IMG/VR virus record: IMGVR_UViG_3300031993_000006 | Span: 96,001 to 160,000 of that record | Source: a virus | Taxonomy: Duplodnaviria; Caudoviricetes | Reading direction: 5' to 3' (one strand) | Length of the DNA: 64,000 bases | Part shown: positions 1-64,000 of the stretch, one piece after another | Position numbering within the stretch: the stretch's first letter is position 1 | Layout of the letters: every line of letters starts with the position of its first letter | The notes under the pieces: model-generated | The model's database searches: none | What the model was told of the DNA's origin: nothing | The model's input: the letters and a program-made list of their open reading frames with translations, nothing else | Position numbers and translations under genes: made by a program

Positions 1-15
1 TTTTGCCAGAACGGC

Positions 16-696
16 TTGCTGGTCGATGCGACTGGAGACCCCGACCATAATATTGAGAAGGTTGTTACCGGCGTCAGCCTTAGGGATGCCTTGATTGAAA
101 AGGCTATCGAGGCCAAGGCGGATGCTATCGTGGTGCATCACCCGAATGGTTTCTGGAATTCTATCAAGGACCATCGGCTTGTCGACCGCCACGGCAATTA
201 TATGCGAAAGCTCATAAAGGCCGGAATCAGCCTGTACGGTTACCACTTGCCGCTTGATTTCCACGATACTATCGGGAATAATGCGGTCATTGCCGCCTTG
301 CTGAAAATGCAGGTCGCGTCTCGGTTCGGCTATGCCGACATAGGCGTTATCGGAAAGTGCAAGATTACCAAGGCTCGTCTCGAGTCGGTATTTCCTAAGG
401 GCGTTATTATTGTCGGTACGCTCGACCCTAATGCCCGATACGATGTCGCTGTTTGCAGTGGCGCCGGTGGTTCCGAAATCGAGGAATTTGGAATTGGGAA
501 GAAGCCGTGTGATGTATTCATTACGGGCGAAGTCCACGAATCTACGGTAATATATGCTCAGGAAAATAACATTACATTGGTAATTGCCGGGCACCACCGT
601 AGCGAAGTTTTCGGGGTACGGGCGCTTGCTGACTTGTTTAACAGAACGCGCGGCATTCGCCGTGGAACTTTTATTGATATAGACAACCCCATTTAG
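16..696 (+). CDS. Nif3-like dinuclear metal-centre protein (probably 5'-truncated by the window edge)
   Basis: Motifs VHHP, YGYHLPLD..GNN, VCSGAG, FITGE and AGHHRSE are typical of NIF3/YbgI. Confidence 0.85.
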   Translation: MLVDATGDPDHNIEKVVTGVSLRDALIEKAIEAKADAIVVHHPNGFWNSIKDHRLVDRHGNYMRKLIKAGISLYGYHLPLDFHDTIGNNAVIAALLKMQVASRFGYADIGVIGKCKITKARLESVFPKGVIIVGTLDPNARYDVAVCSGAGGSEIEEFGIGKKPCDVFITGEVHESTVIYAQENNITLVIAGHHRSEVFGVRALADLFNRTRGIRRGTFIDIDNPI

Positions 697-709
697 GAGG
701 AAGTATAAT

Positions 710-1153
710 ATGGCAAATCTTAAGATTCAAGTTAAGTATCTTAACGAAACGGTAAATAGAATCGGCTTCGACGCTGAAGGCAAAGGGGATTGGATTGACC
801 TCTACGCTGCTGAAGCAGTCGAATTGAAGGCTGGGGAACATAAGCTGGTTCATCTCGGGGTGGCGATGAAGCTACCGGATGATTATGAAGCTATCCTCGC
901 CGAACGTAGTTCTACATTTAAGAATTACGGCGTTCTCCAGACCAATGCTATCGGTGTTATCGATAACAGTTACAGCGGTCCGGAAGACTGGTGGAAGTTG
1001 TCGGTCTATGCTACCCGCGATGTGACTATCCCGGCTGGCGCAAAGATTGCTCAGTTCCGAATCCAGAAGCGTCAGGGGCGCGATATCGAAATTGCCGAAG
1101 TTGCTGACCTTGAAGGCAAGAACCGTGGTGGTTTTGGTTCTACCGGTAAGTAA
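710..1153 (+). CDS. dut: trimeric dUTPase
   Basis: DWIDL, ERSS, GVIDNSY, AQFRI and C-terminal RGGFGSTG motifs; SD AGGAGG upstream. Confidence 0.95.
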   Translation: MANLKIQVKYLNETVNRIGFDAEGKGDWIDLYAAEAVELKAGEHKLVHLGVAMKLPDDYEAILAERSSTFKNYGVLQTNAIGVIDNSYSGPEDWWKLSVYATRDVTIPAGAKIAQFRIQKRQGRDIEIAEVADLEGKNRGGFGSTGK

Positions 1154-1176
1154 TTCAACAATTTGGTGCATTGGAA

Positions 1177-1206
1177 AGGGGCGCGTACTAGTTACGCGCC
1201 CTTTTT
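1177..1206 (+). terminator. intrinsic terminator after dut
   Basis: GGGCGCGTA-ctagt-TACGCGCCC stem followed by a T tract. Confidence 0.8.
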
Positions 1207-1212
1207 GATATG

Positions 1213-1312
1213 GTGAACTACGCACCGCCTAGAGGCAATGAGCTTCGCGTTAGTCCCGAATGGATGCCCGCGCCTTTAACCCCGATTTCCCCGAGGCGAG
1301 TACCTTGCGATA
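1213..1312 (-). ncRNA. stand-alone TnpB omegaRNA-like scaffold
   Basis: Similar to the 3' end of tnpB (17813-17905). Upstream on the minus strand is TTGACA-17nt-TAAACT, which overlaps ATAAACT at 1320-1326. Confidence 0.65.
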
Positions 1313-1398
1313 CACTAATAGTTTATAAATTTTTACCCAATGTGTCAAGGGGCTTTCATATCACCGCCTAAAGATGGTGAGTTTTCCGCCTATACTCT
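1213..1398 (-). mobile_element. non-autonomous IS200/IS605-type miniature element (LE hairpin, promoter, omegaRNA-like scaffold, RE), no protein
   Basis: On the minus strand it ends in GTGCGTAGTTCAC, identical to the tnpB element end at 17813. It shares the scaffold CTCGCC..AAGGCGCGGGC..CGCGAAGC. A hairpin at ~1361-1381 resembles the one at 19039-19059, and both lie 17-18 nt from TTTAT. Confidence 0.75.
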
Positions 1399-1405
1399 AT
1401 AAACT
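1399..1405 (+). promoter_or_regulatory. putative late promoter ATAAACT
   Basis: Recurrent motif before structural genes; 7 nt before ATG 1413. Confidence 0.75.
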
Positions 1406-1412
1406 AGTCGAT

Positions 1413-4400
1413 ATGAATACGCTAGCTAATATCATCCTCGAATCTCATCTTGGCACCCGTATGCAGAACCTGCTGTACGAGGCCTGTTGCATTTTGGAAG
1501 CAACCAATATCAACAAGGACTACTTGTTGCATGTTGCCGGCTCGCCCGAGAAACTGGCTGATGCGAAAACCAAGGTCAACGAGGCTTGGGCGAATGCTTC
1601 CTTGGCAAATATTATTCCGGCGAAGCTGAACCAGAAGGTTCTTAATTTTACCTACCTGATGGAATTGTTGCAGCCCGGGTTTACCGATGGTGAGTATATT
1701 GCCCAGATTCACGATTTGGCTATCCAGCGTAGTCTGGAGCAGCGTTTTATTAACAAGGTTAATTCCGATACCGTACCTGAGCAGGCTAAGGCAATCCTTT
1801 ATTCGGCAAACGCCGATGCGGTGCAGGCTGCCAAGACATATCCTGAGCTTACTCCGGAGCAGGAGAGGATATGGAATCGCGTGAAGGTTTACCATGAGTT
1901 TCCCGATGGGTTCCGGTGGGTCTATGCCGTGGATGATAATGGTTGCAAGATTGGGTATATACCGTCTGCAATTACTGCGATTACGATGCATCATTGCGGT
2001 AACGAACCGTCCAAGAAGGAAGGAAATGAATATTGGGAATTGCGCGATGCTCGAGGTAAGGCTTATTTGACTGTTATCTTGAACGATGACGGGGGCATCG
2101 AGGAGTCCAAGTCTTGGGGAAACCAGCTTAACAAGTATACGGATATGATTCGGCCGCATGTAAAATGGTTGCTGAAGGACCGTCAGGTAACTGGCGTAGG
2201 TGACCGGTACAATGTCGGCTATGCACCCGATAGGAACTTTGGTGTTAAGGATTTCGTCGGAAAGGATGATGAATTCGTTGACTATGTGGTTGAAAATAAG
2301 CCTCAGCTCATTGGTAAGGCGGAAGCCCGTGTGTTGTTCTTGAAGGGTGCGATAGACAGCGGTGTGCTTTCTGTGCAGGATTTGAAGAATGCTTATGCGG
2401 AAGGAATGACTATCTCCGATTTGGAGGATATGGTTCCCGCATTGTCTGAATATGAGGAGCAAGCAAGGTTTAAGCTACCTACTGACGAAAAGGGCTGCTC
2501 TGCTGGTTCAATATTTGGATTTAACTCATTTGCTGTATTGTGTGCCGCGTGTGGGGGGAACCCGTTTAATAAAGAGGAACTTATATCCCTGATTATGGAG
2601 GATAAGATAAGCCTTGAAGTATTTGCGAACTATGATGTTCATTTGTTGACCGATGATATCCAGGCGGCTTTTGTTAAGGCTAACCCCACTCATAACTTAA
2701 ATGTCTTGCAGGAAATCGCGGCACAGGTTGCAAGTTTCACAATTTCTCCTACGACTATTGATGCTTTGTTTCCTGAAGCGAACGAGAATAGCAGCAAGGT
2801 AAATCTAGGTAATCGGTTGTATACTCTTTTGCGTTATGTGGAACAAGGTAATCCGCCGTCGAAGATGTATAAATATGCGGAGCGTTTATTTTTGACAGAA
2901 CCTTCCATTCGTGTATTGGAAGATGTTATTCGGAGTTCGGCTTACGAATATGGGTGGAATTTGGATTCTGTCGGGTGCTTGCAGCGATGCATTAACATAC
3001 TTCGTATTCACGATATCCCAAACCGTGTGGCCATTGTTACTCATTTAGCGGAAATCTTTAGTTCGGGTGACTTGGATAGCTTTAATGTTAATTCGAGCCA
3101 TGTAGCTGAAATGGTGGCATCATTTGATTTAATAGATAACGAAGAATTGATTAGTGGGCTTGGACGAGGATTGAGCACGGATGTTTTGCTTATGGCGTTG
3201 ACCGGATTGAGCGATAATACTGAATATGATGTTATACAGCATATGATTCATGTTATCGAGCGGATGAAAGGCCCTGAGTTCTTGCAGCAGCCGGAGATTT
3301 TAGGGAAGTTGACTGATTTTCGCCTAACTTGGGCTTTGATAAATATACATCCGGATAGCGAGGGTAGTGAGGATATTGCGATTAAAACTGCCAATCGCTG
3401 TTGTGCTATACTTTCATCAGGCCATAGTTCAAGCGACTTGAAAGGTTCGGCAAGAAGTATTCTCCTGCAGACTATGGGAAAGTTCCCCTCGATTATACCG
3501 GCGGTGTATGAAGAAGAAAAGGGTGACTTTATAAAGGCTATTGAAGCTGTAATGTCAAAGGAGAACTCCAAGGAAATAAAATCGGCTGGACTGTCTGAGC
3601 CGATGGTGGAAACTATAATCGATGCAATTGCAGGTATGGTCGAAATAAATACTGACCGCGACCGGAGCTGGGATTATGGGAACTCCCGGGAGATGTGTTG
3701 CGACGACTGGGAAAGGCTAGGAAAGTCATTGTGCTATATGGCAAGGCTGTACAGCATTCACCCAAAGGTACTTTGCGCGAAATGTCAGGAACGCTTGCCG
3801 GCTATGATAGAGTACAGGTGTAATGTTCCCGGCGCGTGGGATTTTTGTGAGGTTCCGTTTGAACAATGGGAAGCTGCATTTAGGAAATGGGGGTACAGAT
3901 TCCTGCGCTATTATGTTCTCCTTATGCCAGATGACCAGTTTAACGAAAGTAAGTTCATTAGTGACTTCGTTGTGAATAAGTTGGCTAATGCTGATGAAGC
4001 AAATGGTGATATTGTTGATGCGATTGAAAGAATGCGGAGTGGGATTGGACCCGGGAAGATGAGCCGCATCGCAAAGGTTATGTCATATAAGATTGTCCAC
4101 AATGAATTGCCGATGGATGAACAGCGGTTCAATGCGCTGTATCGGTTGCGTATGATTAATTCTGATGCTTATCGTGCATATATGAGCCGTATAAAGGAAG
4201 CTACTGGTTCCGACATTACGATTTCTTCGCTTGAAGATGCTGAAAACACGAACCGTATGATAAAGAGCATGACCAAGTACGACCGGATGCCGGATATTGT
4301 GTCGACAACAGTAAAATATCTGCTTGACTATATTTATGAACATCTCGGCGACGGAAGGCATACTTGGAGAGTTGACGAAGAGGCATACGAATATGTCGAT

Positions 4401-4709
4401 GTCCTTGACTCCATAATGGGCAAGATTCTTTCTAAGTATAAGACCGGAATGGTTCCTTATACTATCAAGCGTCTATTCGATGATGGTTCCTTTGCGCGCA
4501 TCGATGGTTTCAAGAAGGCTAACTGGGATGCTTGTAATACCCCGGGAAAGCCGTTGTCGAAATTTAAGTGCGATGCCGACGGTATTATGGAGGAGATTGC
4601 CGGTCAAATGCATGCTGTCCGCGATACTGTGGAAGAGATTGCGGCAAAGCCAATTAAGAAGCCGAGCGCCAAAAAGCGGGCTGTTAAGGCAACTCCTGTA
4701 CCTAATTAG
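1413..4709 (+). CDS. large hypothetical protein, possible capsid-internal protein with a PcfJ-like segment
   Basis: Start moved to ATG 1413, after the late promoter. N-terminal ILES/LYEA/ILEA motifs; MHHCG..WELRDARGKAYLTV..SWGN resembles PcfJ-like domains. Confidence 0.55.
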   Translation: MNTLANIILESHLGTRMQNLLYEACCILEATNINKDYLLHVAGSPEKLADAKTKVNEAWANASLANIIPAKLNQKVLNFTYLMELLQPGFTDGEYIAQIHDLAIQRSLEQRFINKVNSDTVPEQAKAILYSANADAVQAAKTYPELTPEQERIWNRVKVYHEFPDGFRWVYAVDDNGCKIGYIPSAITAITMHHCGNEPSKKEGNEYWELRDARGKAYLTVILNDDGGIEESKSWGNQLNKYTDMIRPHVKWLLKDRQVTGVGDRYNVGYAPDRNFGVKDFVGKDDEFVDYVVENKPQLIGKAEARVLFLKGAIDSGVLSVQDLKNAYAEGMTISDLEDMVPALSEYEEQARFKLPTDEKGCSAGSIFGFNSFAVLCAACGGNPFNKEELISLIMEDKISLEVFANYDVHLLTDDIQAAFVKANPTHNLNVLQEIAAQVASFTISPTTIDALFPEANENSSKVNLGNRLYTLLRYVEQGNPPSKMYKYAERLFLTEPSIRVLEDVIRSSAYEYGWNLDSVGCLQRCINILRIHDIPNRVAIVTHLAEIFSSGDLDSFNVNSSHVAEMVASFDLIDNEELISGLGRGLSTDVLLMALTGLSDNTEYDVIQHMIHVIERMKGPEFLQQPEILGKLTDFRLTWALINIHPDSEGSEDIAIKTANRCCAILSSGHSSSDLKGSARSILLQTMGKFPSIIPAVYEEEKGDFIKAIEAVMSKENSKEIKSAGLSEPMVETIIDAIAGMVEINTDRDRSWDYGNSREMCCDDWERLGKSLCYMARLYSIHPKVLCAKCQERLPAMIEYRCNVPGAWDFCEVPFEQWEAAFRKWGYRFLRYYVLLMPDDQFNESKFISDFVVNKLANADEANGDIVDAIERMRSGIGPGKMSRIAKVMSYKIVHNELPMDEQRFNALYRLRMINSDAYRAYMSRIKEATGSDITISSLEDAENTNRMIKSMTKYDRMPDIVSTTVKYLLDYIYEHLGDGRHTWRVDEEAYEYVDVLDSIMGKILSKYKTGMVPYTIKRLFDDGSFARIDGFKKANWDACNTPGKPLSKFKCDADGIMEEIAGQMHAVRDTVEEIAAKPIKKPSAKKRAVKATPVPN

Positions 4710-4719
4710 TTATTTTTTC

Positions 4720-4729
4720 GCTATATTTG
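4720..4729 (+). promoter_or_regulatory. putative early/host-type promoter GCTATATTTG
   Basis: Recurrent motif, 4 nt before ATG 4734. Confidence 0.7.
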
Positions 4730-4733
4730 TGAT

Positions 4734-6116
4734 ATGGCAAAAAAGAGTAACAGGGCTGCTAAGGCGTTCAAGACGTTGACCTCGGAGCCGCCGGTCACAA
4801 GTTACCCGTACAACAATAACAGGGTAATGATAGTTGACTGGGCCTCCCTGTCCTATCATATGTTTTATTCAATAGGTTCGGATAAAAACCGTGCCAAGTA
4901 CGGTTTGATGAGTTCCGAGGGTGAAATTGAACTGTGGCGTACCAAGATGGTCACTAAGTTGATGGATTATGTCGCCCTGTTCAACCCGAAGCACATCATT
5001 TTTGCCCTAGAAGGCAAGGCCGCTTGGCGAAAGAAGTTTGTCGAGCGTTACTACGACGAGCATGCGGTAATTTACTGGAACTCGAGTGAGTATTATGTGC
5101 AGGCGGACAACTACCTCTACATGGTACAGAAGGCTACGGTAGGCGATGGGTATGCCATTACCAAGCTGAAGGCGTCAGACCGTCTGAAACTCGGGGAACT
5201 TTCCCACAAGTTACTTGGAAAGATGCCCCAGAAGCAGCACGATATGTTCTGGAAGCTGAAGCTGCCGAAGGGTCAGCCAGTGCTGCCATCCTACAAGGGT
5301 CACCGCGCGTCGAAACCATGGACTTTTTTCACTGATAAGAAGGTATGGGCTGAGTATCGTGAGCAGTTTGCTCAGGAACTTGCCCCCTTGTTCCGCGCCC
5401 GCGCCATCCAGTGTCTCCATGCTGAAGGTGACGATATCATCTATGCGGCCGCAACACAGCTTGCTGTGGAGAGCGATGATATCATTGTCATCACGAAAGA
5501 CTCGGACATGACGCAGATTAAGTACTCCAATGTTAAGATTTTCAATCACCAGACCGATACATTCTCTACGCTGGATGACCCGGAGAAATATCTTGACCTT
5601 AAGGTCTTGATGGGGGATAGCTCCGATAACATCAACGGTATGGCGTTTGTCAACCCGAAGGATGGGTCATTTGCCGAAAAGCGGAATACCCAGCTTTCTG
5701 ATGTAGGCGCGGCAGACCTCCTTGCAAACTGCCCGAATGTCTACGAGGCTGCGAAGAAGTACGGTTGGGATGACCAGTATATGAGGAACCGTACGCTCAT
5801 CGACCTTTCCCGGGTTCCCCCTGATGTGACACAGGAAATCGATATACAGATGGACTTGACGCGCGAGCCTGACTTCGTTGCCGGATTCGAACGCCTGGAA
5901 TTCTGGAATATCCCCGAGCGCATCCAGTCGACCTACCGGATTATGCAGACGAGCGGGTTTTTCGCACTGAATAATGTCAATACGACGAATATTTTGGACA
6001 TCGCCGCATACAACAAGCAGAAGGAGGAATCCGCCCATGTACCTCTTGAAGTGGTTGATTCGGTGGCTACGGCGGAGAATTTCGGCCTCGAAGACGACCT
6101 TGATGTGAATTTCTGA
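4734..6116 (+). CDS. rnh: T4 RNase H-like / FEN 5'-3' exonuclease
   Basis: MIVD, WRKK..YKGHR, EGDDII, TKDSDMTQ, LMGDSSDNING and RNRTLIDL motifs. Confidence 0.88.
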   Translation: MAKKSNRAAKAFKTLTSEPPVTSYPYNNNRVMIVDWASLSYHMFYSIGSDKNRAKYGLMSSEGEIELWRTKMVTKLMDYVALFNPKHIIFALEGKAAWRKKFVERYYDEHAVIYWNSSEYYVQADNYLYMVQKATVGDGYAITKLKASDRLKLGELSHKLLGKMPQKQHDMFWKLKLPKGQPVLPSYKGHRASKPWTFFTDKKVWAEYREQFAQELAPLFRARAIQCLHAEGDDIIYAAATQLAVESDDIIVITKDSDMTQIKYSNVKIFNHQTDTFSTLDDPEKYLDLKVLMGDSSDNINGMAFVNPKDGSFAEKRNTQLSDVGAADLLANCPNVYEAAKKYGWDDQYMRNRTLIDLSRVPPDVTQEIDIQMDLTREPDFVAGFERLEFWNIPERIQSTYRIMQTSGFFALNNVNTTNILDIAAYNKQKEESAHVPLEVVDSVATAENFGLEDDLDVNF

Positions 6117-6145
6117 TATAGTTTCCTCGGTAAAGAGGAATTTCT

Positions 6146-7942
6146 ATGCAGAGAAATACTAGACTAGCAGTCAATTGTTTGTTACAGGTGAAGGACGGGA
6201 ACCGTCTGGATGTCGAGGAATGGTTGAAGTACCATATCGCCCTCGGCTTTGACACAATCTTCGTATGCGATTCCGGGAACCATACCTGGCTCGAGGAAGT
6301 ATGCGAAAAGCTCAAGGACAATGTAGTTCTTGCTCCCCGGAGCGAAAACTGGAAGTACAAGAGCGAAATTATCCGTGACTATGTGTCCCGCCGTGAATAT
6401 GAGGAATGGTGCATCTGTATGGATGAGCATGACTTCCTCTGGATTTCCCCGGGAAAAGCAAAGTCCATTCTCCAGTATGTTGAAAGCATCCCGAATTATC
6501 TCGCCGCGGTTACTTTCTATGTCAAGCATCTTTCTTCCAAGCAGCCGATGAGTTACCGTGTAGGTACGCAGATTGACTGCTTTACGCATGCCCGCCGTGA
6601 ACCGGAAGGCTTTTTGCCGAAATACAACTGCTTGCCGAATGACGGCGTGACCTTGTTCCGCGTGAGCAACCAGTCGATGCCGTTGCGCGACCCGGTGACT
6701 CCGGTGTTGACTAACCGTTGGGGCGACTCCGAGTTCCGCCAGATGACCCCGAAGCGTTTCGCCGAGGAAACGACCACAAAGGTATTCCGCCCGACTGCGT
6801 ATTCTGTCCGTATCTACCGGTACGGGATTCGCTCCGGTGTCGAAGTCGGTTTTGATGACAAGAAGGTCCCGGTCGGATTCGATATTGTTGACCTCAGCAT
6901 GCAGAAGGCCCGCGACCAGTACTGCCATATCCCTGTTAATCCCGAAACAGAAACATTGTTTGCCAAGTCCGAGCCTCCGCAGGAACTCGCCGAAGCGGCA
7001 CCTGTTCAGGTTGAATCCCAGGGGCTTCCGGCTGTAAAGACGCCGACCCCGGAAGAATACGAGGCTTTGGCTCTTCCGATTAGCCGTTCGACAATCGACA
7101 AGTTGATTTTCAAGGGCCAGTTCTTCGATGACATTCTCAAGCATGTGTCCCTCAGGAGCAAGGAATTCGACCGTGGTTTGCTTGAACGCGCATTCCAGGA
7201 AGAACGCCGGGCAATCATCGCATCTTCCTCTTTGTATACGGAAATGCAGGAACTGTACGACCAGGGCAAGACCGATGACGAGGTTAAGCGTACCTTGATG
7301 ATTACCAGTGATGCCACATTTGAGCGTATGCGTCGTGCATTGCCGGTACTTGACATCGAAACCCAGTACAGTGCAGCCAATCAGGAAGTTGTCGGCTCCG
7401 ATGTGGTATCTCCGGTACAGGTAGCCCCTGTTCAGGCTCAGCCGGAAAGCGCACCGGTGACACTCGCCGCTCCTAAGGTCGTCAAGACTAGCAAGAAGAC
7501 GGCTGCCGTCGCAACGCCTGATGTTCAGGAAGAAGGTACGGAAGATATGCCGGATGCCGGATTGGTTGATGAATTCGAGAAATCCGAGGCTGTCGCCGTC
7601 CCGACGGCTGAGGAACTTGCTGCCCGTGAGGAAGCCGTGAAGACGGTTGACAATAAGCGGAAGAACAAGGGTTCCAAGAAAGGCTCCAAGAAGGGTTCCA
7701 AGAAGTCGGCTGTTGTCGCCGTAGAATCCGATGATGTTGATGTGTCCGATATCGAAGTCGGTATGGTCGCCAGTGATGAACCGGAAGGCGCCGTTGCGCC
7801 GCCACCTCCGGTAGCTGAACCGGAAACTGAACCTGTGACCGACGATGAACTCAACCAGGCCTTTGCCGGCTTGGAAGATACCGGCGACGACAATGTTCTT
7901 GCCGATGTGTCCATCGATGCCGTAATCGGAAACAACAAGTAG
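6146..7942 (+). CDS. glycosyltransferase family 2/92-like N-terminal domain plus long acidic low-complexity tail
   Basis: EEWLKYHIALGFDTIFVCD..WCICMDEHDF; the C-terminal half is E/A/P/D-rich with KKGS repeats. Confidence 0.65.
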   Translation: MQRNTRLAVNCLLQVKDGNRLDVEEWLKYHIALGFDTIFVCDSGNHTWLEEVCEKLKDNVVLAPRSENWKYKSEIIRDYVSRREYEEWCICMDEHDFLWISPGKAKSILQYVESIPNYLAAVTFYVKHLSSKQPMSYRVGTQIDCFTHARREPEGFLPKYNCLPNDGVTLFRVSNQSMPLRDPVTPVLTNRWGDSEFRQMTPKRFAEETTTKVFRPTAYSVRIYRYGIRSGVEVGFDDKKVPVGFDIVDLSMQKARDQYCHIPVNPETETLFAKSEPPQELAEAAPVQVESQGLPAVKTPTPEEYEALALPISRSTIDKLIFKGQFFDDILKHVSLRSKEFDRGLLERAFQEERRAIIASSSLYTEMQELYDQGKTDDEVKRTLMITSDATFERMRRALPVLDIETQYSAANQEVVGSDVVSPVQVAPVQAQPESAPVTLAAPKVVKTSKKTAAVATPDVQEEGTEDMPDAGLVDEFEKSEAVAVPTAEELAAREEAVKTVDNKRKNKGSKKGSKKGSKKSAVVAVESDDVDVSDIEVGMVASDEPEGAVAPPPPVAEPETEPVTDDELNQAFAGLEDTGDDNVLADVSIDAVIGNNK

Positions 7943-7964
7943 TGCTTATACGCATATTCTACAG

Positions 7965-7992
7965 AAAGTCGGACGTGCTCGTCCGGCTTTTT
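7965..7992 (+). terminator. intrinsic terminator abutting the next promoter
   Basis: AAAGTCGGACG-tgct-CGTCCGGCTTT plus T tract; GCTATATTTA follows at 7993-8002. Confidence 0.7.
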
Positions 7993-8006
7993 GCTATATT
8001 TAGTAT

Positions 8007-10496
8007 ATGAATAATCTTACATTGAAGAGCTGTGTCTTTAACAACTTCATGTCCTACGGGAACAATGTAAATGAGTTTACATTCCCTCGTGGCGTGATTT
8101 TGATGACTGCGGATAATGGAAGCGGTAAGTCTACAGTTATCGAGGCTATTTCTTATGCCTTGTTTGGTGAATCTTACCGTGGCGGCAACAAGGGAGACCT
8201 TCGTAATACCCGAAATACCGAAGGTACTCTCCGCGTAATGCTGGAATTTGATTGCGAGCGGGTTCCGGGCGAAGTAGAATCTTACCGTGTTACTAGGACT
8301 ATTGCCCCGAAGGGTAGCGGACGGTTTGATGTTGATAAGTTTGAGGGGGAACGGTGGGTTCCCCAGAACAAGCGCGCCGGGTATGCCCAGAGGGATTTCG
8401 AGGAGAATATTCTTGGGTTCAATATGGTATTGTTCAAGAATACCATATCGATGAATACTCAGGAAAGTATCCCGTTCATGGAAATGAAGACGGCGGCCCG
8501 CCGTGAACTTCTTGAATCCATCATTATGTGCAACCACAAGCCTTGGAAGGAAGAGACTACCCGACGGGCATCGGCGGCTGCTATGGCATTCGACTTGGCG
8601 GCGAACGATATCGAGCGCTTCAATGGCGAACGCGGTCGTCTTGTGGATTTGCTCAAGACGATGAAGGAAGAGCAGGTTACTGCTATCGAGAATCTCAAGG
8701 CCGATATTCAGCAAAGAAAGGAATCGCTTGGTACGATTGCCGAGCGGATTCAGACACGCCGAAATGAATGCTCGACAATCGAACAGGGTATCACCGCTAA
8801 GCTGAACGAGATTGCTTCGCTCCGTGCACAACTCGATAATGCAAAGGTAGCTTCCGCTGCCGCCAAGTCAAAGTTTGACTCTGCGAACGCCGAGCTTGTG
8901 CAGAAGGCGACGGTTGTCCAGTCGTATGCTGACGAGTGTAATAAGGAATCCGGAATAGATAAAGAAATCCGGTCTATCCAGAATGCTTGCTCGGAAATCA
9001 ATATCCTTGCACAGTACCAGCAACAGCTGACTGCTGCCGAGGCGAAGTATTCCGAGGTTCTCGCTGAATACGAGAAGCTCGGCGTGGCTTCCCTCAATAT
9101 GACGGTTGCTAATCTCAAGGCCGCTATTGATGGGATGACCAATCAGATTCATTCCCATGAGACTCGCCGTAGTGTTTTGGCCAGTGAAATTAAACGGTGG
9201 GGCGATGAACGCGAGCGAGTTAAGCAGGAAGGTCTGTCTTTGGTACCGGGTAAGCTTTGCCCGACTTGCGGAAAACCGTATACCAAGGAGGACATGGAAC
9301 CTCATAAGGTCGAGTTGCGTCGTCAGTGGAGTGAACTGAACAAAAAGGTTGAGGCTTGCCAGACTGAAGACAAGGACATCGAGTTAAAGATTGCCGACTT
9401 GCTCCTTGAAAGAGCTAGGCAGGACGCCGACCTTGCAAAGGTGAACGAGGCGCTCGACGCTGCCGCTAAGTACAATGAAGCGTATGTTGCCCCGGCAAAG
9501 GCCGCCGTTGATAATTTCAATCAGTCCATCGCCGCATCCGAGAAGAAGATTTCCGATACCGGAATTAACCCGGCCGAGTTCTCTTCCCGTCTCAATACGC
9601 TCAATGCTGAAAAGGCTCGCTTGCAGGAAGTCCGTGCAAAGTGGCAGGCTTCTTCTGCAGACTACCAGACCACATCCCAGGGTGTCGCGGCAATACAGTT
9701 TGAATACAATAACGCTGTAAATGCCGAGACTAATCTTGGTTCCAAGATTGCTTTGGAGGAGAAGTCCGTCGAAAATGACCGTAAGTCGCTTGAGGATAAA
9801 CAACAGCGCATTCAGGATGACGAGCAGGAAATCGTTCGGGTTAACGAAAGTATCGCCAAGGATGAAGCTACGGTTGCCGCCGGTGTGACTAAGGAATCTG
9901 CTGCCGGTATGGCTAAGGTGGAACAGCAGATAAAGGATGTCGATGATAGTATCGCTGACGCTGAACGTCGGAAGCATGAGGCGAGTGACGATAAGCTTGC
10001 CTATGATTATATTGGTAAGGACATGTTTGCTGATGATGGTCTGAAGGAAATGATATTCAGCCAGTTCGTCCCGGAATTTAACAAGAGTGTCGAGATGAAC
10101 ATCCGCAAGATGAACTTGCCGTATACGGTCATCTTCAATACGGATATGTCGTTCCATTACCAGGCTGAACCCGGCTATGCACCGACTTACGATATGCTAT
10201 CCCAGGGTCAGAAGCGCAAGCTTGGATTTGCTATCTTGATGGCATTCCGTGATTTCGTGTCCTTGGTCGGCAACTTCCGTATCAACTTCCTCTCGATGGA
10301 CGAAGTTCTTGATATTTCTACTGACGATGCCGGTATGCGCGATATGCTCGATATCGTTCGCGATATGAATGAGGATATTGGCTGTACTCTTGTGATTACT
10401 CACAGGGGAAGCGTCGTCGCTGACAAGTTCGACTACCGCATAGTAGTGCAGAACGATGGCATGTACTCAACACTAGGAGAATTGGAGAAACTATGA
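8007..10496 (+). CDS. SbcC/Rad50-like recombination ATPase (T4 gp46-like)
   Basis: Walker A NGSGKST, long coiled coil with CPTC zinc hook, LSQGQ signature, Walker B LSMDE, ITH switch. Confidence 0.92.
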   Translation: MNNLTLKSCVFNNFMSYGNNVNEFTFPRGVILMTADNGSGKSTVIEAISYALFGESYRGGNKGDLRNTRNTEGTLRVMLEFDCERVPGEVESYRVTRTIAPKGSGRFDVDKFEGERWVPQNKRAGYAQRDFEENILGFNMVLFKNTISMNTQESIPFMEMKTAARRELLESIIMCNHKPWKEETTRRASAAAMAFDLAANDIERFNGERGRLVDLLKTMKEEQVTAIENLKADIQQRKESLGTIAERIQTRRNECSTIEQGITAKLNEIASLRAQLDNAKVASAAAKSKFDSANAELVQKATVVQSYADECNKESGIDKEIRSIQNACSEINILAQYQQQLTAAEAKYSEVLAEYEKLGVASLNMTVANLKAAIDGMTNQIHSHETRRSVLASEIKRWGDERERVKQEGLSLVPGKLCPTCGKPYTKEDMEPHKVELRRQWSELNKKVEACQTEDKDIELKIADLLLERARQDADLAKVNEALDAAAKYNEAYVAPAKAAVDNFNQSIAASEKKISDTGINPAEFSSRLNTLNAEKARLQEVRAKWQASSADYQTTSQGVAAIQFEYNNAVNAETNLGSKIALEEKSVENDRKSLEDKQQRIQDDEQEIVRVNESIAKDEATVAAGVTKESAAGMAKVEQQIKDVDDSIADAERRKHEASDDKLAYDYIGKDMFADDGLKEMIFSQFVPEFNKSVEMNIRKMNLPYTVIFNTDMSFHYQAEPGYAPTYDMLSQGQKRKLGFAILMAFRDFVSLVGNFRINFLSMDEVLDISTDDAGMRDMLDIVRDMNEDIGCTLVITHRGSVVADKFDYRIVVQNDGMYSTLGELEKL

Positions 10497-11653
10497 GTAT
10501 AAAGCAAGTTATCAATCCGCTGCCGATGGGTGGCATCTATGTGATATATTCTGCCGGCGCTATCTTCGAGAAGCCGGGTGAACGCGGAACGATGCATCTT
10601 ATGGAGCATTTACTTGCTCATCTCTGGGATGACCGCCGGGACCTTTTCATGGAAAAGGCTTTTAGGGCAAACGCCTATACTGCAGATGACCTTCTTGTTT
10701 GCCATCTTACTGGCCCGGCTGATGACCTTGAAAAGTATGCGAAGGAATTCGTGCGCCTTATCACGGGTGGTCACGAACGCATTACCGAACCAATGTTCGA
10801 TAATGAAAAGTCTACAGTACTTAATGAATATAGTGATGTGTTCGCTGACCCGATGCGTGGTGCTTTGCATAACGGATTCCGCAAGGCATACGGCATGTAT
10901 ACCGCTATCGGTGAAAAGAAGGATATCGAAGCCTTTACTTACGACAAATTTGCCGGTTATTACAAGGACCATTTCTCTGTACCTAACCTTGTGGTGTGGG
11001 TTGGTCCGCACGAAATTGACCTCGATGGTATCGTTACCGAAGCTCCGAAGTTCACCGCCGTTAGCGATGCGACTGATTTCGTTGAAAATCGTGATATTCC
11101 TACTGAGCCGGCTCCTATTATTGACAAGGTGATGGTGAACTGCTTCAGCAAGAAGGTGATTGCGAACGAAGACGCCAATGCCATGCTTCTTGCGACGCTG
11201 GCTTTGGGGAAGGGCTTGAATTCTCCGTTGTATCAGGAAATTCGCGAAAAACGCGGTCTTTCATATTACAGCTTTGCTGAATGTGAACGCATCGCGCAGA
11301 AGGCAACTGCATTCTTCTGTTCCGGTACCGATAAGCAGCGTATCGTCAAGAATCCGGATGGAACGGAAACGATAATCGATTGCCCGAAAGAACTTATCGG
11401 CGTCTACCATGATGTGTTCTCTAATATCGATAAGTATCTTACTAAGGAACGCTATGACTTGTCCATCAGTTTCTTGAAGAACCATCAAAAAGAAGAAGAA
11501 GCACTTCGCTTTATGAACTACGAAGACTTCGTTATCGACGAATTCAACTATGCGATTGACCCCCGCAAGGCAATCGAAGTTACCTATGAGCAGGTTCTCG
11601 AGGTCGCTCATAAGTATCTCGACGATGAAAACATGTTCTTCTATGTAGTGTAG
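10493..11653 (+). CDS. M16 family zinc peptidase
   Basis: Inverted zincin HLMEH, NAYT, and SPLYQEIREKRGLSY; ATGA overlap with the previous gene. Confidence 0.9.
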   Translation: MSIKQVINPLPMGGIYVIYSAGAIFEKPGERGTMHLMEHLLAHLWDDRRDLFMEKAFRANAYTADDLLVCHLTGPADDLEKYAKEFVRLITGGHERITEPMFDNEKSTVLNEYSDVFADPMRGALHNGFRKAYGMYTAIGEKKDIEAFTYDKFAGYYKDHFSVPNLVVWVGPHEIDLDGIVTEAPKFTAVSDATDFVENRDIPTEPAPIIDKVMVNCFSKKVIANEDANAMLLATLALGKGLNSPLYQEIREKRGLSYYSFAECERIAQKATAFFCSGTDKQRIVKNPDGTETIIDCPKELIGVYHDVFSNIDKYLTKERYDLSISFLKNHQKEEEALRFMNYEDFVIDEFNYAIDPRKAIEVTYEQVLEVAHKYLDDENMFFYVV

Positions 11654-11682
11654 TCTTTGCGGAAAGTTGGACCTGTGGAAGG

Positions 11683-11716
11683 GGCGGCTGGTGCAGCGAT
11701 GCGCCGGCCGTTTTTC
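11683..11716 (+). terminator. intrinsic terminator
   Basis: CGGCTGGTGCA..TGCGCCGGCCG stem plus TTTTT. Confidence 0.7.
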
Positions 11717-11776
11717 GTTGTTGGAAGTAGTTTCATAGGGTGCCGCTACATAAACTACCGAATTGCGAGGTGCTAT

Positions 11777-14700
11777 ATGGCCGAAGGATATGATTTCGAG
11801 AAATATTATGTGAACGAGAAGGTGAAGACCGAGGCGGCTATCAACCGTACCGGGGTAATCCTGCAGAATACTACCGAGCCTTCGGAAATTGCGACGAACA
11901 ATGTCGTTTACTATGTAGCCTCCCTCTATGTGAAGAATGTTGGAAGTTCGGAATTTATTCAGCTGACCGGCGAAAACTGGCGGATATGCATTATTGAGGA
12001 CCCGACTAAAGACGAATCCGAGCGCAGCTATTACTATCTCCGCCCGTGGCATCGGTTGGGGGAGGTAGCTAGCCTTGGAATTTCGGATACTTGGGACCCC
12101 AAGGGTTCGCGGGATGCGGTCTTTGAGTCTAACGATGCCGATACAGATTACCAGTATGCCGCCATAAATGATGCGGTTGGCGGAAATCCGGTACCGGTTA
12201 CCGCTTTCCGGGCAGTATTGTATCCTCGTTATGAAACCGAGGTAAACGAGGCAGAAACCGAGCAGTCCTTTATGTCTACCGGAGTGTCTACTAAGCCGAT
12301 AAATCAGGATGTCGTCCAGAATCCCAAGCTGATGCGGCTTATGTACGGGGCGCTCGGCCTACAGGGTGGTCGCTGGAAGGGTCTCCGTTGGCTCGAACGG
12401 ATATGGGATAAAAATGGCGGAATGACGGACAATGCGGTCATACCGTATGACCGGTTTGTCAAGTGCATGAATTACCTTGCCGATGTCTGTAAGGAGAATG
12501 ATGTCGGGTTCAGTGTTATCTATTATGACCAGACATTTGCCAAGGAAGTTACCGTAGAGGATGCTACCCGTGAGGAATACCGGGCTAATCGGGCCCGCGC
12601 TCGAGCCAAGCATAATAACTATAGAATTGCATTGGCAAATGCCGATATTACCCGCACTGATTTACCTACCCGGATGAGTTTTAACGAGGCGTATGGGAGT
12701 GGACTATCTAAGTTTCTTACCAAGATGAAGAATGAAGGGTACTTTGAACCTACAGGTAGTGCATTCGGTAATGCTACGGCACTGTTGCCTCCGGTGAAGA
12801 CTGCCGTGCAGGCATTCTTCTATGACCGGGAAGAACTCGAGACGAATTTCTCTTCCTTGTTCCGTACGGTGATGGAAGGGGTTACCAATATCCCCTATGT
12901 CTGGAGATTTGTTGATAAGGATATCAAGACGGCGATTGACAATGCAAAGAACAGGTATCAGGAAACACCGAAATCGTCCGGACGGATGCTGTTCGACTTG
13001 GATATTGCAGTTGCCCGTTTGACGAATACGCCCGAAGCCGATAAAGTGCCTTATGCAATTCCACGAGCGATTCAGGAAACCGGCAATGGCGATTCGGGCT
13101 ATAGCTTAATTGTCGGCATCCCGGGTGAAAGCTCTACCATGCTGACGGCTTGGTCTTCCGATGCGGGACACGATATCTATACCGGCTATAAGAATGGTAA
13201 CAATTCAAGGGAAAACTTGCGCAGAAAGAACTTTGTCACTACGAGCGCATCCGAAGTGGTGGATTACCTGGTAAATTCCTTTAACGACCAGGTAGATGCC
13301 GGGGCGATAACGGCACCTAAAGTCGACAAGATTTCCGCTGTCGATGGAAAAGTTACTATTCCTCAGGAGTTGCAGACTACCAATCCAATATTCTATAGCT
13401 GGGCTGCTTATACTGCTGCGTTCATGAATATCATACGATACTACGGTAATAATGGCGAGCAAATTGACGCTACAACCCTATTTGCAAATTGTTTTACTTC
13501 CAATGGTATATTCGGAACGAGTAATAATAGCGACTGGTCAAGCCGCTGGTTGGCGGTATCCCTTGGTATCATACCGGAGGCTGTAACTGAATTTAGCGGG
13601 GAGTATGACATTATCTCTTGGGAAAACGGGGTGGTTACCGGTAGCAAGGCATACAGCGATATGTTCGAGCCGCAACTGGCTGATATGTGGCGGGACATAA
13701 CCACATTGCCCTATGAAAGTTTCGGGATGGTGATGGATGCGGTGTCCGCAATGCGCCGTGCGTACAAGCAGATGAATCGCGCGGTAGCTACACGGATTCT
13801 GCAGATTGGGCCTGCGCGGGCGTTCAAGGCGGCCATGAAGCTGGATGACCTGTCCGATGATTTCAACGAGTTCGCCGATGTATGCGATAAGCTTGTTTGG
13901 TATCAGCGGCTGGTCGAGGAATCGCCGTTCACTAATAAGTCTACAATTCCTGTGGGGAATAACCCGACACTCACTTCTTCGTTCCCGGCGCACTTCATGT
14001 TCCCCGTACATATGTATAAGCGTGTGCGCGTGAAGTATAAGAATTTCTGGGGACGCACCCGTCACCGTATGCAGAAGCGGTCGATTGGTGTCAGGTGGGC
14101 TGAAGTGACCTTTACCGATGCATCGGTATTCAATGAATATCCGGTGATTAACGATTTCCACGGTGAATCGGTGGGGTATTCCGGTAGTTACAGTATCGAC
14201 GGGCAGAATATTTTACTGGATGAGCCATTGCCGTCGAAGGTGGTTGATGCAGGCGAGGGAATGGTGCAGTTTGCCTCGTGCAAGGTGCATGTCACAGTAA
14301 AGAATGATGTTCTGCTTGAGATGGACGAGGGCGCCGTTATCGCGGATATTCCGGGTGCAATCCAGTCCATCAAGATTCCTCTTCCTCCGTCACAGCCGGA
14401 TGGTTCTCGGGAATCGGTCGAGATTCAGTACAAGATGCCGGGTCTCCCATATGATTCCGAAATACGCAAGCGCGCTTTTGTCGAGTACGGTTCGCTGAGT
14501 CAGGCATCGTACTTCGAGGCGGTGCGAAATACCGGTTCGGATGATGAGAAGCACGAAGGGTGGAAGATTTTTTACCCGTCTTCTGCAGAAATTTCTGCAA
14601 TGCGCAACGGCATCGGGGTCCACGACAAGGTGGCAATGCTGTTGTCTATCCTGAAACACGAGTTTGGTGATAGCCGGGTCCAACTGACCGAAACCCGTCG

Positions 14701-16219
14701 TTCTATGGAAGACCAGGAGAACATGTGTACCGGTGGCCCGGAAAGCGCGTTCCTATCTTGGCACAACTATGGACTTGCCGCGCAGATTCTTATCCTCAAG
14801 TCGGACGGGAAGACTCCGCTCGAAAAGGATGATGAGGAAGTGAAGCGACTGTCTCAGGTTGCCCGGGCGTTTACCGAGGGTTGCCTTGATGGTAAGTTCG
14901 GGCCTCCGTGCAATGTGGTATGGTGTGCCCGTCTTGCCGTGGGACCGTCATTGTTCGACTGGGAGTTTCTCCCGATTGGAGTTGGCCACAAGGATGCCCC
15001 GAAGTTCCGCAATATTCTCATTTCGCAGTCCGACCCGGTACATGAACTGGGATATGTCGACGTGGATGGAGGAAATCTTGTAAAGAACACGGTTCCGTCC
15101 GGTAATGTCCCGTATGTTCTTGCTTCGTCTCCCGCGTTGGCTTCGGCGGAGAAGCACGGTGGGCACCGGTTCATGAATCCGAGGAATATCAGGAATTTCG
15201 AGCATATCGAGGATATCGTACTTTATGACGCTCGTGAATATGTCGACCTAATCAAGCTCAAGATGAACGCTAACGGTACTGCCCGACCGGAATCCGGAAG
15301 TATTTACGATTGGAAGGCGCTTAATCCGGTGGCGTGTGAACAGCTTATCCGTTATTACGCGATGGTCGGGAGTATTTCTGCATCGAAGGCTCTGCTTGCT
15401 GGCGATTTCGTCGAGCGTTACCTCCCGATAGAGGAACAGTACTACAATTCTAGCCCTGTTGATTATGTCAAGGGTATGCTTGGCGAGAATTATGCCGATG
15501 CCCGTATCTGTACTTCACGGGATGGACGGTCTTCATACATTACTTTGAGCGACGGCATTCTGCATGTGAAGTCCTTGGATGCATATCCGAACAATGCGCC
15601 AACTCGTCTGGATATTCACAAGCAGCAGAAGGTGGATGCATCCCATGTCACTTGGGGTATATGGGAAGACGGCGTGTTTTATTCGGAAGAAGAACTTGCT
15701 GAGATGGGTAGGGAAATCCCGTATATCGATTCCGAAGTGCCGGTAATTGCCGGATATGTCAACGGCGAGGCTACTGAGGGTGAGGCCGTGTACTTGCATC
15801 AGGTGGTCGCCGCGAAGATACATAAGCGCTTTGGTGAAATCCGTAAGCTATTCGAGGACTTCGGTGGTGCTCTTATGTACGACCGGGTTGAGGACGGGCC
15901 GAATGCGTCTATGGCCGATATGCTGGAAAACGAGTTCGGGCTGATTGCCGCTCAGGACCTCCTCCCGTTCGACGACCTCGACACTATGCTTGACGGGATA
16001 TTGAGGGATGCCGGAAAGACTACGGGTGTTCTTGGGGAGACCGGGACCATTTACGAAAAGGTCGTGGACAATGCCCAGATATCGGGTTTCCGCTATGCTT
16101 CCCTTAAGAAGGAACATCTGCATATCAGGGATTTGCCGACGGCGAACGACGGGAAGACACTGTATGACCTGATTCAGAAGGGTCACGGGTATACAGCGAA
16201 CGACATCGTATCTCGATAA
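11777..16219 (+). CDS. large virion protein with an M15-like peptidase domain
   Basis: ATG 11777 follows ATAAACT (11750-11756) and GAGG. ETRRSMEDQ..SWHNYGLAAQ resembles M15C L-Ala-D-Glu peptidases. Confidence 0.6.
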   Translation: MAEGYDFEKYYVNEKVKTEAAINRTGVILQNTTEPSEIATNNVVYYVASLYVKNVGSSEFIQLTGENWRICIIEDPTKDESERSYYYLRPWHRLGEVASLGISDTWDPKGSRDAVFESNDADTDYQYAAINDAVGGNPVPVTAFRAVLYPRYETEVNEAETEQSFMSTGVSTKPINQDVVQNPKLMRLMYGALGLQGGRWKGLRWLERIWDKNGGMTDNAVIPYDRFVKCMNYLADVCKENDVGFSVIYYDQTFAKEVTVEDATREEYRANRARARAKHNNYRIALANADITRTDLPTRMSFNEAYGSGLSKFLTKMKNEGYFEPTGSAFGNATALLPPVKTAVQAFFYDREELETNFSSLFRTVMEGVTNIPYVWRFVDKDIKTAIDNAKNRYQETPKSSGRMLFDLDIAVARLTNTPEADKVPYAIPRAIQETGNGDSGYSLIVGIPGESSTMLTAWSSDAGHDIYTGYKNGNNSRENLRRKNFVTTSASEVVDYLVNSFNDQVDAGAITAPKVDKISAVDGKVTIPQELQTTNPIFYSWAAYTAAFMNIIRYYGNNGEQIDATTLFANCFTSNGIFGTSNNSDWSSRWLAVSLGIIPEAVTEFSGEYDIISWENGVVTGSKAYSDMFEPQLADMWRDITTLPYESFGMVMDAVSAMRRAYKQMNRAVATRILQIGPARAFKAAMKLDDLSDDFNEFADVCDKLVWYQRLVEESPFTNKSTIPVGNNPTLTSSFPAHFMFPVHMYKRVRVKYKNFWGRTRHRMQKRSIGVRWAEVTFTDASVFNEYPVINDFHGESVGYSGSYSIDGQNILLDEPLPSKVVDAGEGMVQFASCKVHVTVKNDVLLEMDEGAVIADIPGAIQSIKIPLPPSQPDGSRESVEIQYKMPGLPYDSEIRKRAFVEYGSLSQASYFEAVRNTGSDDEKHEGWKIFYPSSAEISAMRNGIGVHDKVAMLLSILKHEFGDSRVQLTETRRSMEDQENMCTGGPESAFLSWHNYGLAAQILILKSDGKTPLEKDDEEVKRLSQVARAFTEGCLDGKFGPPCNVVWCARLAVGPSLFDWEFLPIGVGHKDAPKFRNILISQSDPVHELGYVDVDGGNLVKNTVPSGNVPYVLASSPALASAEKHGGHRFMNPRNIRNFEHIEDIVLYDAREYVDLIKLKMNANGTARPESGSIYDWKALNPVACEQLIRYYAMVGSISASKALLAGDFVERYLPIEEQYYNSSPVDYVKGMLGENYADARICTSRDGRSSYITLSDGILHVKSLDAYPNNAPTRLDIHKQQKVDASHVTWGIWEDGVFYSEEELAEMGREIPYIDSEVPVIAGYVNGEATEGEAVYLHQVVAAKIHKRFGEIRKLFEDFGGALMYDRVEDGPNASMADMLENEFGLIAAQDLLPFDDLDTMLDGILRDAGKTTGVLGETGTIYEKVVDNAQISGFRYASLKKEHLHIRDLPTANDGKTLYDLIQKGHGYTANDIVSR

Positions 16220-16249
16220 ACTATCGAAAAATGAGTTTAGGAGGCTGTG

Positions 16250-17785
16250 ATGTCCGCCCAGGTCATATTGAAGAAATACACCGGGCTCGATGGCGAGTTC
16301 GGTACCGTAGTGAAGAGCCTTGGTATCAAGAGGGTGGATACCGCTGTACCTTCCGTCTATAGTTCCAATAATTTGGGTGGACGCCCGATACCTTCCGATG
16401 ATGCGAGCGAGGCGAAGTATTACTCCATCTACCGCCCGGATGAACCGGATTGCTGGAACTACTCGATGGAGTGCGTGTTCAAGGTGCACTTGATTAAGGC
16501 GCCCGATATCCAGCTCAGTAACCTATGCATCTATCCAATCGGGGAACCTCCGAAGGACCGTTCCAAGGCGCCGCGACTGATGGTCGGCAACTCGATTTCC
16601 TATTCTAAGCCGACGAACGCGAAGAGTCTGAAGGCTGTTCATGACATTTGGGATTACAGTAAGGAACACCCGTTCTATCTTACGGTCAATGGCCTCTATG
16701 GTCAGGTCGTGAATCCGGCCGAGGGAAAGACTGAGTACACCGTTGAGTACAAGGACTGCGGGTACGGTAATGTCGTCTATCTGGATGGAGAACGCCAGCC
16801 GTCCGTTCCTGTTGCAGTCAGGAGCGATGCTTCTGATATCACCATCCGGTTCAAGGACCGTACATTCGCCGCAAAGACGGACGACCCGAAGCGTCGCCTG
16901 CTTGATTTTGTCGACCCGATTACTGGTAAGCTGATTGACTCCAAGTATACCCGGGTGATTCGTCAGGCCGACGCGCACGGCGATGGCGGTGCGATTGAGT
17001 TGCTCGTGAAGACTTCCGAGTGGAACCTTATGGAGATATTCCCGGGTGGTCTAATCTACAAGATTCAGGCGGACCAGGAATATGACTACGAGGGAAGCGG
17101 CTATATGGTCTACTGGCTGAATCTCTATGGGCAGAAGGCCGGGTGGAACGCTGTGTGCGATACCACGATGGCGACTGATGTCAGCTATGTTCCGAACCGT
17201 TGGTTTAAGAGCGTATATGATGCGACCGATGGCACGGTAGCCGAAGTTCCGGCAAGCCGTCCGTTCGACAAGGCGGCCGTTTATTCGACCGTCGAGGTGA
17301 AGTGTGGCGAAGATGGGATGCCGTGCTTCTATATCAATGGCGTCCGGCGTCCGACCCTTATGTTCGACCTGAACAAGGTGTACCATTTCATTAACAAGGA
17401 TGGTGACCGCTATCCGTTGCGCTTCATTGGAAATCGGTATGCTCCGCTCGCTAACAATGTCGACGATGTTATCACGGATGGCGTCGTGGTGCTACACGGC
17501 GGGACTGCTCTCGAGGAAATCTTCGTGAACCCGGAACTCGTGCTTAAGTCGGGCCGGTGCATCGGTGCATATCAGTGTGTCTGCCATCCGGGTTTGGGCA
17601 ATGTCGTCTACGAGCACCCGTTGGATATGTGCGGTAACTACAATATGTGCCGTGTTGGTGGCGGTATTTATAATCCGTTGCTTGCCGGCGAGAGTGACTA
17701 TGTGTATTTGCAGATGCAGGTAAGTGGGCTTTGTGAGCCTGGTTCGGCGGCTCCGGCTTTTGAAATTGGATATGATGAGACATAA
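16250..17785 (+). CDS. putative virion structural protein with cupredoxin-like C-terminal motif
   Basis: Late promoter 16216-16222, SD AGGAGG; YINGVRRPTLMF..YHF..YQCVCHPGLG. Confidence 0.55.
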   Translation: MSAQVILKKYTGLDGEFGTVVKSLGIKRVDTAVPSVYSSNNLGGRPIPSDDASEAKYYSIYRPDEPDCWNYSMECVFKVHLIKAPDIQLSNLCIYPIGEPPKDRSKAPRLMVGNSISYSKPTNAKSLKAVHDIWDYSKEHPFYLTVNGLYGQVVNPAEGKTEYTVEYKDCGYGNVVYLDGERQPSVPVAVRSDASDITIRFKDRTFAAKTDDPKRRLLDFVDPITGKLIDSKYTRVIRQADAHGDGGAIELLVKTSEWNLMEIFPGGLIYKIQADQEYDYEGSGYMVYWLNLYGQKAGWNAVCDTTMATDVSYVPNRWFKSVYDATDGTVAEVPASRPFDKAAVYSTVEVKCGEDGMPCFYINGVRRPTLMFDLNKVYHFINKDGDRYPLRFIGNRYAPLANNVDDVITDGVVVLHGGTALEEIFVNPELVLKSGRCIGAYQCVCHPGLGNVVYEHPLDMCGNYNMCRVGGGIYNPLLAGESDYVYLQMQVSGLCEPGSAAPAFEIGYDET

Positions 17786-17812
17786 TTTCCGAGAAAAAAC
17801 TCGGACGGCTAT

Positions 17813-19077
17813 GTGAACTACGCACAGCATGAAGGCTGCGCGCTTCGCGATAGCCCCGTAGGGGCGCCCGCGCCTTGGACCGCCGTTCCGGCGGCGAGAA
17901 TTCTTTTACCTTCGGCAAGAATGTTGATGGCGGCGTTGAAGTCCCTGTCGTGGGAAGTGCCGCATTGCGGGCACTTCCACTCCCGGACATTCAAGTCTTT
18001 AACAACTTCATTCCTGAAGCCGCAGTAGTGGCAGATTTGCGAGGAAGGGAACCATCGTCCGACACAGACGATGGTCCTTCCATACCATTCAGCCTTGTAT
18101 TTCAGCATATTCAGGAATATTCCCCATCCGGTGTCGTGCTCGGACTTGGCAAGGTCGCCTTCGGCGACCTGCCTTACATCCAGGTCTTCGACTGCAATCG
18201 TTTGGTTCTCGCGAATGAGTCGGGTTGATAGCTTGTGGAGGAAATCCTTGCGTTGGCTAGCAATGTGCTCGTGAAGGCGGGCGATGCGCTTGCGCAGCGC
18301 CTCGCGACGGGCAGACTTGCTCTTTTTCTTTGAAAACGCTTTCTGGAGGACCGCTAGGCGGTACTCGGCAAGTTTCATATAGCGCGGGTTGGCGACGGCC
18401 TCGCCGTCGCTCGTCACGCAGAAGTCCTTGAATCCGAGGTCGATACCTATGGCATAATCGGATTTTGGGAGCGCCTTCGGCGCTTCCTCCTCGACCAGTA
18501 TCGAGGCGTAGAACTTTCCGGAACGCGACCGGCTTACGGTCGCGTGCTTGATATCCTTCTCGCTCCAGTCGATATCCTTATAGTTCTTGAACTTGACGAA
18601 GCCGATTTTCGGCAGGCGCAGCCTGCCGTTCTCGATTCGGATATTTTCCTTTGTTCGATAAGTGGTATAGGAATCGCGGTCGTGATGTTTGGCTTTAAAC
18701 TTCGGAAGGCCGACACCATCGGCCTTCCTCTCGAAGAAGTTCTTGAACGCAGCGTTCAGGTTGAGGACTTCGCCCGTTAGGGCGTTGCTATCGACTTCCT
18801 TCAAGAACGGAAACTTGGCATAGTAGTCGGTAGGTTTCGTCCGGCACTGTGTGCCGGTAGCCTCATACGACTTCAAACGGGCGTCCAGCATGCAGTTGTA
18901 CACCTTGCGGCAGCAGCCGAAGGTCTTGCCTAGCAAGACCGCCTGCTGCCGGCTTGGATATAGCCGAATGTTGTATGCCCGTTGAAACATGTCTTAAATA
19001 TATACTATTCTAGCTGTTTATGGGAGTGGTTTTTTATCTAACTGCCTTAAGGCGATGAGAATTCTTGTGGCTATTAT
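17813..19077 (-). mobile_element. IS200/IS605-family element carrying only tnpB (IS1341-like)
   Basis: RE ends GCGTAGTTCAC at 17813; LE hairpin at 19039-19059; preceded on the minus strand by TTTAT (19082-19078); no tnpA. Confidence 0.85.
17818..18990 (-). CDS. tnpB: RNA-guided endonuclease TnpB
   Basis: N-terminal RAYNIRLYP, RuvC residues GIDLG / AVEDL / DRDFNAA intact, zinc finger CHYCG..CPQCG. Confidence 0.95.
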
Positions 19078-19084
19078 ATAAACT
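19078..19084 (+). promoter_or_regulatory. putative late promoter ATAAACT (its reverse complement supplies the putative TAM TTTAT)
   Basis: Same motif as before other structural genes; abuts the IS left end. Confidence 0.75.
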
Positions 19085-19102
19085 TGCTTTCAAATCACCC
19101 CG

Positions 19103-20833
19103 ATGGCGGGAATAAAAAAGGATGAATATACCATGGATGCGTCAGTAAAAGGGAATATGAGTGAATCTATTTTTGCTCTCGAAGATTCCAAGGACCTCTT
19201 TGAGGCCATCGGCGGCATGAACGATGACCAGAATTTTGGCAACAATGGCGGGCTTCCGCAACCGGACAATACGGAATATGGTGTCGATGACATGCTTACT
19301 GTTATTCCGGGAAGCACGGACCCGTATGCTGGACAGTCTGTTACGGCAAAGCAGGAACCGACCGCTGAACAGAAGCGTTTCGTTCTCGACAAGTTTGCCG
19401 AACAGATGGAAAAGAACCATTTGAACGAAGTCAACAAGGAAGCTATTGATACCTTGTCGCCTATCGTTCAGGATATGGCAGGCTCTTCTATCAATGTGAA
19501 CCAGTTCCTCAATGATTTGCAGGACCAGGCTTTCCAGCGCATTAGCGCACAGAATGTTTCTGAAGCTCAGCCGGGTGGCGCTGTTCCGGAAGACGACGGT
19601 TTGGCCGGTCAGGGCGATGTTGGCGCACAGCAGCCGGGTGCAATGGCTCCGGTGACTGACCCGACGGCTCTCGGTCCGGGCGCTCAGGAAGCTCCGGGTG
19701 GCATTCCGACGGAACCGTCCCTCGATGCCAATGTCGGTGACCCGAATGCTATGGGCGGGCCAGATGGTCTCGGTCTTGATGGCATTACGGATAATACTGA
19801 CCCTGCCGGTCTTGACAGCTTTGGCGCTGAACCGGGTGCTCCGGCAGGTGGTGACCTCGGTCTTGATGGCATTACGGATAATACTGACACTGCCGGTCTT
19901 GACGGCATTGGTGGTCAACCGGGCGCTCCGGCAGGTGGTGACCTCGGTCTTGATGGCATTACGGATAATACTGACACTGCCGGTCTTGACAGCATCGGTG
20001 GTGAACCGGGTGCCCCGGCAGGTGGAGACCTCGGTCTTGGAGGCCCCGGTGGTGGAAGCGCTCCTGCCGAAGGCGGCGATGTCGGTTCAGTTGAAGGTGG
20101 TGCAAGCGGCAAGGATGATGACATCCTCGGCGGCTCTAACCTCGACAAGATGAGTGATGACTCTTTTGGCGGCGATAGCGCAGATAAGAAGAGCGAAGAC
20201 AAGGGTCCGAGTACTTCCGAAGATGACGACGATGACGCCGCGTTCGAAGCTGAAATGGCTCAGAAGATGCCGATTCTTGAATCTCTCCGTGAAAAGTACA
20301 TGGACGATGTTGCTCAGGAACGCGCAAGCGCTGCTCTCTGTGAGTTCGTCCAGCGTCGGCAGATGGAGAAGAAGGCTAAGCTTGAAGCACAGTCAAAGGC
20401 TTTTGCTGCTGAACAGGTCAAGTTTGAAGCTGCTGCTGCTACGATGCGTAACGAACTTGGCAGCAAGGTTGGGAGTCTCATTGCTGAAGAGTCCAACAAG
20501 CGCGCCGAATCCATTTTGGAAAATGCTTCCCGTGCTTACGCAAATGCACAGAAGCGCAAGGCTGATGCCATGATGGTTCATCCGAAGCCGGTTCAGGTGG
20601 AAAGCGCAGCTATTCCTGATTCATTGAAGGCCCAGCTCGAATCCATCTCTAAGGATTACCACGCTACGGTCGCTCGCGAAAACAGCGCAAAGGCCGAAGC
20701 CGCCCGCGCAGCTGCTCCGGCTCCGAAGCTCGAATCTCAGCAGGTCGCCCCGAAGGCTGCTCCGAAAGCAATGACGGGCAAGCCGAAGACGATGCTTGAA
20801 TCCCAGCTCGCTGGAATCTTGGCCAGGCACTAA
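19103..20833 (+). CDS. acidic low-complexity protein, probable prohead core / internal head protein
   Basis: Late promoter; many (L/F)E(S/A) motifs; G/D/P-rich middle, helical C-terminus. Confidence 0.55.
   Translation: MAGIKKDEYTMDASVKGNMSESIFALEDSKDLFEAIGGMNDDQNFGNNGGLPQPDNTEYGVDDMLTVIPGSTDPYAGQSVTAKQEPTAEQKRFVLDKFAEQMEKNHLNEVNKEAIDTLSPIVQDMAGSSINVNQFLNDLQDQAFQRISAQNVSEAQPGGAVPEDDGLAGQGDVGAQQPGAMAPVTDPTALGPGAQEAPGGIPTEPSLDANVGDPNAMGGPDGLGLDGITDNTDPAGLDSFGAEPGAPAGGDLGLDGITDNTDTAGLDGIGGQPGAPAGGDLGLDGITDNTDTAGLDSIGGEPGAPAGGDLGLGGPGGGSAPAEGGDVGSVEGGASGKDDDILGGSNLDKMSDDSFGGDSADKKSEDKGPSTSEDDDDDAAFEAEMAQKMPILESLREKYMDDVAQERASAALCEFVQRRQMEKKAKLEAQSKAFAAEQVKFEAAAATMRNELGSKVGSLIAEESNKRAESILENASRAYANAQKRKADAMMVHPKPVQVESAAIPDSLKAQLESISKDYHATVARENSAKAEAARAAAPAPKLESQQVAPKAAPKAMTGKPKTMLESQLAGILARH
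19769..20038 (+). repeat. in-frame 87-bp (29-aa) tandem repeat, three copies plus a partial
   Basis: CTCGGTCTTG starts at 19769, 19856, 19943 and 20030; unit approximately LGLDGITDNTDTAGLDSIGGEPGAPAGGD. Confidence 0.95.
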
Positions 20834-20858
20834 TTAAGATTAACCTCCTATGTTGATA

Positions 20859-20887
20859 GAGGGAAGGTCGAAAGGCCTTCCCTTTTT
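20859..20887 (+). terminator. intrinsic terminator
   Basis: AGGGAAGGTC-gaaa-GGCCTTCCCT plus T tract. Confidence 0.85.
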
Positions 20888-20953
20888 CGTCGGTAATATA
20901 GTTTCTGGAGGGAAAACTGAATATAAACTCTGAAATAATAAGGAAGTTTGGCT

Positions 20954-23152
20954 ATGGGACATTTCGATGGCAGGCTCAAGGAAGCCATAACAAATGCTGT
21001 AGAAAAGGTAAAGGATAAGGTGTTTTACGAATGCCTTAAGGCTCATGGCTTTTATGATGTCGCCGACCCGGACAACGGATTGAAGGACTGGGAAAGGGCG
21101 AGTGTTCCTGACTATAATCAGAGCCGTATGACGGCCCTTGCGGAAGCTATAGCTGATATGTTTGCCAACATATTGGGAAACGATGAATACGGCATCTTGA
21201 CCGTTGCGATGGAAGGTATCGTGAACAAGTTGGACCTCCGTTCTTCCATGACGGCATCCGAAATGGATGTGGTTGGCGGTGCTGTTGGCGGCTTGACATT
21301 TGGAGCAAGTGAGGGCGCCCGTCAGTCGATATCTTCTGCGGTCGCTGCCGCGATGGGTGGCAACAAGTTTGACCCCGATGTGATACCTCCGATTTCCTTT
21401 GGTCTTAGCGGGCTTCCGTTTTCTCTTTCCAATATCTACAAGCCCGGGATGCTTTCTCCGAATTATGACTTCCTCTATGAATGGGAACCCGAGAAGCACG
21501 ATGGATTCTATGCGGTCGGAAACGAGTTGTATCTCGGTCCGGGAATCCCAATAGCGCTCGGGGGGACCGCGAAGATTTTGATTTTGCGTTCCGTGTTTGG
21601 TGTGCCTAATGTCGACAAGAAATGTCAGCCTGAAGGAGATATTGAGGGTGGGCTTACGCTTGAGCAGTTCGGCATCATCCAGAAGGTGATGGATATGAAT
21701 GCTAGCGAAGCGCTGGAACTCGATGAGGTCAAGGAGTTCAAGCTGAACGACAAGCAGATGCGGGCTTCTTATTATAGATACATCCATTTTATCCTTTGGG
21801 GTCCGCTCAGCAACCAGAACAACTGGGGCTACTTGCACTGGGGCGCGATTGTGAACAATGCCTGTCCTGAACCGGTGAAGACGGCGGTCGCATCTTACTT
21901 GCGTACCGAGGGTCTTGCTATTGACCCGAACATCAATCCGGAAGCGTTCGCGATTTGCCACTGCTTGAATGCGGGTATGGCATATCATATCGGTCGGGAT
22001 ACCCCGGTGACACTTGTCGGTCTGGACGGGCAGAAAGTGACTGCGTACAACAAGACTGAACGGCAGACCATTCCGTGTGTGAAGGGTGTCGCCGAGCAGT
22101 ATCCGGGCGTAAAGAAAGATTCGAAACTCGCTAATCTCCATTTCACTCTTATCGCCGATATTTTAGCTCACCTTACAAAGGGTTCTTCTGAGAACGACGA
22201 AGCGTTGCGCAAGCGCAGGGTGGCCGAGGCGAATCTCATCTATAATTATGTCGGACTACCAACGATTACCTACGGCGACCCGGTAGGTAAGTACAAGACC
22301 GAGTTGCTTGGGCGGGCTGCCGCGAAGCGCGGATTGGTTAGCCTGATGACTTCTAGGCTCTATGCCTACAAGAACGAGGTGGCTAACTTGGTTTCTGGCG
22401 CTGACATCAGGATTATTTATCAGAACAAGGATATTGACCCGAATAAGAACATCCTGCAGGAACGCACTAAGGATGTGCTCAAGTATGCCGGCGCTCTTGC
22501 TGGCGTGAAGACGATGCCGATTTCTTCCCTTTACCGTCCGCCCGAGAAACAGGGCGCTACTATGGCGGAGAACTGGCATTCGGGCAACCGTATTCATTAC
22601 GGCCCGGCAGGAACTCAGGTCAACAGTGTCTATGTGGATGACGCCCGTAAGCACCCGGGTAGCAAGCCGGGGTTTGTATCGGACGAGAGATTCCGGGCAG
22701 AGACGAAGGCCGCGATGGTGAAAAAGTGCAATGAATTGTGCGCGGCAGGGCAGGTCGTTTCTCGACACTGCTGGGATTATACTAAGGTACAGGCCGTCGA
22801 TATTTCGTCAAAGCAACTGAAGGTCGAATTCAAGTATTCCGAGGATACCCTTATCCGTCTTGGACAGGTGTTTCTGATGTTGAAACAGCAGGGCGTTCTC
22901 AAGAACTATATAGCTCCGGATGGACTGGGTTCCCCGGGAGCAAAGACGGGCGAACCGGCGTTCCACATCGAGGTGTGGACATCGGGAAGCGGAGCCGCAA
23001 TCAATTTGCCTCTCGCCAAGGAAGACCCGGCGGCAATGTCACCTACTGATGCCGACCAGGTTGCAGATATGGCCAATCCCAATTTCATGAGTATCCCTGC
23101 TCTGGATGCGGTTTTCACGAAGGATAGTGTAGCAAGGGGAAGGGAAGGATAA
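20954..23152 (+). CDS. putative virion peptidoglycan hydrolase: lysozyme-like region plus M15-type peptidase
   Basis: Late promoter 20923-20929; LRKRRVAEANLI (lysozyme-like C-terminal helix); SSLYRP..SRH..AVD..FHIE zinc-peptidase pattern. Confidence 0.55.
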   Translation: MGHFDGRLKEAITNAVEKVKDKVFYECLKAHGFYDVADPDNGLKDWERASVPDYNQSRMTALAEAIADMFANILGNDEYGILTVAMEGIVNKLDLRSSMTASEMDVVGGAVGGLTFGASEGARQSISSAVAAAMGGNKFDPDVIPPISFGLSGLPFSLSNIYKPGMLSPNYDFLYEWEPEKHDGFYAVGNELYLGPGIPIALGGTAKILILRSVFGVPNVDKKCQPEGDIEGGLTLEQFGIIQKVMDMNASEALELDEVKEFKLNDKQMRASYYRYIHFILWGPLSNQNNWGYLHWGAIVNNACPEPVKTAVASYLRTEGLAIDPNINPEAFAICHCLNAGMAYHIGRDTPVTLVGLDGQKVTAYNKTERQTIPCVKGVAEQYPGVKKDSKLANLHFTLIADILAHLTKGSSENDEALRKRRVAEANLIYNYVGLPTITYGDPVGKYKTELLGRAAAKRGLVSLMTSRLYAYKNEVANLVSGADIRIIYQNKDIDPNKNILQERTKDVLKYAGALAGVKTMPISSLYRPPEKQGATMAENWHSGNRIHYGPAGTQVNSVYVDDARKHPGSKPGFVSDERFRAETKAAMVKKCNELCAAGQVVSRHCWDYTKVQAVDISSKQLKVEFKYSEDTLIRLGQVFLMLKQQGVLKNYIAPDGLGSPGAKTGEPAFHIEVWTSGSGAAINLPLAKEDPAAMSPTDADQVADMANPNFMSIPALDAVFTKDSVARGREG

Positions 23153-23153
23153 T

Positions 23154-23891
23154 ATGGCTGAACTGTATCGCAAGAAAAAGGAACTTTTCGACAACATCGT
23201 GTATCAGGTACTCGTCAAGCGCCTTACCGAGCCGGTCCAGGAGACCGATGCGTTCGGTATGGGTCATGTCGACGAGGTTGGGAACGAGACCAATGACCAG
23301 GAGGATTGGTCTTATACCAAGCTGGATAAGCTCATTTTCGATATCCGTTCCCTTATTGGCAAGAATATCGGCTCCGTGGTTAAGGATTCGTTTGAAGGCG
23401 TCGACTTGATGAAGCTGATGAGTAAGCCGATTGTCAAGGATGAATACTTGAACAAGTTCGCGCCGGTTCTCAAGTTGGTTGAGGAAACCTCGTATCTTCC
23501 CGATGCATACCGCGGGCAGGTCGGCGGGCCGCAGAATGAAGTCGAAAGCGGTATGACGATGGAACAGCGAATTTCGTTCGCGCTTACCGTGGCGACTGCG
23601 ATAATGTCCAGTATGCTCAAGGACCGGATTGTTTCCGATAGCGAATTTGATGAAGAAGTTCTCTTGAAGACCGAGGGTACTTTCGGTGTGCGTTCCATCG
23701 GCGATTATAAGGAGGTAATCGGATACCTCCGTACGGCCGGCTTGTCCAACGGTAGGGAAATAACCAACGAGGGTTTGCGCTTGGCGGCCCGCTTGGCAAA
23801 GGTTTTCGTCGATAATGGGCTAGTCTCTAACCGAGGCGGTGGTATCAACAATCAGGGCGGAAGCTGGGTGGAGATATCGCATGTCGGTTAG
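23154..23891 (+). CDS. hypothetical protein upstream of the portal gene
   Basis: 245-aa ORF with phage-like codon usage, tightly packed in the operon. Confidence 0.7.
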   Translation: MAELYRKKKELFDNIVYQVLVKRLTEPVQETDAFGMGHVDEVGNETNDQEDWSYTKLDKLIFDIRSLIGKNIGSVVKDSFEGVDLMKLMSKPIVKDEYLNKFAPVLKLVEETSYLPDAYRGQVGGPQNEVESGMTMEQRISFALTVATAIMSSMLKDRIVSDSEFDEEVLLKTEGTFGVRSIGDYKEVIGYLRTAGLSNGREITNEGLRLAARLAKVFVDNGLVSNRGGGINNQGGSWVEISHVG

Positions 23892-24087
23892 AAGTTACAA
23901 TGGACAGCCGTTGTTTACGGTCGGGTTTGGCGATTTCGCTTCGGTAAGCGAGAGTGGGCTATTGAACAAACGCCTTCTTTCTCGAAATATCGAAAACCCT
24001 GAATTGAAGAAGTATTTCATAAACTCTCGGAAGCCATCGTTCGCCGTGGTATACGATGATGTAATAGTTTCTTATGGCGGAAGGTAA
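23881..24087 (+). CDS. small hypothetical protein
   Basis: ATG 23881 with GGAG SD; fills the gap before the portal gene. Confidence 0.6.
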   Translation: MSVRSYNGQPLFTVGFGDFASVSESGLLNKRLLSRNIENPELKKYFINSRKPSFAVVYDDVIVSYGGR

Positions 24088-24098
24088 GGTAGAGCATT

Positions 24099-25811
24099 AT
24101 GTTATGGCGACAGAACAAACACCCTGACACTGTAGGCGGACGGATTTTGACCCATCCGCGTAAGTATGGGATGGGCAATCCGAAGGGTGAATACTTTGAC
24201 CGTGCCTTTAACAGGCAGGAAACCGAGCGTCAGGTAGAGCTCGCGAGGAACTTGGTCGGGCAGGGCGTGAACCAGATGATGTTCCCCAACGGGATTTCCC
24301 CGGACGGGTACAGTTCGTTCACTCCGCTCGTAGGCATTTCGGACCGGAACTATGACCCGGATGCCGTGCATAATGCTATTGCAGAGAACCAGGCGAATCT
24401 TTACTGGAAGAAGAATGTCGAGCGCGCGCTGAAGTACAATACGGTCGCCGGGCGTTCCGAGGTGAACGAGAGCCTTATCCAGATTTGTAACGAGGCTGTG
24501 TACGAGGACGAGAACGACGAGATTTGCACACTGCAGATTTCAAAGGACGCCGATATTGGCGAGGCCACTCAGACTCGTATGCACCGTATGTTCCGCCGGA
24601 CTGTCTTGACGGAGTTTCTCAATTTCTATGACGACGGCGACAAGTATATGCACTACCTGTTGGTGCATGGCCGTATCTTCTTTGAAGTTTCCTATGACGA
24701 GAATACGGGCAGCATCAAGGGTGTCCAGATGTTGCCCGAAGAGAATATGATTGTGGTCGTGCAGGATAACCTCATTATCGGTTACCGGCAGATGCTTACG
24801 GGTGCTATCAGTATGCACACGGGCGGCAAGAACTATATCGATTACTCGCCGAATCAGATACTTTATTCTTCCCTTGGTATGAACGGTCCGGGTGGTATCA
24901 ACGACCCGCGTAGTATCCTAGAACCTGCGATTAAGCCGTATAACCAGTTGAACACTATTGAAGACAGCGTGGTTATGTACCGAATCCTCTGGGGTTCGGA
25001 GAAACTTGTCCTCAAGGTCGATACTTCCGGTATGCCCAAGGACAAGGCCGAGAAGTTCATGAAGGACCAGGCAAAGGTGTTCAGCCGCAAGATTGACTAT
25101 AACTCTATGACGGGCGAGGTGACGAACTTCGGCAAGGTTATCGGGTTGTCGGAACACTTCATCATCGGTCTTTCTCAGGGTCGTACGGGTTCATCTCTCG
25201 AAAGGATGGCCGGTGGCGACCAGCTTGGGAACATCGATGACCTCAAGTTCTTCAAGAGGAATCTTGTAAACTCCCTTATGGTGCCGCCGGGAAGAATTAC
25301 TTGCCTTGCTGGCGACAGCCAGACTTACTCTCAGGGTAAGATTGGCGAGGTTACCGTGGCGGAAATCTCGTTCGCACGATTGATTCAGAAGTATCAGCGC
25401 CCGATGCGCGCTATCTTGCTCAAGCTGTTCTTGATGGTTCTCGATACGGACCGGAAGATTGCCGACAGGTACAAGTTGCCAATCAATTTCCGCATCAAGT
25501 TCAAGCGAGCAAACGGCTTCAACGACTTCATTGGTGCCGAAGTGTGGAATACCCGTCTCGGTATCTTCACGCAGATGATGCAGCACACGAGGTCCAAGGA
25601 GAATCCGAACGGTGTGCTCGCCAAGGAATTTGCTCTCCGTCGTGGGCTTGGCCTCAACGATGCCGACTACTTGGAGAACAAGGAATATCTCCGCCGTGAA
25701 AAGGCCGAGGAGATGGGCGAAGGCAACGAAGGCGGCGAAGGTGGCGGCGATGCCGTTGCCGGTGGTGGCGGCATGGGCGGCGGCATGGGCGGTGGATTCC
25801 CTCCGATGTAA
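24099..25811 (+). CDS. gp20: portal protein, T4 gp20-like
   Basis: SILEPAIKPYNQLNTIEDSVVMYRI, VDTSGMPKDKAE, GNIDDLKFF, EISFARLI. Confidence 0.95.
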   Translation: MLWRQNKHPDTVGGRILTHPRKYGMGNPKGEYFDRAFNRQETERQVELARNLVGQGVNQMMFPNGISPDGYSSFTPLVGISDRNYDPDAVHNAIAENQANLYWKKNVERALKYNTVAGRSEVNESLIQICNEAVYEDENDEICTLQISKDADIGEATQTRMHRMFRRTVLTEFLNFYDDGDKYMHYLLVHGRIFFEVSYDENTGSIKGVQMLPEENMIVVVQDNLIIGYRQMLTGAISMHTGGKNYIDYSPNQILYSSLGMNGPGGINDPRSILEPAIKPYNQLNTIEDSVVMYRILWGSEKLVLKVDTSGMPKDKAEKFMKDQAKVFSRKIDYNSMTGEVTNFGKVIGLSEHFIIGLSQGRTGSSLERMAGGDQLGNIDDLKFFKRNLVNSLMVPPGRITCLAGDSQTYSQGKIGEVTVAEISFARLIQKYQRPMRAILLKLFLMVLDTDRKIADRYKLPINFRIKFKRANGFNDFIGAEVWNTRLGIFTQMMQHTRSKENPNGVLAKEFALRRGLGLNDADYLENKEYLRREKAEEMGEGNEGGEGGGDAVAGGGGMGGGMGGGFPPM

Positions 25812-25827
25812 CCGACTGGAAATATTG

Positions 25828-25853
25828 AAGGCTCCCGGGTTCGGGAGCCTTTC
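25828..25853 (+). terminator. intrinsic terminator
   Basis: AAGGCTCCCG-ggtt-CGGGAGCCTT. Confidence 0.75.
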
Positions 25854-26060
25854 TTGTACGGAAAATGGGCTGAAATCACCGTGAATGTTGTTGATTTTGG
25901 GTTAAAATCAATTTCAATGCACGTTTTTGCGTTTTTTAAAAACAGCTTTTCAACAGTCTATAAACAATATGTCAGAAGTCTAAGAGAGTTTGAGTCTCTC
26001 CCTGGCGGTAGGGTTACCGTACAGGTCAGACGGTAAACCCTATTTCAAAGGAATAAGAAA

Positions 26061-27548
26061 ATGACACCTAACCAGTCTACATCTTATACCCGCAAATGGT
26101 CTGCTGTTCTTAACAGCAACTTGGGTCGTAAGATTAATACTCGGACCGAGGCTTCTGTTCTTGCTACCTTGATGGAAACGCAGAACAAGCTCAACCACGG
26201 TCAGTTGTTCGAATCCGCCAATGTCAGCTCTGATGTTGCCCAATATCAGCAGTATGCATTGCCGCTCATTCGCCGGCAATTCCCTGAATTGTTGGCTATG
26301 AATACCGTTGCCGTTATCCCAACGACAACTCCACATGGGATTTATTTTGCGTTGCGTTATCTTTATGATAACGAACCGCTTAAATCCACAGCATTCCGCT
26401 TCGGCCAGAAGCAGGAAATTGGGTATGATTTGGTCGCAGACCATACCGGTTTCGCTACGACTTTCAATCCGTGGCGTACTGCCGCTGGTGAAATGTTGAG
26501 TAACTTCTCTGAAGGTACTCAGGAACGCACCGGTCTCGCTTACCCGTACGGTTCTTCTTACGGTCAGCTCTACAACAACTTTGGCGGCGACACGATGGAT
26601 GGCTCTGATGAACTCGGTGCTTATGCATACAACATCAAGAAGGCCAGCATCAAGGTGATTTCCGGCGCTATCCGCGTTGGTACTCGCGCTATCAAGAGCC
26701 ATTACACGCTCGAACTCCAGCAGGATATGGCTGCTGCTCACGGTCAGGACGTTGAAGCTCTCTTGCTTGAAGGTCTCCAGTTCGAAATCCAGCAGGAAAT
26801 CGACCGTGAAATCCTCATGGCTATGGTGATGGTCGCTCAGAACGAAAAGCTCGGCGGTGAACGCGTTATCACTGTTGACCTTTCCAAGACTGAATCCGGT
26901 CCGGCTAAGGGTCGTTGGTCTGCTGAAAGCATCGCTTCCGGCATCGTCAACACGCTTATCGCTGTGTCCCGTAAGATTTCCTTGACAACCCGTATGGGTT
27001 GCGGTAACTTCGCGATTGTGTCTCCGGATGTCGCTGCTGCTATCGCTACTGTCAACACCGGTATCTACAACCCGGGTGGCTACCTCGGCACGAATGTCGA
27101 CTTCCAGCCGGCCGGCGGTGTCGCTGACGCTGGTACGCTCCTCAACGGTCAGATTAAGCTCTACCAGGATATCTACGCAAATGCCTCCTACGCTCTCGTG
27201 GGCTTCAAGGGTGGCCGCCAAGGTGAATCAGGCATCATCTTCATGCCTTACATCCCTTATATTTTCACGAAGACTGCGGGGCAGGAAGATGGTTCTCCGC
27301 GCCTCATCGTCAAGAGCCGCTACGCTATCGTGGCTAACCTCTTGGGTGCCGGCCAGTTCTACCGTCTCGTCCAGTTCCTCAACGTCAACAACCTCATTAC
27401 GGGTATCGACCTCAACGAAACTCCGTGGCAGAGCAATGGCTCCTTCAGTGGCGACAGCCTTGAACCGGGTCTTGAATATGTTGTTGACCAGAACGACCCG
27501 ATGGTCAATGCTCCGGGTGGCTTGAGCTTCGAAAACAAGCGCTGGTAA
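26061..27548 (+). CDS. gp23: major capsid protein, T4 gp23-like
   Basis: LIRRQFP, FALRYLY, YTLELQQDMAAAHGQD, EIDREI, GIIFMPYIP, KSRY; ATAAACA at 25960. Confidence 0.96.
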   Translation: MTPNQSTSYTRKWSAVLNSNLGRKINTRTEASVLATLMETQNKLNHGQLFESANVSSDVAQYQQYALPLIRRQFPELLAMNTVAVIPTTTPHGIYFALRYLYDNEPLKSTAFRFGQKQEIGYDLVADHTGFATTFNPWRTAAGEMLSNFSEGTQERTGLAYPYGSSYGQLYNNFGGDTMDGSDELGAYAYNIKKASIKVISGAIRVGTRAIKSHYTLELQQDMAAAHGQDVEALLLEGLQFEIQQEIDREILMAMVMVAQNEKLGGERVITVDLSKTESGPAKGRWSAESIASGIVNTLIAVSRKISLTTRMGCGNFAIVSPDVAAAIATVNTGIYNPGGYLGTNVDFQPAGGVADAGTLLNGQIKLYQDIYANASYALVGFKGGRQGESGIIFMPYIPYIFTKTAGQEDGSPRLIVKSRYAIVANLLGAGQFYRLVQFLNVNNLITGIDLNETPWQSNGSFSGDSLEPGLEYVVDQNDPMVNAPGGLSFENKRW

Positions 27549-27582
27549 TCAATCCAGTCTTGAAATAGAAGACCTATTAACG

Positions 27583-27615
27583 CAAGGTGCAGAGAAATCT
27601 GCACCTTGTTTTTTA
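27583..27615 (+). terminator. intrinsic terminator after gp23
   Basis: AAGGTGCAGA-gaaa-TCTGCACCTT plus T tract. Confidence 0.88.
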
Positions 27616-27781
27616 TTTATGACCGCTGACCTGCTATCTTTGTGAATATTATACCACAATATACTAATATATTCTGGCCTGCTATTTTGGTAAGGATGTC
27701 TATATAATTGAAAAATATTTATTTTTCTATTGACTTTTTGATTTACACATACTATATTTGTAAAAAAAAGGAAGTTAAATT

Positions 27782-29389
27782 ATGAAATGTTTAATATGTG
27801 AATCTAACGGAAAAAACGTTGAATACGAAAAAACAAGTTCATTGGGTACCCATTTGTGGAAAACGCATAATATGAAACCGAAAGAATATTATGATAAGTA
27901 TCTTGCAGGTCCAAATGACGGAAAATGCGCTGAATGCGGGAAACCTACATTGTTTAGAACTATTGGGCAGGGATATTTGGAATTTTGTTCTAAACGTTGT
28001 TCCGCCAAGCATATTGCATCTGATTCTGATAGAAATGCACACAAAATTGCTGCATACAATAATACAATGCGGGAACAATATAATGTAGATAATTGCGCTC
28101 AATTGGTAGAAGTAAAGGAAAAACGGAAGAATACCATGCTTGAGCGTTACGATGTCGAATATTATTCGCAGACGACTGAATTCGTTGATAAGTATCACCG
28201 AACTAACATGGAGCGAAGGGGGGTGCCGAGTGTACTGTCGTTGCCCGAGGTTCGTGCAAAACTGCGTGAAGCTAACATGAAAACTCTTGGGGTTCCTTAT
28301 CGGTTTTGCACTAGCAAGGCAGCCGCAATTAAGGTATATACTGAATTTCTTGGAAATAAAAACTGTGATTTGGTTGAGTTCAAGGATAAGAAACACATCG
28401 TTTATCGTTGCCGTAAGTGTGGGTTTGTAAATACTGAACAGGATTTGTTCCTTAAGGTGAGGGATGGCGCAAACGTCCCTATATGTACCAGATGTTTCCC
28501 GAAAAGTTCACCTGTTTCTGGCGAAGAATCTGAGGTGAGTCGATTTATTGAGTCACTCGGGTTTAACGTACAGCACTATGACCGGGATTTTTTGGACAAG
28601 TATGGTGCTGATATGGTTATCGAAGATAGAAAATTGATTATTGAATTTGACGGTATTCGCTGGCATAATGAGATGTATAGGCCTGATGATTATCATGTCA
28701 CCAAAAGTGATATTGCTGAACGGATGGGCTATCGGATGATTCATTTATTTTCCGATGAATGGGAGGAAAAACGTTCTATTGTGGAAAGCCGATTAAGGTA
28801 TGCACTAGGCATTGCGGGTTTGCCGGTTAATGCGCGTAAATGCACTGTTAGTGTAATCACAGCGGATGAAGCCAAACGGTTCAATGAAGCGTATCACATA
28901 CAGGGTGATGCAGTTTCGTCGGTTCGCTACGGATTATATAAGGATGGCGAATTGGTTGCTGTTATGACTTTTGGCAAGGCTAGGTTTATGCTGGATTCAT
29001 GGGAGCTAATTCGTTATTGTGTGAAGCCTGGATATTCTGTTAGGGGAGGAGCCGGTAGGTTGTTCAGACATTTCATTGACGATGTTCACCCGACTGCCGT
29101 CGTGACGTATGCCGACCGAAGGTGGTCTAATGGACATGGCTTCTATGAAAAGATTGGATTTAAATATGACGGTATTACGGCTCCCGGGTATACCTATGTG
29201 GTGGGGAACCATCGGGAAAGCCGAATGACATATCAGCGTCATAAGATGGTTGGCGATGATGTTGTCGAGGGGAAGAGCGAACATGAAATCATGTATGGTA
29301 GGGGAATATATCGAATATACGATTGTGGAAACTATAGATATTACTGGATGAATGGAAACAACAATATCTTAAATAATAAGGAAATGTAA
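27782..29389 (+). CDS. Hef-like putative homing endonuclease (zinc fingers, Vsr/DUF559-like nuclease, GNAT/Mom-like C-terminal domain)
   Basis: CxxC..HxxxxH, ERYxV repeats, GADMVI..IEFDGIRWH, ELIRYC..TYADRRWS..YEKIGF. Confidence 0.75.
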   Translation: MKCLICESNGKNVEYEKTSSLGTHLWKTHNMKPKEYYDKYLAGPNDGKCAECGKPTLFRTIGQGYLEFCSKRCSAKHIASDSDRNAHKIAAYNNTMREQYNVDNCAQLVEVKEKRKNTMLERYDVEYYSQTTEFVDKYHRTNMERRGVPSVLSLPEVRAKLREANMKTLGVPYRFCTSKAAAIKVYTEFLGNKNCDLVEFKDKKHIVYRCRKCGFVNTEQDLFLKVRDGANVPICTRCFPKSSPVSGEESEVSRFIESLGFNVQHYDRDFLDKYGADMVIEDRKLIIEFDGIRWHNEMYRPDDYHVTKSDIAERMGYRMIHLFSDEWEEKRSIVESRLRYALGIAGLPVNARKCTVSVITADEAKRFNEAYHIQGDAVSSVRYGLYKDGELVAVMTFGKARFMLDSWELIRYCVKPGYSVRGGAGRLFRHFIDDVHPTAVVTYADRRWSNGHGFYEKIGFKYDGITAPGYTYVVGNHRESRMTYQRHKMVGDDVVEGKSEHEIMYGRGIYRIYDCGNYRYYWMNGNNNILNNKEM

Positions 29390-29390
29390 A

Positions 29391-31619
29391 ATGCTTAAAA
29401 AGACCCCCGAGAACACCTATCTATGCTCCAAGTGTCCGTTTCCGAACCCGTTTGCAACTGTGCGCCTCCTGGGCATGCACATCGCGTTCACCCACAAGAT
29501 GCCTACGAAGGAATACTACGACGAGTTTCTCAGGGAACCCGGCGAGGGGACTTGCCGCGTGTGCGGCAAGCCCACCAAGTTCAGGTCGTTGGGCGAAGGG
29601 TACAAGGAGACATGTTCCCACAAGTGCGGTTCCGAGTTGATGAAGAGCGACCCGTCCAAGATGGCAGCCAAGAAGGCTAAGACCGAGGCTACCTGCATGG
29701 CCAGGTACGGCGTGTCGAACGGGGGCGCTTCCGCGGCGGCGCTGGAGAAGGCGCAGAAGACCAACATGGAGCGACGCGGGGTCGCCTGGAATATGCAGTC
29801 CCGCGAAGTCGTGGAAAAGTCCAAGAATACCTGCAAGGAAAAGTACGGCACGACCACCTATGTCCACAGTTCGGAAGGTGCCGCCCGTGTGGAGAGCAAG
29901 GTTATGGAGCGGTACGGACGCTCGAATTTCTTTTCCGGTAAGGAAGGGTATGATGCAGCCTCGCGCGGGATGATGGAGAAGCACGGGGTGGACAACGTGA
30001 TGCACGACCCGGCTGTACTCGATAAGAAGCTGGCCGACGACCGGGCGAAGCACGGCGGCAAGCTGTTCGTGGAGACCGAGGAGTTCAAGAGGAAATCCAG
30101 GGACACTCAGTTTGCCGAATACGGCACTTGGTATAGCGCTTCCGAGGAGGGGCGTGCCCGCTACCGTGAAAGCATGATGGGGAAGCACGGGGTTCCCGAG
30201 TATTTCCAGAGTGATGAATTCAAGGGGAAGTCCATGGCAACCATGCTTGACACCCGCGGGGTGGAGAACATTTCGCAGACACAGGAATGGCGGGACAAGG
30301 TCGCCTGGACTTCGATGGAAAAATATGGGGTCGCCCACTTTATGCAGTCGCCGGAAGTCAAGGCGAAGGCGGTTGCCACCAATCTCGAACGGTACGGGGT
30401 GAGTAATTTTGCGCAGACCCTTGCCTGGTATGGGAAGTTTACCGAGACATCGATGGCAAATTGGGGAGTGCCCCATCCTGCACAGAGTAAGGAAGTACAG
30501 GAAAAGAAGGATGCCACCAATCTAGAACGGTATGGCGCACTTAGCTACATGCAGAGTGATGAATACCGTAACCGTATGATGGAAAAGTATTTTAAGATGT
30601 TGGACCTGTACGGCTGTGAACTTGTCGGGCGTCCGTCGAGCGAATCGGTCACTTACCGTTGCTCGAAGTGCGGGCAGGAAATGACCGAACAGATTCAGCT
30701 GGTGAAGGACAGGATTGCGCATGAGGTCACCCCGTGTACATGCTGCCACCCGAAGGATGCCATCGTATCTCTCGAGGAAAGTGAACTGTGCAAGTTTGTC
30801 GAATCCCTTGGTGTCAAGGTTGACCATTACGACCGGGATTTCCTCGGGAAATACGGTGCGGACATCGTAGTGGAGTCTGTAAAGGTGATTATCGAGTACG
30901 ACGGGGTGTACTGGCATTCGGAGCTGTACAAGGACAGCGGGTACCACCTGGAAAAGAAGTTGCTTGCCGAGGACAAGGGTTACCGCCTCGTCCACATCTT
31001 TTCGGACGAGTGGGTGTACAGCAGGAAGATTGTGGAGGCAAGGCTGCGCTACCTGTTCGGGTGTCCTGGGATGGAGAAGGTGTACGCCCGTGACTGCGAG
31101 GTGAAGGAAATCGCCCCCGCGGTCTACCGCGATTTCCTTGACGGCAATCACATACAGGGTTCGGTGAACTCCAGGTGGGCGTACGGGTTGTACCATGGGG
31201 AGCGCCTGGTGTCGGTGATGACTTTCGGCATGGGCAGGTTCGATTCCGGGAAGGTGGAACTGCTTAGGTTCTGTTCGGAGAACGGCGTGTCTGTCCCGGG
31301 TGCGGCAGGGAAGCTGTTCAGACATTTCGTGGACGGGCATCCCGAGGTCGGCGAGATACTGACCTATGCCGACATGAGGTGGAGCGTTGGTGACGCGTTC
31401 TATACGAAGCTCGGGTTTACTTTGGATTCCATGAGTGCCCCCGGGTACTACATAGTGGACGGCGACCGTCGTTACAACCGTATGAACTACCAGCGCCACA
31501 AGATTGCCGGGCCTGGCGACGAGGGGAAGACCGAGCATGACATTACATTGGAGAGAGGGCTGTACCGTATTTATGACTGTGGGCAGTACAAGTATGTGTG
31601 GAAGAGGGGGCTGGTATGA
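29391..31619 (+). CDS. second Hef-like putative homing endonuclease, paralog with expanded (E/K)(R/K)YG repeats
   Basis: Same architecture as 27782-29389: GADIVV..IEYDGVYWH, ELLRFC..TYADMRWS, RIYDCG. Confidence 0.75.
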   Translation: MLKKTPENTYLCSKCPFPNPFATVRLLGMHIAFTHKMPTKEYYDEFLREPGEGTCRVCGKPTKFRSLGEGYKETCSHKCGSELMKSDPSKMAAKKAKTEATCMARYGVSNGGASAAALEKAQKTNMERRGVAWNMQSREVVEKSKNTCKEKYGTTTYVHSSEGAARVESKVMERYGRSNFFSGKEGYDAASRGMMEKHGVDNVMHDPAVLDKKLADDRAKHGGKLFVETEEFKRKSRDTQFAEYGTWYSASEEGRARYRESMMGKHGVPEYFQSDEFKGKSMATMLDTRGVENISQTQEWRDKVAWTSMEKYGVAHFMQSPEVKAKAVATNLERYGVSNFAQTLAWYGKFTETSMANWGVPHPAQSKEVQEKKDATNLERYGALSYMQSDEYRNRMMEKYFKMLDLYGCELVGRPSSESVTYRCSKCGQEMTEQIQLVKDRIAHEVTPCTCCHPKDAIVSLEESELCKFVESLGVKVDHYDRDFLGKYGADIVVESVKVIIEYDGVYWHSELYKDSGYHLEKKLLAEDKGYRLVHIFSDEWVYSRKIVEARLRYLFGCPGMEKVYARDCEVKEIAPAVYRDFLDGNHIQGSVNSRWAYGLYHGERLVSVMTFGMGRFDSGKVELLRFCSENGVSVPGAAGKLFRHFVDGHPEVGEILTYADMRWSVGDAFYTKLGFTLDSMSAPGYYIVDGDRRYNRMNYQRHKIAGPGDEGKTEHDITLERGLYRIYDCGQYKYVWKRGLV

Positions 31620-32671
31620 CGGAGAAGAACGGAAAGGAAGAAATCGTCATCGATTCTAGCGTGGCCGGGATGGGATGCGGCGAGCCGAATTTCATTGCTT
31701 GTTATAAGAAGGTGGCCGCCAAGGTGGGCGAGGAAGCGGCTATTGGGTTGTACTCGGGGATGACTCCGGGAAAATCCGCGTTCATCCTGGCGTCCGATAC
31801 GAAGCTGGACAATTTCAGTGTGAGGTGGACGTTGCCGAGGCTGATTGAGATTGTCGATAACGGGTACCGGACCAGGAACCAGGTTCTGCATTGCCAGCAA
31901 CATGATAAGCCGGATACCGGTTATTGGTATGACGACTATGACCGCGACGAGTTCTTCGGCACTACCGATACGGTCACATATGCGAGGTGGCTATATAACC
32001 GGTTCGGTGCGGGGAAGGTTGCCAAGGTGTTCGGGGTGTCGGTGGAGTTTGCTGAGTGCCTGGGGAACAGTTCGATACCCGGGCGTACCCCGGTGGCGTC
32101 GTTGGACGGCGATATCGGAAAGGTGAAGGAACTCGAGGAAGCTGCAGAACTGAGACACGAGGCTGCCTATCGGAATGCCGAGAACCTCCGGGAGTTCCGC
32201 GACGGCGGTTCTAGGAAGCTCAAGGTTAGGATGAACCGGCTACTGGAGGTGCCCGGCATGTTTGTCCTCAAGAGGCTGATAGAGGCGGAAGAGTTCAACA
32301 TCGCGGCGAAGAACTGTGCATGGAAATATGTCGACTACAACTACGACAAGAAGCGCGAGAAGTTGTTGGAGGCTATAGGGAAACTGCCTGAAGCCGGATG
32401 GAAACGCTGGTGGCAGAAGGATGCGGGCGGACATGCAGCCTATATCTTCTATGTCGAGCTTCCCGGAGGTGTCCAGGTGAGCTGGCACGGTATGGATGTC
32501 GGGGACATGAGGGATGTCCCGGAGGACCCTGATGGGAAGTGGGACGGACGCTTGGCGTCGACGTTGCCGAAGCTTGTAGACTGTGTGCTGCGGATGTGCC
32601 CGTCGATAACGGATACGAAGTTCGACCGTGCAAGGTGCCTTGTGGAAATCAAGGCGAACATGAATAGCTAG
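31616..32671 (+). CDS. hypothetical protein
   Basis: ATGA overlap with the upstream gene; long ORF; no family recognised. Confidence 0.7.
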   Translation: MTEKNGKEEIVIDSSVAGMGCGEPNFIACYKKVAAKVGEEAAIGLYSGMTPGKSAFILASDTKLDNFSVRWTLPRLIEIVDNGYRTRNQVLHCQQHDKPDTGYWYDDYDRDEFFGTTDTVTYARWLYNRFGAGKVAKVFGVSVEFAECLGNSSIPGRTPVASLDGDIGKVKELEEAAELRHEAAYRNAENLREFRDGGSRKLKVRMNRLLEVPGMFVLKRLIEAEEFNIAAKNCAWKYVDYNYDKKREKLLEAIGKLPEAGWKRWWQKDAGGHAAYIFYVELPGGVQVSWHGMDVGDMRDVPEDPDGKWDGRLASTLPKLVDCVLRMCPSITDTKFDRARCLVEIKANMNS

Positions 32672-32719
32672 AAGGCGGACCCTTTCCTGCTTTGTGAACT
32701 ACGCGGGCTGGCCGGGATA

Positions 32720-32753
32720 GCCCCGGGAATTCTCGACGGATTCCCGGGGTTTC
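32720..32753 (+). terminator. hairpin / terminator
   Basis: CCCCGGGAAT..ATTCCCGGGG followed by TTT. Confidence 0.65.
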
Positions 32754-32825
32754 TCGTATTTGGTATAGTTTACAAAATGCGACGATATATAAACTATGGG
32801 GTATGTTTAACCGGGGATAACTGAT

Positions 32826-33023
32826 ATGCTCGAGAACAAGGCATCGATTGACTCCAAGACAATAAAGGCTCTGATGAGTGGCGTTATTAATGGTAACACT
32901 GCCGAAGTGTCCCGTATTGTCGGGGCATGTGTCGAGTCTGAGTATCGTAAGCGGATAGACAAGGCCACCAAGGCTGTATTCGAGTCTATAGCCGCGAATG
33001 TCAAACCGGTCATTTTAGGATAA
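32826..33023 (+). CDS. small putative prohead core protein
   Basis: Late promoter 32789-32795; directly before gp21, as T4 67/68 are; VES/FES motifs. Confidence 0.55.
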   Translation: MLENKASIDSKTIKALMSGVINGNTAEVSRIVGACVESEYRKRIDKATKAVFESIAANVKPVILG

Positions 33024-33033
33024 GGGGTGTCTG

Positions 33034-33747
33034 ATGATTCTGGTTGAAGACATAAATCCTGGCGTAGCCCAGTCTAAGATTCGCTACGAGGACCGTATTG
33101 GTCTTGATGGCAAGCCGGTTAAGAGGCTTATTATTGAAGGCTATGCGTTGGTCTGCGATATCTCCGGTATTAACGGGCGTGAGTATCCGAGGGATATTAT
33201 CGCGCGAGAAGTTGAACGGTTGAACCGTGAAGCTGTTCCTTATGGCCGTCTGGCTGCGGAACTTAACCATCCCCGCCTTGACCCGGACGGAAACTCCAGG
33301 GATTACCCGATATGCGAGCTTGACTTGTCTAAGATGTGCGCAGTCGTCGAGGAGCTCCGCATGGAAGGGAACAAGGTGTACTGCCGGATGGTGGTTGCCG
33401 AGGATATGGATGCCGGGCACAACCTTGCGGGCGCTTTGAAGGCCGGGTATCATCCGGGGTATTCAATCCGTGGTGCTGGCGATACCATCCCGAAGGGGGA
33501 CCACGAGGTTATTACCGACAATTACACCCTTATCACTATTGATGTTGTCGGCAATCCTTCCTTTGGAAAGTCGGCTATTGTAAATTCACGATATGAAAGC
33601 CAGGCAATGCCCAAGAATATGAAGGCGCTTACCGAGTCCGCCAACAATCTCAGACGGGAGGTGGCGGTCAACCATAGGCTCCGTGACTTGGGCTATCGGC
33701 AGTTCGAGGTTTCTGGTTTCATGCAGTTTGCTTACTCTCAGGTGTAA
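33034..33747 (+). CDS. gp21: prohead protease, T4 gp21-like
   Basis: INGREYP, AELNHP, GYSIRGAG, TIDVVGNPS catalytic motifs. Confidence 0.93.
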   Translation: MILVEDINPGVAQSKIRYEDRIGLDGKPVKRLIIEGYALVCDISGINGREYPRDIIAREVERLNREAVPYGRLAAELNHPRLDPDGNSRDYPICELDLSKMCAVVEELRMEGNKVYCRMVVAEDMDAGHNLAGALKAGYHPGYSIRGAGDTIPKGDHEVITDNYTLITIDVVGNPSFGKSAIVNSRYESQAMPKNMKALTESANNLRREVAVNHRLRDLGYRQFEVSGFMQFAYSQV

Positions 33748-33749
33748 AG

Positions 33750-34655
33750 ATGGAACTCAATAAGATATTGACAGAAGAAGAACTTAAGGGATTAAATCCC
33801 GATGCGGTGGCAAAGTTGGAATCCGCACATAAGGCTGAACTGGAGCAGGTGGCCAAGAATGCTGATGCCAAGAGTGCGGCCAAGTTTGAGTCGCTTGCAA
33901 ATGCGCTTGGGCAGAAGTTCAATGAACTGGTCAACAAGGCGGTCACCGAGAGTGTCGGCAAGATGCAGAACGATGCTATCAAGAGTAGGATGGCGGTAGC
34001 GCTTACTCAGATGGCTGGAATCCTTGAGAGTATCGGCATCCCGGCGACCGAGGAAACCAAGCGTCTTAAGAAGGAACTCGAGCTCAGTACTGAGAAGATG
34101 CAGAATGCCTATGCCGAGGTCGAGAGCATCAAGAAGCAGTTGAATCAGCAGGCGAAGATTACCCGCATCTATGAGTTGACCAAGGGTTGCGACAGCGATA
34201 CGGTCAACCGATGCATCGAGCGCTTCAAGAAGGAAGACCTCCGCGCTATTGACAAGGTTGCGATTGCCAACTTCATGGACAATATGGATACCGGCGACGG
34301 AAATACCTATTCAGTCGATGTGGATATTACCAAGGTTCGCCCGGGTGAACGCCCGAATTCCGCTATCATGGATAAGGTCGAGCTTGCCCTTAGCGACATC
34401 AAGGATGATGCCGATATGGATATGCCGGGGTTCCTCGCCGAGGATAATCCGGATGTTAAGCAGCCTGTTCGCCGTAGGAATATGCTTGGTGAGGCCAGTA
34501 GGCGTCCGTTCAAGCCGGAACGGGTTATGTTCCCGGCTACCGGAAGCGCGATGATGGAAGCTCAGCAGAATAACTCCCCGATGGACGAGGATGTGCGCCG
34601 CGCGATGGAAGCCGGTGCAGCCTTCGAGGGTCTCGGGTTTGGGAGATTTGGCTAA
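33750..34655 (+). CDS. prohead core/scaffold protein, gp22-like
   Basis: Helical protein right after gp21 with many xES motifs. Confidence 0.7.
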   Translation: MELNKILTEEELKGLNPDAVAKLESAHKAELEQVAKNADAKSAAKFESLANALGQKFNELVNKAVTESVGKMQNDAIKSRMAVALTQMAGILESIGIPATEETKRLKKELELSTEKMQNAYAEVESIKKQLNQQAKITRIYELTKGCDSDTVNRCIERFKKEDLRAIDKVAIANFMDNMDTGDGNTYSVDVDITKVRPGERPNSAIMDKVELALSDIKDDADMDMPGFLAEDNPDVKQPVRRRNMLGEASRRPFKPERVMFPATGSAMMEAQQNNSPMDEDVRRAMEAGAAFEGLGFGRFG

Positions 34656-34685
34656 CCGGGAATTTCGTCTCCTTGGTTCCCGGTG

Positions 34686-34716
34686 CGGCGGGGCAGTGAT
34701 GCCCCGCCGTTTTTTA
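34686..34716. terminator. intrinsic terminator after the gp22-like gene
   Basis: CGGCGGGGCA-gtga-TGCCCCGCCG plus T tract. Confidence 0.85.
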
Positions 34717-34734
34717 ATCTAGTTTAAGGCGTAG

Positions 34735-34825
34735 ATGACCTGCTGTATAATGTCAGCTTCGCGTTAATCCTAGTGGGACGCTCGCGCCTTTAACCCCCGT
34801 GTCGAGAGGCGAGTACATTACTGTA
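34735..34825 (-). ncRNA. second stand-alone omegaRNA-like scaffold with an altered 3' end
   Basis: The minus strand reads GTACTCGCCTC..GGGGTTAAAGGCGCG..TAACGCGAAGCT, shared with 1213-1312; GCTATATTA promoter-like motif at ~34832-34840. Confidence 0.6.
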
Positions 34826-34917
34826 CATATATAATATAGCATCATTCGAATTGACGGTCAACGGTATGAATTAGTTTAATATATGCAAGATAAACTGTGA
34901 AAGACGGAGACTCCCGC

Positions 34918-35841
34918 ATGAATCAGATGGATTTTAACTCAAGACCACAGAACTTTAGCCGGCGTATGCCCGGCACGATGGCAATGCCTAATCAGCAGGC
35001 ACAGCCTCAACCGGGTGGCATTTATGTCAGGCCGCTCAATAACGGTGGCGCTCGCCCGATGGGTGGTGGCAATTTTGCTCCCCGTCCCGGCATAAACCCC
35101 GGGATGAATCCGGGTATGAATCCGGGTATGGGTCCTGGGCAGGGTGGATATGCCAATGGGATGAATGGTTCCTATAATCCCGGAATGAACGGTGGCTACA
35201 ATAATGGGATGGCTCAGGTGCAAGGCGGCTATGGCCGTAGGCGCAATTTCCGCACCGAAAATATTAATGCCGGTGAAACTATTGTTGGCATGGACCGGAT
35301 GACTCCTAATGGCGAACGCTGGGACCAGGTTCGTCTAGGCGATGTTCGCGATAATCTCTCCAAGGAAGAAGCCGATGCTCGTCTTGACCAGCTCGACGAC
35401 TTTATGGAACAGATGAAGGGTACGGTTGACCTCGGTGTTGCTTCTCCGGGGAACGTGGACCAGATTCAGTCATCCATCAGGCTTCTCGTCCAGCTTTTGC
35501 TTGACCCGAATTGCTGGCTCCCGACCGATGTTATCCAGAATCATCGTGACATCATTACGAAGAAAGGTGCCATCGTCGCAAAGAATTTGTGGCAATTTGG
35601 CAATGCTATTGCGATTGCTACTAGGACTAACCAGTTGCCTCCTATCGAGGAATTAATGCCGCAGGCTCGTGACCAGCGTCGTGCCGCTGCACAACAGCAG
35701 GGTGCCGGTTCTCAACAGCAACAGGTGCAACAGCAGGTACAGCAGCAGGTCCAGCCGCAGTATCAGCAGCAACAGCAGTATCAGCAGCAACAGTATCAGC
35801 AGCAGCAGTATCAGCAGCAACAGCAGGCATATCGCCGATAG
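34918..35841 (+). CDS. protein with N/G/M/P/Y-rich N-terminus and polyQ C-terminus (prion-like composition)
   Basis: NPGM repeats and QQQQY repeats flank a ~125-aa complex core; late promoter 34890-34896. Confidence 0.75.
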   Translation: MNQMDFNSRPQNFSRRMPGTMAMPNQQAQPQPGGIYVRPLNNGGARPMGGGNFAPRPGINPGMNPGMNPGMGPGQGGYANGMNGSYNPGMNGGYNNGMAQVQGGYGRRRNFRTENINAGETIVGMDRMTPNGERWDQVRLGDVRDNLSKEEADARLDQLDDFMEQMKGTVDLGVASPGNVDQIQSSIRLLVQLLLDPNCWLPTDVIQNHRDIITKKGAIVAKNLWQFGNAIAIATRTNQLPPIEELMPQARDQRRAAAQQQGAGSQQQQVQQQVQQQVQPQYQQQQQYQQQQYQQQQYQQQQQAYRR

Positions 35842-35850
35842 AAAGTTATT

Positions 35851-38800
35851 ATGAATACGATTAGCCTTATACATCGCAAGTACAAGGAGAGTACTGAGAT
35901 AAAGGCCGCTTGGGATTCCGGGCGGGCTTATTGGGTTGAGTGGCTTTCGACGGATTCCGAGAGGAAACCGGCGTACCACTTATGTCCTCCTGTGTACGGG
36001 TGGTACACCGAAGCGTTGAAGGTCGGTAAGATACCGGAACTCGACAATGCGGTGTATTTGGCTACTCTGACTTTCGGCCCGGAATTTCCGTATGCTATTG
36101 AGCATATATGGGCTATCCCGGAACATAGGGATGTTGTCGATACGAGCGATTATGTCAATGGTGAATTGCCGGAATTTGTCGGCAATTTGTTCTTCGTGAA
36201 TGACGGCAAAAACTGGGAATTGTACACAACTTCAAATGTTGTTCCTGATGTGGTGTGGTTCTTGGTCGATTACAAGACGGCTGAGGGAACTACGAATCGG
36301 TTTGAATACTCGATGCCCATTGCGTTTCCTACGGAATCGCGCGAGGCAGGATTCTCGTTGAAAGGTTCGACTTACCATTTTAAGAATAACACGGCTGAAG
36401 ACTGCATCTTTATCGGTGAGTTGGTTTATGATAGCGCAGTTGGCGAAATCCTAGAAGTAAACTATGATGCCGATTGCGAAGAAGGCGTTGAATGTCCGTT
36501 CTATGTTGTTCAGGACGGTAACCGGTTTTCGCTTTGGACTCGCTATACCGTAAGCGATAAGCCGCATGTAGCCTTTGATGTTCCTTTGTACATAAAGTAT
36601 GTCGATGTCGTTACTGGTGATGTTAAGGAAATTGTCAAGCACTTTACGATACACGGCATAAGCATCGATATGGTCGCCGAACCGTTTGTGAAGTATGTAA
36701 GGAATCTTGCGAGCAAGATAGATTCCACTGTACAGGTCGATATACTTGGTGGAAACTTCACCGATGATATGTCGGTACGGATTGCGTTTTCAGATGAATG
36801 GGTGGATGTTATACCGTCGAGCGAAATTTTGTTCAGCAATGAAGGTACCTGGGACAAGATGAGCTTCATTATGGACGGTAACCACGCTTATAAGGTGAAT
36901 GGCGAGGAAGTATGCGCCGTATATGACCTTCAGGTCGGATATGGCGATGCACAGGGATTTGATGGTCGTGGCGGCACGGGCGATGCCAAGATGGCGCTCG
37001 AGAATAACATCGGGCTGATTCGCTATAAGTTTGACGAATCGAATGAGGAAGCTAAGAAGATTGCATCGGCCGGTACGCTCGTGACTACGGATAAGCCGTG
37101 CTTCTATAGTTCGGAAATTTCGATGGTCTATGATGCGACTGATTCTGATGGCAATATGCAGCTCAATGGAGGTGCGGCCGGAAAGTACGGGAAGACAATC
37201 TACTGGAAAGTCAATCCGAAGGTCGATTGCGAAAAGGTAAGGTTTGTAAAGGTCAAGCTTAAGTACAACAAGCGCCTTGATTATCGCCACGGCGAGATGG
37301 TTCTTGACGGAATATATCTCAGCGACGGCGATATAGTGTGGCTCGATGGCCAGCTTGACGGAACGGGTGGCCTTTGGGTCGTGCGCGCGGGGGCTGACTG
37401 GGAAGGCTTGGCGGACTATATCAACTATCCTGACGAAGCGGCTGAATTTAGCGACCCGTGTACAAGTCCGAAGCGCACCCCGCTGGCTGTGGATGATAAT
37501 GTCTTTGTCGACCTTGGTGCCCGGGTGGGTGATTCGGTCAGTTACAGGTGCGCACAGGACGTGCCGAATAAGTATGGGATGCAGTATGTCTGCGGTCATA
37601 CAACTGAACCGGGTGACCTATTGCTCCTTACTAACCAGTCCGACGGAATGAACGGGGTGTGGGAAGTTACTTGCGTCGAATGGATTTACCGTGGCGAAGT
37701 CAATGATGACGGAAGTACTGGGTTTGATGCGAGCGATGCTATTCTTTATCAGAACAACATTGATTTCTGTGCTTGCCGTGACGCGGTTCCAAATCCGATT
37801 TTCAATATCGAGTATTACTACCTGAATGCAGGTTGCTACTTGGCGAAAGCTACTCGTAAGGTGAAGATGATTTGCGCCCGTGCGGGTGCCATCGTGCCTA
37901 ATGCGAAGGTCGTGATAACTGACTACTCGATTACCGCCGGCGCAAATGATGAACTCGTTGTGGATACCCATCGGACGGCTGGGGATGGCGAGGTTGAAGA
38001 TTGCGTAAAGCCGAATGATAATTTTGAAAAGACCAGCGGCGTTGAGACAACCGTGGTTGAACGCGGTTGCGGTGTGGATGGGACATACCTTGTAGCTCCG
38101 GACTGTAACGAGATTTGCGATTGCCCGCGTTATTATACTCTCCCGAATAATTTCAGTAATTCGTCGGTGAACTCCGGGTTTACTATCGTGTTCTGGCAGT
38201 TTGGTGAAGGTGGCTGGCACTTGTATGCGTATATCTGCCGCAAGGCGTCGGGCTCCGGCGTGGAATACCTTGTGTACCATTTGCGGATATGCGGCATTGC
38301 TACTGAGCGTATGGTCGACGAGAATACCGAGGTGTTCGTTGTTGAGGAAGATGGTTCCAGTTACCGCACGAAGGATGCTTGGTTTGTCGAGCACGGGGGC
38401 GTATTGGCTGATGGGTTCTCCATGTACGACCCGGCCTGGGTATTCGTGGTTCCTGTTTTGGGTGAAGACGGTAATCCTGTCGTTGACGAATCTGGTGAAC
38501 CGGTTACCGAGGAAACTCATTATCTCGATGCTCGCACTCTGTATCAGGTATGGGCGTTGCATGGAACGGATACTTTGCACGGAGTGGAGGGGACGAAGAT
38601 TCTTGCTCACAGGGGAATGGTGGGTACTTCCGAGGTTCCCGTTGGGATGCCCCATGTGTATGGCTTCAAGTTCTTCAATGTGCCGATAACCAAGGAGCGC
38701 TTCTGCAAGCTGTATAACGAGGGGCAGGGCGGTTGCATCTGTCAGGATACTTGGAGTGGCTTGGCTACTGACCAGTGCTATGATTCTGAAGGTGAAGTCA

Positions 38801-38922
38801 TTGACTGCGACCAGATGGCATCGGTCGGACCGGCGTTCATTACTACGGATGATGGCGAGATTTTCTTGGCTGAGCGCAACTGCTATGACGAGAGCGGACA
38901 CAAGGTCGAGTGCGAAGAATAG
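35851..38922 (+). CDS. putative virion structural protein (acidic, Cys-rich, beta-rich)
   Basis: Two copies of a GD(I/L)xxLxxQxDGxxGxWxV motif, like those in phage fibre and baseplate proteins. Confidence 0.55.
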   Translation: MNTISLIHRKYKESTEIKAAWDSGRAYWVEWLSTDSERKPAYHLCPPVYGWYTEALKVGKIPELDNAVYLATLTFGPEFPYAIEHIWAIPEHRDVVDTSDYVNGELPEFVGNLFFVNDGKNWELYTTSNVVPDVVWFLVDYKTAEGTTNRFEYSMPIAFPTESREAGFSLKGSTYHFKNNTAEDCIFIGELVYDSAVGEILEVNYDADCEEGVECPFYVVQDGNRFSLWTRYTVSDKPHVAFDVPLYIKYVDVVTGDVKEIVKHFTIHGISIDMVAEPFVKYVRNLASKIDSTVQVDILGGNFTDDMSVRIAFSDEWVDVIPSSEILFSNEGTWDKMSFIMDGNHAYKVNGEEVCAVYDLQVGYGDAQGFDGRGGTGDAKMALENNIGLIRYKFDESNEEAKKIASAGTLVTTDKPCFYSSEISMVYDATDSDGNMQLNGGAAGKYGKTIYWKVNPKVDCEKVRFVKVKLKYNKRLDYRHGEMVLDGIYLSDGDIVWLDGQLDGTGGLWVVRAGADWEGLADYINYPDEAAEFSDPCTSPKRTPLAVDDNVFVDLGARVGDSVSYRCAQDVPNKYGMQYVCGHTTEPGDLLLLTNQSDGMNGVWEVTCVEWIYRGEVNDDGSTGFDASDAILYQNNIDFCACRDAVPNPIFNIEYYYLNAGCYLAKATRKVKMICARAGAIVPNAKVVITDYSITAGANDELVVDTHRTAGDGEVEDCVKPNDNFEKTSGVETTVVERGCGVDGTYLVAPDCNEICDCPRYYTLPNNFSNSSVNSGFTIVFWQFGEGGWHLYAYICRKASGSGVEYLVYHLRICGIATERMVDENTEVFVVEEDGSSYRTKDAWFVEHGGVLADGFSMYDPAWVFVVPVLGEDGNPVVDESGEPVTEETHYLDARTLYQVWALHGTDTLHGVEGTKILAHRGMVGTSEVPVGMPHVYGFKFFNVPITKERFCKLYNEGQGGCICQDTWSGLATDQCYDSEGEVIDCDQMASVGPAFITTDDGEIFLAERNCYDESGHKVECEE

Positions 38923-38945
38923 ATTTTCAATGAGGAAAGAAACTT

Positions 38946-39749
38946 ATGGCTTCTCAAGATTCAATAGGAATTCAGAAGAAAATTATCGACCTTGACCCGT
39001 ACAAGGCATCGGTTGTGGAAACTGTCGCTGAAGACAGTGAAACGGGTAAAACCGTTGTGGTCGGGCAGGAAACCGTATTCGAACCGGATGAAAATCCGAA
39101 CGAGAATGCTGCGTGGGTCCCGGCTACGGTAAAGCAGGGCGGTAATACAAGGTACACGGTTCGCCTTCCTCTCCCTGTTGCCGGCGATGGCCTCTCTCAG
39201 GATTCCGACGGTAACCTCAAGGTCGATGTCGACCCGAACACGATGGAGATTCTTCCTGACGGCAAGCTCGCGGCAAAGACTGCAGTTCCGGCTGGCATAG
39301 TGTTCTCCAGTACGATTGACCCGCTGACTGAAAGTTTCCAGCCATTTGATATGACTACCGTGTCGGCTAAGGACAATGTATTGAACAAGGATGATGCGGC
39401 AAAGTTTGCATCTGGGCTTGCACCTGCTGAGGGCGAAGTCGAATTTCCGGGTTCTTGTACCTGGATTAAGGTTGATACCCTGATGCATTTCACTGTCGAA
39501 CAATACGAGCGCAGCATCTGGTCGTACCGGTGCATTTACCGGGTGGAAGTTTCTGACCGTGCCGAGCCGATTGATGTTGAATTTTCGCTGGATACGACGG
39601 AGCCTGATAGTACCATTTCAATCCCGGTTTCAATCAAGAACAACGGGAATTCTCCTATTCGTGTGAAGGCTAGCCTCAAGTGGGACAAGGCTGGTGAGGG
39701 TGAATTGGGAGTCGCGTGTATCGCCAAGATATCTATGACCGCCGTCTAG
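38946..39749 (+). CDS. hypothetical, probably structural protein
   Basis: In a late operon; beta-rich C-terminus. Confidence 0.6.
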   Translation: MASQDSIGIQKKIIDLDPYKASVVETVAEDSETGKTVVVGQETVFEPDENPNENAAWVPATVKQGGNTRYTVRLPLPVAGDGLSQDSDGNLKVDVDPNTMEILPDGKLAAKTAVPAGIVFSSTIDPLTESFQPFDMTTVSAKDNVLNKDDAAKFASGLAPAEGEVEFPGSCTWIKVDTLMHFTVEQYERSIWSYRCIYRVEVSDRAEPIDVEFSLDTTEPDSTISIPVSIKNNGNSPIRVKASLKWDKAGEGELGVACIAKISMTAV

Positions 39750-39797
39750 TCAACGAAAGAACTAGTTTACGGTAAAAGTAGATATAGGTGGTATCGC

Positions 39798-40697
39798 ATG
39801 GCATCAAGTGCAAAGGAAAAGAAATACCGTCGTCCTCGTCAGAAGAAAGTTCCGGCTATGGCCGCCGAGTTCGACGAGAACGGTCACCAGACCGTCCAGT
39901 CGATGATGTATGGACGCATCGACCCGAATTACCTTACCCGTTTGATTATGGAATATAAGGCGTATATGGACCCGTTCGTTGCCGAGCGGGAAGCCATTGC
40001 CGCCATTGACAAGGAAAAGGCTGCGAAGATGGTCCCGCCGGAAATGGGCTGGCATCTTGGGCGCTGCGTGGATATTATCATCAAGAAGACCCTCGGTCTT
40101 CCCCGTTGGCGCGACTATAGCTCCGGGTGGCACGAGGAAATGTACGCACACGCATTGCTGTTGGTTCTTCGTTATCTCCACCGGTTCGACCCGGCGAAGG
40201 TGACTTCCGACCCGTTCTTCTATGCCGGTATGATTGTGTGGAATGCATGTAACCAGGTGTGGAATGTCCTTGACCGGCAGAATCGCCGAATCAAGTTCAT
40301 CCCGTTGGTCGACGGCATCTATCATTCTGTCGTAGCTATGGACCAGTATGCCGGTGTTCTCGAGAAGGAAGAGAAGAAGCGGGCTGAACGCGCCAAGGCT
40401 GAAGTGGTCAACTCCGGTAGCATAACTATCGACAGCGCCGTTGACATCATCAAGGAAATCGACGAGGCTGCAGGTATTCATATCGAGGAAGACTGGCTTG
40501 CTCAGCTCAATATCAACCGCGCGATGAAGAAGATTGTCAACGGTAAGGTGATAACATTGAAGCCGTTGCCTGCTCTGGAAGCCGCATATTTGGCTAATAA
40601 GGTGGAAGAGGAAAAAGCAGCAGCCGCTCCTGAAGCCAATACGGAAGAACTTGCACCCGAAAAGGAAGAACCCGAGGTTAAAACCGAAACTGCATAA
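39798..40697 (+). CDS. gp55: late-transcription sigma factor, T4 gp55-like
   Basis: LGRCVDII, WRDYSSGWHEEM, RFDPAK..DPFFYAGMIVWNA match gp55 conserved blocks. Confidence 0.82.
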   Translation: MASSAKEKKYRRPRQKKVPAMAAEFDENGHQTVQSMMYGRIDPNYLTRLIMEYKAYMDPFVAEREAIAAIDKEKAAKMVPPEMGWHLGRCVDIIIKKTLGLPRWRDYSSGWHEEMYAHALLLVLRYLHRFDPAKVTSDPFFYAGMIVWNACNQVWNVLDRQNRRIKFIPLVDGIYHSVVAMDQYAGVLEKEEKKRAERAKAEVVNSGSITIDSAVDIIKEIDEAAGIHIEEDWLAQLNINRAMKKIVNGKVITLKPLPALEAAYLANKVEEEKAAAAPEANTEELAPEKEEPEVKTETA

Positions 40698-40741
40698 TAT
40701 ATAAACTTGCGTTTGTTACCAGACAGACGGGGTTTAATACT

Positions 40742-41212
40742 ATGGGAATCGAAATGGGTGCCGTTGGACTGTACGGCCAGAACTTTGATACGCATCCGGA
40801 CTACCGGCATGATATGTTCTATATGGTGCAGAATGTAGCCCGCGGTATCGGCGACATTCGTAGCGGAAAGGCTAACGATTTCCTGAACCGCGCCTACGAG
40901 CAGAACTGGATGCATACTGAAGATGAGCTTGCAAGGCTTCAGGACAAGTTCCTTGAGGATGATATGATTAACAATACTCCGGGTCGCGGTCAGCGCAACT
41001 ACCGCAGGATGGAGTACGATATCGAGAAGAATCCGAACGGGAAGGGTGCCGCGGAAGACCGCAAGCTTGCCGAGGAGCGCAAGGTGCTTCCGGCAGAAAA
41101 GGTTCTCGGTTTGATGAGGCAGCATCTTTATGCGATGTGCACGACCGCATCCGCCGTGAAGAGTACACCAATCAAGCAGAAGGACTACGACGGCCAGATA
41201 AAGCTCAGGTAG
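40742..41212 (+). CDS. hypothetical late protein
   Basis: ATAAACT at 40701-40707; followed by a terminator. Confidence 0.7.
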   Translation: MGIEMGAVGLYGQNFDTHPDYRHDMFYMVQNVARGIGDIRSGKANDFLNRAYEQNWMHTEDELARLQDKFLEDDMINNTPGRGQRNYRRMEYDIEKNPNGKGAAEDRKLAEERKVLPAEKVLGLMRQHLYAMCTTASAVKSTPIKQKDYDGQIKLR

Positions 41213-41244
41213 TTCATTCTTAATCGTCCGATGGGTAAAATTTG

Positions 41245-41276
41245 AGACGGAAATTGTTTAATTTCCGTCTTTTTTG
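41245..41276 (+). terminator. intrinsic terminator
   Basis: AGACGGAAATT..AATTTCCGTCT plus T tract. Confidence 0.85.
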
Positions 41277-41301
41277 TTGGATTTTCCTGGAAAAGTAAAG
41301 T

Positions 41302-41317
41302 TGGCACGGTTTTTGCT
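41302..41317 (+). promoter_or_regulatory. sigma54 (-24/-12) promoter
   Basis: TGGCACG-gttt-TTGCT is an exact match to TGGCACG-N4-TTGCW. Confidence 0.7.
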
Positions 41318-41354
41318 ATATGACGGCGGAAACAATTAAGCAAAGGAGCTTAAA

Positions 41355-41741
41355 ATGAATGATATGTTGAATAGGGTTGTGCCTGGTTTTGGTTTTCTCT
41401 TTGGTGACCAGGGTATCCGTGATATGTTGAACCGTCTTGACAATACTGCACAGGCGGTGAAGCAGCCGGCTTACGAGTTGAGTGAGGATGGCAAGGAAAT
41501 CTTCGTGGACCTACCGGGTTGCAAGAAGGAAGATATTTCTATTGAACTTGGTGAAGGTGGCCGGCTATCAATATCGGCAAAACGTGTTCTCGGTGGGAAT
41601 GAGAAGGAATATGGTGTCGTCCTTACATTGACCGACCGGAACTACGCGGTCGATACCGAAAAACTCAAGTATGAGGATGGCGTGTTGCATATTCCTGTCA
41701 AGGAAATCAGGCCGGAGGTAAAAAAGTTGGTAATTCGGTAA
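41355..41741 (+). CDS. small heat-shock protein (Hsp20 / alpha-crystallin domain)
   Basis: VDLPGCKKEDISI, LSISAKR, YEDGVLHIP. Confidence 0.9.
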   Translation: MNDMLNRVVPGFGFLFGDQGIRDMLNRLDNTAQAVKQPAYELSEDGKEIFVDLPGCKKEDISIELGEGGRLSISAKRVLGGNEKEYGVVLTLTDRNYAVDTEKLKYEDGVLHIPVKEIRPEVKKLVIR

Positions 41742-41809
41742 TTCGGGTGTAGTTTTTGCTATATTTGAAATTGCCAGAGATGGTATTCTTCTTAGAAGAG
41801 GTTAAACAA

Positions 41810-41838
41810 GAATTCCCGGGATTCGCCCCGGGAATTTT
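41810..41838. terminator. terminator hairpin between convergent genes
   Basis: AATTCCCGGG-attcgc-CCCGGGAATT. Confidence 0.75.
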
Positions 41839-41861
41839 CCGTTATGGTATCTGAGATACAA

Positions 41862-42203
41862 TTACCGTTGCCGCTGACCCTGAGCTGATTTGGTGAGGTA
41901 ATTGCTGTAGTCGCTCAGCTTGTTCATCAGTTTCTGTTTGACTTCATCCGGGTGGTTGGACTTGATGATTACGTTACCGACACCTTCTAGGAAGGCCCGG
42001 TCGCTGAGACCGGAATGCTTGCGGAAGTCGTCGAGCTCGGCGAAACCCTGGGCTTCGGTAATTGCCTTGGTTTCGGCAGCCTTGCGCCTGCGGTATTCGT
42101 TGGCCATCAGAGTGATGCCTTCGGTAAGCTTTTTGATGGTCTCCGTGTTCTCGGGTGTTTCAAGGTCCTCGATACCGTTTATAAGAGCTTCTAAGCGTGT
42201 CAT
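41862..42203 (-). CDS. small late protein, possible internal head protein
   Basis: Minus-strand ATAAACT at 42236-42242; LEA/TEA/LEG motifs. Confidence 0.65.
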   Translation of the reverse strand: MTRLEALINGIEDLETPENTETIKKLTEGITLMANEYRRRKAAETKAITEAQGFAELDDFRKHSGLSDRAFLEGVGNVIIKSNHPDEVKQKLMNKLSDYSNYLTKSAQGQRQR

Positions 42204-42265
42204 GATAGCCTCATTGTAAATACTTGTTTGACTCTAGTTTATCATTTTGCTATAAACTGTGTGAT

Positions 42266-43945
42266 ATGCGGCAGTATTATTATGTCAGGGAAGTAGAGAA
42301 GATACTTATCGCCATCTACGATATGTTCGACAACATGCGGGTGAATAAGTATACGGACCCACAGAGGAAGACCATCGATAAGACGGTCGAGATTCCTCTG
42401 GTTACTCACTATTCGAAGAGTTTTGCTAATTACCTGTCTTCCACGACATCCAAGCAGATTCTCCCGATTCTCCCGGTTGCCGGTCTACGCTACATGGGCG
42501 ACTCCCGGGATAATCCCAATATGCCGCAGCCGACCTATGCAAGGGAGCTGTACTGCAAAGAACACGACTTCTGGATTCGTGACATCCAGCCGAGGGCGCA
42601 TGTGTTCCGCTTCGAGCTGACCGTGCTTACCAGTAATACCTCCGATATGTGGCAGATTAAGGAGAATATCCAGTCTACTTTTGCAGAATATCGCAGTGTG
42701 CGGATTAAGGAATTCGATTTCTGTCCTGAACACGGGATAACCATCCCGGTCCATCTAGTAAATTGGAATGACGATGTTCATGATGAGACCGAGTTGACCT
42801 CGAACGAGTCGCAGTATTTCCAGACGACCTTCACGATAGAGGCGCACGGGTGGATACACAAGGCGTACATGATTCCTGCAGAAATCCGCTATGCCCAGAT
42901 GGACTTCAATGTGGGTAACAAGATGTTAGACAGCGAGCAGATTCTTGTCTATCCCGACGAGATTGCCAAGCAGAAGCGTCGTCTGTGGGAAACGGTGACC
43001 CCTTCCCGTCGCAAGGGATTCTCCCTGCTTAAAACATTTACCAGAACCCTTATGCGCCGCTCTACGGTGGATGGCGAGGAATACTGGAGTGATGAAACTC
43101 TCAGGTATGCGATGCTTACCTATAATGAGATTACCGGGTATGACAGCAACGGTGACCCGAAGGGATTCAACCCGATAGCCGTCGGTGATGGGGAGAACGG
43201 CTATGTGGAGGAATATGTCCGCAATCCGGATGGCTCATATGCAAGAAACGAGGATGGCTCGTTGAAGACTCAGCGCGTTCCGAAGTACAGCTGGGAACAG
43301 GTAGTCGTCGATGATGTCGAACGCCCGACCGAGGTGCCGTCATTTGACCTGTTGCACCTTACCTTTGATGAGGACAGTCCGTTTGCGAAGGATGCAAGCG
43401 GGATGGGCCGTGATTTTGTGGCAATCAATGACGAAAACCGTAAGTTCGTCCCGAATATTGCTCCTGGTAACGGTACTGATGCCCCGGAAGGATACGAGGC
43501 GCTTGGTATTCAGGCTGATTCGAGCAGTGAGAGTGGTATCAGTGACTGGGGGCAGATTATCGAGTGGTTCGGCGATAATAAGGAAGGGAAAATTGACAAC
43601 CCGTTCACCTTCAAGGCTACCCTGCAGTTCAAGGAATCTACTCCGGGTGATACCGTGTTCCAGTACCTGTATAACCCTGCCGATGTCACCCTTGAAGACG
43701 GTACCGTGATTCCGGCTGGAGAAGTATGGTTTGATTGGGGCGTGATGGATTCCAAGCTCTACTTTACTTATAAGACCACCACGCAGTATCATACATTCGA
43801 GACTGATACATTTGAATTTGACAACAAGACGATTTACTCATTCTACTTTGTCTTGTATAACAGCGGCGCGTCGGGTATGTTTGGCGTAAAGACTAACCTG
43901 AACGATACGATGGTCGCGTTGATTACACACGAAGTAAAGGAATAG
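42266..43945 (+). CDS. gp15: tail sheath stabiliser/terminator, T4 gp15-like, with C-terminal extension
   Basis: YYY..KILIAIYDMFDN, IPL, LP, FELTV..DMWQIKENI, FTIEAHGWI; ATG 42266 follows ATAAACT 42252-42258. Confidence 0.72.
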   Translation: MRQYYYVREVEKILIAIYDMFDNMRVNKYTDPQRKTIDKTVEIPLVTHYSKSFANYLSSTTSKQILPILPVAGLRYMGDSRDNPNMPQPTYARELYCKEHDFWIRDIQPRAHVFRFELTVLTSNTSDMWQIKENIQSTFAEYRSVRIKEFDFCPEHGITIPVHLVNWNDDVHDETELTSNESQYFQTTFTIEAHGWIHKAYMIPAEIRYAQMDFNVGNKMLDSEQILVYPDEIAKQKRRLWETVTPSRRKGFSLLKTFTRTLMRRSTVDGEEYWSDETLRYAMLTYNEITGYDSNGDPKGFNPIAVGDGENGYVEEYVRNPDGSYARNEDGSLKTQRVPKYSWEQVVVDDVERPTEVPSFDLLHLTFDEDSPFAKDASGMGRDFVAINDENRKFVPNIAPGNGTDAPEGYEALGIQADSSSESGISDWGQIIEWFGDNKEGKIDNPFTFKATLQFKESTPGDTVFQYLYNPADVTLEDGTVIPAGEVWFDWGVMDSKLYFTYKTTTQYHTFETDTFEFDNKTIYSFYFVLYNSGASGMFGVKTNLNDTMVALITHEVKE

Positions 43946-43947
43946 CT

Positions 43948-44604
43948 ATGGATATCAAGGAGAGAATGGCTAGGCAGATGCATCGGGTGAAGGTGGAGGC
44001 CGCAATTGCTGCGATGAAGACTCCGCCACCTGATTATGTGTTCAAGGAACCGCAGATGCCGAAGCCGATGTCTGAACAGCAGAAGGTGCAGGCGTTTATC
44101 GAGGACCGTACCTATGACGACATTCCGATGGAGCGGAGTAAGATTGACCCGAAGCGGGTTACATCTATGGCCGATGTTCATCGTATCGTCATATCGGAAC
44201 AGCCGAGGGAATTTGTAATTGGTCCGAAGGAACAGCTGGACCACAAGGCGCCGAACTTCCGCAATATAGGTCAGGAAGCGATAGAGGGACCGGGATACTC
44301 GGCAATCAAGGCAAATAATAGGGATGACGAGGAAGACCGGATGATTCAGATGTCCGATGGTGATAATAGCGCCCCGGCACTTCATGGAATTAAGATTGAC
44401 CTTAGCGGTAGCATCGGAAAGATGGCGGCTGCCCAGCAGGCGACCGCTCCGAGTGAACCACCCCCTCCGCCCCCGCAGTCTCAGCCGAAAGCGGCTCAGC
44501 CCAACGTAGGTACGAATGTCCCTCCAGGTACCATTGAAATGACCGATATGCAGCGGCAGATGCTTGCTGCGATGCGCGCACAGAGGGGCGCGAAGGTTTT
44601 GTAA
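43948..44604 (+). CDS. Pro/Gln-rich hypothetical protein
   Basis: In operon with SD; low complexity. Confidence 0.7.
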   Translation: MDIKERMARQMHRVKVEAAIAAMKTPPPDYVFKEPQMPKPMSEQQKVQAFIEDRTYDDIPMERSKIDPKRVTSMADVHRIVISEQPREFVIGPKEQLDHKAPNFRNIGQEAIEGPGYSAIKANNRDDEEDRMIQMSDGDNSAPALHGIKIDLSGSIGKMAAAQQATAPSEPPPPPPQSQPKAAQPNVGTNVPPGTIEMTDMQRQMLAAMRAQRGAKVL

Positions 44605-44625
44605 TTAACTAAAGGAGAATGCATT

Positions 44626-45330
44626 ATGAGCATGTCAATTCAGGAAAGAATGGCTCTGCAGGCGAGACTATCCGTAGCTTCGCATCGTCAGCCCATTCCG
44701 ACGCCACCCAAGGCAGCAGCGCCGGCATCCAGTGCCGTAGAGCGTATGGCAAAGCAGGCTGCTGTCGCCGCACAGAACAAGGCTTCAGCAAATTCACTTC
44801 CTCCTCCACCGGAACCGAAGTCCGCGCCGTCGATGAGCGCCGCCGAACGCATTCAGCGCCAGGCAATTACGGCTGCCGCACAGAAGGGCTTTAACGGAAA
44901 GGCCGAGGTGAACGCTCAGGTAATCGACTACTGGCACAAGCGCTACGCCGACTTCCAGAAGAATGTTACCGAAAAGCTCGCACTCGACCCACTCTACTTC
45001 GAGAAATTCGATGCAATTACCGGGCTGCCTCTTGATGGTTCCGGTGCGGAGACCTCGGAAACGAAGGAAGGCGCCCCGGTTGAATCTGAAGCGCCTGTAG
45101 TGGGTGTTGCTACGGCCGAAGGCGAAGTCGCAATCACTGCGCCGGCATCTGAACCGGTCAAGGATATGCCGTTCCAGGCTACCCCGGTGATTAAGCCGAA
45201 GCGCGTAGCGAGTCGTAAGAAGAAGCCTGCCACCAAGCCGATTGACCCTGAAAACGATGGAGTCGAGGAACCGGTGACAAGCAATCCGTTCGGTGTTACC
45301 GCAAGTGGAGAATCTGTAGGAATCCAGTAA
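44626..45330 (+). CDS. Ala/Pro-rich hypothetical protein
   Basis: SD AAGGAG; low complexity. Confidence 0.7.
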   Translation: MSMSIQERMALQARLSVASHRQPIPTPPKAAAPASSAVERMAKQAAVAAQNKASANSLPPPPEPKSAPSMSAAERIQRQAITAAAQKGFNGKAEVNAQVIDYWHKRYADFQKNVTEKLALDPLYFEKFDAITGLPLDGSGAETSETKEGAPVESEAPVVGVATAEGEVAITAPASEPVKDMPFQATPVIKPKRVASRKKKPATKPIDPENDGVEEPVTSNPFGVTASGESVGIQ

Positions 45331-46222
45331 TGGCTTCCCAGATGGAATCCAGTATGTTTCGGCTGCTGGCCTTCGGGCTGGCAGCCTTTTTCGTAGTTGC
45401 CTTTGGGGTTGCTTTCTTGGCCGGGTCTTCGCACCTTGCATGTTCTCCCTCGGGTTCCGCTGGAGTATTCTTGGGTGTTTCCTTTGGTTTTTCGGTGCAG
45501 GCATCGGCGATGCTCTTCATTGACAGGGATAGCGGCCAGTCGAACTTGTCTTTTCGTACATTGCTGTGGAAGAATACGCCGTTGAAATTCAGTGCGGTAC
45601 TTGCGTCGTCGAATGGTTCATCGTCCTTGACGAAATCGAGTCTGATTGAGTGCTTTGCCGCGAGGTACTTTACGAGGGAAGCTGTGGCGGCAATCTGGAT
45701 TGGACTCATCAGAGCGTAGTGCTTGTTCCCACGGTACTCGTGTTCCTCGTAGAACTCGGTTTCCTTTGCCGTGCAGTATACGCTTCCGTAGGCGTCGTAG
45801 AGCTTGCTGTTCTTCATGGTGAGTGGGCCATAGTTGGAAATTTCGATTCCGATTGACTGCTTGGAGAGGGCGGTGTTCCCCCCGATGGTTCCCGAGCCGA
45901 GATGATAGCTCCAGTTGTTGTCCGGGAAAAGCTCGTAGATGCGCCCTGTACGGTCGACTACATAGGATACCGATACATGGTTGCCCGGCTTGGATAGCGC
46001 CTCGATGTCGGACATGATGTACCCGACCGTGAAATGGAGGCAGATACTTTTCTTTGTCGTGTCGGCTGGATAGTAGTAGGTTGGGTCTGTTGGACGGATT
46101 GATGTGATTTCGAACCCGCCGGGGATGGTTACCGTTCCGACTCTCTTGAATGTACGCCCGCTCGGAAGCTTCAATGTATCCGCAAAACGGTCTTCTTTTT
46201 CGGAAATTTTGGATGGATGCAT
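45296..46222 (-). CDS. N-acetylmuramoyl-L-alanine amidase (Amidase_2), probable endolysin
   Basis: ICLHFT, VSYVVDRTG, WSYHLG, SIGIEI, FHSNVRKDKFD; minus-strand late promoter 46252-46258. Confidence 0.88.
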   Translation of the reverse strand: MHPSKISEKEDRFADTLKLPSGRTFKRVGTVTIPGGFEITSIRPTDPTYYYPADTTKKSICLHFTVGYIMSDIEALSKPGNHVSVSYVVDRTGRIYELFPDNNWSYHLGSGTIGGNTALSKQSIGIEISNYGPLTMKNSKLYDAYGSVYCTAKETEFYEEHEYRGNKHYALMSPIQIAATASLVKYLAAKHSIRLDFVKDDEPFDDASTALNFNGVFFHSNVRKDKFDWPLSLSMKSIADACTEKPKETPKNTPAEPEGEHARCEDPAKKATPKATTKKAASPKASSRNILDSIWEAITGFLQILHLR

Positions 46223-46293
46223 ACTGAAGTCTCCTTTTTTCTGCTGGTCGAAGTTTATGCAACGATAAACTTGCGGAAAATAACAGTGAAGGT

Positions 46294-46848
46294 ATGATTA
46301 TGGCAGTCGATATGGCTCAGGCTCAGGCTCTTAAGTTTAGGGAGATTCTCAGGGAAAATATCGAAAAACTCGTTGGTGATAGCGAGACGACCGATGCGAT
46401 TATGAACATGTGTGAAACGGTTAGTAAAATGGCTGCGGTGAACGAGAAAAGCCGGGCTATCTTGATGGAAGCTGCCGACCAGAAGGGCAATAGTTACGAT
46501 ACGCTCAAGGATATGGCGAAGTGGCTCCTTAACGAAGGTAATGACCTTAATGTGTTTCACTGGAATGTGGATAAGAATTCTAAGCATGAATTGCTTGACG
46601 AAGCTTACAAACTTTGCCGGGATAGCGGCGATAAGCTAGCCGAGGCTTACATAGCGATTATGGACAAGCCGACTGACACGCCGCCTAGCGATGAAGAGGT
46701 GCTGAATCGTCTGAAGACTTTGCAGAGCCGTATGCAGGAGGCTGTATCCAAGAATCCGAAGTTCAGCGAAGGTGTCAAGAATTACTTTGCTGATTTCGAC
46801 GAGAAGATTACGACCATTATCTACAAGTGGTCACGGTTCAGCGCCTAA
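46294..46848 (+). CDS. Dps/ferritin-like domain protein
   Basis: FHWNV..KHELLDEAY..DKLAE resembles the Dps ferroxidase pattern; late promoter 46265-46271. Confidence 0.6.
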   Translation: MIMAVDMAQAQALKFREILRENIEKLVGDSETTDAIMNMCETVSKMAAVNEKSRAILMEAADQKGNSYDTLKDMAKWLLNEGNDLNVFHWNVDKNSKHELLDEAYKLCRDSGDKLAEAYIAIMDKPTDTPPSDEEVLNRLKTLQSRMQEAVSKNPKFSEGVKNYFADFDEKITTIIYKWSRFSA

Positions 46849-46897
46849 TCGGCATAATTGCTATATTTGTATTACTGTCACTATACGGAGGTTCACA

Positions 46898-47488
46898 ATG
46901 GATATGGCCAAGATGCTTGCCGAGGAAAGGGAAGATATGCTTAAGCATAAGTATATCGAATCGGAGAAGGCTGGTCGCGACCTGGGTGAGCCGTCTATGG
47001 TGAAGTGGGCGAAGGAATTCGGGGAAGCGTGGCGTTTTAACTACAACAAGACGCATATGATGGACCTCGGCGATGGCACTAAGCCCGTATATTTCGGTAT
47101 TTTTCTGGACCAGAAGTCCAGGGAATATCTCCAGAATGAACTCTTTGAATATGTTCCGTCCGGGTGGCGCATGTTGTGCCACCATTGCACGATAGCATTT
47201 GGCAGCCCGGAGAAACACCCTGATGTACTCGACTTCCTTGCATTGAAACTGGCAAAGAATGTCGAACTGGAAATAGTATCCCTTGGCATCTCTGATGATG
47301 CGATTGCGGTAGGGGTTGCCGGTGATTTCAAGTCTATAAACCCGATACCGCATATCACTGTCGGTATACCGTTCGATGGAAAGCCGAAAAACTCGAATTT
47401 CATTAAGGAATGGAAAGAATTTAAAATGGACCGGAAGGTAGTCGGTGTAGTCGATGCTTACCCGAGTCACTTTGGGTGGAAACACTAG
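46898..47488 (+). CDS. 2H phosphoesterase with a small N-terminal domain
   Basis: Two HxT motifs (HHCTI, PHITV); ATG 46898 with GGAGG SD after GCTATATTTG (46860-46869). Confidence 0.7.
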   Translation: MDMAKMLAEEREDMLKHKYIESEKAGRDLGEPSMVKWAKEFGEAWRFNYNKTHMMDLGDGTKPVYFGIFLDQKSREYLQNELFEYVPSGWRMLCHHCTIAFGSPEKHPDVLDFLALKLAKNVELEIVSLGISDDAIAVGVAGDFKSINPIPHITVGIPFDGKPKNSNFIKEWKEFKMDRKVVGVVDAYPSHFGWKH

Positions 47489-47489
47489 T

Positions 47490-48488
47490 ATGGATAATCA
47501 GTTACAGGATATCATGCCGCAGGACGAGAACTTGTCCAACGCGCTTATGGCGGGATACAATGCCGCTAGACAGATGAATTTCAAGGATACATCTAAAAAG
47601 GTGCTTAATTTCACCCACAACGACCTGGATGGCGTCGTTGCCGGAATCGTGGTCAAGAATGTGTTCCCTGATGTCGATGTCTATCCGGTTAACTACAAGG
47701 GTAGCCCGATGTATGATACTGCGGTGGCTCGTATTGCGCAGACCGGCGCAAACTATGACTTTATCCTGTTTACCGACTGGTGTCCGGGCGTGAACGATAC
47801 GGAAATGTATGACGCGCTTCATCAGGCGCGTGTGCCGTTCCTCGTGATTGACCATCACCAGAAAGCGGAGAAGCATCCGGACGACCCGCAGGGTACATTT
47901 GTGATTGATACTTCGAAGTGCGGCGCATATAACTGCTATGAGTTTTTCGGGGATATCAAGGACTTGTCCTATCTTGATACCTTATGCGATGTTACTAACG
48001 ACCACGATATGTGGATTCGTAAGAAAGTTCCGCTTTCCGACCATCTGAATTCTTTGCTGTACCTTATCGGTACCGAGGAATTTGACCGTAAGTACCGTCA
48101 CGGTATGGATGGCTACAATTTGCTTCCTGACGATGCGGAATTAATGCGTAACCACGATGCTGAGGTGGATGCCTATCTCAATTCGTTGAAATTGACTCCG
48201 CTTCCGGGTAATGGCGTATATACTACGGTCGGCAAGTTTAATAGCGAGATTGTTCTCCGCTTGGAAGATAAGTACGACTGGATTGTTCTTAGGTCCGGGC
48301 AGCAGGATGTTCCGGGAATGATAAAACTATCCTTCCGCGCACGGAGAAAGGACCTTAATCTCGGCAAGATTTTGGATAGCCTTGGACGAGGCGGTGGCGG
48401 ACATCCGGGTGCTGCTGGTCAGGTTCTTCCTGAGGCGGATGTGGCTCCATTCATCATGGAAGTCGCAAAGATAATTACTTCAATGTAA
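47490..48488 (+). CDS. DHH/DHHA1 family phosphoesterase
   Basis: THNDLDG, FTD, IDHH, SFR, GGGHPGAAG. Confidence 0.9.
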   Translation: MDNQLQDIMPQDENLSNALMAGYNAARQMNFKDTSKKVLNFTHNDLDGVVAGIVVKNVFPDVDVYPVNYKGSPMYDTAVARIAQTGANYDFILFTDWCPGVNDTEMYDALHQARVPFLVIDHHQKAEKHPDDPQGTFVIDTSKCGAYNCYEFFGDIKDLSYLDTLCDVTNDHDMWIRKKVPLSDHLNSLLYLIGTEEFDRKYRHGMDGYNLLPDDAELMRNHDAEVDAYLNSLKLTPLPGNGVYTTVGKFNSEIVLRLEDKYDWIVLRSGQQDVPGMIKLSFRARRKDLNLGKILDSLGRGGGGHPGAAGQVLPEADVAPFIMEVAKIITSM

Positions 48489-48894
48489 TGGCGATTGCGA
48501 TAACAAAAAGCAAAAGTAGACATACGGTGAACTTTTCACCGAAACTGAACCCGACCGTATCGGGTTCAGTTTTGTTTTTAGGAGGATTGATTGAACCGTT
48601 GTTGGAAATAAAATCTACACAACATATGTTGTATATTTCTGGAATGTTGTCAATCGGCCCGTTGGTAGGTGCGAAAAAGTCGAATGGGGCGTACCCGGGG
48701 TAACTCGTGAGACGGAATATTACATAACCGTCGTTGAATTGGTATTCCCGGATTGAATACTTGATAAACAGCGATTCAGCATCAAATTCGCGGTTTACCG
48801 TGCTGATTAATTTGGCGTATTGTTTGAGGAAATCTTCGGTGTCGATATTTCGGTCGCCGTGGTATGTTACTTTTATTGTATCTAGGTTTAGCAT
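48475..48894 (-). CDS. hypothetical protein with C-terminal transmembrane helix
   Basis: Hydrophobic tail FTVCLLLLFVIAIAITLK; GCTATATTTG 4 nt before ATG. Confidence 0.65.
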   Translation of the reverse strand: MLNLDTIKVTYHGDRNIDTEDFLKQYAKLISTVNREFDAESLFIKYSIREYQFNDGYVIFRLTSYPGYAPFDFFAPTNGPIDNIPEIYNICCVDFISNNGSINPPKNKTEPDTVGFSFGEKFTVCLLLLFVIAIAITLK

Positions 48895-48959
48895 AAAACA
48901 AATATAGCAAAGAAATGCAGCCGGTTGGCTGCCTTTGCTGATTGTTGCGATTAGAATAT

Positions 48960-49376
48960 TTAGTTTGCCGGTGTAGTGGCCGGTATGGCGACCGGCTTGG
49001 CAAAGGAGTTTCGTGTCCAGGTAACACGGAGCTCTTCATAGGCGAATCCCTTCCTGGCTTCCTTGTTTTTGAGGATGATTTGTCCGCGGAACAGGATGCT
49101 GGAACGGGTTTCCGGCGGCAAGCTCATCAGCTCATTGAATGCGCCCAAAAGCTGATTCCATTTCTTGTACATCGGATTGTGCTTAAAGCGACTCATTCTT
49201 TGCACGATGCGGTAGAAGTTTCCCTTGTAGTTCGGGTGGTCGTCGTCCTGCGGGACGACAGATGGCGTTTCTTCGTCGAGGTTGGCGGTTTCTTCAGCGA
49301 TAGCCTGCACTTCGGCGGCGTCCTTTTCCTGGGCGGCCGTTACTTCTTGCATATTTTCTTCGGAAGTCATGTTCAT
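48960..49376 (-). CDS. hypothetical protein
   Basis: ATG 49376 lies downstream of the promoter motif at ~49410-49419. Confidence 0.65.
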   Translation of the reverse strand: MNMTSEENMQEVTAAQEKDAAEVQAIAEETANLDEETPSVVPQDDDHPNYKGNFYRIVQRMSRFKHNPMYKKWNQLLGAFNELMSLPPETRSSILFRGQIILKNKEARKGFAYEELRVTWTRNSFAKPVAIPATTPAN

Positions 49377-49655
49377 AGAAAGTTTCCTGTGGTTAGTTTT
49401 GCTATAACACAAATATAGCAAAATTACCATCGGTCGTAGCAGGGATGTTTCTCCACGGGAGTGATTGCAAGCTTGTCGAGTTCATTGAGGTTGTTGTACC
49501 AGTTTTCCTGATACTGTTTCATCGGGTTACTAACAGCTAACCTAAAATCTACCTAAGCTTACTCAAATATAGCAAAATCTACGAGAAATATGTGTATTTT
49601 TAGGTTGCAAATCGGCATAAAATTTTGTATATTGTTATAAACTTGATGTATAGAG

Positions 49656-49755
49656 GTTCGATGAATTAGTGGCTTTCTTCATTGAACGACAATAAGAGAC
49701 CATTTATGATGGCTCGTTTGATGCTGAAAGCCACAAAAAGTATCGAACGAGCCAT
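49656..49755 (+). ncRNA. structured RNA leader: two hairpins with complementary loops
   Basis: 10-bp and 17-bp stems; loops GTGGCTTTC (49669-49677) and GAAAGCCAC (49726-49734) are exact complements. Confidence 0.65.
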
Positions 49756-49766
49756 TTCTGTATTGT

Positions 49767-51500
49767 ATGAGCAAGCACTGTTGGACATTGAAGGATAGGT
49801 ACGAATCGCAGTTCTCCGCTGCGTTCTATCCTATCATGCTGTCCGACACTAAGCGAGCCGAAATTATCCATAGGGCAGAAGAAATCCGTGCGGTAAGGAA
49901 CGACATATCGGAAGTGTTCTTCTCGGATATGCTCGGCTTCCAGGACATGAGCAAGTTCGAGGCGTTCAACTTCTTCAATCCTACGTTCAACACCCGGCTT
50001 TCCAGCCATTACTTGAAGAAGGCTATCGAAGAAGTATGGAAAGCATACCAGCTAAGGTTTGGTGCAATCCGCAAGAAGATTGAGTTTGTAAAAGTAGAAA
50101 AGCTTGTGCCGTCATTCTATAAGATAAATTCTCATGGACATAAGAAGGGCGAGCTGAAATCTATCGAAGTACATACCAAGAAGACCGAACTAACGAAAGT
50201 ATTGACCTGGCTTGCACGATATGGAAAGGACGAATCCGTTTACTGGCTAGAATCCGTTATCCCTACTGTTGTAGAAACCAAGCAGAAATTCTACCGAACC
50301 ATTCTTGAAAAGATACACAAGTTCGGTTTCGACCGCCTTATGCGATTGGCCTTATCCCGTAGAGAAGCTGTATATGCGAAATATATCGAACGTGGAAAGA
50401 TTACCTTTGATTCGCTCACTTTCAGCGGGCGAAGCCGTATCACGCGTCCTATAGTGGATGCCCGTAGGAACGAGACCGGAAAGTTCGACTATTTCATCGA
50501 GATTTCCTGGGACTGGTCCAGCCAGGCATACCATGGACCTAGTGAGCATACACTGTGCATCCCGTTCAAGTACAACAAGGCATACCACAAGTCACTGCAA
50601 AGATACTGCAATGGTGGAGACACTTCCTATACAATCGTAATCCGAGGAAAGGACATCCACGTAGTCCTGGCAAGGGACGGCTACCGCTACAAGAGCGATG
50701 CAGAAATTACCGAGGAGAATACGGTCGGCATAGATGTCAATTCCAAGCATAACATGTTCGCATTGAGCACCGGAGAGTTCATTCCCCATGACGAGAAGCT
50801 GATTGCCGAACTTGAAGACGAGCTGTTTAAAATCGACAACAAGCAGAAGAACTACGATGCCCGGTTCAAGGAATACGAGGAACATGATGCCTTCAAGATT
50901 TCCAGTAAGGACAAGAAGCGGATAGAAGCCATTACCTTGAAGCTGAACGAATCCAACAAGCGTAGAATTGCCACCATGTGCAAGGACCTTGCCGACCGTG
51001 GATTCAAGCACATTGTAATGGAAAATCTTACAGGATTTCAAGGAAGCAGACTAAATGCCGATGACAAGAAAGGTTTCAACTTAGGACGGTTGCATCTACG
51101 AATTGGACTGTCATCGTTAAAGGATGACGTAGAACATATATCGGCACATTATGGACTGGGCTTCTCGCTCATACAGCCAGAGTATACCTCGAAGATGTGT
51201 CCGGTATGCGGCGGTATAGACGACCGGAACCGCCAGACTCAAGAAGAATTTAAGTGTGTGGACTGCTTGCATGCCGACAATGCAGACTGCAATAGTTCAA
51301 TAAACATCAAGTTCCGCCTTACCTCGACCGTGTTAAGAGGGTACCTACTTGAAGTAGGGGATAGCGGATATAGGTGCTTCCAGCCAAAGAGCTTGTTCGG
51401 GTGGCAAGTAAGGAAGTGCCTAGAAAAGTGCCGTTGCGATGGTCTGTTCAAACGGTCCATAGGAAATCACGAAAAACTTACGATGAGTAAGTTTGAGTAG
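49767..51500 (+). CDS. tnpB: large (577 aa) TnpB/Cas12f-like RuvC nuclease
   Basis: VGIDVN, IVMENL, YTSKMCPVCG..FKCVDC..NADCNSSINI; RuvC D/E/D intact. Confidence 0.88.
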   Translation: MSKHCWTLKDRYESQFSAAFYPIMLSDTKRAEIIHRAEEIRAVRNDISEVFFSDMLGFQDMSKFEAFNFFNPTFNTRLSSHYLKKAIEEVWKAYQLRFGAIRKKIEFVKVEKLVPSFYKINSHGHKKGELKSIEVHTKKTELTKVLTWLARYGKDESVYWLESVIPTVVETKQKFYRTILEKIHKFGFDRLMRLALSRREAVYAKYIERGKITFDSLTFSGRSRITRPIVDARRNETGKFDYFIEISWDWSSQAYHGPSEHTLCIPFKYNKAYHKSLQRYCNGGDTSYTIVIRGKDIHVVLARDGYRYKSDAEITEENTVGIDVNSKHNMFALSTGEFIPHDEKLIAELEDELFKIDNKQKNYDARFKEYEEHDAFKISSKDKKRIEAITLKLNESNKRRIATMCKDLADRGFKHIVMENLTGFQGSRLNADDKKGFNLGRLHLRIGLSSLKDDVEHISAHYGLGFSLIQPEYTSKMCPVCGGIDDRNRQTQEEFKCVDCLHADNADCNSSINIKFRLTSTVLRGYLLEVGDSGYRCFQPKSLFGWQVRKCLEKCRCDGLFKRSIGNHEKLTMSKFE

Positions 51501-51683
51501 ATTTCAGTCAACGGTTGAACTTGAGGTCGTGCATACGCTGGAAGCTAGCGTGTAGGTCGCCCGCTAGGTCGCCGGCCGGTTTCACCGCCTGGAACCACAT
51601 CAGGGTCTGGTTCTTGGGACGGGCTTCCTGTTCTACGGTAGCGTCATTGTAGGTAGGGTCGATGTCGAGCTTGCGGGAGTTTA

Positions 51684-52349
51684 TCAAAGTTCCAACAATC
51701 TGTCGAGTTCTTCCTTGGTCGCTCGCTTGGCTCTGGTGATTGCCGGACGGGTAAGCATCTCTTGTCCCGGTACGGCAAGCGGGTCGGGGTCCTTCTTTTT
51801 GGCTAGATGGGGGAAGTTGGCATCTTTGAATATGTCAATCGGGGTTTTCGGGTCGTCCACATCGGAAAGGTCAGGTTCATCCGGTTGTTCTTGCTTTTCC
51901 TCTTCAGCATGGCGTTTAGCTTCGGCAGCCGCCTGCTCCTGTTCTTTTTTCCAACGGTCGTGGTGCTCACAGTTGACTGATGAGTTCGAAATGTGGTCCA
52001 TTTCGGATGTGTCGTCGAGGTTGCTGAAATTCCATTTGAACCTGATGTCGGCAGCCGTCAGCTTATATTTATGGATTAGGCCGGGAGAAACCTGCCGACG
52101 AAGGAATTCGGTCAGTCGAGGGGATATCGGGCGTGGGTTTTTGGGTGGCTGGATTTTCAGGACTGCGAGATAGAATTCGTCGCATATGTCCTCGTCACCG
52201 CCTAGTTCTCGCAATATTTCTCGGGCGATGCCCGTTATTTGCATTTCGCCCATTGCGGTTGCCGGGATACGATGTTTTTTCGCGTTGATTTTCAGAAGGG
52301 TGCTTATGAACGCCTGATTGTTGATTATGAGTCTATCGATATCTGCCAT
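51684..52349 (-). CDS. hypothetical protein
   Basis: GCTATATTTG 5 nt before ATG. Confidence 0.7.
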   Translation of the reverse strand: MADIDRLIINNQAFISTLLKINAKKHRIPATAMGEMQITGIAREILRELGGDEDICDEFYLAVLKIQPPKNPRPISPRLTEFLRRQVSPGLIHKYKLTAADIRFKWNFSNLDDTSEMDHISNSSVNCEHHDRWKKEQEQAAAEAKRHAEEEKQEQPDEPDLSDVDDPKTPIDIFKDANFPHLAKKKDPDPLAVPGQEMLTRPAITRAKRATKEELDRLLEL

Positions 52350-52402
52350 AATCTCAAATATAGCAAAGAAATACCATAAACTATGAATACCGAGGTGTTC
52401 AA

Positions 52403-53164
52403 ATGAATGTGCATTTTATAACTACTGATGATATGGCCCGCTACATCATATCCCGCATGGGTGGGCAGGTCAATGAGATTGAGATGGTCGTCGAGGAGCA
52501 TCACGGTCTTGGCCATGTGTATATGGCTATCAATGATACTGCCGACTACTTCTACCGCTACTGCTTCGACGAGGCGGCTTATGTGGACTATATGCTCATC
52601 CGGTTGCAGCCGGGTGTCATCGAGTACCATGTCCCTGACGAGGTGATGAATGTGGTCGAGCTTATGCCTAGTTACGGCAATACCTTTAGCCCGATGATGG
52701 CTTGGGATGTCGGGCCGGGTGAATCGCTAATTGGTGTCGGTGGTGCCGGTATGGGCGGCCTTGGACAGTTTGACCTAGTGACTATGGCCGGCGCAATGCG
52801 GTATCTTGCAGATGTCCAGAAGTTCGCTGGTACCCAGTATAACATCAAGCTGCACCCGGTCGACCATATCTTGCGCGTATTCCCGACCCCGAAGACCTGT
52901 CGTAATGCGCTTGCTTGCGTATATACGAAGGCAAAAAAATCTGAACTTTACAATAATGTCATTTTCCGCGATATGGCGGTGGCCCGTGCGCAGATTCAGC
53001 TTGGCGATATCCTGAAGAGGGACGACTACGCAATTCCGGGTGGCGGCAAGATTAACGGTTCGCTGATTTATACCGATGCGATGACCCGGTGGAAGGACCT
53101 ATTCGACCTGATGAAGCAGGAAGCTCCGGGTCCGCTGATGATGACTGACTTGAGCGGTCTCTAA
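52403..53164 (+). CDS. gp13: neck protein, T4 gp13-like
   Basis: YIISRMGG.VNEIE, AQIQLGDILKR..IPGGGKING; late promoter 52376-52382. Confidence 0.82.
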   Translation: MNVHFITTDDMARYIISRMGGQVNEIEMVVEEHHGLGHVYMAINDTADYFYRYCFDEAAYVDYMLIRLQPGVIEYHVPDEVMNVVELMPSYGNTFSPMMAWDVGPGESLIGVGGAGMGGLGQFDLVTMAGAMRYLADVQKFAGTQYNIKLHPVDHILRVFPTPKTCRNALACVYTKAKKSELYNNVIFRDMAVARAQIQLGDILKRDDYAIPGGGKINGSLIYTDAMTRWKDLFDLMKQEAPGPLMMTDLSGL

Positions 53165-53171
53165 AATACAA

Positions 53172-53195
53172 GAGCCTCGGGAAATCCCGGGGCTC
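53172..53195. terminator. hairpin between convergent genes
   Basis: GAGCCTCGGG-aaat-CCCGGGGCTC. Confidence 0.65.
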
Positions 53196-53225
53196 CTGGC
53201 GTTTAATGTGCTCATTTGGAGCAGT

Positions 53226-53909
53226 CTATTTGAATTTCAGTGATTCCGCACACTGGGTAACTGCATTGACGCTTGCTTTGCTGTAGCGGATGGCTTGCAT
53301 GGCACAGCCAACTTCGCGCAACTTCTTACGGATACCTACATATACGAGGAAGGTCGCCTTGGCGTCGGATAGTGCGGTATGGGCCTTGTCGTTGGTTACG
53401 CCGAGGATTTCACACACTGTGTTTAACCTGCGGTCCGGCCAATTATCGGGCTCAAGTCCACTAGCCTCATAAAGCAGGTCGAGTAGTTGAATGGTGTCAT
53501 CAACTCTGAAGCTATCCAGTTGGTGACGGTAGAAGTCCTTCATGTATATTTGAATGAACTTCTTGTCAAATTTGAAGTTGTGAGCGATGAGTGTAGTCCA
53601 GAACCCTTTGTTGGCGTGTTCTGCGAGCATAGCGGTCATTTTTTCTTCGACTTCTGATACAAGGAGTCCAGTTGTTTCTAGTTCTTCTAGATTGAGGTGG
53701 TTAATATCTTCGACTGCATGTTTGTCGATTGTTTTGTCGGCGAATTGGCTCGGCTTGAAGTTCCATTCCCCTTCAGCCAGAGTTTCGTACTGCAGTGTTT
53801 CGGCGTCAAGTTCATAAATACCCATGCCGATTTGGAGGATGGGATTTTTACTAGCGTAAAGACCTGCAGTTTCGGTATCTATTGAGATGATGATTCGTTT
53901 GTCGTTCAT
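53226..53909 (-). CDS. DEDDh 3'-5' exonuclease (DnaQ-like)
   Basis: IDTETAG, AHNFKFD, HTALSD. Confidence 0.92.
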   Translation of the reverse strand: MNDKRIIISIDTETAGLYASKNPILQIGMGIYELDAETLQYETLAEGEWNFKPSQFADKTIDKHAVEDINHLNLEELETTGLLVSEVEEKMTAMLAEHANKGFWTTLIAHNFKFDKKFIQIYMKDFYRHQLDSFRVDDTIQLLDLLYEASGLEPDNWPDRRLNTVCEILGVTNDKAHTALSDAKATFLVYVGIRKKLREVGCAMQAIRYSKASVNAVTQCAESLKFK

Positions 53910-53927
53910 ACGACAAATATAGCAAAA

Positions 53928-54944
53928 TTACCACTTGCCGATGAGGTCGCCGCACGGGAAGTATCCCGGGTCGTTCGTGACATCCTTGACACACTGGTCG
54001 ACTTCAGCCGGTGTAAACAGGACATCCTGCTTGAGTTGCAGCAGGGTTTCTTTGTCGAGTGCGAGCGGGTTCCCCGTGCTGGTCGGGTTAGTAGCGACGG
54101 CGGAACCGTCTGTAGCGTTCCCGAGGGATGTCGAACCGAACAGGTTGTCGATGAAGTGCTGCTGGAGCGGGTTGTCCTTGACTTCCTGCGCGACATTCTG
54201 CCCGTCGTCTGTTGCGGTGTCGATGTATGCCTTCCACCAGTACTTGTGCCACATGTACTCGTACTCCGGCCAGTTGTCGGTTATCGAGTTTACCGAGAAG
54301 AGAATATTGTTGTACTCCGGCTTGAGAAGGTCGCCTGCCTTGGGGAATATCTGCTGTGCGGTATACCCGTGGTATACGAATGTGTCGTAGCCGCGCTGCC
54401 AATATTCATCGTTGTGAAGCCCGACATCGCAAAGGGGCTTGATTCCGGCATCCATAAGGCTACGGTAGTTGCGCTCGAGGAACAGGCCCATGTGGATGGC
54501 GACTTCTGTCTTGTCGGTGAACTGTATGCCGAAGCGCTTGTAGAATTCGTTCTGAGGGTTGAAGGTAATTTGGAGCGGCATCTCGAACACACGGTCAATC
54601 GTACGGGAGTTGTCTTCCTTGGTAAGCGGGTTGGCCGAGGTGTCGAATGTCGTGGTGTAGTACAGGAAGGATGTGCCGTGGTTCTCCATGAAGTCACGGG
54701 TGAGGTCCTTGTACTTCTGCTGTGCGTGGAAAGCGTTCTGCCTGCGGTAGAAGCTGCCGTAACCGTGCCGGGTGTGTGACTCGAAGTCTGGCTTGGAATA
54801 ATGTGAGCGCGGACTGCGCTGGACGAACCCGGCAGACTTGTCTTCCCAGAAGGGCTTCGATACATTGGCCTGTACACTGAACTCCGGCACTAGGACATGA
54901 CGGGCGCGCACATAGCCTTCAATGATAAGCGGTATACTTGGCAA
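53928..54944 (-). CDS. gp14: neck/head-completion protein, T4 gp14-like
   Basis: FYKRFGIQFTD and PKAGDLL; minus-strand late promoter 54963-54969. Confidence 0.65.
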   Translation of the reverse strand: MPSIPLIIEGYVRARHVLVPEFSVQANVSKPFWEDKSAGFVQRSPRSHYSKPDFESHTRHGYGSFYRRQNAFHAQQKYKDLTRDFMENHGTSFLYYTTTFDTSANPLTKEDNSRTIDRVFEMPLQITFNPQNEFYKRFGIQFTDKTEVAIHMGLFLERNYRSLMDAGIKPLCDVGLHNDEYWQRGYDTFVYHGYTAQQIFPKAGDLLKPEYNNILFSVNSITDNWPEYEYMWHKYWWKAYIDTATDDGQNVAQEVKDNPLQQHFIDNLFGSTSLGNATDGSAVATNPTSTGNPLALDKETLLQLKQDVLFTPAEVDQCVKDVTNDPGYFPCGDLIGKW

Positions 54945-54962
54945 CTTGTTACCTCGGGATAC

Positions 54963-55000
54963 AGTTTATATCCTGTGGGGGTTCCCGGGGTATATAAACT
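54963..55000. promoter_or_regulatory. divergent pair of late promoters (AGTTTAT..ATAAACT)
   Basis: Lies between the gp14-like and gp6-like genes; the same arrangement occurs at 42236-42258 and 46252-46271. Confidence 0.75.
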
Positions 55001-55026
55001 ACCGATAATTGAAGAGGAATGGGAAA

Positions 55027-57681
55027 ATGGCTTCAACATCAGTCGCAAGAAAGTATACGAACATATCGTTTGATGACATAAGGGCTCATCTCGTCGAAAT
55101 TGTGAAGGCCAAGGAAGGCGCCCTTGCCGATATGGGGGACAGCTCGTTTGGCAAGACAATGATTGAGCTTTTCTCCGGTTTTGGCGACCTTGCGGCTAAC
55201 TGGACAGAGGCTGCCTTTGGTAATATATTCCTTGAGACGGCGACAGCCAAGCCGGCCGCTTATTCGGGTGCTCGCTCGATTGGTTACAGTGTCCGCCGCC
55301 CGGTGCCGGCAAAGTGCTCAATCGGCATCCAGGTGACATCAATCAGGGAACACGGGACACTCAAGGTATTTATCCCGAAGGGTACCGTCTTTACGATGTC
55401 CGGTGCGACGCTCACTTCGATGGACGATATGGAGTTCATATACGACTATGATTCCGATGCCGACCAGACGGGTCTTATGGAACTTTCCCGTGGCCTCAAT
55501 GTGCTTGCCGAAGGTCAGTTCCGTACTGAAGTTCTCATTTCGAATGGCCGACAGAATCAGGAATTCCACATCAATGATGCCTCTTTCTCTGATTATTTTG
55601 GTGACAGCGACCCGAACTTCTCCGATGATGGCAATATGGCTCACCGTCCGGCCTGCTTCACGCGGGTTACCTCCGATGCGACCCTGATGGACAACATCGA
55701 CCCGGATATCGTTATCGACGACAAGTTGTACTGGCGCATTTCCCGTCGCGGATTGGAGGACCCTGCTCTTGACACGAAGTCGACTACTGGGCTTGAGTTC
55801 TCTACCGAGCAGGGTAACTACAGTACGAACTATACGGCTCTCATCGAGACCGCGAATGACGGTTCTGTTGCGATTAGGTTCGGCGATGGTCTTAAGGCAG
55901 CCATTCCGTTTGGCAATATCGAGGTCACCTACTTCTCTACTAACGGTGAATCGGGTAATATGCTTGGTGTGTTCGGTACGGCGCTCTCGACGACTGGCGG
56001 GAACATTACCATTACCACAAAGGATGGGCAGGAGACCGATGTCACCCTGAACGACCTCAATATCTGCTTGGTGACCGACATTAGGGGCGGTCTGGATATA
56101 GAATCGATAGAGTCTATCCGTAACAATGCGTCTGTTATTTTCAATACGCTTGACAGGTTGGTTACTCGTGAGGCATACAAGGTATTCCTCCGGCGCTATG
56201 CCGATGTGAAGTATGCGTCTGCCTATGGCGAAGATGTTCTTAACACGAAGCTCCTCAATGGGGGTATCAATGTGAAGTACATGAACCAGGTGCGCTTTAC
56301 GGCGCTAAAGGACCTGTACCGTAAGAAGGATGGCAAGTATTACCCGACGAACGAGGACGAGTATATGTTGGCTGGGTATAAGGTCAACGGGTTGATGTAC
56401 AACTGGCTGTATGATTTCCAGGACCCGAACAAGGAGAGCGTTGTTGAGGATGGTGCTGCAATAATTGACGGCATCCGGGGAGAACTTGATGCTACCGTGG
56501 AGAAAGCTTTGGTAGCTGCCGGAATAGAAACTCCGAGCGATGAACAGATTGCCGCGATTTCGGCTGACTTGATGAAGCTTGTGAACAAGCATGTCCCGAA
56601 AATCAAGTTGGATGATTCAGTATTCTCCGCGTTCCTTACTCCGATGGATTTCGTGGTGGAAGGCTCCGAACTCCACAATATTATGCTGGCACTGAACAGG
56701 CGCGGGATGCTTACGGTCGGCGATGGTTTCCACAACTATGTGTACCCGTCCGTCCACAATATGGAAATCAAGATGGATGTCGTGCTTTACAAGGGTAACA
56801 ACTTTACTGACATCCGCGAGCGCATCAAGAATGTGGTGTACCGGTACCTCAAGGAGAATACCGAGTTCTGCACCCCGATTTTCCGCTCGAAGATTGCATC
56901 CCTTGTCCACAGCATGAAGGAAGTTGCCGGTGTCGATGTGTATTTCCAGCCGGCGGATAGCGCTTTCGCCGAGCTTGACCTTGAGAACTATCCGTGGATG
57001 GGCGATTCGACCTCCACATTCTGCGACCCGGGCACTACGGCGTTTACCGGGATGAGCTTTACCTTGCAGGGAAGCTACCGGGGTGGTCCGCGTGTTTCCG
57101 ATGTATTCACTATGCGTGACCAGGGTAAGATTCAGTCCCAGATTGCCGAATACTACGCCCAATATGTCAAGCCGTATGTCGGTACCCGGACTACAGACGG
57201 GTGCGGCAATGTCAAGGTCGAGAACTCGATTACCGACAAGCTTATTGACCGCTTTGTTGCCTATATTTGGGAGCGCGTGATGCAGGAAATCTATGCTCCT
57301 ATCACGGAAGCGCTCGATAACGAGTACAAGTCTGGGGGTACGGATACATTGCGGTACAAGGCTATTCGAGATTCAATCAAGACTTGGGAAATGGGCAAGG
57401 ATTCACTGAAGTTCAAGAACATTTCCGGGATTACCGATATGGTCGAAATCAACGGGGTGAGGCTGTTCGACTATATGCGCTATGGTATGGACTACATCAA
57501 GCTGGTGCGCCGCGTACTTGGAGCCAAGTCTACCGAAACCCTTATCAATAGCGATACGGGCAATATCACCGAATATTCCAATGACAACGAGATTGTTCAG
57601 TTCACTATCCCGAATGAACTTATCAATCTTACTGTCGCGCAGACATCTTCACTTCTTACGGGAACAGGCAGTAGCGTATAA
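55027..57681 (+). CDS. gp6: baseplate wedge protein, T4 gp6-like
   Basis: SFDDIRAHL, FLETA, ARSIGY, IRFGDG, STNGESGN, ESIESIR, RLVTREAY. Confidence 0.88.
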   Translation: MASTSVARKYTNISFDDIRAHLVEIVKAKEGALADMGDSSFGKTMIELFSGFGDLAANWTEAAFGNIFLETATAKPAAYSGARSIGYSVRRPVPAKCSIGIQVTSIREHGTLKVFIPKGTVFTMSGATLTSMDDMEFIYDYDSDADQTGLMELSRGLNVLAEGQFRTEVLISNGRQNQEFHINDASFSDYFGDSDPNFSDDGNMAHRPACFTRVTSDATLMDNIDPDIVIDDKLYWRISRRGLEDPALDTKSTTGLEFSTEQGNYSTNYTALIETANDGSVAIRFGDGLKAAIPFGNIEVTYFSTNGESGNMLGVFGTALSTTGGNITITTKDGQETDVTLNDLNICLVTDIRGGLDIESIESIRNNASVIFNTLDRLVTREAYKVFLRRYADVKYASAYGEDVLNTKLLNGGINVKYMNQVRFTALKDLYRKKDGKYYPTNEDEYMLAGYKVNGLMYNWLYDFQDPNKESVVEDGAAIIDGIRGELDATVEKALVAAGIETPSDEQIAAISADLMKLVNKHVPKIKLDDSVFSAFLTPMDFVVEGSELHNIMLALNRRGMLTVGDGFHNYVYPSVHNMEIKMDVVLYKGNNFTDIRERIKNVVYRYLKENTEFCTPIFRSKIASLVHSMKEVAGVDVYFQPADSAFAELDLENYPWMGDSTSTFCDPGTTAFTGMSFTLQGSYRGGPRVSDVFTMRDQGKIQSQIAEYYAQYVKPYVGTRTTDGCGNVKVENSITDKLIDRFVAYIWERVMQEIYAPITEALDNEYKSGGTDTLRYKAIRDSIKTWEMGKDSLKFKNISGITDMVEINGVRLFDYMRYGMDYIKLVRRVLGAKSTETLINSDTGNITEYSNDNEIVQFTIPNELINLTVAQTSSLLTGTGSSV

Positions 57682-60600
57682 TGAATCCGATTCCACTTAA
57701 TGACCGGGGCCAGTTCAGGTACCTTGACTTTGTTGCTTATCTTCCGGAATTTCTCCGTGAGGAGCCCGATGTGGTCGAGCTTGTTCAGGTAATGAGCGAC
57801 TATATCAATGACGGCTACCGAAACATCGAGGATGTCGAGGAGTTTGAGTTCAAGCTGTGTGTAGCCGAGCCGAAAGTCGAACGGGCGAAGGAAGCGCTCG
57901 CTAAGCTGCGCTCTATGTTCGACCTCGCGTCGGGTCGAAGCGACCGGGTATACTACCTATCGGTCCCCCGAGCAAATGTGAAATCCAACGAGGTGTTCGG
58001 GAAGAAGACCGGCTATACCCCGTATTATGTGGATGTTCCGCTGAGGGAAGTTGTTGACGAAATTACTGGTATACAGACTATCGATTCTAAGCTGGTCGAT
58101 ATGGAAGATGGAGATGTGGTATTCGTCAGGTATACCGCAGTTGAACCGCCTGTAACCAAGGCGTACTATCTTTCCAAGGATACAAATACTCATACAAATA
58201 CTCTCTTGGCCGACCCGGAAGGTACTAGTCAGGACCCGTTTACGGACACGAACAATACGGGTTCCCGGATGATATCGTTCAATGTCAGCGATATATCCAG
58301 CATCGGTACCAGGTATGGCGGCCTCCGGAACGGAAATACATACTTCGAGGTATTCTTCAATGCCCGGGTCAGCGATGTCAAGAGTGAGCCCGCCCGTATG
58401 CAGGTATCCTTCGATGCTGACCGTATCGATGAATCCAAGGATGATATCGTGGTCGACTACTACGGGATGAGCTATGTCGGCAATGATAAGTACTACACTA
58501 CCTTTACATTTCACGATACCAATGGGTGGGCTTGGAAGTCGGGTATTCCGGCTGGTATGTTCTATCTGAAGGATAGCAGTGGAGCAAAGCTTTCTGCTGT
58601 CGGTGAGGCGCTCAAGACGAATGAGGAGATGGCGGAGGACCCGTCGCTGTCGTATTCGTCCGAGAGGTATGCCCTTTCTAAGGATGCTACATACGATATC
58701 TATGGCGGTACTTGGACATTTGTTACCGAGACTGCGATTCCACAGGTTGATGACGGAAGGTTCTATGCGGTAAATACCCGTACTGGAAAGTGCGTCGGTG
58801 AGTTCATTTGCAGTTCGTCTAAGTCTGCCGATGGCGAGTTTGCGACATCAATGAATGCCGTATGGGTGGATGGGTATACTTCTACTATCCCGAAGGACGA
58901 AGTTATCCTTATCCAGTTCCCCCTGTTTTATAGCAAGGGTGTTCCGAATTACCGCAGCGCTGTTCCGATTGCGAACTGGGAAGTGCAAGCGTCTATTGGT
59001 GCCGTCAAGGTGGATAGCGCAGTCATTTACCGTGCGAAGAATGTCGGAACGGTTCCGGTGGACTATGGGACTTTTGAATATGATGCGCTCGATGTGAACG
59101 ACCCGATGCACTCGGTTTACATTCCGCGTGAGGTATTCTCTAAATTGTCAGCTGATATTGCTATCGGACTTCCGTTGTTCTGTGAAAATGTTCTATGGAG
59201 AGGTATTGCCACTGTAGCAAAGTGGAAGAAGGATTCTCGTGGTGGCGCTGTCGTCACGATGGCGGTTACTCTGGATACTTCTAGGGTAGGCAATACGGTT
59301 CATCTTCATAGCGGGATGCTGGGTATGATTTCAGTTACCGGCGAAACTGAGGGGACTGTCGATAACTTGTTTACAACTCCCGACCTTCTTAATGTAGCTA
59401 TTGGTTCAGGTTCTTTGTCTGGTGCGAAAGGATATGTCGTATGCCTCCTCAATGGTATCCCACACTATCCACGCTATCTCATTATCCGTGAAGTCGACCA
59501 GACTACCGGCAAGGTAACCTTTGATAGTCCGAATATCGAACCTGGGTACTATGCGTTCTATGTAATGCAGCTTGACAAGGAAACCGGCTATGTGAAGGAA
59601 TTTGGGTCGGTTAACCGTATTGGCGATAATAAGTGGAGTGGTTCCTGCAAGAGATATCGCGGCGATGTGTACACCGGCGGGCCGGCATATATGTATGACG
59701 GACAGGGGAACTGCGCTTTCATTGAAATGGGAAGCGAGGAGAATCCGGTCAGCCTGTTTACCGAGGAAACTTGGTACGAGAAGGGTGATATCGTGTATAA
59801 TCCGGGAGACGGCAAACTCTATCGCTGCCTCGTGAAAATCTATGCCGATGTCGGTGATACGCCGGACGGGATGCACGAGTTCCGCATAGAGCGGCTGGCC
59901 AATACTCATATAGAGTATTCCGAGGTATACAACAAGTTCGTACCGTACTATGGGCCGGTGAAGAGTATGGAATTTGGCGGCAAGGTGGACTACACCGGCG
60001 ATATGGATATCGCTACTCTTCCGCTTTATATTACGAAGGTGGTCGAAAACCGCTTGAAGTATGGTTGGGAGCACCGTGATTTCCTCAATTACGGCACGAT
60101 GATGAATATGAATGGCCGTGACCGTAACGGTTCGGTCGATATATTCAGTTCCGCAAGGTCAACCGGTGGCCGTGAGTTTGAGACCGCGAAGGATGCCGTG
60201 ACGGCCACTCTCAAGAGCAAGGCTAGGTGGAACATTACCTATCCTGTTGTGAAGCAGGGGGTTGCTACTGACCTGAAGGTGGATATCGATAATCAGGTAT
60301 ATGTCACGGCTGAATATGTGGAAGGCGCATGGGTTGTCTCGGTGGCATCGGCTGCCCACGGATTGGTCGAAGGTGCTCTTATCAGGGTTACTGGGTTTGC
60401 CGAGACATCGGGCCTGAATATCAATGGGTATTACCCGGTCCATGTTGTGGATGGGGATAATATCAGCTTCTCGATAACTGACTCCAGGATGATGAGTACC
60501 CGCCGCGTGATTAACTTTGAGGTAAGCGAGAATACCAGCATTGACTATATCGGCGAATATTGGGCTGACTTGGTTACTGTTGAGAAGGTTGCCGGTGAAT

Positions 60601-62756
60601 CATCGGTATATCAGGTAGCTGCTGCTAATCCGCTTGTTGGAATCACCGAAGGCGATGTTCTTACACTGGTTGACATTGATGCCGATACCGGAAAGAGCAA
60701 CGCTCCGGCCAAGGTAGAAGTTACTGTACTATCTGATAGTGTTCCGGGCGATGGGGTTATTCGATTTACTTGCGGTGCGGATATTTCTGCTTATCTTTCG
60801 GATTCGTTCCAGTTGAGACGGGCTGCCGAGGAAGGCGACTATGTGATGGTCGACGATTTGGTGTATCTTGTTGGCAATGGCTTGTGGGGATTGCGTGATG
60901 AGCACGACTTGGCGATTCCGTCGGTTCTTGTGTCCAAGCAGAACTTGATGGATGTAAGCAATACTAATCCGGAACTTGCGCTTGGCGAAGATATCGTAGT
61001 CGAGCGAATCATTCCGGAAAGCGCTGATGTCGCGATTGTCCGTATCAAACAGCCATTGCTTCACTTTACCGCGGAGAATCGTTCGATAATCGCCGGAAGG
61101 ACGATGGTCAAGATAACCAATGCTTCCCCGAGCCAGTACAACGGGTGGCATACTGTTACCGATGTTGTTGGTCCAAAGGCGTTCAGGATATCGGTTCGGC
61201 TTCCAGAAGATGATGTCATCGAGGCACAGGGTCTCAACGGGATGCCGATTCGGTTGAACGAGGGTAGATGGTATGCGTTTGCCTTGAATGGTATCGATTG
61301 GGAAAAGGTGAGCAATCGCGTGACCTATTCGCTCGACAACAAGATAACCTCGGTCAGCGACGGGCTGGTGATTACTGACCGCGACCACGGCTTTGCCGAG
61401 GGCGACTATGTGGTTGTAGGCAGTCTTTCCGATATCGTGTCGGTCGATGCATATAACAAGGATGAATTGACCGGGATATCGTGTTACCGGGTGGCCAAGC
61501 TCAATGGTACCCGTGGGGCTACTTTGGTTAATATAGATGGTACGCCGGCTACTGCCGTCGCTGAAGGCGCTGCAATCGCTCGGGGCGTCCTGCTGACTGC
61601 CCGTAGGGACGATATCGGTTCCCTCACTGGGGAATACAGCCGCAAGCTTGAATCCCTTGGAGGTAAACGCTATCGGTTCACGGTGGGGGATATCGTGATT
61701 GCGCTTGCTCAGCAGAATCCATCCGAAATTAAGTCTTGGCGCGTCAATAAGGATGGTGATTGGCTACCTGTTAGGGCCAAGCGAAGCTTGAAGGTTTCCG
61801 CATTGGGAGTCTACAGCTACGATAATGCCGCGTTTGACGGTACTGATGTCGATTCCGGTGAGGCCGCCGAGAAGTACGAGACATATAGCGATGTGGATGT
61901 GGAATCGTTTGATGCCGATGTTTATGTAGCTGGCTACCGCTGTGTTTCCCGTCCGAACTTCGCGGCTCCTGCATTGGAAGATATGGATACGACACGGACG
62001 GCTTCGCTTGAATATTCTTCTGCTGAGGACTTTTCTACGGTTTCTCCGAGGACCAATATGAAGCCCGGCTTCAAGGGCATTCCTTCGATGAAGTACCCGC
62101 TTGTCGAGAAGATTGAGCGTCTTTGCTACCTCAGGGATGCACATGTCATCGATTTCGAGCTAATCGAGTACCTCGCCCGGTTCCTCGGGTATGATATTAC
62201 GGCTCTTGGGCAGGATATCGGCGAAAGCAGTATGTACAGCACCAAGGCCGAGAGGGAACTTGCGGTTAGGGAAACCATTGCTAATCTCCCGCAGTACTAT
62301 TCATTGGGCGGTACCAAGCCGGGTATCCGTATGTTGCTTGCAACATTCGGGGTGATTGCCGATGTACTGACCCTTTGGACTGATGCGAATCGTCCGTATT
62401 CCGATATGATTCACCGCGATGAGGTTATCGAGAAGGTCGAATCCGGCAAGGGTGGTAAGTGGGTTCCGACGCCGTACATCGATGTGGTAGTCACTAACGA
62501 TAGTCGGTTGCCTCAGTTTACCGCTCGTCAGGGCGATATCGAGCGCATCAAGGAGCAGATTCGGGTATTCAAGCCGATAAATGTGGTGTTCAGGGATTTC
62601 ATCATCAAGATGGTCGATACATTGAAGCTGGACCCCATGATTTACCTGTGTGGCTCCGAGGTGAAGACTACTGCCGGAGTGGTCGTCGCCACTAATGATG
62701 ATACCCCGATAACGGTCGACTATAGCGACGATGAACTGAATAATTGTGCTTTCTAG
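57681..62756 (+). CDS. large baseplate wedge protein, gp7-like
   Basis: Follows gp6; N-terminal YLPEFL and C-terminal YLARFLGY..YYSLGGTKPGI..IRVFKP resemble gp7/P2 gpI-type wedge segments. Confidence 0.65.
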   Translation: MNPIPLNDRGQFRYLDFVAYLPEFLREEPDVVELVQVMSDYINDGYRNIEDVEEFEFKLCVAEPKVERAKEALAKLRSMFDLASGRSDRVYYLSVPRANVKSNEVFGKKTGYTPYYVDVPLREVVDEITGIQTIDSKLVDMEDGDVVFVRYTAVEPPVTKAYYLSKDTNTHTNTLLADPEGTSQDPFTDTNNTGSRMISFNVSDISSIGTRYGGLRNGNTYFEVFFNARVSDVKSEPARMQVSFDADRIDESKDDIVVDYYGMSYVGNDKYYTTFTFHDTNGWAWKSGIPAGMFYLKDSSGAKLSAVGEALKTNEEMAEDPSLSYSSERYALSKDATYDIYGGTWTFVTETAIPQVDDGRFYAVNTRTGKCVGEFICSSSKSADGEFATSMNAVWVDGYTSTIPKDEVILIQFPLFYSKGVPNYRSAVPIANWEVQASIGAVKVDSAVIYRAKNVGTVPVDYGTFEYDALDVNDPMHSVYIPREVFSKLSADIAIGLPLFCENVLWRGIATVAKWKKDSRGGAVVTMAVTLDTSRVGNTVHLHSGMLGMISVTGETEGTVDNLFTTPDLLNVAIGSGSLSGAKGYVVCLLNGIPHYPRYLIIREVDQTTGKVTFDSPNIEPGYYAFYVMQLDKETGYVKEFGSVNRIGDNKWSGSCKRYRGDVYTGGPAYMYDGQGNCAFIEMGSEENPVSLFTEETWYEKGDIVYNPGDGKLYRCLVKIYADVGDTPDGMHEFRIERLANTHIEYSEVYNKFVPYYGPVKSMEFGGKVDYTGDMDIATLPLYITKVVENRLKYGWEHRDFLNYGTMMNMNGRDRNGSVDIFSSARSTGGREFETAKDAVTATLKSKARWNITYPVVKQGVATDLKVDIDNQVYVTAEYVEGAWVVSVASAAHGLVEGALIRVTGFAETSGLNINGYYPVHVVDGDNISFSITDSRMMSTRRVINFEVSENTSIDYIGEYWADLVTVEKVAGESSVYQVAAANPLVGITEGDVLTLVDIDADTGKSNAPAKVEVTVLSDSVPGDGVIRFTCGADISAYLSDSFQLRRAAEEGDYVMVDDLVYLVGNGLWGLRDEHDLAIPSVLVSKQNLMDVSNTNPELALGEDIVVERIIPESADVAIVRIKQPLLHFTAENRSIIAGRTMVKITNASPSQYNGWHTVTDVVGPKAFRISVRLPEDDVIEAQGLNGMPIRLNEGRWYAFALNGIDWEKVSNRVTYSLDNKITSVSDGLVITDRDHGFAEGDYVVVGSLSDIVSVDAYNKDELTGISCYRVAKLNGTRGATLVNIDGTPATAVAEGAAIARGVLLTARRDDIGSLTGEYSRKLESLGGKRYRFTVGDIVIALAQQNPSEIKSWRVNKDGDWLPVRAKRSLKVSALGVYSYDNAAFDGTDVDSGEAAEKYETYSDVDVESFDADVYVAGYRCVSRPNFAAPALEDMDTTRTASLEYSSAEDFSTVSPRTNMKPGFKGIPSMKYPLVEKIERLCYLRDAHVIDFELIEYLARFLGYDITALGQDIGESSMYSTKAERELAVRETIANLPQYYSLGGTKPGIRMLLATFGVIADVLTLWTDANRPYSDMIHRDEVIEKVESGKGGKWVPTPYIDVVVTNDSRLPQFTARQGDIERIKEQIRVFKPINVVFRDFIIKMVDTLKLDPMIYLCGSEVKTTAGVVVATNDDTPITVDYSDDELNNCAF

Positions 62757-62781
62757 CCGGTATTAGGAGGATAAAATACGG

Positions 62782-62808
62782 GCTACCGGGGTTACCCGGT
62801 AGCTTTTT
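62782..62808 (+). terminator. intrinsic terminator
   Basis: GCTACCGGG-gtta-CCCGGTAGC plus TTTTT. Confidence 0.85.
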
Positions 62809-62853
62809 GCGGATATAAACTAGATTCTTGATAGAATTATCCAGGATGACCCA

Positions 62854-64000
62854 ATGAATGATATTAAATTGACCGAACAAGGCAGGGCCCTTTTGCTTCA
62901 GGCTAATACTAATGCCGGGGGCGTAACATATTGGATTGGGTATTTTGGTTTGGCTTATGTGCCTGACCAGAGTAATTTTAACCCTAATGGTTCAACGCTT
63001 ATTGGGGCCAACGAAAAAGGCGACTACATCTACAATATTTGGCAGGGCGATTTATTTTCCGAAGGCCATATGATTGACAGTGGTAGGGCGATTACACTCT
63101 ATGACCGCAATATATCATCTAACTTCAAGTATGTCTACAACAGGGAAAAGGGTTGCAATCAGCTGGTTACCTGGACTTGCGACGGGAATGCTGATGGGTC
63201 TAATGGTGAAGAGACACCGACATATATCAGGACTGGGTTTAAGGTATATGAAGGTGTCAAGTCGGGTGATGGGAATAATGTCGGCGATGTAACTGACAGT
63301 GAGATTCCGTGCCCGGCCCCGTTGGTTTATCTTGGGAAGAATAAGAGTTATACCGATGCAGGTGAAATTAGTACTTGGGATATATTGATGAATAATATCA
63401 TCGGATATGACTGGCCGCTCAGTGGTACAGTGGGTGGTACAGGCCGACATCCGATGGTCACCCCGGATATGCGTTTTTATGACGGCAATGTGGAACTTGT
63501 AAACGATACCGAGTTTGATGCGCAGCCGGATGGCACGGTTGACCCGTTCGGTGTTATTGCTTCTCCGAATACGAGAAGTGAATACACTCTTAATCAGTTT
63601 GGTGAATTTGTAAGTGTGTCTAATTTCAACAAGGGACATGGCCATGTGTCATCCGAGGGTTACGAGATGTACACTCAGGATTCCTGCCACAATATGTCCC
63701 AGGTTACTCGGTTGTTCCCTATTGCGAAGTACGAAATCGAATCGACTCAGCCATCTACTGATGATTCTAACACTAAGACTGATGAAGCGACGACACTTAA
63801 GTACCATATTGAATTGAACCTGAATGCCGCTTATGCCGCTGAACAGGAGTACGAAAAATCTCTGCAGTATCAGGCGCCGCAGAGTTCAGATACAGTTTCT
63901 GAGGAGGAGCAGGCTGACGAGGAAATCTTTGTCGGACATCATCCTAATTCATTCAAGTTTAACCGTATTGGTATTTATGCCGTGCAGGCTACTTTGCGCC
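62854..64000 (+). CDS. partial tail/baseplate protein running off the window end (not in the ORF track)
   Basis: ATAAACT 62815-62821, ATG 62854 MNDIKLTEQGRALL.. and in-frame FNRIGIYA at the window end, reminiscent of tail-fibre N-terminal domains. Confidence 0.65.
   Translation, partial: MNDIKLTEQGRALLLQANTNAGGVTYWIGYFGLAYVPDQSNFNPNGSTLIGANEKGDYIYNIWQGDLFSEGHMIDSGRAITLYDRNISSNFKYVYNREKGCNQLVTWTCDGNADGSNGEETPTYIRTGFKVYEGVKSGDGNNVGDVTDSEIPCPAPLVYLGKNKSYTDAGEISTWDILMNNIIGYDWPLSGTVGGTGRHPMVTPDMRFYDGNVELVNDTEFDAQPDGTVDPFGVIASPNTRSEYTLNQFGEFVSVSNFNKGHGHVSSEGYEMYTQDSCHNMSQVTRLFPIAKYEIESTQPSTDDSNTKTDEATTLKYHIELNLNAAYAAEQEYEKSLQYQAPQSSDTVSEEEQADEEIFVGHHPNSFKFNRIGIYAVQATLR

Follow-up and report, generated by a model that had tools for sequence, protein, structure and literature searches.

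A protein-less mini IS200/IS605 element with a predicted omegaRNA in a jumbo phage genome, and its empty alleles in sister phages

The DNA analyzed here, referred to as the window, is a 64,000-nt stretch corresponding to bases 96001–160000 of a 259,974-bp IMG/VR virus record, a jumbo phage with completeness rated at 91%. Near the start of the window, a dUTPase gene (710–1153) is followed by a GC-rich hairpin with a 7-bp stem and a 9-nt loop (1179–1201), which was read from the sequence and also occurs in relatives lacking the element described below. This hairpin is the predicted dUTPase terminator on the plus strand, and on the minus strand it would likely act as a weaker stop for an omegaRNA. 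Between the terminator and the promoter of the next gene, which encodes a 1098-aa protein, lies a 186-bp mini IS200/IS605 element without tnpB (1213–1398, minus strand), here called copy A, with both a left and a right end. Only chance ORFs, of 53 and 32 aa, fall within the 186 nt, and there is no protein gene between the ends.

A megablast search with the first 8 kb of the window found no relatives among INPHARED phages. The dUTPase gene has 99%-identical homologues on two contigs from Logan assemblies and one from a JGI metagenome, and a fourth contig carries a dUTPase fragment that is 98% identical (samples with relatives: SRR29040552, SRR14574016, JGI 3300041865, and JGI 3300041892); nucleotide identity to these relatives is ~93%, as measured by blastn on one relative only. 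In all four near-identical relatives, the dUTPase gene is followed by a 74-nt intergenic region without the element and then by the gene for the 1098-aa protein. Compared with this empty allele, the window has exactly 186 extra nucleotides, 1213–1398, between GATATG and ATAAAC (plus strand), with no target-site duplication and no repeated flank. The empty site was found through its protein neighbors, the dUTPase homologues; exact scans for the copy A empty site and for the guide of a sister element (copy E) in IMG/VR, and for the copy A guide in JGI metagenomes, gave 0 matches. The comparison also bears on annotation of the neighboring gene. The ATG at 1374, which opens its longest ORF, falls inside the left-end hairpin of the element, whereas the gene start in relatives corresponds to the ATG at 1413 of the window, and the sole more distant homologue aligns from the same residue. 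Gene callers thus overextend the 1098-aa neighbor by 13 codons into a transposon left end.

The empty alleles also define the target. On the minus strand, they read TTTAT followed directly by CATATCAAAAAGG, which identifies TTTAT as the target-adjacent motif (TAM), TTCAC as the last pentamer of the right end, and the predicted guide as correct. The TAM lies at 1399–1403 (minus strand), directly 5′ of the left end and inside the reverse complement of the promoter motif ATAAACT, and TTTAT likewise directly precedes the left end in the full-length copies and in two sister minis described below (copy C and the L323 mini). The predicted 16-nt guide, CATATCAAAAAGGGCG (1197–1212, minus strand), is flanking DNA that begins where, judged by the empty sites, the right end stops; its last 5 nt overlap the terminator hairpin. 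A first-pass annotation of this DNA, made from its letters alone, had started the guide right after TTCAC (position 1212, CATATC) and proposed TTTAT as its TAM, and the empty alleles of the relatives bear out both. Beside TTTAT, guide and empty allele agree over 22 nt in L314 and over 13–14 nt in the three remaining relatives (L312, L313, and L317). ISDra2 TnpB needs no more than a scaffold of 116 nt and pairing of the guide over about 12 bp (PMC10097598). Elsewhere in the 260-kb phage genome, we found no second guide target with fewer than 2 mismatches and no near match preceded by TTTAT.

A full-length, tnpB-only insertion sequence in the same window (17813–19077, minus strand), recognized by Pfam domains and a match to ISDra2, encodes a 390-aa TnpB (17818–18990, minus strand) with the Pfam domains OrfB_IS605, Cas12f1-like_TNB, and HTH_OrfB_IS605, and has its own omegaRNA scaffold at 17813–17922 (minus strand). 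Against ISDra2 TnpB structures, the protein gave an E-value of 1.5e-83, with the catalytic motifs DLG, VEDL, and HDRD aligned and the DED residues kept. By these measures, it is an intact, close homologue of ISDra2 TnpB, and the full-length insertion sequence is the likely source of TnpB protein for the minis. The genome holds three further tnpB copies at 93–94% identity, one complete, one cut by a contig end, and one split in two, along with several distant TnpBs; the nearest matches in bacterial bins were two short ruminal MAG contigs at 75% amino acid identity. The full-length element is absent, again with no target duplication, from a 130-kb relative contig (L321, ~93% nucleotide identity), where the empty site reads TTTAT and then the flank, with 2 mismatches to the guide of the full-length copy at positions 8–9. 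The tnpB element is thus an insertion polymorphism too.

Alignment to the full-length copies accounts for the anatomy of copy A. Its 5′ half, from AGTTTAT onward, aligns with the full-length left ends through the hairpin to the promoter, the leader past the promoter is still similar to tnpB codons 1–4, and this leader joins the scaffold roughly where tnpB-linked copies read CCGAAGG. We read this as the loss of tnpB by one internal deletion, from ~codon 4 to ~codon 365, that fused the left end to the right end. The deletion junction is identical, letter for letter, in copies A and E and in the L323 mini, which indicates that the deletion occurred once and that the mini then moved as a mini. Subterminal hairpins are present at both ends of copy A, though weakened, and there are no terminal inverted repeats. 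The left-end hairpin (1360–1381, minus strand), degraded by comparison with its aligned counterpart, an intact 9-bp hairpin, in the full-length copies and the L323 mini, has one A-C mismatch and one T-G pair in its stem; the right-end stem has two C-to-T changes that become G-U pairs in RNA and make it weaker as a DNA hairpin. This pattern, with G-U pairs kept in the RNA and a true mismatch left elsewhere, would fit selection on the RNA and not on the DNA hairpin, although it is a single case. By its anatomy, the stretch 1213–1398 (minus strand) derives by internal deletion from the tnpB-only element of this phage, which belongs to the IS200/IS605 family and has IS1341-type architecture, and it is left without a protein gene.

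No match to Y1_Tnp, the Y1/HUH transposase TnpA, was found in the 260-kb phage record, which is 91% complete. Availability of a Y1 TnpA is a feature of autonomy and not of membership as a non-autonomous element. At ~195.4–197.0 kb of the genome, a serine recombinase (a 208-aa frame with a Resolvase domain) adjoins one of the distant TnpBs; this pair is a separate IS607-like element of the same phage. An IS607-type origin of the mini family itself was ruled out, as the ends carry matching subterminal hairpins, the TAM is 5′, and there is no duplication. Another distant TnpB lies just ahead of the window (genome 95129–95903), with 33% identity, a 402-aa open frame, and a weak match to the scaffold model. 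It ends 29 nt before the NIF3-like gene that starts the window, and the gap between the helicase and NIF3 genes in relatives is 22 nt only; this TnpB is probably another recent insertion.

The RNA predicted from copy A is an omegaRNA scaffold of ~101 nt (1213–1313, minus strand) with four stems and a TTCAC end, recognized by a covariance-model match and by covariation. Its start near 1313 is placed from promoter position only. A repeat search gave a 94-nt gap-free match at 70% identity between 1213–1306 and 17813–17906 on the minus strand, the latter covering the last tnpB codons and the stop. The motifs that the first-pass annotation had listed as common to this region (1190–1350) and the tnpB 3′ end, namely, CTCGCC, AAGGCGCGGGC, CGCGAAGC, and the terminal GTGCGTAGTTCAC, are all present in both. 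Over the scaffold as a whole, copy A is ~69% identical to the scaffolds of the resident TnpB copies, and it keeps all of the conserved single-stranded motifs.

That annotation had also noted hairpins that differ in sequence but keep their pairing and had suggested a covariance model from three copies as a check. We built the model from nine scaffolds, three of them from minis and six linked to tnpB, of which three are resident and three come from other IMG/VR records. Their alignment yielded a four-stem consensus, and copy A scored 90.6 bits (E about 1e-18). Across eleven sequences, 94% of cells were paired and 17 of 29 pairs were changed on both sides; none of 500 shuffles reached the observed pairing and slid controls were 27–43% paired, though the alignment was fitted to the model, which somewhat favors structure. 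Both the preserved pairing and the model match thus stood up. Six genome sites scored fully against the model, three of them at tnpB 3′ ends and three gene-less: copy A (90.6 bits), copy E (genome 251308–251412, 99.7 bits), and copy C (34722–34832, 71.9 bits). At gathering score, Rfam gave 0 matches anywhere in the window, the real tnpB 3′ end included, and is uninformative for omegaRNA.

Among the scaffolds, the minis form a sequence cluster of their own, and their right-end hairpin is closer to that of a TnpB lineage of 75% identity from the ruminal MAG contigs (L161 and L162) than to those of the resident copies. ISDra2 uses the residues from −5U to −3C in a pseudoknot (PMC10097598). At about the position of the ISDra2 pseudoknot partner, the minis have a GCAA loop where tnpB-linked scaffolds have GAA, and the pseudoknot contact may be changed in them. 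In the stem-2 loop (~1286–1290), GAA could pair with UUC at −5 to −3 of the 3′ tail (1215–1217), and copy C has GAC in its stem-2 loop and GUC at its 3′ end. A pseudoknot between stem-2 loop and 3′ tail is possible from this one covarying case, identified by eye only. In wider searches, matches to a loose motif scan of IMG/VR were mostly chance, and a stricter scan of IMG/VR returned only the three tnpB-linked scaffolds in other records, none of them syntenic with the copy A locus. A 17-mer of the mini-specific junction gave 71 matches in IMG/VR and the metagenomes, with 0 scaffolds among them, and the RNA model run on 6–22 kb pieces of the relative contigs found no scaffold except the L323 mini.

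A promoter scan and the left-end alignment both point to a promoter, TTGACA-17-TAAACT, at 1320–1348 on the minus strand. The first-pass annotation had reported this promoter overlapping a sequence motif, and we concur: it agrees with the consensus at 10 of 12 positions, and TATAAACT contains its −10 box. In the full-length left end, TTTAAT and TATATT stand where copy A has TTGACA and TAAACT, and in the full-length copies the aligned promoter sits 6 nt ahead of the tnpB ATG. What had appeared to be the mini's own promoter is by this alignment the left-end tnpB promoter of the parent insertion sequence. The proposal of a stand-alone omegaRNA gene holds insofar as copy A is a tnpB-less unit with a promoter; the unit is, however, the right end of a 186-bp mini-transposon. 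TATAAACT has 31 copies in the genome against ~7 expected, an about fourfold excess, and is nearly always intergenic and upstream of genes, probably as a phage promoter element. It often comes directly after terminators, with examples in the window at 1398–1405, 19077–19084, and 32788–32795. The TAM TTTAT is part of the TATAAACT reverse complement, and elements consequently land beside promoters; the first left-end base of the element rebuilds the T of TATAAACT.

Sister minis show how the family has moved and decayed. Copy C (34735–34889, minus strand) is a decayed mini of 155 nt, inserted at a target site that is empty in L322, a relative of 96% identity. It keeps a promoter, TTGACC-17-TATATT, and stems 1–3, while both hairpins and the terminal motif are gone. 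A more distant relative (L323, 78% identical) carries at the same target a canonical 186-nt mini (L323:3091–3276) with intact, matching left- and right-end hairpins whose arms, CACCGCC and GGCGGTG, are common to both ends. One target that is empty in L322, canonical in L323, and decayed in this phage implies that the target was hit more than once or that the element spread by homing. Copy E and the L323 mini are 85–91% identical to copy A and share its leader; the phage gene beside the L323 mini is only 76% identical between the two phages, which points to horizontal movement of the minis rather than shared descent. Copy E lies outside the window, in a region spanning genome positions 251308–251460 (L010:1501–1650). 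It has no left-end hairpin and keeps a promoter, the scaffold, a 20-nt flank, and a strong, clean terminator, and so looks immobile yet expression-ready. Three copies of the scaffold had been proposed at the outset. The one at 34.7 kb is real but decayed (copy C), whereas a 13-mer at 32694–32706 ("copy D") is not an element: the match to the right-end terminus extends over only 11–13 nt (13-mer with 2 mismatches), and the hairpin and promoter around it are backbone sequence common to relatives.

The anatomy of copy A, its insertion, the TAM, the match of guide to target, the conserved RNA fold, and the presence of an intact TnpB in the same genome are established. From these we infer a mini-transposon whose omegaRNA, loaded in trans by the TnpB of the full-length copies, cuts empty alleles and so serves retention or homing, a reading to which we give a probability of roughly 70%. 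The left-end promoter would fire at ~1313, giving a transcript of the ~101-nt scaffold plus the flank-copied guide that extends into the hairpin it shares with the dUTPase gene. TnpB from the full-length copies would load this RNA in trans, and the complex would cut any DNA bearing TTTAT plus the guide, which is the element-free allele. Such an allele could arise by excision or be imported by a co-infecting sister phage, and recombinational repair off the filled copy would restore or spread the element. Given that the phage has no TnpA, the empty alleles that matter most may be carried by co-infecting sister phages, and excision, hence restorative homing, would need a host transposase. Trans use of the mini omegaRNA is plausible with a resident TnpB that is intact, keeps the DED motifs, and is close to that of ISDra2. 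The scaffold identity of ~69% and a right-end hairpin like that of the other lineage count against the mechanism, and compatibility with the resident TnpB is presumed. Also against it are the altered loop at the likely pseudoknot partner and the position of the guide, whose 3′ end falls within the stable dUTPase terminator hairpin, which could hinder target pairing.

A more ambitious version of this reading, which we regard as rather unlikely, is that TnpB and the promoter-equipped protein-less cassettes (A, E, and the decayed C) together form an RNA-guided homing or interference system between co-infecting phages. If so, every cassette would label the locus it occupies, sister genomes without that cassette would be cut by TnpB, and the cassette with its flanking genes would spread without any transposase; two of the three cassettes (E and C) are without the hairpins needed for transposition. 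It would then be a natural viral example of transposon non-restorative homing and would take a selfish omegaRNA one step toward a phage-owned multi-guide weapon. Non-restorative homing by transposons is treated as theoretical for phages in a review (PMC13565253).

Other explanations assign the RNA no role, a different role, or a different partner. Copy A could be an inert relic, a real mini-IS insertion whose RNA is not made or not used by the resident TnpB and that persists as a neutral scar. Its degraded left-end hairpin, the scaffold identity of only ~69% to resident TnpB scaffolds, the presumed pseudoknot-partner loop unlike that of tnpB-linked copies, and a sister, copy C, plainly decayed at both ends would all suit a scar. 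A scar would not be expected to have a promoter nearer to consensus than that of the full-length insertion sequence (−35 box TTGACA versus TTTAAT), a promoter kept in three minis, stems preserved by compensatory and G-U changes, and every conserved single-stranded motif retained, and we hold this explanation to be unlikely, with a probability of about one-fifth. Less probable again is that the scaffold belongs with another TnpB since gone from the genome, so that the RNA is perhaps made but partnerless here. The right-end hairpin of the minis does match the 75%-identical TnpB lineage better, and the minis cluster apart in sequence; even so, every motif invariant across both lineages is present in copy A, the left ends that come nearest to that of the mini belong to two resident full-length copies, and the genome supplies four tnpB copies of this family.

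The least probable explanation, which we consider quite improbable, is a domesticated trans-guide gene, kept by the phage as a member of a dispersed, array-free set of guides against chosen targets such as competing phages. Strong promoters on several cassettes, the match of the guide to natural sister-phage genomes, and the state of copy E, which has lost the left-end hairpin while keeping promoter, scaffold, 20-nt flank, and clean terminator, could be read in this way. The guide is nonetheless the exact insertion flank, as it would be for every IS200/IS605 element; none of the guides matches the genome a second time; the copy E guide has no match in IMG/VR; and copy A retains both transposon ends. 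The elements are, moreover, altogether missing in close relatives, which makes them recent arrivals and not conserved phage genes. The first-pass annotation had suggested a distributed, array-free multi-guide system, which is not supported: the guide of copy A matches only the empty site of the element itself, as present in relatives.

What copy A adds is the pairing of alleles. Both the filled and the empty alleles of a guide-RNA-only mini-transposon occur in wild phages that are ~93% identical, and the guide matches the empty allele beside a TAM. TnpB-driven homing from one co-infecting virus to another would require just this situation, and it is directly testable, with a TnpB, a 101-nt scaffold, the TAM, and a natural target all defined.

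Several known systems resemble this one. The TAM of ISDra2 is TTGAT, whereas that of the phage elements is TTTAT, and the pseudoknot partner in the minis is uncertain. Otherwise, ISDra2 TnpB (PDB 8BF8, 8EXA, and 8H1J; PMC10097598) and the resident TnpB are close homologues, the latter with the DED motifs kept and a TAM that is likewise a T-rich pentamer. By description, the omegaRNAs are alike in having four stems, a length of ~100–116 nt, and a UUCAC end. With the free-standing homing endonucleases of T-even phages and with transposon non-restorative homing (PMC13565253), copy A shares a predicted outcome: the element-free allele of a co-infecting relative would be cut, and repair would copy the element along with its flanks. 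Unlike recognition by the T-even endonucleases, recognition here would be RNA guided, with the guide on a separate, protein-less element.

The closest counterparts are elements that carry an omegaRNA and no effector. PATE-like minimal IS200/IS605 elements of Geobacillus stearothermophilus encode omegaRNAs whose use would depend on TnpB supplied in trans (Meers et al. 2023, PMC10055086). Like copy A, they are protein-less, have ends like those of resident tnpB elements, carry the omegaRNA at the right end, and have a guide to their own empty site beside a TAM. Copy A differs in residing in a jumbo phage genome without a Y1 transposase, in a deletion that puts the tnpB promoter directly on the scaffold, and in having empty alleles that match its guide in wild sister phages. 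Standalone, effector-less omegaRNA loci are reported to act in trans (Altae-Tran et al. 2021, summarized in PMC10691335). They too are mobilized without effector or transposase, with effector-bearing loci in the same genome; those are in bacterial genomes, whereas copy A is in a phage, with its junction, promoter, TAM, and empty site resolved by sequence comparison. Copy A showed every structural feature that we checked of PATE-like elements and of standalone omegaRNAs, as far as sequence can tell. Effector-less omegaRNAs and PATE-like minis have already been described, and copy A fits the same selfish-element logic without being a new kind of system.

Follow-up and report, generated by a model that had tools for sequence, protein, structure and literature searches.

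A tnpB-bearing IS200/IS605 family docked on probable late-promoter cores of T4-like jumbo phages

Described systems that most resemble the elements of this report include: (i) ISGst2 of Geobacillus stearothermophilus, a non-phage IS200/IS605 element for which TTTAT is the target and the experimentally shown TnpB TAM (Meers et al., PMC10055086), (ii) ISDra2, whose TnpB (PDB 8bf8, 8exa and 8h1j) is the closest natural solved relative, (iii) IS608 of Helicobacter pylori, in which the AAAG tetranucleotide on the 5' side of the left hairpin reads the TTAC target and the cleavage sites are offset from the hairpin feet by 19 nt at the left (5') and 10 nt at the right (3') (PMC3201880), and (iv) Seg and Mob of T-even phages, free-standing homing endonuclease genes that lie between phage genes and spread to co-infecting relatives by double-strand break and recombination (PMC13565253). 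Many ISGst2 copies have no tnpA of their own and presumably move by transposase supplied in trans, the protein-free (PATE-like) mini-elements encode guide RNAs that are used by TnpB in trans, and cleavage of the empty site by TnpB promotes retention or homing (PMC10055086).

The phage family resembles ISGst2 (GstTnpB2) in its TTTAT target and expected TAM and in its protein-free mini-elements, and cleavage of empty sites would be a further likeness. By contrast, ISGst2 resides on a bacterial chromosome, has a known TnpA and has no promoter link described (PMC10055086), while the phage elements are almost phage-only, carry a phage promoter motif, lie nearly always on promoter cores and have no TnpA that could be found. 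ISDra2 is similar in the overlap of its guide RNA with the 3' end of tnpB, but differs in its TTGAT target/TAM and in encoding TnpA. IS608 carries both tnpA and tnpB; its cleavage distances compare with 17-18 nt (left junction to hairpin foot) and 10 nt (right hairpin foot to element end) in the phage elements. Like Seg and Mob, the phage elements are selfish nuclease genes placed between phage genes and may spread to relatives; unlike them, they would recognise DNA by a guide RNA and a 5-nt TAM, not by protein, and a transposon target rule determines where they insert. A full-text literature search returned reports of TnpB in phages and of the TTTAT TAM, and nothing on promoter docking.

The window is a 64,000-nt stretch of a 260-kb phage genome, and its relevant features are collected in Table 1. 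The TnpB of the window element (copy A) matches the Pfam families OrfB_IS605 (PF01385), Cas12f1-like_TNB (PF07282) and HTH_OrfB_IS605 (PF12323) and aligns over residues 4-369 with ISDra2 TnpB (PDB 8bf8/8exa, E 1.5e-83), with the RuvC D/E/D residues and the zinc-finger CxxC..CxxC intact. The right end was placed by comparison of five copies with differing flanks. The predicted guide-RNA scaffold has compensatory changes in 12 of its 25 predicted pairs (15-sequence alignment), and an Rfam search with it gave no matching family. Sister copies carry ATAAACT where copy A has ATAAACA, and a motif of this type, or a one-base variant, lies upstream of every tnpB copy examined.

Table 1. Coordinates of elements, predicted guides, promoter cores and the candidate sigma factor in the window
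Feature	Position	Strand	Basis or remark
PATE-like mini-element: left end, TTGACA (1343-1348)-N17-TAAACT (ATAAACT 1320-1326), guide-RNA scaffold, right end	1213-1398	-	
Predicted guide of 1213 mini-element; complements terminator of upstream gene	1193-1212	-	unique in genome
ATAAACT core, 8 nt 5' of the ATG (1413) of a 1,098-aa gene	1399-1405	+	
tnpB-only IS200/IS605 element, genome copy A, 1,265 bp	17813-19077	-	copy comparison and L007 empty site
tnpB ORF, 390 aa, ISDra2-like	17818-18990	-	Pfam, PDB alignment, dN/dS
Predicted omega RNA (guide-RNA) scaffold and right end, ending ...GTAGTTCAC	17813-17932	-	overlaps tnpB 3' end
Predicted guide of copy A, flank 3' of right end	17793-17812	-	
Copy A left end: decayed subterminal hairpin, promoter-like ATAAACA inside at 19015-19021	18991-19077	-	
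ATAAACT core of neighbouring 576-aa gene; complement contains TTTAT target/TAM	19078-19084	+	
R1, possible decayed remnant, uncertain: 11-nt right-end terminus and 10-bp hairpin, abuts ATAAACT at 32789	32694-32788	-	
R2, second mini-element, 155 nt: predicted TTGACC-N17-TATATT promoter, scaffold, diverged right end (...CAGGTCAT), no left-end hairpin	34735-34889	-	
ATAAACT core beside R2	34890-34896	+	
gp55-like late sigma factor, candidate ATAAACT reader	39798-40697	+	phrog_234 'late sigma transcription factor', E 1.3e-12

Two elements of the window (1213 and R2) are protein-free derivatives that retain a predicted promoter, sigma-70-like or of ATAAACT type, and a predicted guide-RNA scaffold. 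The 1213 mini-element has both ends, no ORF and a kept scaffold, as in PATE-like elements; it has about 90 nt of right end and scaffold in common with copy A (nhmmer E 2e-20), and its left end is homologous to those of copies B and D. R2, which an initial annotation had listed with R1 as a related remnant, is a mini-element in its own right, with a scaffold 76-82% like those of other mini-elements (nhmmer E 4e-9; blastn matches to mini-element E, L229 and the 1213 mini-element) between two diverged ends. R1 is uncertain, and in the related contig L032 only the 34 nt beside the promoter are in common with it. The same annotation had copy A and the 1213 mini-element starting on the minus strand right after TTTAT, and both junctions are exact, each immediately following AGTTTAT. 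Its left-end hairpin 17-18 nt inside the element is found, at this distance and with an intact fold, in sister copies only (e.g., copy B, 10 bp, z -4.9; copy C, z -2.9), but is decayed in copy A (z -0.2) and weak in the 1213 mini-element (z +0.4). Of the terminator hairpins at the junctions, those beside the two mini-elements are strong (z -6.2 at 1175-1205 for the 1213 mini-element and -5.2 for R2), but the one beside copy A is weak and of 6 bp.

Empty sites in two related phage contigs, sought by alignment as the initial annotation had advised, place the left junction where it was predicted. L007 reads ...GGCGGCTAT/ATAAACTTGC... (the slash marks the junction) and is without the 1,265 bp of copy A, with no target duplication, so that the proposed restoration of GGCTAT/ATAAACT on deletion of the element is seen in a natural allele. 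L032 is without R2 to the base, and its neighbouring gene encodes a protein 96% identical. The flanks are joined at both sites with no gain or loss (...GGCTAT/ATAAACT... and ...GCGTAG/ATAAACT...), and because both retain ATAAACT, the reading of AGTTTAT as part of the element is ruled out. The predicted guide of R2 perfectly matches the empty allele of L032, beside TTTAT, and the L007 empty allele mismatches the copy A guide at positions 8 and 10 (seed). Elsewhere in this genome no guide target was found within 3 mismatches, and the copy A guide matches only its own flank. No further empty sites were found for the 1213 mini-element or copy B in IMG/VR or five related jumbo-phage records, because the neighbouring proteins have no relatives there.

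The ATAAACT motif is real, with 20 occurrences in the window against 7.0 expected (0 of 100 shuffles reach 20) and 56 genome-wide, nearly all of them in gene orientation and preceding a start codon; the genes so preceded include the portal and other large genes. That the elements sit exactly 5' of this candidate promoter core is supported at the sequence level. Since the motif logo has information only in ATAAACT and downstream, and none upstream of the junction, the core appears to be left intact by the insertions. The TTTAT subtype has 17 copies in the 260-kb phage and its relatives, with independence of insertion judged from differing flanks only, and 15 of these abut AGTTTAT, the complement of ATAAACT. 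The share among intergenic TTTAT sites is 29-38% (P 6.5e-7 to 3.1e-5 under a null model that used a crude ORF caller and applied the site frequencies of this genome to all phages). The two copies away from promoters are mini-element E of this genome (GGATTTAT) and L175 (AGATTTAT), which adjoins a tRNA on a contig of 34% GC. Pattern scans, of IMG/VR with the scaffold and of metagenomes with the right end, gave mostly chance matches on GC-rich contigs, and about 15 true copies were kept; one left-end pattern scan and a DNA search of the phage GenBank collection gave no match.

The bases at the left end divide the family. All 17 copies that have ...GAAAA 5' of the hairpin, or a deleted or decayed hairpin (A, E, R2, L245 and L018), follow TTTAT. 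A sister subtype has the guide tetranucleotide AAAC instead of AAAA, one base changed, and five of its six ...GAAAC copies follow TTTAG, with the sixth (L016) following TTGAG. This natural covariation, a correlation only, fits the IS608 pairing rule, with TTAT predicted to be read by AAAA and TTAG by AAAC. Because the sister subtype is found after TTTAG and shows no link to promoters, what is recognised is probably the 5-nt TTTAT. A second promoter class to which the TTTAG subtype might dock was considered but is not supported: the 9-mer TATATTTAG is enriched (7 versus about 2 expected) but accompanies only two of the six TTTAG copies.

A Y1 (HUH) transposase TnpA (PF01797) is absent from the 91%-complete genome and from five related phage records, in a search where control genomes gave matches; the elements are thus taken to be non-autonomous, like many IS200/IS605 members. 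The left-end hairpin is lost in copies A, E, R2 and L245 and copy C is frameshifted, so part of the family is decaying. The tnpB gene is nonetheless under purifying selection even where the hairpin has decayed (dN/dS 0.09-0.22 against sister copies, copy A included). All relatives found at 72% identity or more were on IMG/VR contigs, related metagenome contigs or, in ruminal MAGs, two contigs no longer than about 3 kb; the next bacterial relatives have at most 43% identity. Hardly any member of the lineage was found outside a clade of T4-like jumbo phages. Several TnpB families occur together in this genome.

These observations are probably best explained by a non-autonomous IS200/IS605 family, of the IS605/IS1341 group, that is docked on probable late promoters, is tolerated there and is likely to spread to relatives by guide-directed homing. 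A TnpA-type single-strand 'peel and paste' reaction would insert copies 3' of TTTAT, which would be read by AAAA just 5' of the left-end hairpin and which the encoded TnpB is expected to use as its TAM as well. Insertion would usually fall between the end of the preceding gene and the promoter of the next, and because the promoter appears to need nothing upstream of its core, the copy would land exactly 5' of an intact promoter; such harmless insertions would be tolerated and accumulate. The nuclease and guide RNA should be made with the phage late genes, because tnpB copies bring an ATAAACT-type motif and mini-elements their own promoter. The guide would be the flank beyond the right end, so that the TnpB complex should cut genomes in which the site is still empty, with TTTAT joined to the flank, as may be the case in co-infecting relatives, and recombination after cleavage would copy the element in.

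The promoter label might be wrong, with the insertion preference real and ATAAACT another signal (e.g., a processing or regulatory site). A Pfam search found no phage RNA polymerase or sigma-70 domain, and the gp55 similarity of the sigma candidate is modest, its top PDB match being T4 gp55 (7d7c_F) at a weak E of 0.26. This is very improbable, however, given that the motif lies 2-50 nt 5' of start codons in gene orientation, forms back-to-back pairs between divergent genes, is paired with TTGACA-N17 in the 1213 mini-element and has a candidate reader with a phrog_234 late-sigma match. It also resembles the T4 late promoter, TATAAATA. ATAAACT is therefore a probable T4-type late promoter. A different objection concerns what is recognised, namely the 7-nt AGTTTAT, or an open or bound promoter that transposase or TnpB would actively seek; the excess at AGTTTAT and the purine pair that precedes TTTAT even in the two exceptions speak for it. 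This is rather unlikely, as mini-element E and L175 show that AG is dispensable, in the TTTAG subtype no base upstream of the pentamer is conserved, ISGst2 has the 5-nt TTTAT alone as its TAM (PMC10055086) and IS608 reads just four bases (PMC3201880). The earlier suggestion that the late promoter serves as target thus stands for position, with the core intact, but the recognised unit appears to be the pentamer. Tolerance of insertions is most likely what links elements and promoters; from the ISGst2 TAM, the two off-promoter copies and the TTTAG sister subtype, the link is best taken for a fortunate coincidence of sites that selection has sharpened.

It is unlikely, though less so, that the family is domesticated, with TnpB and stand-alone guide cassettes kept by the phage against competing phages or for another benefit of its own. 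Purifying selection on tnpB, predicted expression from phage-type promoters, the near restriction to phages, the lack of a detected TnpA in six phage records, the coexistence of several TnpB families and the perfect match of the R2 guide to the empty allele of a close relative would all fit. On the other side, every guide is the element's own flank with no second genome target, element presence is polymorphic among close relatives, and a pseudogene and decayed copies are present; domestication and selfish homing also overlap and are hard to tell apart. Within the preferred reading of tolerated, promoter-docked elements, a stronger version is offered tentatively, as possible and somewhat doubtful: the phage-restricted TnpB lineage would be the RNA-guided equivalent of the T-even free-standing homing endonucleases, docking on late-promoter cores (about 56 potential landing pads), expressed from phage late promoters and kept and spread among co-infecting phages by guide-directed cleavage and recombination without TnpA, with the change of AAAA to AAAC having led a sister lineage away from promoters and to TTTAG sites. 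Such TnpA-free homing would explain purifying selection on tnpB in copies without the transposase-binding hairpin.

The family is a natural, sequence-defined case in which the short target of a transposon coincides with the (probable) promoter core of a virus. Its two subtypes are a natural retargeting experiment, in which one guide base and one target base are changed, and its members are a source of compact TnpB/guide-RNA pairs with an expected TTTAT TAM. The family could also serve directly to test whether co-infecting phages exchange such elements by RNA-guided homing, a class only proposed so far and listed in a review as the theoretical 'transposon non-restorative homing' (PMC13565253); a filled and an empty allele between which the guide match is perfect (R2/L032) are already at hand. 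An element of this kind could populate a gene-dense genome without harm and may be switched on with the late genes.

In four copies of the element family, the left end abuts the complement of ATAAACT, the probable late-promoter core of the phage. Read in element orientation, copy A (the window's own tnpB-only IS200/IS605 element, 17813-19077, minus strand), copies B and D elsewhere in the genome and the protein-free mini-element at 1213-1398 all start immediately 3' of AGTTTAT. The initial annotation had predicted that removal of the element restores ATAAACT, and empty sites in two related contigs place this junction to the exact base. In L007, whose neighbour protein is 72% identical to that of the window, the sequence ...GGCGGCTAT|ATAAACTTGC... 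corresponds to window positions 17812 and 19078 directly joined, the intervening 1,265 bp of the element being absent. In L032 (neighbour protein 96% identical, DNA identity 92-97%), ...GGCGTAG|ATAAACTGTG... is found where the window carries the mini-element R2. Target duplication is absent at both sites. Thus, the predicted junction is correct. Two further remnants had been proposed at ATAAACT sites: that at 34735 is R2, with its empty allele in L032, and that at 32694 is uncertain. The terminators proposed to flank the elements are strong beside the two mini-elements and weak beside copy A. Of the IS605 hairpins proposed at the left ends, that of copy A has decayed and that of the 1213 mini-element is weak.

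Related copies were gathered from IMG/VR, metagenome contigs, a left-end pattern scan and two ruminal-MAG contigs (≤3.1 kb). Across the genome and its relatives, 15 of the 17 copies of the TTTAT subtype are located at AGTTTAT, which upholds the predicted adjacency to ATAAACT. The flanks of these 15 copies all differ, and in every case a nearby start codon follows the motif on the opposite strand. As AGTTTAT makes up 29-38% of the intergenic TTTAT sites of this genome, finding at least 15 of 17 copies there has a P of 6.5e-7 to 3.1e-5 under a rough null, based on crude gene calls and on the site frequencies of a single genome used for all phages. The T weakly preferred at position -1 of the promoter is provided by the element in 12 of the 15 docked copies. 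Promoter docking by TnpB elements was not found in full-text literature searches; the literature does report TnpB from phages and a TAM of TTTAT, and lists homing into co-infecting phages as a theoretical class.

Features of the phage and of the TnpB element family (window or parent-genome coordinates)
Feature	Location	Strand	Remarks
Portal	window 24099-25811		T4-like part
Major head protein	window 26061-27548		T4-like part
SbcC-like subunit	in window		T4-like part
Tail-sheath stabiliser	in window		T4-like part
HNH homing endonuclease	window 27782-29389	+	PHROG 3339, E 8e-109
742-aa protein	window 29391-31619	+	DUF7487 (E 2.6e-42); weak Vsr/REase-like region
299-aa protein, candidate ATAAACT reader	window 39798-40697	+	PHROG 234 'late sigma transcription factor', E 1.3e-12
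577-aa TnpB-like protein	window 49767-51500	+	PHROG transposase families, E 7e-23
tnpB of copy A, 390 aa	window 17818-18990	-	Pfam OrfB_IS605, Cas12f1-like_TNB, HTH_OrfB_IS605
Copy B	tnpB genome 38973-40145, right end 40150	+	
Copy C	genome 162606-163873, right end 162606	-	
Copy D	genome 1-957		truncated by contig end
Mini-element 1213-1398	window 1213-1398		promoter-like TTGACA-N17-TAAACT
R2, kin of 1213-1398	window 34735-34889		155 nt; promoter-like TTGACC-N17-TATATT
E, kin of 1213-1398	right end genome 251308		~160 nt; TTTAT without AG, GGATTTAT; 3' of stop codon, ATAAACT-poor region
L229	related copy		promoter-like TTGCCA-N17-TATATT
L175	related copy		TTTAT without AG, AGATTTAT; beside tRNA, 34%-GC contig
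TTTAT subtype at AGTTTAT (n=15)			A, B, D, 1213-1398, R2, L009, L011, L012, L013, L014, L015, L018, L229, L283, L245
Distant tnpB	genome 94480-95903, just 5' of window	+	similar hairpin, right end ...GGGTAGTTGAC
Distant tnpB	genome 225248-226609	-	
Distant tnpB	genome 186322-187623	+	

The parent record (259,974 bp, ~91% complete, 50% G+C) has no close relative in the GenBank phage collection searched, and T4-like genes are encoded in the window. The large HNH endonuclease gene, immediately 3' of the major head protein gene, represents a second selfish nuclease, protein-guided, within the same late region as the TnpB element.

The TnpB of copy A matches ISDra2 TnpB structures (E 1.5e-83), with the RuvC D/E/D residues and both CxxC pairs aligned, and tnpB is under purifying selection (dN/dS 0.09-0.22), including A versus B inside one genome. 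The right ends of all genome copies read ...GTAGTTCAC, R2 excepted (...CAGGTCAT), and the flanks beyond are unrelated; thus, the right end of copy A is set at 17813. The terminal ~120 nt share a conserved RNA-like structure, with compensatory changes in 12 of 25 predicted pairs among 15 aligned copies; no matching family for this guide-RNA scaffold was found in Rfam. Copy C, located between the stop codon of a gene and that gene's terminator, is a mosaic relative to copy A (75% identity over the first 225 codons, 95% over the last 165), with a frameshift around codon 222 at the mosaic joint; the pattern points to gene conversion involving both the TTTAT and the TTTAG subtype. The contig end falls within tnpB of copy D, which suggests an assembly break at a multi-copy repeat. 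Three to four distant tnpB genes lie beyond this family; those at 94480, 225248 and 186322 share 25-31% identity, and the first two have ATAAACT 5' of the ATG. The 577-aa TnpB-like gene, of a TnpB family other than that of copy A, has ATAAACT upstream at 49637.

The window contains 20 copies of ATAAACT (7 expected) and the whole genome 56, at least 35 of which fall in the 6.5% of the sequence to which a crude ORF caller assigns no coding function. Nearly all sites are 2-50 nt 5' of a start codon in the orientation of the gene, and divergent gene pairs are often separated by back-to-back motifs. The motif is enriched over a reversed control in this record and the four related phage records searched. 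In a logo of 46 sites, the motif itself carries the information, apart from a weakly favoured T at -1 and an A-rich stretch at +12 to +14; sequence farther upstream carries none. Promoter sites genome-wide also show G at +10 ahead of the A-rich stretch (…ATAAACTnnGGAAAA-like), a pattern that may mark the start site or a downstream promoter element. The best PDB match of the candidate sigma factor is T4 gp55 (weak, E 0.26), and Pfam gave no match. The T4 late promoter is TATAAATA, without a -35 element. Taken together, the motif data, the PHROG 234/gp55 similarity and the likeness to the T4 promoter make 'late promoter' a reasonable but unproven label. Outside the window, TATATTTAG is present in 7 copies (~2 expected; genome 87588/87634, 198838/198884, 238193), several as back-to-back pairs inside near-identical repeats resembling non-coding RNA loci, and may be a second promoter class.

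Every tnpB copy examined has its own ATAAACT (ATAAACA in copy A) 25-40 nt 5' of the ATG, oriented away from the adjoining promoter, and mini-elements carry promoter-like sequences ahead of the scaffold. Relatives of at least 72% identity were found solely on contigs that are viral, that come from related metagenome sequence, or that are very short and prone to mis-binning; the next bacterial relatives are ≤43% identical.

The initial annotation read the promoter as the target, and this interpretation is supported in part: the docking stands, while the unit recognized is, by sequence comparison, the pentamer. In a sister subtype, TTTAG precedes five copies (C, L010, L017 = L194, L081 = L082, L196) and TTGAG a sixth (L016). 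The bases just 5' of the left-end hairpin stem differ accordingly (...GAAAA in the TTTAT type versus ...GAAAC in the TTTAG type). The four bases preceding the left hairpin of IS608, AAAG, read its TTAC target; the element is cleaved 19 nt 5' of the foot of this hairpin and, at the other end, 10 nt 3' of the foot of the right hairpin (PMC3201880). The distances here are 17-18 nt and 10 nt, and the IS608 rule would pair TTAT with AAAA and TTAG with AAAC. Experiments identified the same pentamer, TTTAT, as the TAM of GstTnpB2 from ISGst2; the genome that carries ISGst2 likewise has many copies that lack tnpA, together with PATE-like elements that encode guide RNAs but no protein (PMC10055086). 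Thus, subtype covariation, the IS608 rule and the ISGst2 TAM indicate that the pentamer is recognized rather than the promoter. An intrinsic preference for a longer site could also produce an excess at AGTTTAT but is improbable; no common motif upstream of the pentamer was found among the six sister-subtype copies. The excess is best explained by tolerance of insertions: a ~93% coding genome would offer few harmless TTTAT sites, one being immediately 5' of a promoter core for which upstream sequence is dispensable.

Searches of this genome and of five related phage records for a Y1 transposase found none. The left-end hairpin is kept with compensatory changes in many copies, which argues that a TnpA from elsewhere, most likely the host, still acts on the family. 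The hairpin is lost in A, E, R2 and L245. With the guide taken as the flank beyond the right end, each guide matches nothing in this genome besides its own flank. The R2 guide is identical to the L032 empty allele, adjoining TTTAT, and the copy A guide differs from the L007 empty allele at positions 8 and 10. These elements are predicted to home through TnpB cleavage: guide-directed cutting of empty alleles, followed by recombination, would maintain the element. The intact and constrained tnpB of copy A, despite its hairpin loss, fits such maintenance.

Follow-up and report, generated by a model that had tools for sequence, protein, structure and literature searches.

A 155-bp insertion in the genome of a rumen phage (copy B; 34735-34889, minus strand) consists of a left end, a promoter-like site, an omegaRNA scaffold and a right end, and contains no protein gene. 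Its junctions, that is, the TAM TTTAT, the left end, the right end and the guide that follows, are those of an IS200/IS605-type element that targets its own vacant site. Judging from sequence comparisons, we consider it fairly probable that copy B is a PATE-like guide cassette without tnpB, which would make use of TnpB in trans for homing or retention. It represents an omegaRNA-only cassette that is phage-resident, promoter-bearing and hairpin-less, and for which a vacant site is documented.

The stretch of DNA analysed (the window, 64,000 nucleotides) represents bases 96001-160000 of a 259,974-bp IMG/VR virus record (G000) with 50% G+C and an estimated completeness of 91%. The record has genes for a major capsid protein of the Gp23 type and for a prohead protease of the T4 type, and numerous studies of bovine, goat and sheep gut metagenomes have recovered DNA near-identical to that of the phage. 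The phage is a T4-like jumbo phage of the rumen with a genome of ~260 kb. A megablast search of window positions 30000-40000 against INPHARED gave zero matches, and ARAGORN found no tRNA or tmRNA. A 5.1-kb stretch of the window (27613-32745), flanked by the Gp23 capsid gene on one side and the prohead-protease cluster on the other, is missing in the sibling contigs L014 and L022-L025, in which it is replaced by 39 nt. Two of its three ORFs have DUF7487 together with weak, below-cutoff matches to endonuclease domains of the Vsr, MTES_1575 or DUF559 type, and the stretch may be a free-standing homing-endonuclease island. Two repeat tracts were also recorded: three tandem 87-nt repeats within a 576-aa ORF (19769-20044), and, in the next gene downstream of copy B, a CAG/CAA (Gln-rich) repeat run at its 3′ end (35713-35827).

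Insertion site and vacant alleles

The 301-aa protein encoded in the flank of copy B has a 96%-identical relative on the IMG/VR contig L014, where the intergenic sequence reads ...ggcgtag|ataaactgtg...; the same sequence is present in L022, L023 and L024, which come from other samples. These four siblings (96-97% nucleotide identity) carry the exact empty site, and relative to them copy B is an insertion of 155 bp. Because the empty site is precise, copy B can be identified as a discrete insertion with junctions of the IS200/IS605 type, and the claim of an earlier sequence-only reading that this RNA lacks transposon ends does not hold. The boundary is ambiguous by 2 nt (AT), 34737-34891 being equally possible. 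The RNA strand of copy B is the minus strand, on which the TAM (34890-34894) lies directly 5′ of the left end and at the empty-site junction. On the plus strand, the promoter motif of the gene downstream, ATAAACT (34890-34896), begins with the TAM. This gene, which starts at 34918, keeps the motif intact, copy B being located at the upstream edge of the motif.

Read on the minus strand, the filled allele runs from the flank end CACAGTTTAT through the left end, which begins with CTTGCATAT, the promoter-like site and the scaffold, which extends to CAGCAGGTCAT, into the flank CTACGCCTTAAACTAGATTA. In the empty allele, CACAGTTTAT is directly followed by CTACGCCTTAAACTAGATTA, the vacant junction being ...CACAGTTTAT|CTACGCC.... 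That is, copy B was inserted immediately 3′ of TTTAT, with no target-site duplication, and the empty site is scarless. The predicted guide, CTACGCCTTAAACTAGATTA (20 nt; 34715-34734, minus strand), is flanking DNA and corresponds exactly to what comes after TTTAT in the empty alleles, with identity at 20 of 20 positions in L014, L022, L023 and L024. Both TAM and target are unmutated in these alleles. The guide matches the vacant allele perfectly after TTTAT, and it has no other match in the genome, allowing up to 4 mismatches in 20 nt. A guide that matches only the vacant allele represents a selfish homing or retention configuration, and by its sequence copy B looks like such an element and not like a regulator that serves its host.

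The vacant-site junctions agree with where the guide and the GGTCAT end had been placed from the sequence alone, as does the recognition of CTACGCCTTAAACTAGATTA as a 20-nt spacer between the element end and the terminator hairpin of the upstream gene (33750-34655). This intrinsic terminator (34685-34715, plus strand) lies just past the guide. Seen from the minus strand, it forms a hairpin but lacks a U-run, and no U-run terminator follows the guide, a point against interpreting copy B as a homing cassette.

The filled allele was found in four contigs with the window's protein allele (one of them 262,728 bp in length; gene spacing 262 nt), and in contigs from runs of two other studies, X2 (bovine) and X5 (goat). 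The empty allele was found in 10 sibling contigs, with a gene spacing of 107 nt. No joint (empty-form) contigs were detected in the four runs examined. The left flank of the insertion is free of mismatches over at least 91 nt, the right flank over at least 198 nt. These SNP-free tracts (about 90-200 nt) were considered as a signature of co-conversion and rejected as such, being no longer than local SNP spacing predicts.

The omegaRNA scaffold and its promoter-like site

A repeat search revealed three copies of the scaffold core in the window, the copy at 34755-34797 being 81% identical to 1241-1283 and 77% identical to 17841-17883. A covariance model built from 11 relatives, from which copy B was deliberately excluded, matched copy B with 64.7 bits (E 8.7e-18) across all 102 model positions (34829-34735, minus strand); the match to the core scaffold that had been claimed from the letters is thus confirmed. 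The model match ends at 34735, which is the insertion boundary. Since the scaffold ends at the right boundary of the element, a minus-strand transcript would run into the flank and thereby add a guide of ~16-20 nt.

The scaffold of copy B (34735-34829, minus strand), as defined by the model match, its folds and covariation, consists of a 5′ hairpin (GUAC..GUAC), stem 2 (CGCCUC..GGGGGU), a nested stem 3 (CGCG[GUCC..GGAU]CGCG) and the right-end hairpin GCUG..CAGC, followed by the tail AGGUCAU. The right-end hairpin, which has 10 bp in the family, is reduced to 4 bp in copy B, and the tail, which aligns with AGUUCAC of the family, differs from the tnpB-linked scaffolds at two of seven positions. 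The model aligns the right end of copy B with that of the family, which indicates a shortened homologue rather than a foreign replacement. The sequence GCTG-acattata-CAGC-AGGTCAT is therefore present as originally described, whereas the description of the right end as replaced must be corrected.

In an alignment of 13 sequences and four helices, 95.6% of the cells are paired, against 23-40% when the 3′ partners are slid by 1 to 3 columns, and nine pairs have changes on both sides, so that stem covariation is kept across the relatives. The single-sequence folding energy of copy B is not better than that of shuffled sequences (z −0.6 to −0.8), and the structural support accordingly comes from covariation. 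With six copies of the scaffold in the 260-kb genome and eight in metagenomes, the match is not due to chance. The tnpB-less scaffolds of the genome, A, B and C, are all on the minus strand. No Rfam family reached its gathering score in the window, and nothing was found at E values up to 1 on the tnpB 3′ end; the two weak Rfam matches near copy B, both on the neighbouring terminator hairpin, were dismissed as chance ones. Scaffold patterns searched in IMG/VR gave no matches.

The left part of copy B (34829-34889, minus strand) contains the promoter-like site. No inverted repeat of 8 nt or more is present in 34700-34920, meaning that copy B has no left-end hairpin, as had been noticed at the outset. 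A search of the genome and the other DNA compared gave no homologue of these 61 nt, and the unmatched left part leaves the first arrival of copy B at this site unexplained, which also counts against the homing-cassette reading. A minus-strand consensus scan identified TTGACC-17-TATATT, with the -35 box at 34861-34856, the -10 box at 34838-34833 and 10 of 12 consensus matches. TG precedes the -10 box, and the first scaffold hairpin starts 6 nt past it. The GCTATATTA motif reported upstream of the scaffold in the sequence-only reading is present and is the -10 part of this site. Promoter-like architectures at the same distance to the scaffold as in copy B, but of divergent sequence, are found in A (TTGACA-17-TAAACT), C (TTGACA-18-TAAACT) and the metagenome copies L016, L018 and L021 (TTGCCA-17-TATATT). 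In run X2, the -35 box of copy B reads TTGACA, which is the consensus. Otherwise, the element in X2 differs at three positions, all within the promoter spacer; X5 shares one of these and differs further only in the first hairpin loop. The strain differences are few, yet they are distributed as would be expected if promoter boxes and paired scaffold positions were under constraint. The assembled contigs of metatranscriptome runs X19 and X20 cover the flanking genes only and have no bearing on small RNA.

The motif at the insertion site, ATAAACT, occurs 56 times, ~2x the expected number, and for 51 of the 56 an ORF of at least 60 aa begins no more than 80 nt downstream. A second abundant phage motif, TTTGCTATATTTG, which GCTATATTA of copy B resembles, is present in ~30 exact copies genome-wide versus about 1-2 expected (e.g. 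window positions 48899-48911, 49410-49422, 53914-53926 (reverse complement)) and is a second phage promoter class. Since TTTGCTATATTTG is similar to the -7 box TAnnTTTG of Bacteroidota, the host may belong to this phylum, e.g. to Prevotella.

One could argue that copy B is an inert relic, that is, a decaying IS200/IS605 remnant that is neither transcribed nor used, whose polymorphism reflects ancestry and ordinary phage recombination. Copy B is the sole member of its subtype, its left part is unique and devoid of a left-end hairpin, and its right-end hairpin is shortened. Moreover, decay in place does occur: contig L028 (1690-1760) carries a ~57-nt remnant of A with an internal deletion, in which the right-end hairpin is fused to the outer left end. 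However, this true case of decay has lost the scaffold core and the promoter, both of which copy B retains. The promoter-like site and all four stems of copy B are intact, and pairing has been kept by compensatory changes. Strain differences avoid the paired scaffold positions, one of them bringing the -35 box to the consensus, and the TAM and target of the empty alleles have remained unmutated. Taken with these observations, we regard an inert relic as unlikely.

Sister elements and the supply of TnpB

The tnpB element T3 (17813-19077, minus strand) is made up of a tnpB gene (17818-18990, 390 aa) and an omegaRNA scaffold (17813-17914) that overlaps the 3′ end of the gene. Its TnpB contains the Pfam domains OrfB_IS605, TNB and HTH, matches the ISDra2 TnpB over residues 4-369 (E 1.5e-83) and keeps the RuvC triad (D184, E268, D350) and the zinc-finger motifs, two CxxC. 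In L034 (a relative at 99% aa identity), T3 is missing and the vacant site is directly upstream of ATAAACT; an exact-protein look-up for the gene upstream of T3 returned no record. The left ends of T3 and T1 abut ...AGTTTAT, giving the same TAM as for copy B, and AGTTTAT likewise precedes the metagenome copies L016, L018 and L021. The genome contains at least two complete T-family tnpB copies, plus one that is cut by the contig end, and tnpB-linked scaffolds are located at 40 kb, 113.8 kb (T3) and 162.6 kb of G000. Having no tnpB of its own, copy B must rely on the TnpB of the genome, for which T3 is the likely source in trans. The earlier suggestion of a guide for a TnpB encoded elsewhere thus stands, but not its variant of a TnpB-derived regulator, since the catalytic triad of the copy checked is intact and the protein is not TldR-like.

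Several further tnpB genes and scaffolds were noted. At 162614-163784 of G000 (C1), the full scaffold is kept but tnpB falls into two frames, covering residues 1-227 and 215-390; with just 74% identity to T3 in the N-terminal part and a different left end, this copy is probably recombinant and broken. A divergent tnpB with 33% identity to T3 and the right end ...GGGTAGTTGAC lies at 94679-95887 (C1), shortly before the window begins. It is located between a DEAD-box helicase gene and a NIF3 gene, which are ~20 nt apart in L026-L033, indicating that this element is polymorphic as well. A tnpB-linked scaffold in L018 (13384-13484, minus strand) has the GGUUAAAGG signature otherwise found only in tnpB-less cassettes and a longer insert in place of stem 3; it may represent the parent subfamily of these cassettes.

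Mini-element A (1213-1398, minus strand) is likewise tnpB-less but has kept the T-type left-end hairpin and the GTTCAC right end. It is missing in seven of the eight fetched contigs with an identical dUTPase (L026, L027, L029-L033), the empty site being ...TTTTTGATATG|ATAAACTAG.... A, B and T3 are all located at the upstream edge of ATAAACT, and all have empty sites in relatives. The third tnpB-less cassette, C, lies outside the window (G000:C1:251262-251431; locus L002 about 1425-1595, minus strand). It has a full scaffold with the right end GCGTAATTCAC and an 18-nt guide, and then a well-formed terminator hairpin with a U-run. As in B, the left-end hairpin has been lost in C, whereas A retains a T-type one.

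It could also be that copy B is a PATE mobilised by TnpA, moving by peel-and-paste with the help of a Y1 transposase from the host or from a co-infecting element, in which case the empty alleles would be excision products or never-occupied sites. The junction is exactly of the TnpA type, 3′ of the TAM and without target duplication, and the TAM is common to sister elements at other sites. Against this, no Y1 transposase was found in the 260-kb genome by a PF01797 search, which detected one in 10 of 14 control genomes. Copy B lacks a left-end hairpin and its right-end hairpin has just 4 bp, and B-type ends occur at one site only. Furthermore, the scaffold core pattern is absent from 185,579 prokaryote species (one genome each), and the closest cellular TnpB is 43% identical, except for two ~3-kb contigs binned in rumen MAGs (75%). 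Such mobilisation consequently seems quite improbable. The absence of the scaffold core from these prokaryotes and the distance of cellular TnpB proteins also make the family look phage-resident.

The sequence-only reading had proposed a domesticated guide, i.e. an RNA that, for regulatory or defensive purposes, directs TnpB, or a nuclease-dead derivative of it, to a target in the phage or its host. The presence of an own promoter-like site, the lack of a left-end hairpin and the several divergent tnpB-like genes in the same genome are all compatible with this. But the only match of the guide is the vacant site of the element itself, and copy B is not fixed among close relatives, being present in some phage lineages and absent from others, including the 10 sibling contigs. 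In addition, the T-family TnpB that was checked has an intact catalytic triad, and searches for a partner gene with a GGTCAT end, in the genome and in IMG/VR, gave none. A fuzzy search of the genome for other GGTCAT right ends gave chance matches in coding DNA only, and the GGTCAT-end pattern had 9 chance matches in IMG/VR, in GC-rich coding regions and none with a scaffold, so that neither search revealed a tnpB homolog with this end. Domestication of the guide thus appears very improbable.

Proposed cycle and relation to known systems

If copy B is a guide cassette that homes or is retained with the help of TnpB in trans, it would be transcribed from its own promoter-like site to give an RNA of about 110 nt, which would be loaded in trans by a T-family TnpB from the phage's own tnpB elements. 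T-family TnpB would have to accept the shortened scaffold, and the 4-bp hairpin and the tail differences at two of seven positions count against this. The complex would then recognise and cut TTTAT plus target, which is present only in genomes without the cassette, i.e. a co-infecting sibling genome or a copy that has lost the element. Repair of the break by recombination from the filled genome would copy the cassette in or restore it. With the left-end hairpin missing and the right-end hairpin reduced to 4 bp, copy B is probably not a TnpA substrate any more and would persist through homing and recombination alone. The initial idea of an immobile guide RNA may thus be correct insofar as copy B is probably immobile as a transposon and without TnpA-type hairpins, but not in that it was kept for a service to the phage, as the guide points to self-propagation.

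The TAM of ISDra2 TnpB is TTGAT. The TAM inferred for the phage elements is TTTAT, again a 5-nt T-rich sequence 5′ of the target. The system resembles ISDra2 TnpB with its reRNA/omegaRNA (PDB 8EXA, 8BF8, 8H1J) also in that the scaffold overlaps the tnpB 3′ end and ends at the right end, but it differs in that there is no tnpA, and copy B in addition has no tnpB and a shortened last hairpin. PATEs that encode omegaRNAs and need TnpB in trans have been described in Geobacillus stearothermophilus by Meers et al. (10.1101/2023.03.14.532601). Like these PATE-like elements, copy B has no protein gene, its omegaRNA scaffold abuts the right end, its guide is flanking DNA and its TnpB would come from another element. 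In contrast to PATEs, copy B resides in a phage genome and has a promoter-like site of its own at the 5′ end of a minimal scaffold, and its TAM is part of a phage promoter motif. It also lacks the left-end palindrome that defines PATEs; that is, hairpins at both ends, the TnpA substrates of IS200/IS605 elements and PATEs, are not found in copy B.

TnpA-independent, TnpB-dependent spread of IS605 between plasmids has been reported, and the concept of non-restorative homing between co-infecting phages has been put forward (PMC13565253). Copy B resembles the free-standing homing endonuclease genes of T-even phages, Seg and Mob (PMC13565253), in that it is situated between conserved structural genes and is present or absent among close relatives, and it is predicted to share with them the cutting, during co-infection, of the allele without the element, which is then copied in by repair. 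Unlike Seg and Mob, the target of copy B would be specified by an RNA guide plus TAM, with the nuclease predicted to be encoded elsewhere, and self and non-self are set by the insertion itself rather than by nearby substitutions. TldR proteins, whose RuvC site is inactivated, have adjacent guide RNAs that target host gene promoters (PMC10705468). In both cases a TnpB-family guide RNA exists outside a mobile tnpB gene, although the TnpB checked here is intact and the vacant insertion site is the sole target of copy B's guide.

Homing guided by TnpB is documented for bacteria and plasmids, whereas for phages it has so far been no more than a proposal. A natural phage population that contains both the filled and the exact vacant allele, the latter with a TAM and a perfect guide match, therefore constitutes a directly testable case. 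The questions that can be addressed are whether guide RNAs alone may act as selfish viral homing elements and what the minimum working omegaRNA scaffold with its own promoter is. The location of these elements is of interest too, as they adjoin a phage promoter motif at its upstream edge and leave it intact. In a bolder version of the proposal, which we put forward tentatively and would not yet back over its opposite, copy B might be a guide-only, nuclease-free hyperparasite that borrows the TnpB of the phage's autonomous elements and, its TnpA-type ends having been lost, spreads and persists purely by RNA-guided cleavage of vacant alleles. If true, it would be a natural 'split gene drive' in a virus, acting during co-infection in rumen phage populations.

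Follow-up and report, generated by a model that had tools for sequence, protein, structure and literature searches.

The IS607 IStron of Clostridium botulinum (CboIStron) has a serine transposase with an N-terminal HTH, a GG core, and a G-rich target, TGGG, that is also the TAM (PMC10690162). It has no inverted repeats, makes no target duplication, and leaves a scarless empty site; its guide RNA scaffold lies over the 3' end of tnpB, and the flank is the guide (PMC10690162). For the IS607 transposase TnpA_S, GG is strictly needed and TGGG, the TAM, is preferred, and cleavage of the donor joint by TnpB restores the element (PMC10690162). ISFba1-type IS607 TnpB proteins are smaller (~390 aa); they use a RAGATH-18-derived RNA, which is an Rfam family, carrying a guide of 20 nt, and their G-rich 5' TAM is AGGAG or GAGGG (PMC11061315). 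In phages, homing endonuclease genes and "transposon non-restorative homing" target the allele of a co-infecting relative that lacks the nuclease gene, and homing into co-infecting phages has already been discussed in a review (PMC13565253). IStrons, which join an IS605 or IS607 element to a group I intron, interrupt genes, and damage limitation has been demonstrated for them. Insertion sequences with outward-reading promoters also exist, for example, the Bacteroides IS elements upstream of resistance genes.

We analyzed a window of 64,000 nt from a phage genome of 260 kb, and all coordinates are positions in that window. The features of the locus are as follows.

49424 to 49522, minus strand: C-terminal remnant of the interrupted gene, 32 codons, starting at a native internal Met
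49524 to 49526, plus strand: left-junction GGG, made of a target-derived G and the GG core, putative TAM for TnpB
49527 to 51514, plus strand: non-autonomous IS607-family element, 1,988 bp, one GG being counted with the right end
49564 to 49577, minus strand: outward-facing phage promoter motif TTTTGCTATATTTG, a perfect 14/14 copy inside the left end
49636 to 49643, plus strand: TATAAACT, a second class of phage promoter-like motif, 123 nt upstream of tnpB
49656 to 49756, plus strand: structured 5' leader, two hairpins with a 6-bp loop-loop (kissing) helix between them
49767 to 51500, plus strand: tnpB-like gene, 577 aa
51313 to 51514, plus strand: omegaRNA-like scaffold, overlapping the tnpB 3' end and stopping at the right-end GG
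51508 to 51687, minus strand: N-terminal remnant of the interrupted gene, 59 codons, ending AAC CGT TGA inside the right end
51515 to 51534, plus strand: predicted 20-nt guide, in the flank of the right end
51672 to 51687, minus strand: deletion junction, 243 nt lost relative to contig L002 (pairwise alignment)

The boundaries of the element, which is present in one copy in the phage genome, were set from aligned ends (~12 left and 15 right) and from empty sites. Joining 49526 to 51515 gives a single minus-strand frame of 91 codons, with ...KFNPMKQ... spanning the junction. The first-pass annotation had proposed that excision at GG restores this frame. Natural empty sites in three related phage contigs (L002, L026, and L027) bear this out: there, the gene is uninterrupted and the junction is exactly as predicted, with 0 bases gained or lost. 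A Megablast search of the region against GenBank phages gave no match.

The target gene is interrupted in antisense between codons N and P, scarlessly and without duplication. Because the empty site has three G, we read the target as G-GG-T. GGG is found at every real left junction that we collected, and bases further 5' are not conserved. The TAM had been predicted to end in TCGGG; the left flank does read TCGGG, but GGG alone is conserved among the insertion sites. GG(T) is constant at both ends of all copies, which have neither terminal inverted repeats nor target-site duplications. The GGTT shared by the two ends in the window is this conserved core plus one coincident base. We therefore rejected a 4-bp GGTT target duplication: the bases in common belong to the GGT core that every copy has. 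A crossover at GG only, leaving two G, was rejected on the three G at the empty sites. Fixed antisense orientation was also rejected, as both orientations with respect to the interrupted ORF occur among the other copies.

The window copy has no tnpA. In the autonomous relatives L008 and L009, however, tnpA adjoins a tnpB that is 82% identical to the window tnpB. The TnpA proteins of these relatives, like that of CboIStron, are serine transposases with an N-terminal HTH (of the MerR type here), followed by a Pfam Resolvase domain (5e-23), and they pass the NCBIfam IS607 transposase model NF033518 (176 bits; cut-off, 110). The left terminus GGGTTAYCAAC is common to L008, L009, and the window element. 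Because tnpA is absent here and present in these relatives, the window copy is a non-autonomous IS607 derivative. An IS200/IS605 type was rejected, since the autonomous relatives carry a serine recombinase and not Y1; the element ends have direct repeats of AAATCTAC instead of terminal hairpins. An IStron was rejected on three grounds: there is no Rfam intron match in 49300 to 51800, the 5' structure spans ~100 nt, and the element runs antisense to the gene that it interrupts. Thus, the window copy differs from CboIStron in having neither tnpA nor a group I intron, while it shares the GG core, the G-rich target as putative TAM (GGG here), the lack of inverted repeats and duplication, and the scarless empty site. 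The earlier assignment as IS607-like therefore stands on the serine TnpA of L008 and L009, the common left terminus, and the scarless insertion at G-GG-T. Judged by sequence, the segment from 49527 to 51514 derives from an insertion sequence of the IS607 family that resides in large phages, and it lacks the transposase. The sole serine recombinase in the window phage genome is 39% identical; there is no cognate TnpA in that genome, and therefore the copy may be immobile.

The tnpB product has the RuvC residues D323, E419, and D507 and a zinc ribbon formed by C478, C481, C497, and C500, all of which are invariant across 21 sequences. These residues make up a split RuvC (D, E, D) into which a zinc ribbon, the TNB domain, is inserted. 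The protein matches Pfam PF07282 (2.5e-12) and falls under the cut-offs of the NCBIfam models guided_TnpB NF040570 (85.7 bits; cut-off, 100) and IS607_TnpB NF038280 (18.9 bits; cut-off, 350). Its PDB sequence matches are Cas12f/TnpB and cover the C-terminal part only, the N-terminal 280 residues had no match to anything, and its AlphaFold model, with a pLDDT of 43, was unusable. In contrast to known IS607 TnpB proteins, this one has 577 aa and an unmatched N terminus of 280 aa and fails the IS607_TnpB model.

We then aligned 13 copies of the omegaRNA-like scaffold and found a consensus fold of 62 pairs, 12 of them with compensatory changes. The flanks of the copies diverge directly past the right-end GG; as in CboIStron, a scaffold over the tnpB 3' end would be followed by a guide taken from the flank. 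An Rfam search with E up to 1 over 49300 to 51800 gave no match; therefore, this interval has no RAGATH-18, intron, or known omegaRNA family. Like the ISFba1-type systems, the locus has an IS607-associated, predicted RNA-guided endonuclease for DNA, a putative 5' TAM rich in G, and a predicted guide of 20 nt, whereas the protein is half as large again and the RNA has no Rfam match (PMC11061315). The 20 nt past the right end read as the guide that had been predicted, and the uninterrupted alleles of L002, L026, and L027 each carry GGG followed by a 20/20 match to it. Together with the conserved nuclease residues and the covarying scaffold, these alleles make the proposed targeting of the intact allele by TnpB well supported at the level of sequence. 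We accordingly predict DNA cleavage that depends on the TAM and the guide, with GGG and the 20/20 match in place in three natural empty alleles. One occupied allele and three empty alleles with TAM and 20-nt target make this a clean natural example of the guide-equals-flank logic of TnpB.

By analogy with the published mechanism of IS605 and IS607 TnpB, a transcript of the right end and its flank would direct TnpB cleavage to the uninterrupted allele, whether this was produced by excision or came with a co-infecting relative. Recombinational repair would then copy the element back in, giving retention and homing. In a phage setting there is co-infection, and what is called retention would therefore become true homing. 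As with phage homing endonuclease genes, the target would be the allele without the nuclease gene in a co-infecting relative, and occupied and empty alleles coexist in related phages (PMC13565253). Unlike for those endonucleases, recognition would be by guide RNA and TAM rather than by protein. Phage-to-phage RNA-guided homing thereby becomes directly testable with known sequences. Our overall explanation is that of an IS607 derivative with a guide against the intact allele and a promoter acquired after insertion, without functional rescue of the gene, and we consider this explanation likely.

Distinct sublineages of the element lie at the same codon and in the same orientation in the window phage and in the phages of L021 and L030. 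This raises the question of whether an old insertion at KFN|P, rather than a recent one, was spread among phages by TnpB-triggered recombination and kept by homing. The shared position and orientation in three phages, the coexistence of empty and occupied alleles, and a comparison of the window with L021, in which the flanks are 94 to 97% identical and the elements 74%, all fit such a history. However, the gp13-like neighbor protein of the window phage shares only 66% identity with that of the L030 phage, whose flanks are too diverged for homologous repair, and each same-site element has a closer relative elsewhere (92% and 89%, versus 76%). The shared site could instead reflect a preferred landing sequence, GGG and then TTGAA, which the conserved KFNP codons encode; of 14 sites, 4 have TYGA directly after the core (P of about 0.001 to 0.007). 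An old, homing-maintained insertion is possible but on balance doubtful. Replacement of the element interior in situ, also considered for the window and L021, was rejected because identity drops from 94% to 73% at the left boundary. A broader proposal, which we regard as speculative and rather improbable, is that KFN|P is the recurrent landing or homing site of an IS607/TnpB family adapted to phages and that, after insertion, individual copies can capture the resident promoter motif in their left end, restoring outward transcription. It covers one accessory gene family, in phages too diverged to recombine. If true, large phages would harbor an RNA-guided homing element that has both a site preference and host-specific regulatory adaptation.

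The first-pass annotation had suggested that the element mitigates the damage to the gene that it splits. The intact protein had been given as 91 aa; the joined frame does have 91 codons, but the uninterrupted gene in relatives encodes 147 to 175 aa, as we found by an exhaustive search with the 172-aa L002 protein. A word-based search with the 59-aa half had found nothing, because the intact homologues lie outside the length window of that search. The difference in length reflects the 243-nt deletion, which took codons 1 to 81 together with the native start; the invariant N24 and D78 are in the lost part. As a result of this deletion, the N-terminal half is a mostly disordered segment plus one helix. 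It ends at once, as noted before, at the AAC CGT TGA within the right end, and it starts at a TTG that overlaps the stop codon of a 221-aa gene lying upstream. The target is a small accessory gene of the phage; the model of its protein is moderate (pLDDT of 70), matched no fold in BFVD, and had no useful neighbor in the Atlas.

At the left end, the outward GCTATATTTG was confirmed at 49564 to 49573 on the minus strand; the in-frame ATG at 49522, which opens the 32-codon frame, comes 41 nt after it. This 10-mer has 29 copies in the 260-kb genome, compared with about 0.5 expected, and most of the other 28 lie within ~50 nt upstream of an ORF start on the same strand. The longer TTTTGCTATATTTG fits the Bacteroidota -7 box, TAnnTTTG (PMC7366714). 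When the initial 130 nt of the left end were shuffled 20,000 times, the perfect 14-mer never occurred. In ten other left ends, including that of the same-site element of the sister phage L021, the motif has 2 to 4 mismatches at best; the homologous position in relatives matches 10 to 12 of 14, with L018 reaching 12/14. When viral contigs were scanned, no left end had the promoter variant.

One reading of this motif is that it is a functionless by-product of short-patch conversion from one of the 28 other copies or of drift in the spacer. That spacer is hypervariable and AT rich, with AAATCTAC transposase-site repeats that are already motif-like, the motif lies where the left end varies most, and relatives already come close to it at the homologous position. 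There is also no obvious beneficiary, as the remnant has 32 codons and the gene beyond it has its own promoter at 49419. However, starting from any of the close relatives, it would take 4 or 5 specific substitutions to reach the motif, and the shuffles never gave a perfect match. Because the sequence is identical to that of 28 sites upstream of genes, binding by the same polymerase is likely, useful or not. We judge a functionless by-product to be unlikely. That a perfect 14-nt promoter arose in so variable a spacer points to selection and would be in keeping with some benefit of outward transcription, which counts against our overall explanation. The left-end motif is real and derived, and it is probably active. 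It probably fires, transcribing the 32-codon remnant and the next gene. The likeness to insertion sequences with outward promoters is that a promoter near the IS end, with a Bacteroidota-type -7 box, reads into the flank; here, however, it is the derived state of one copy that matches a resident phage motif and not a feature of the family.

In the mitigation proposal, the damage would be limited by the element or by the phage after insertion: the N-terminal half would stop cleanly, the C-terminal half would be re-expressed from the left-end promoter and the ATG, and the two peptides would retain function. Splicing cannot rejoin the target gene because the element is antisense to it, and since there is no intron, unlike in IStrons, the sole mitigation candidate is the promoter. 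The perfect, copy-specific motif does stand before an in-frame ATG within the spacing range seen at other sites, and both remnants are open frames. In addition, incoming frames meet early stops (3 of 3 at the left end and 2 of 3 at the right end), the TTG start could allow coupled translation of the N-terminal remnant, and the split may fall at a helix break, going by the moderate-confidence model. Against this, the motif is missing from the same-site element of L021 and from nine other left ends. The ATG is the native Met of the host protein, as KFNP is followed by this Met also in the uninterrupted homologues of L002, L026, and L027. The quick stop comes from the conserved terminus of the right end, the conserved N-terminal 81 codons are gone, and the downstream gene has its own promoter. 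An evolved mitigation is thus not supported, and we consider that two functional peptides are retained to be very improbable. Support is weak for the idea that the element leaves both halves of the gene functional, and the split protein is unlikely to work. The damage-mitigation idea rests on one derived promoter copy beside an otherwise decaying gene. The outward motif looks like a post-insertion change and not like a family device that spares the host gene.

The second motif, TATAAACT, has 31 genomic copies compared with 8 expected, mostly ahead of ORFs, many of them large, and it is kept in nearly all aligned left ends of the element family. The structured leader that follows it has 32 pairs, with 98.6% of cells paired and 11 pairs with compensatory changes, whereas slid controls were 34 to 45% paired. 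Known IS607 elements differ from this one, which resides in large phages and whose tnpB is preceded by a motif like the phage promoters and by the kissing-loop leader. A large (577-aa) TnpB lineage is thereby tied to phage promoter motifs and to a covarying kissing-loop leader, in whose loop-loop helix 4 of the 6 pairs covary.

The window is bases 96001-160000 of an IMG/VR virus record (259,974 bp, ~91% complete). The element stretch occurs once in this genome, and nothing near-identical to it was found among GenBank phages. We set the boundaries of the element by aligning the regions around 17 viral loci: the flanks diverge directly left of GGGTTAYCAAC and directly right of ...GTCAACGGT, and GG(T) is invariant at both ends of every element copy. 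Most other copies also break small ORFs, in either orientation. In the window, the 577-codon tnpB frame (plus strand, 49767-51500) lies between two remnants of the target gene.

51508-51687, minus strand: N-terminal remnant, a 59-codon frame ending AAC CGT TGA
49424-49522, minus strand: C-terminal remnant, a 32-codon frame opening at ATG

The first-pass annotation had proposed that an IS607-like element splits a 91-codon gene into these two frames, and we confirmed both on the minus strand. When 49526 was joined to 51515, a single 91-codon frame resulted, with KFNPMKQ across the joint. This junction exists in nature. An 8.5-kb viral contig (L002), found through the neighbouring 221-aa protein, carries the target gene uninterrupted with the junction exactly as predicted; it is 86% identical to the "excised" window, and no base is gained or lost at the joint. 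A degenerate NPMKQYQE pattern revealed two further uninterrupted alleles (L026 and L027), and in each of the three the 20 nt after GGG match window 51515-51534 at 20/20. The homologues are therefore single genes with the predicted junction, and not two separate genes or genes joined elsewhere, which bears out the first-pass annotation. Three G residues in the empty site mean that the target has to be G-GG-T, with [GG]TTAC...CAAC[GG] as the element. We considered whether the GGTT common to both window junctions was a duplication and rejected this: with such a target and a constant GG(T) core, it is the conserved core plus one coincident base.

The constant GG core and the scarless empty site fit published IS607 behaviour, in which GG is strictly required, the TGGG target equals the target-adjacent motif (TAM) and excision is scarless (PMC10690162). 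In two autonomous relatives (L008 and L009), the space between the shared left terminus and an 82%-identical tnpB holds a further gene, whose product combines a MerR-type HTH with a resolvase catalytic domain. This gene passes the NCBIfam IS607 transposase equivalog (176 bits; cut-off, 110), which supports the assignment to IS607. These copies have a conserved 63-64-aa ORF as their first gene (L008:182-373, L009:1192-1386), upstream of and overlapping tnpA, with no family match; L009 has an additional 121-aa ORF between tnpA and tnpB. No tnpA-type gene is present in the window element. The only serine recombinase of the 260-kb genome is 39% identical and belongs to another element. It lies at 196633-197040 of the whole genome (G000:C1), adjoining a TnpB in a 453-aa frame; the two together probably make up an autonomous IS607-type element from a different lineage.

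It had also been suggested that TnpB targets the intact allele. For IS605 and IS607 it is established that TnpB is guided to cut the empty donor site (PMC10690162), and IS607 TnpBs with G-rich TAMs have been characterised (PMC11061315). Several papers have described TnpB genes in huge phages. Outward promoters in insertion sequences are classical. Less ordinary here are a large phage-adapted TnpB with a leader RNA, the capture of a phage promoter motif by the window copy specifically, and the reuse of the same codon.

The promoter motif, GCTATATTTG, occurs 29 times in the genome against ~0.5 expected. The conserved core is ~14 nt, TTTTGCTATATTTG, and the motif contains the Bacteroidota -7 box, TAnnTTTG (PMC7366714). 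Of the other 28 copies, most precede an ORF start on the same strand by no more than ~50 nt, several of them by 1-7 nt. The outward promoter motif claimed ahead of the in-frame ATG is indeed present.

49564-49577, minus strand: left-end promoter motif, a perfect 14-mer directed out of the element

A perfect 14-mer was found at the homologous position in none of ten other distinct left ends (best, 2-4 mismatches), including that of the L021 element, which has the same position and orientation, and in 0/20,000 shuffles of the left end. Because those ten left ends lack the perfect motif, it is a derived state of the window copy and not a family trait. It stands in place of the middle of three AAATCTAC repeats, which are likely transposase sites. 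Judged by sequence, it is probably used by the same polymerase as the 28 identical gene-upstream sites. The gene downstream of the 32-codon remnant has its own motif copy at 49419, so all that the left-end promoter would newly yield is a 32-residue peptide. This copy of the promoter is genuine and may have been selected.

We then asked whether the element spares the gene, as the first-pass annotation had supposed. The joined frame is 91 codons, but 91 aa is not the intact length: an exhaustive protein search found intact homologues to be single genes of 147-175 aa. Compared with L002, L026 and L027, the window gene is short by 243 nt, its first 81 codons, which include 2 of the 7 invariant residues of the family.

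51672-51687, minus strand: junction of the 243-nt deletion that cost the target gene its native start and 81 codons

The remaining frame begins at a TTG overlapping the TGA stop of the upstream 221-aa gene. The target gene has thus lost its conserved N-terminal helical part independently of the insertion. In a model of the target protein of moderate confidence (pLDDT 70), the "N half" comprises one helix and a segment of low confidence, and the "C half" consists of two short helices. Read inward, two frames of the right end (51470-51516, minus) meet a TGA within 4 codons and the third meets one after 15; at the left end (49527-49560, plus) every frame meets a TAA within 11 codons. The quick stop of the N-terminal remnant comes incidentally with the conserved right terminus, and the ATG of the 32-codon remnant is the native Met after KFNP. 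With the N-terminal part deleted and the promoter motif specific to this copy as well, functional rescue of the split gene is unlikely, and evolved mitigation "by the element" is unsupported.

Elements in two other phages interrupt the homologous codon, between KFN and P.

L021:1-2617, same orientation as the window: same-site element
L030:4335-4601, same orientation as the window: same-site element

Flank identity between L021 and the window is 94-97%, but the two elements share only 74% identity in their DNA and 76% in their TnpB proteins, the fall coming right at the element boundary. For each of these elements a closer relative sits at another site (window element with L003, 92%; L021 element with L013, 89%). 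The L030 phage has a distant target-protein homologue (33% identical) whose frame runs ...KFN and then, after the AAC codon, enters the same right end, so that it closes with R and a stop; an intact relative of this homologue reads KFNPL. That other sublineages occupy this point in L021 and L030 suggests a hot spot or a polymorphism sustained by homing. In the first case the conserved KFNP codons would encode a preferred landing sequence; in the second, homing would have preserved an old polymorphism at this site. For a landing sequence, GGG is followed by TTGAA, TYGA follows the core in 4/14 sites (P ~0.001-0.007), and GGGTTGAA occurs only 17 times in the genome, against 2,133 for GGGT. Homing of TnpB transposons into co-infecting phages has already been discussed in review (PMC13565253). 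A gp13-like neighbour is 66% identical between the window and L030 phages, a divergence that exceeds that of the element family itself and is too great for homologous repair.

The sole Pfam match of the 577-codon gene is a Cas12f1-like TNB domain. All 21 sequences compared share D323, E419, D507 and four zinc-ribbon cysteines. The protein is nevertheless atypical: both curated TnpB models score it below their cut-offs, and residues 1-280 had no match in any search made. An AlphaFold model of the 577-aa protein was too poor for use. There are >900 nuclease relatives, the best 120 being 76-92% identical, many on 100-450-kb contigs. The 260-kb phage has eight TnpB-like genes of several families (G000:C1, L049-L056).

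The final ~200 nt of the element, up to the right-end GG, have a conserved fold of 62 pairs, of which 12 show compensatory changes; its place and structure are as expected of an omegaRNA scaffold. A second over-represented motif and a structured leader precede tnpB.

49636-49643, plus strand: TATAAACT motif upstream of tnpB
49656-49756, plus strand: structured 5' leader, 10-bp and 16-bp hairpins downstream of TATAAACT

The TATAAACT motif, which resembles T4-type late promoters, is found 31 times in the genome, where 8 would be expected, for the most part ahead of ORFs, of which many are large. Nearly all family members keep it in front of tnpB, even two (L010 and L014) that have lost the rest of the left end. 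Neither scaffold nor leader matched an Rfam family. The leader loops pair with each other (GTGGCT with AGCCAC), and 4/6 loop-loop pairs covary in 13 copies; the leader could control translation or serve TnpB as a second RNA partner. An upstream ATG within a leader hairpin opens a 38-codon frame (49682-49798, plus) overlapping the tnpB start. Where relatives have a spacer shorter by 1 nt, this ATG reads in frame into tnpB; this accounts for the 596-598-aa forms that the protein search gave.
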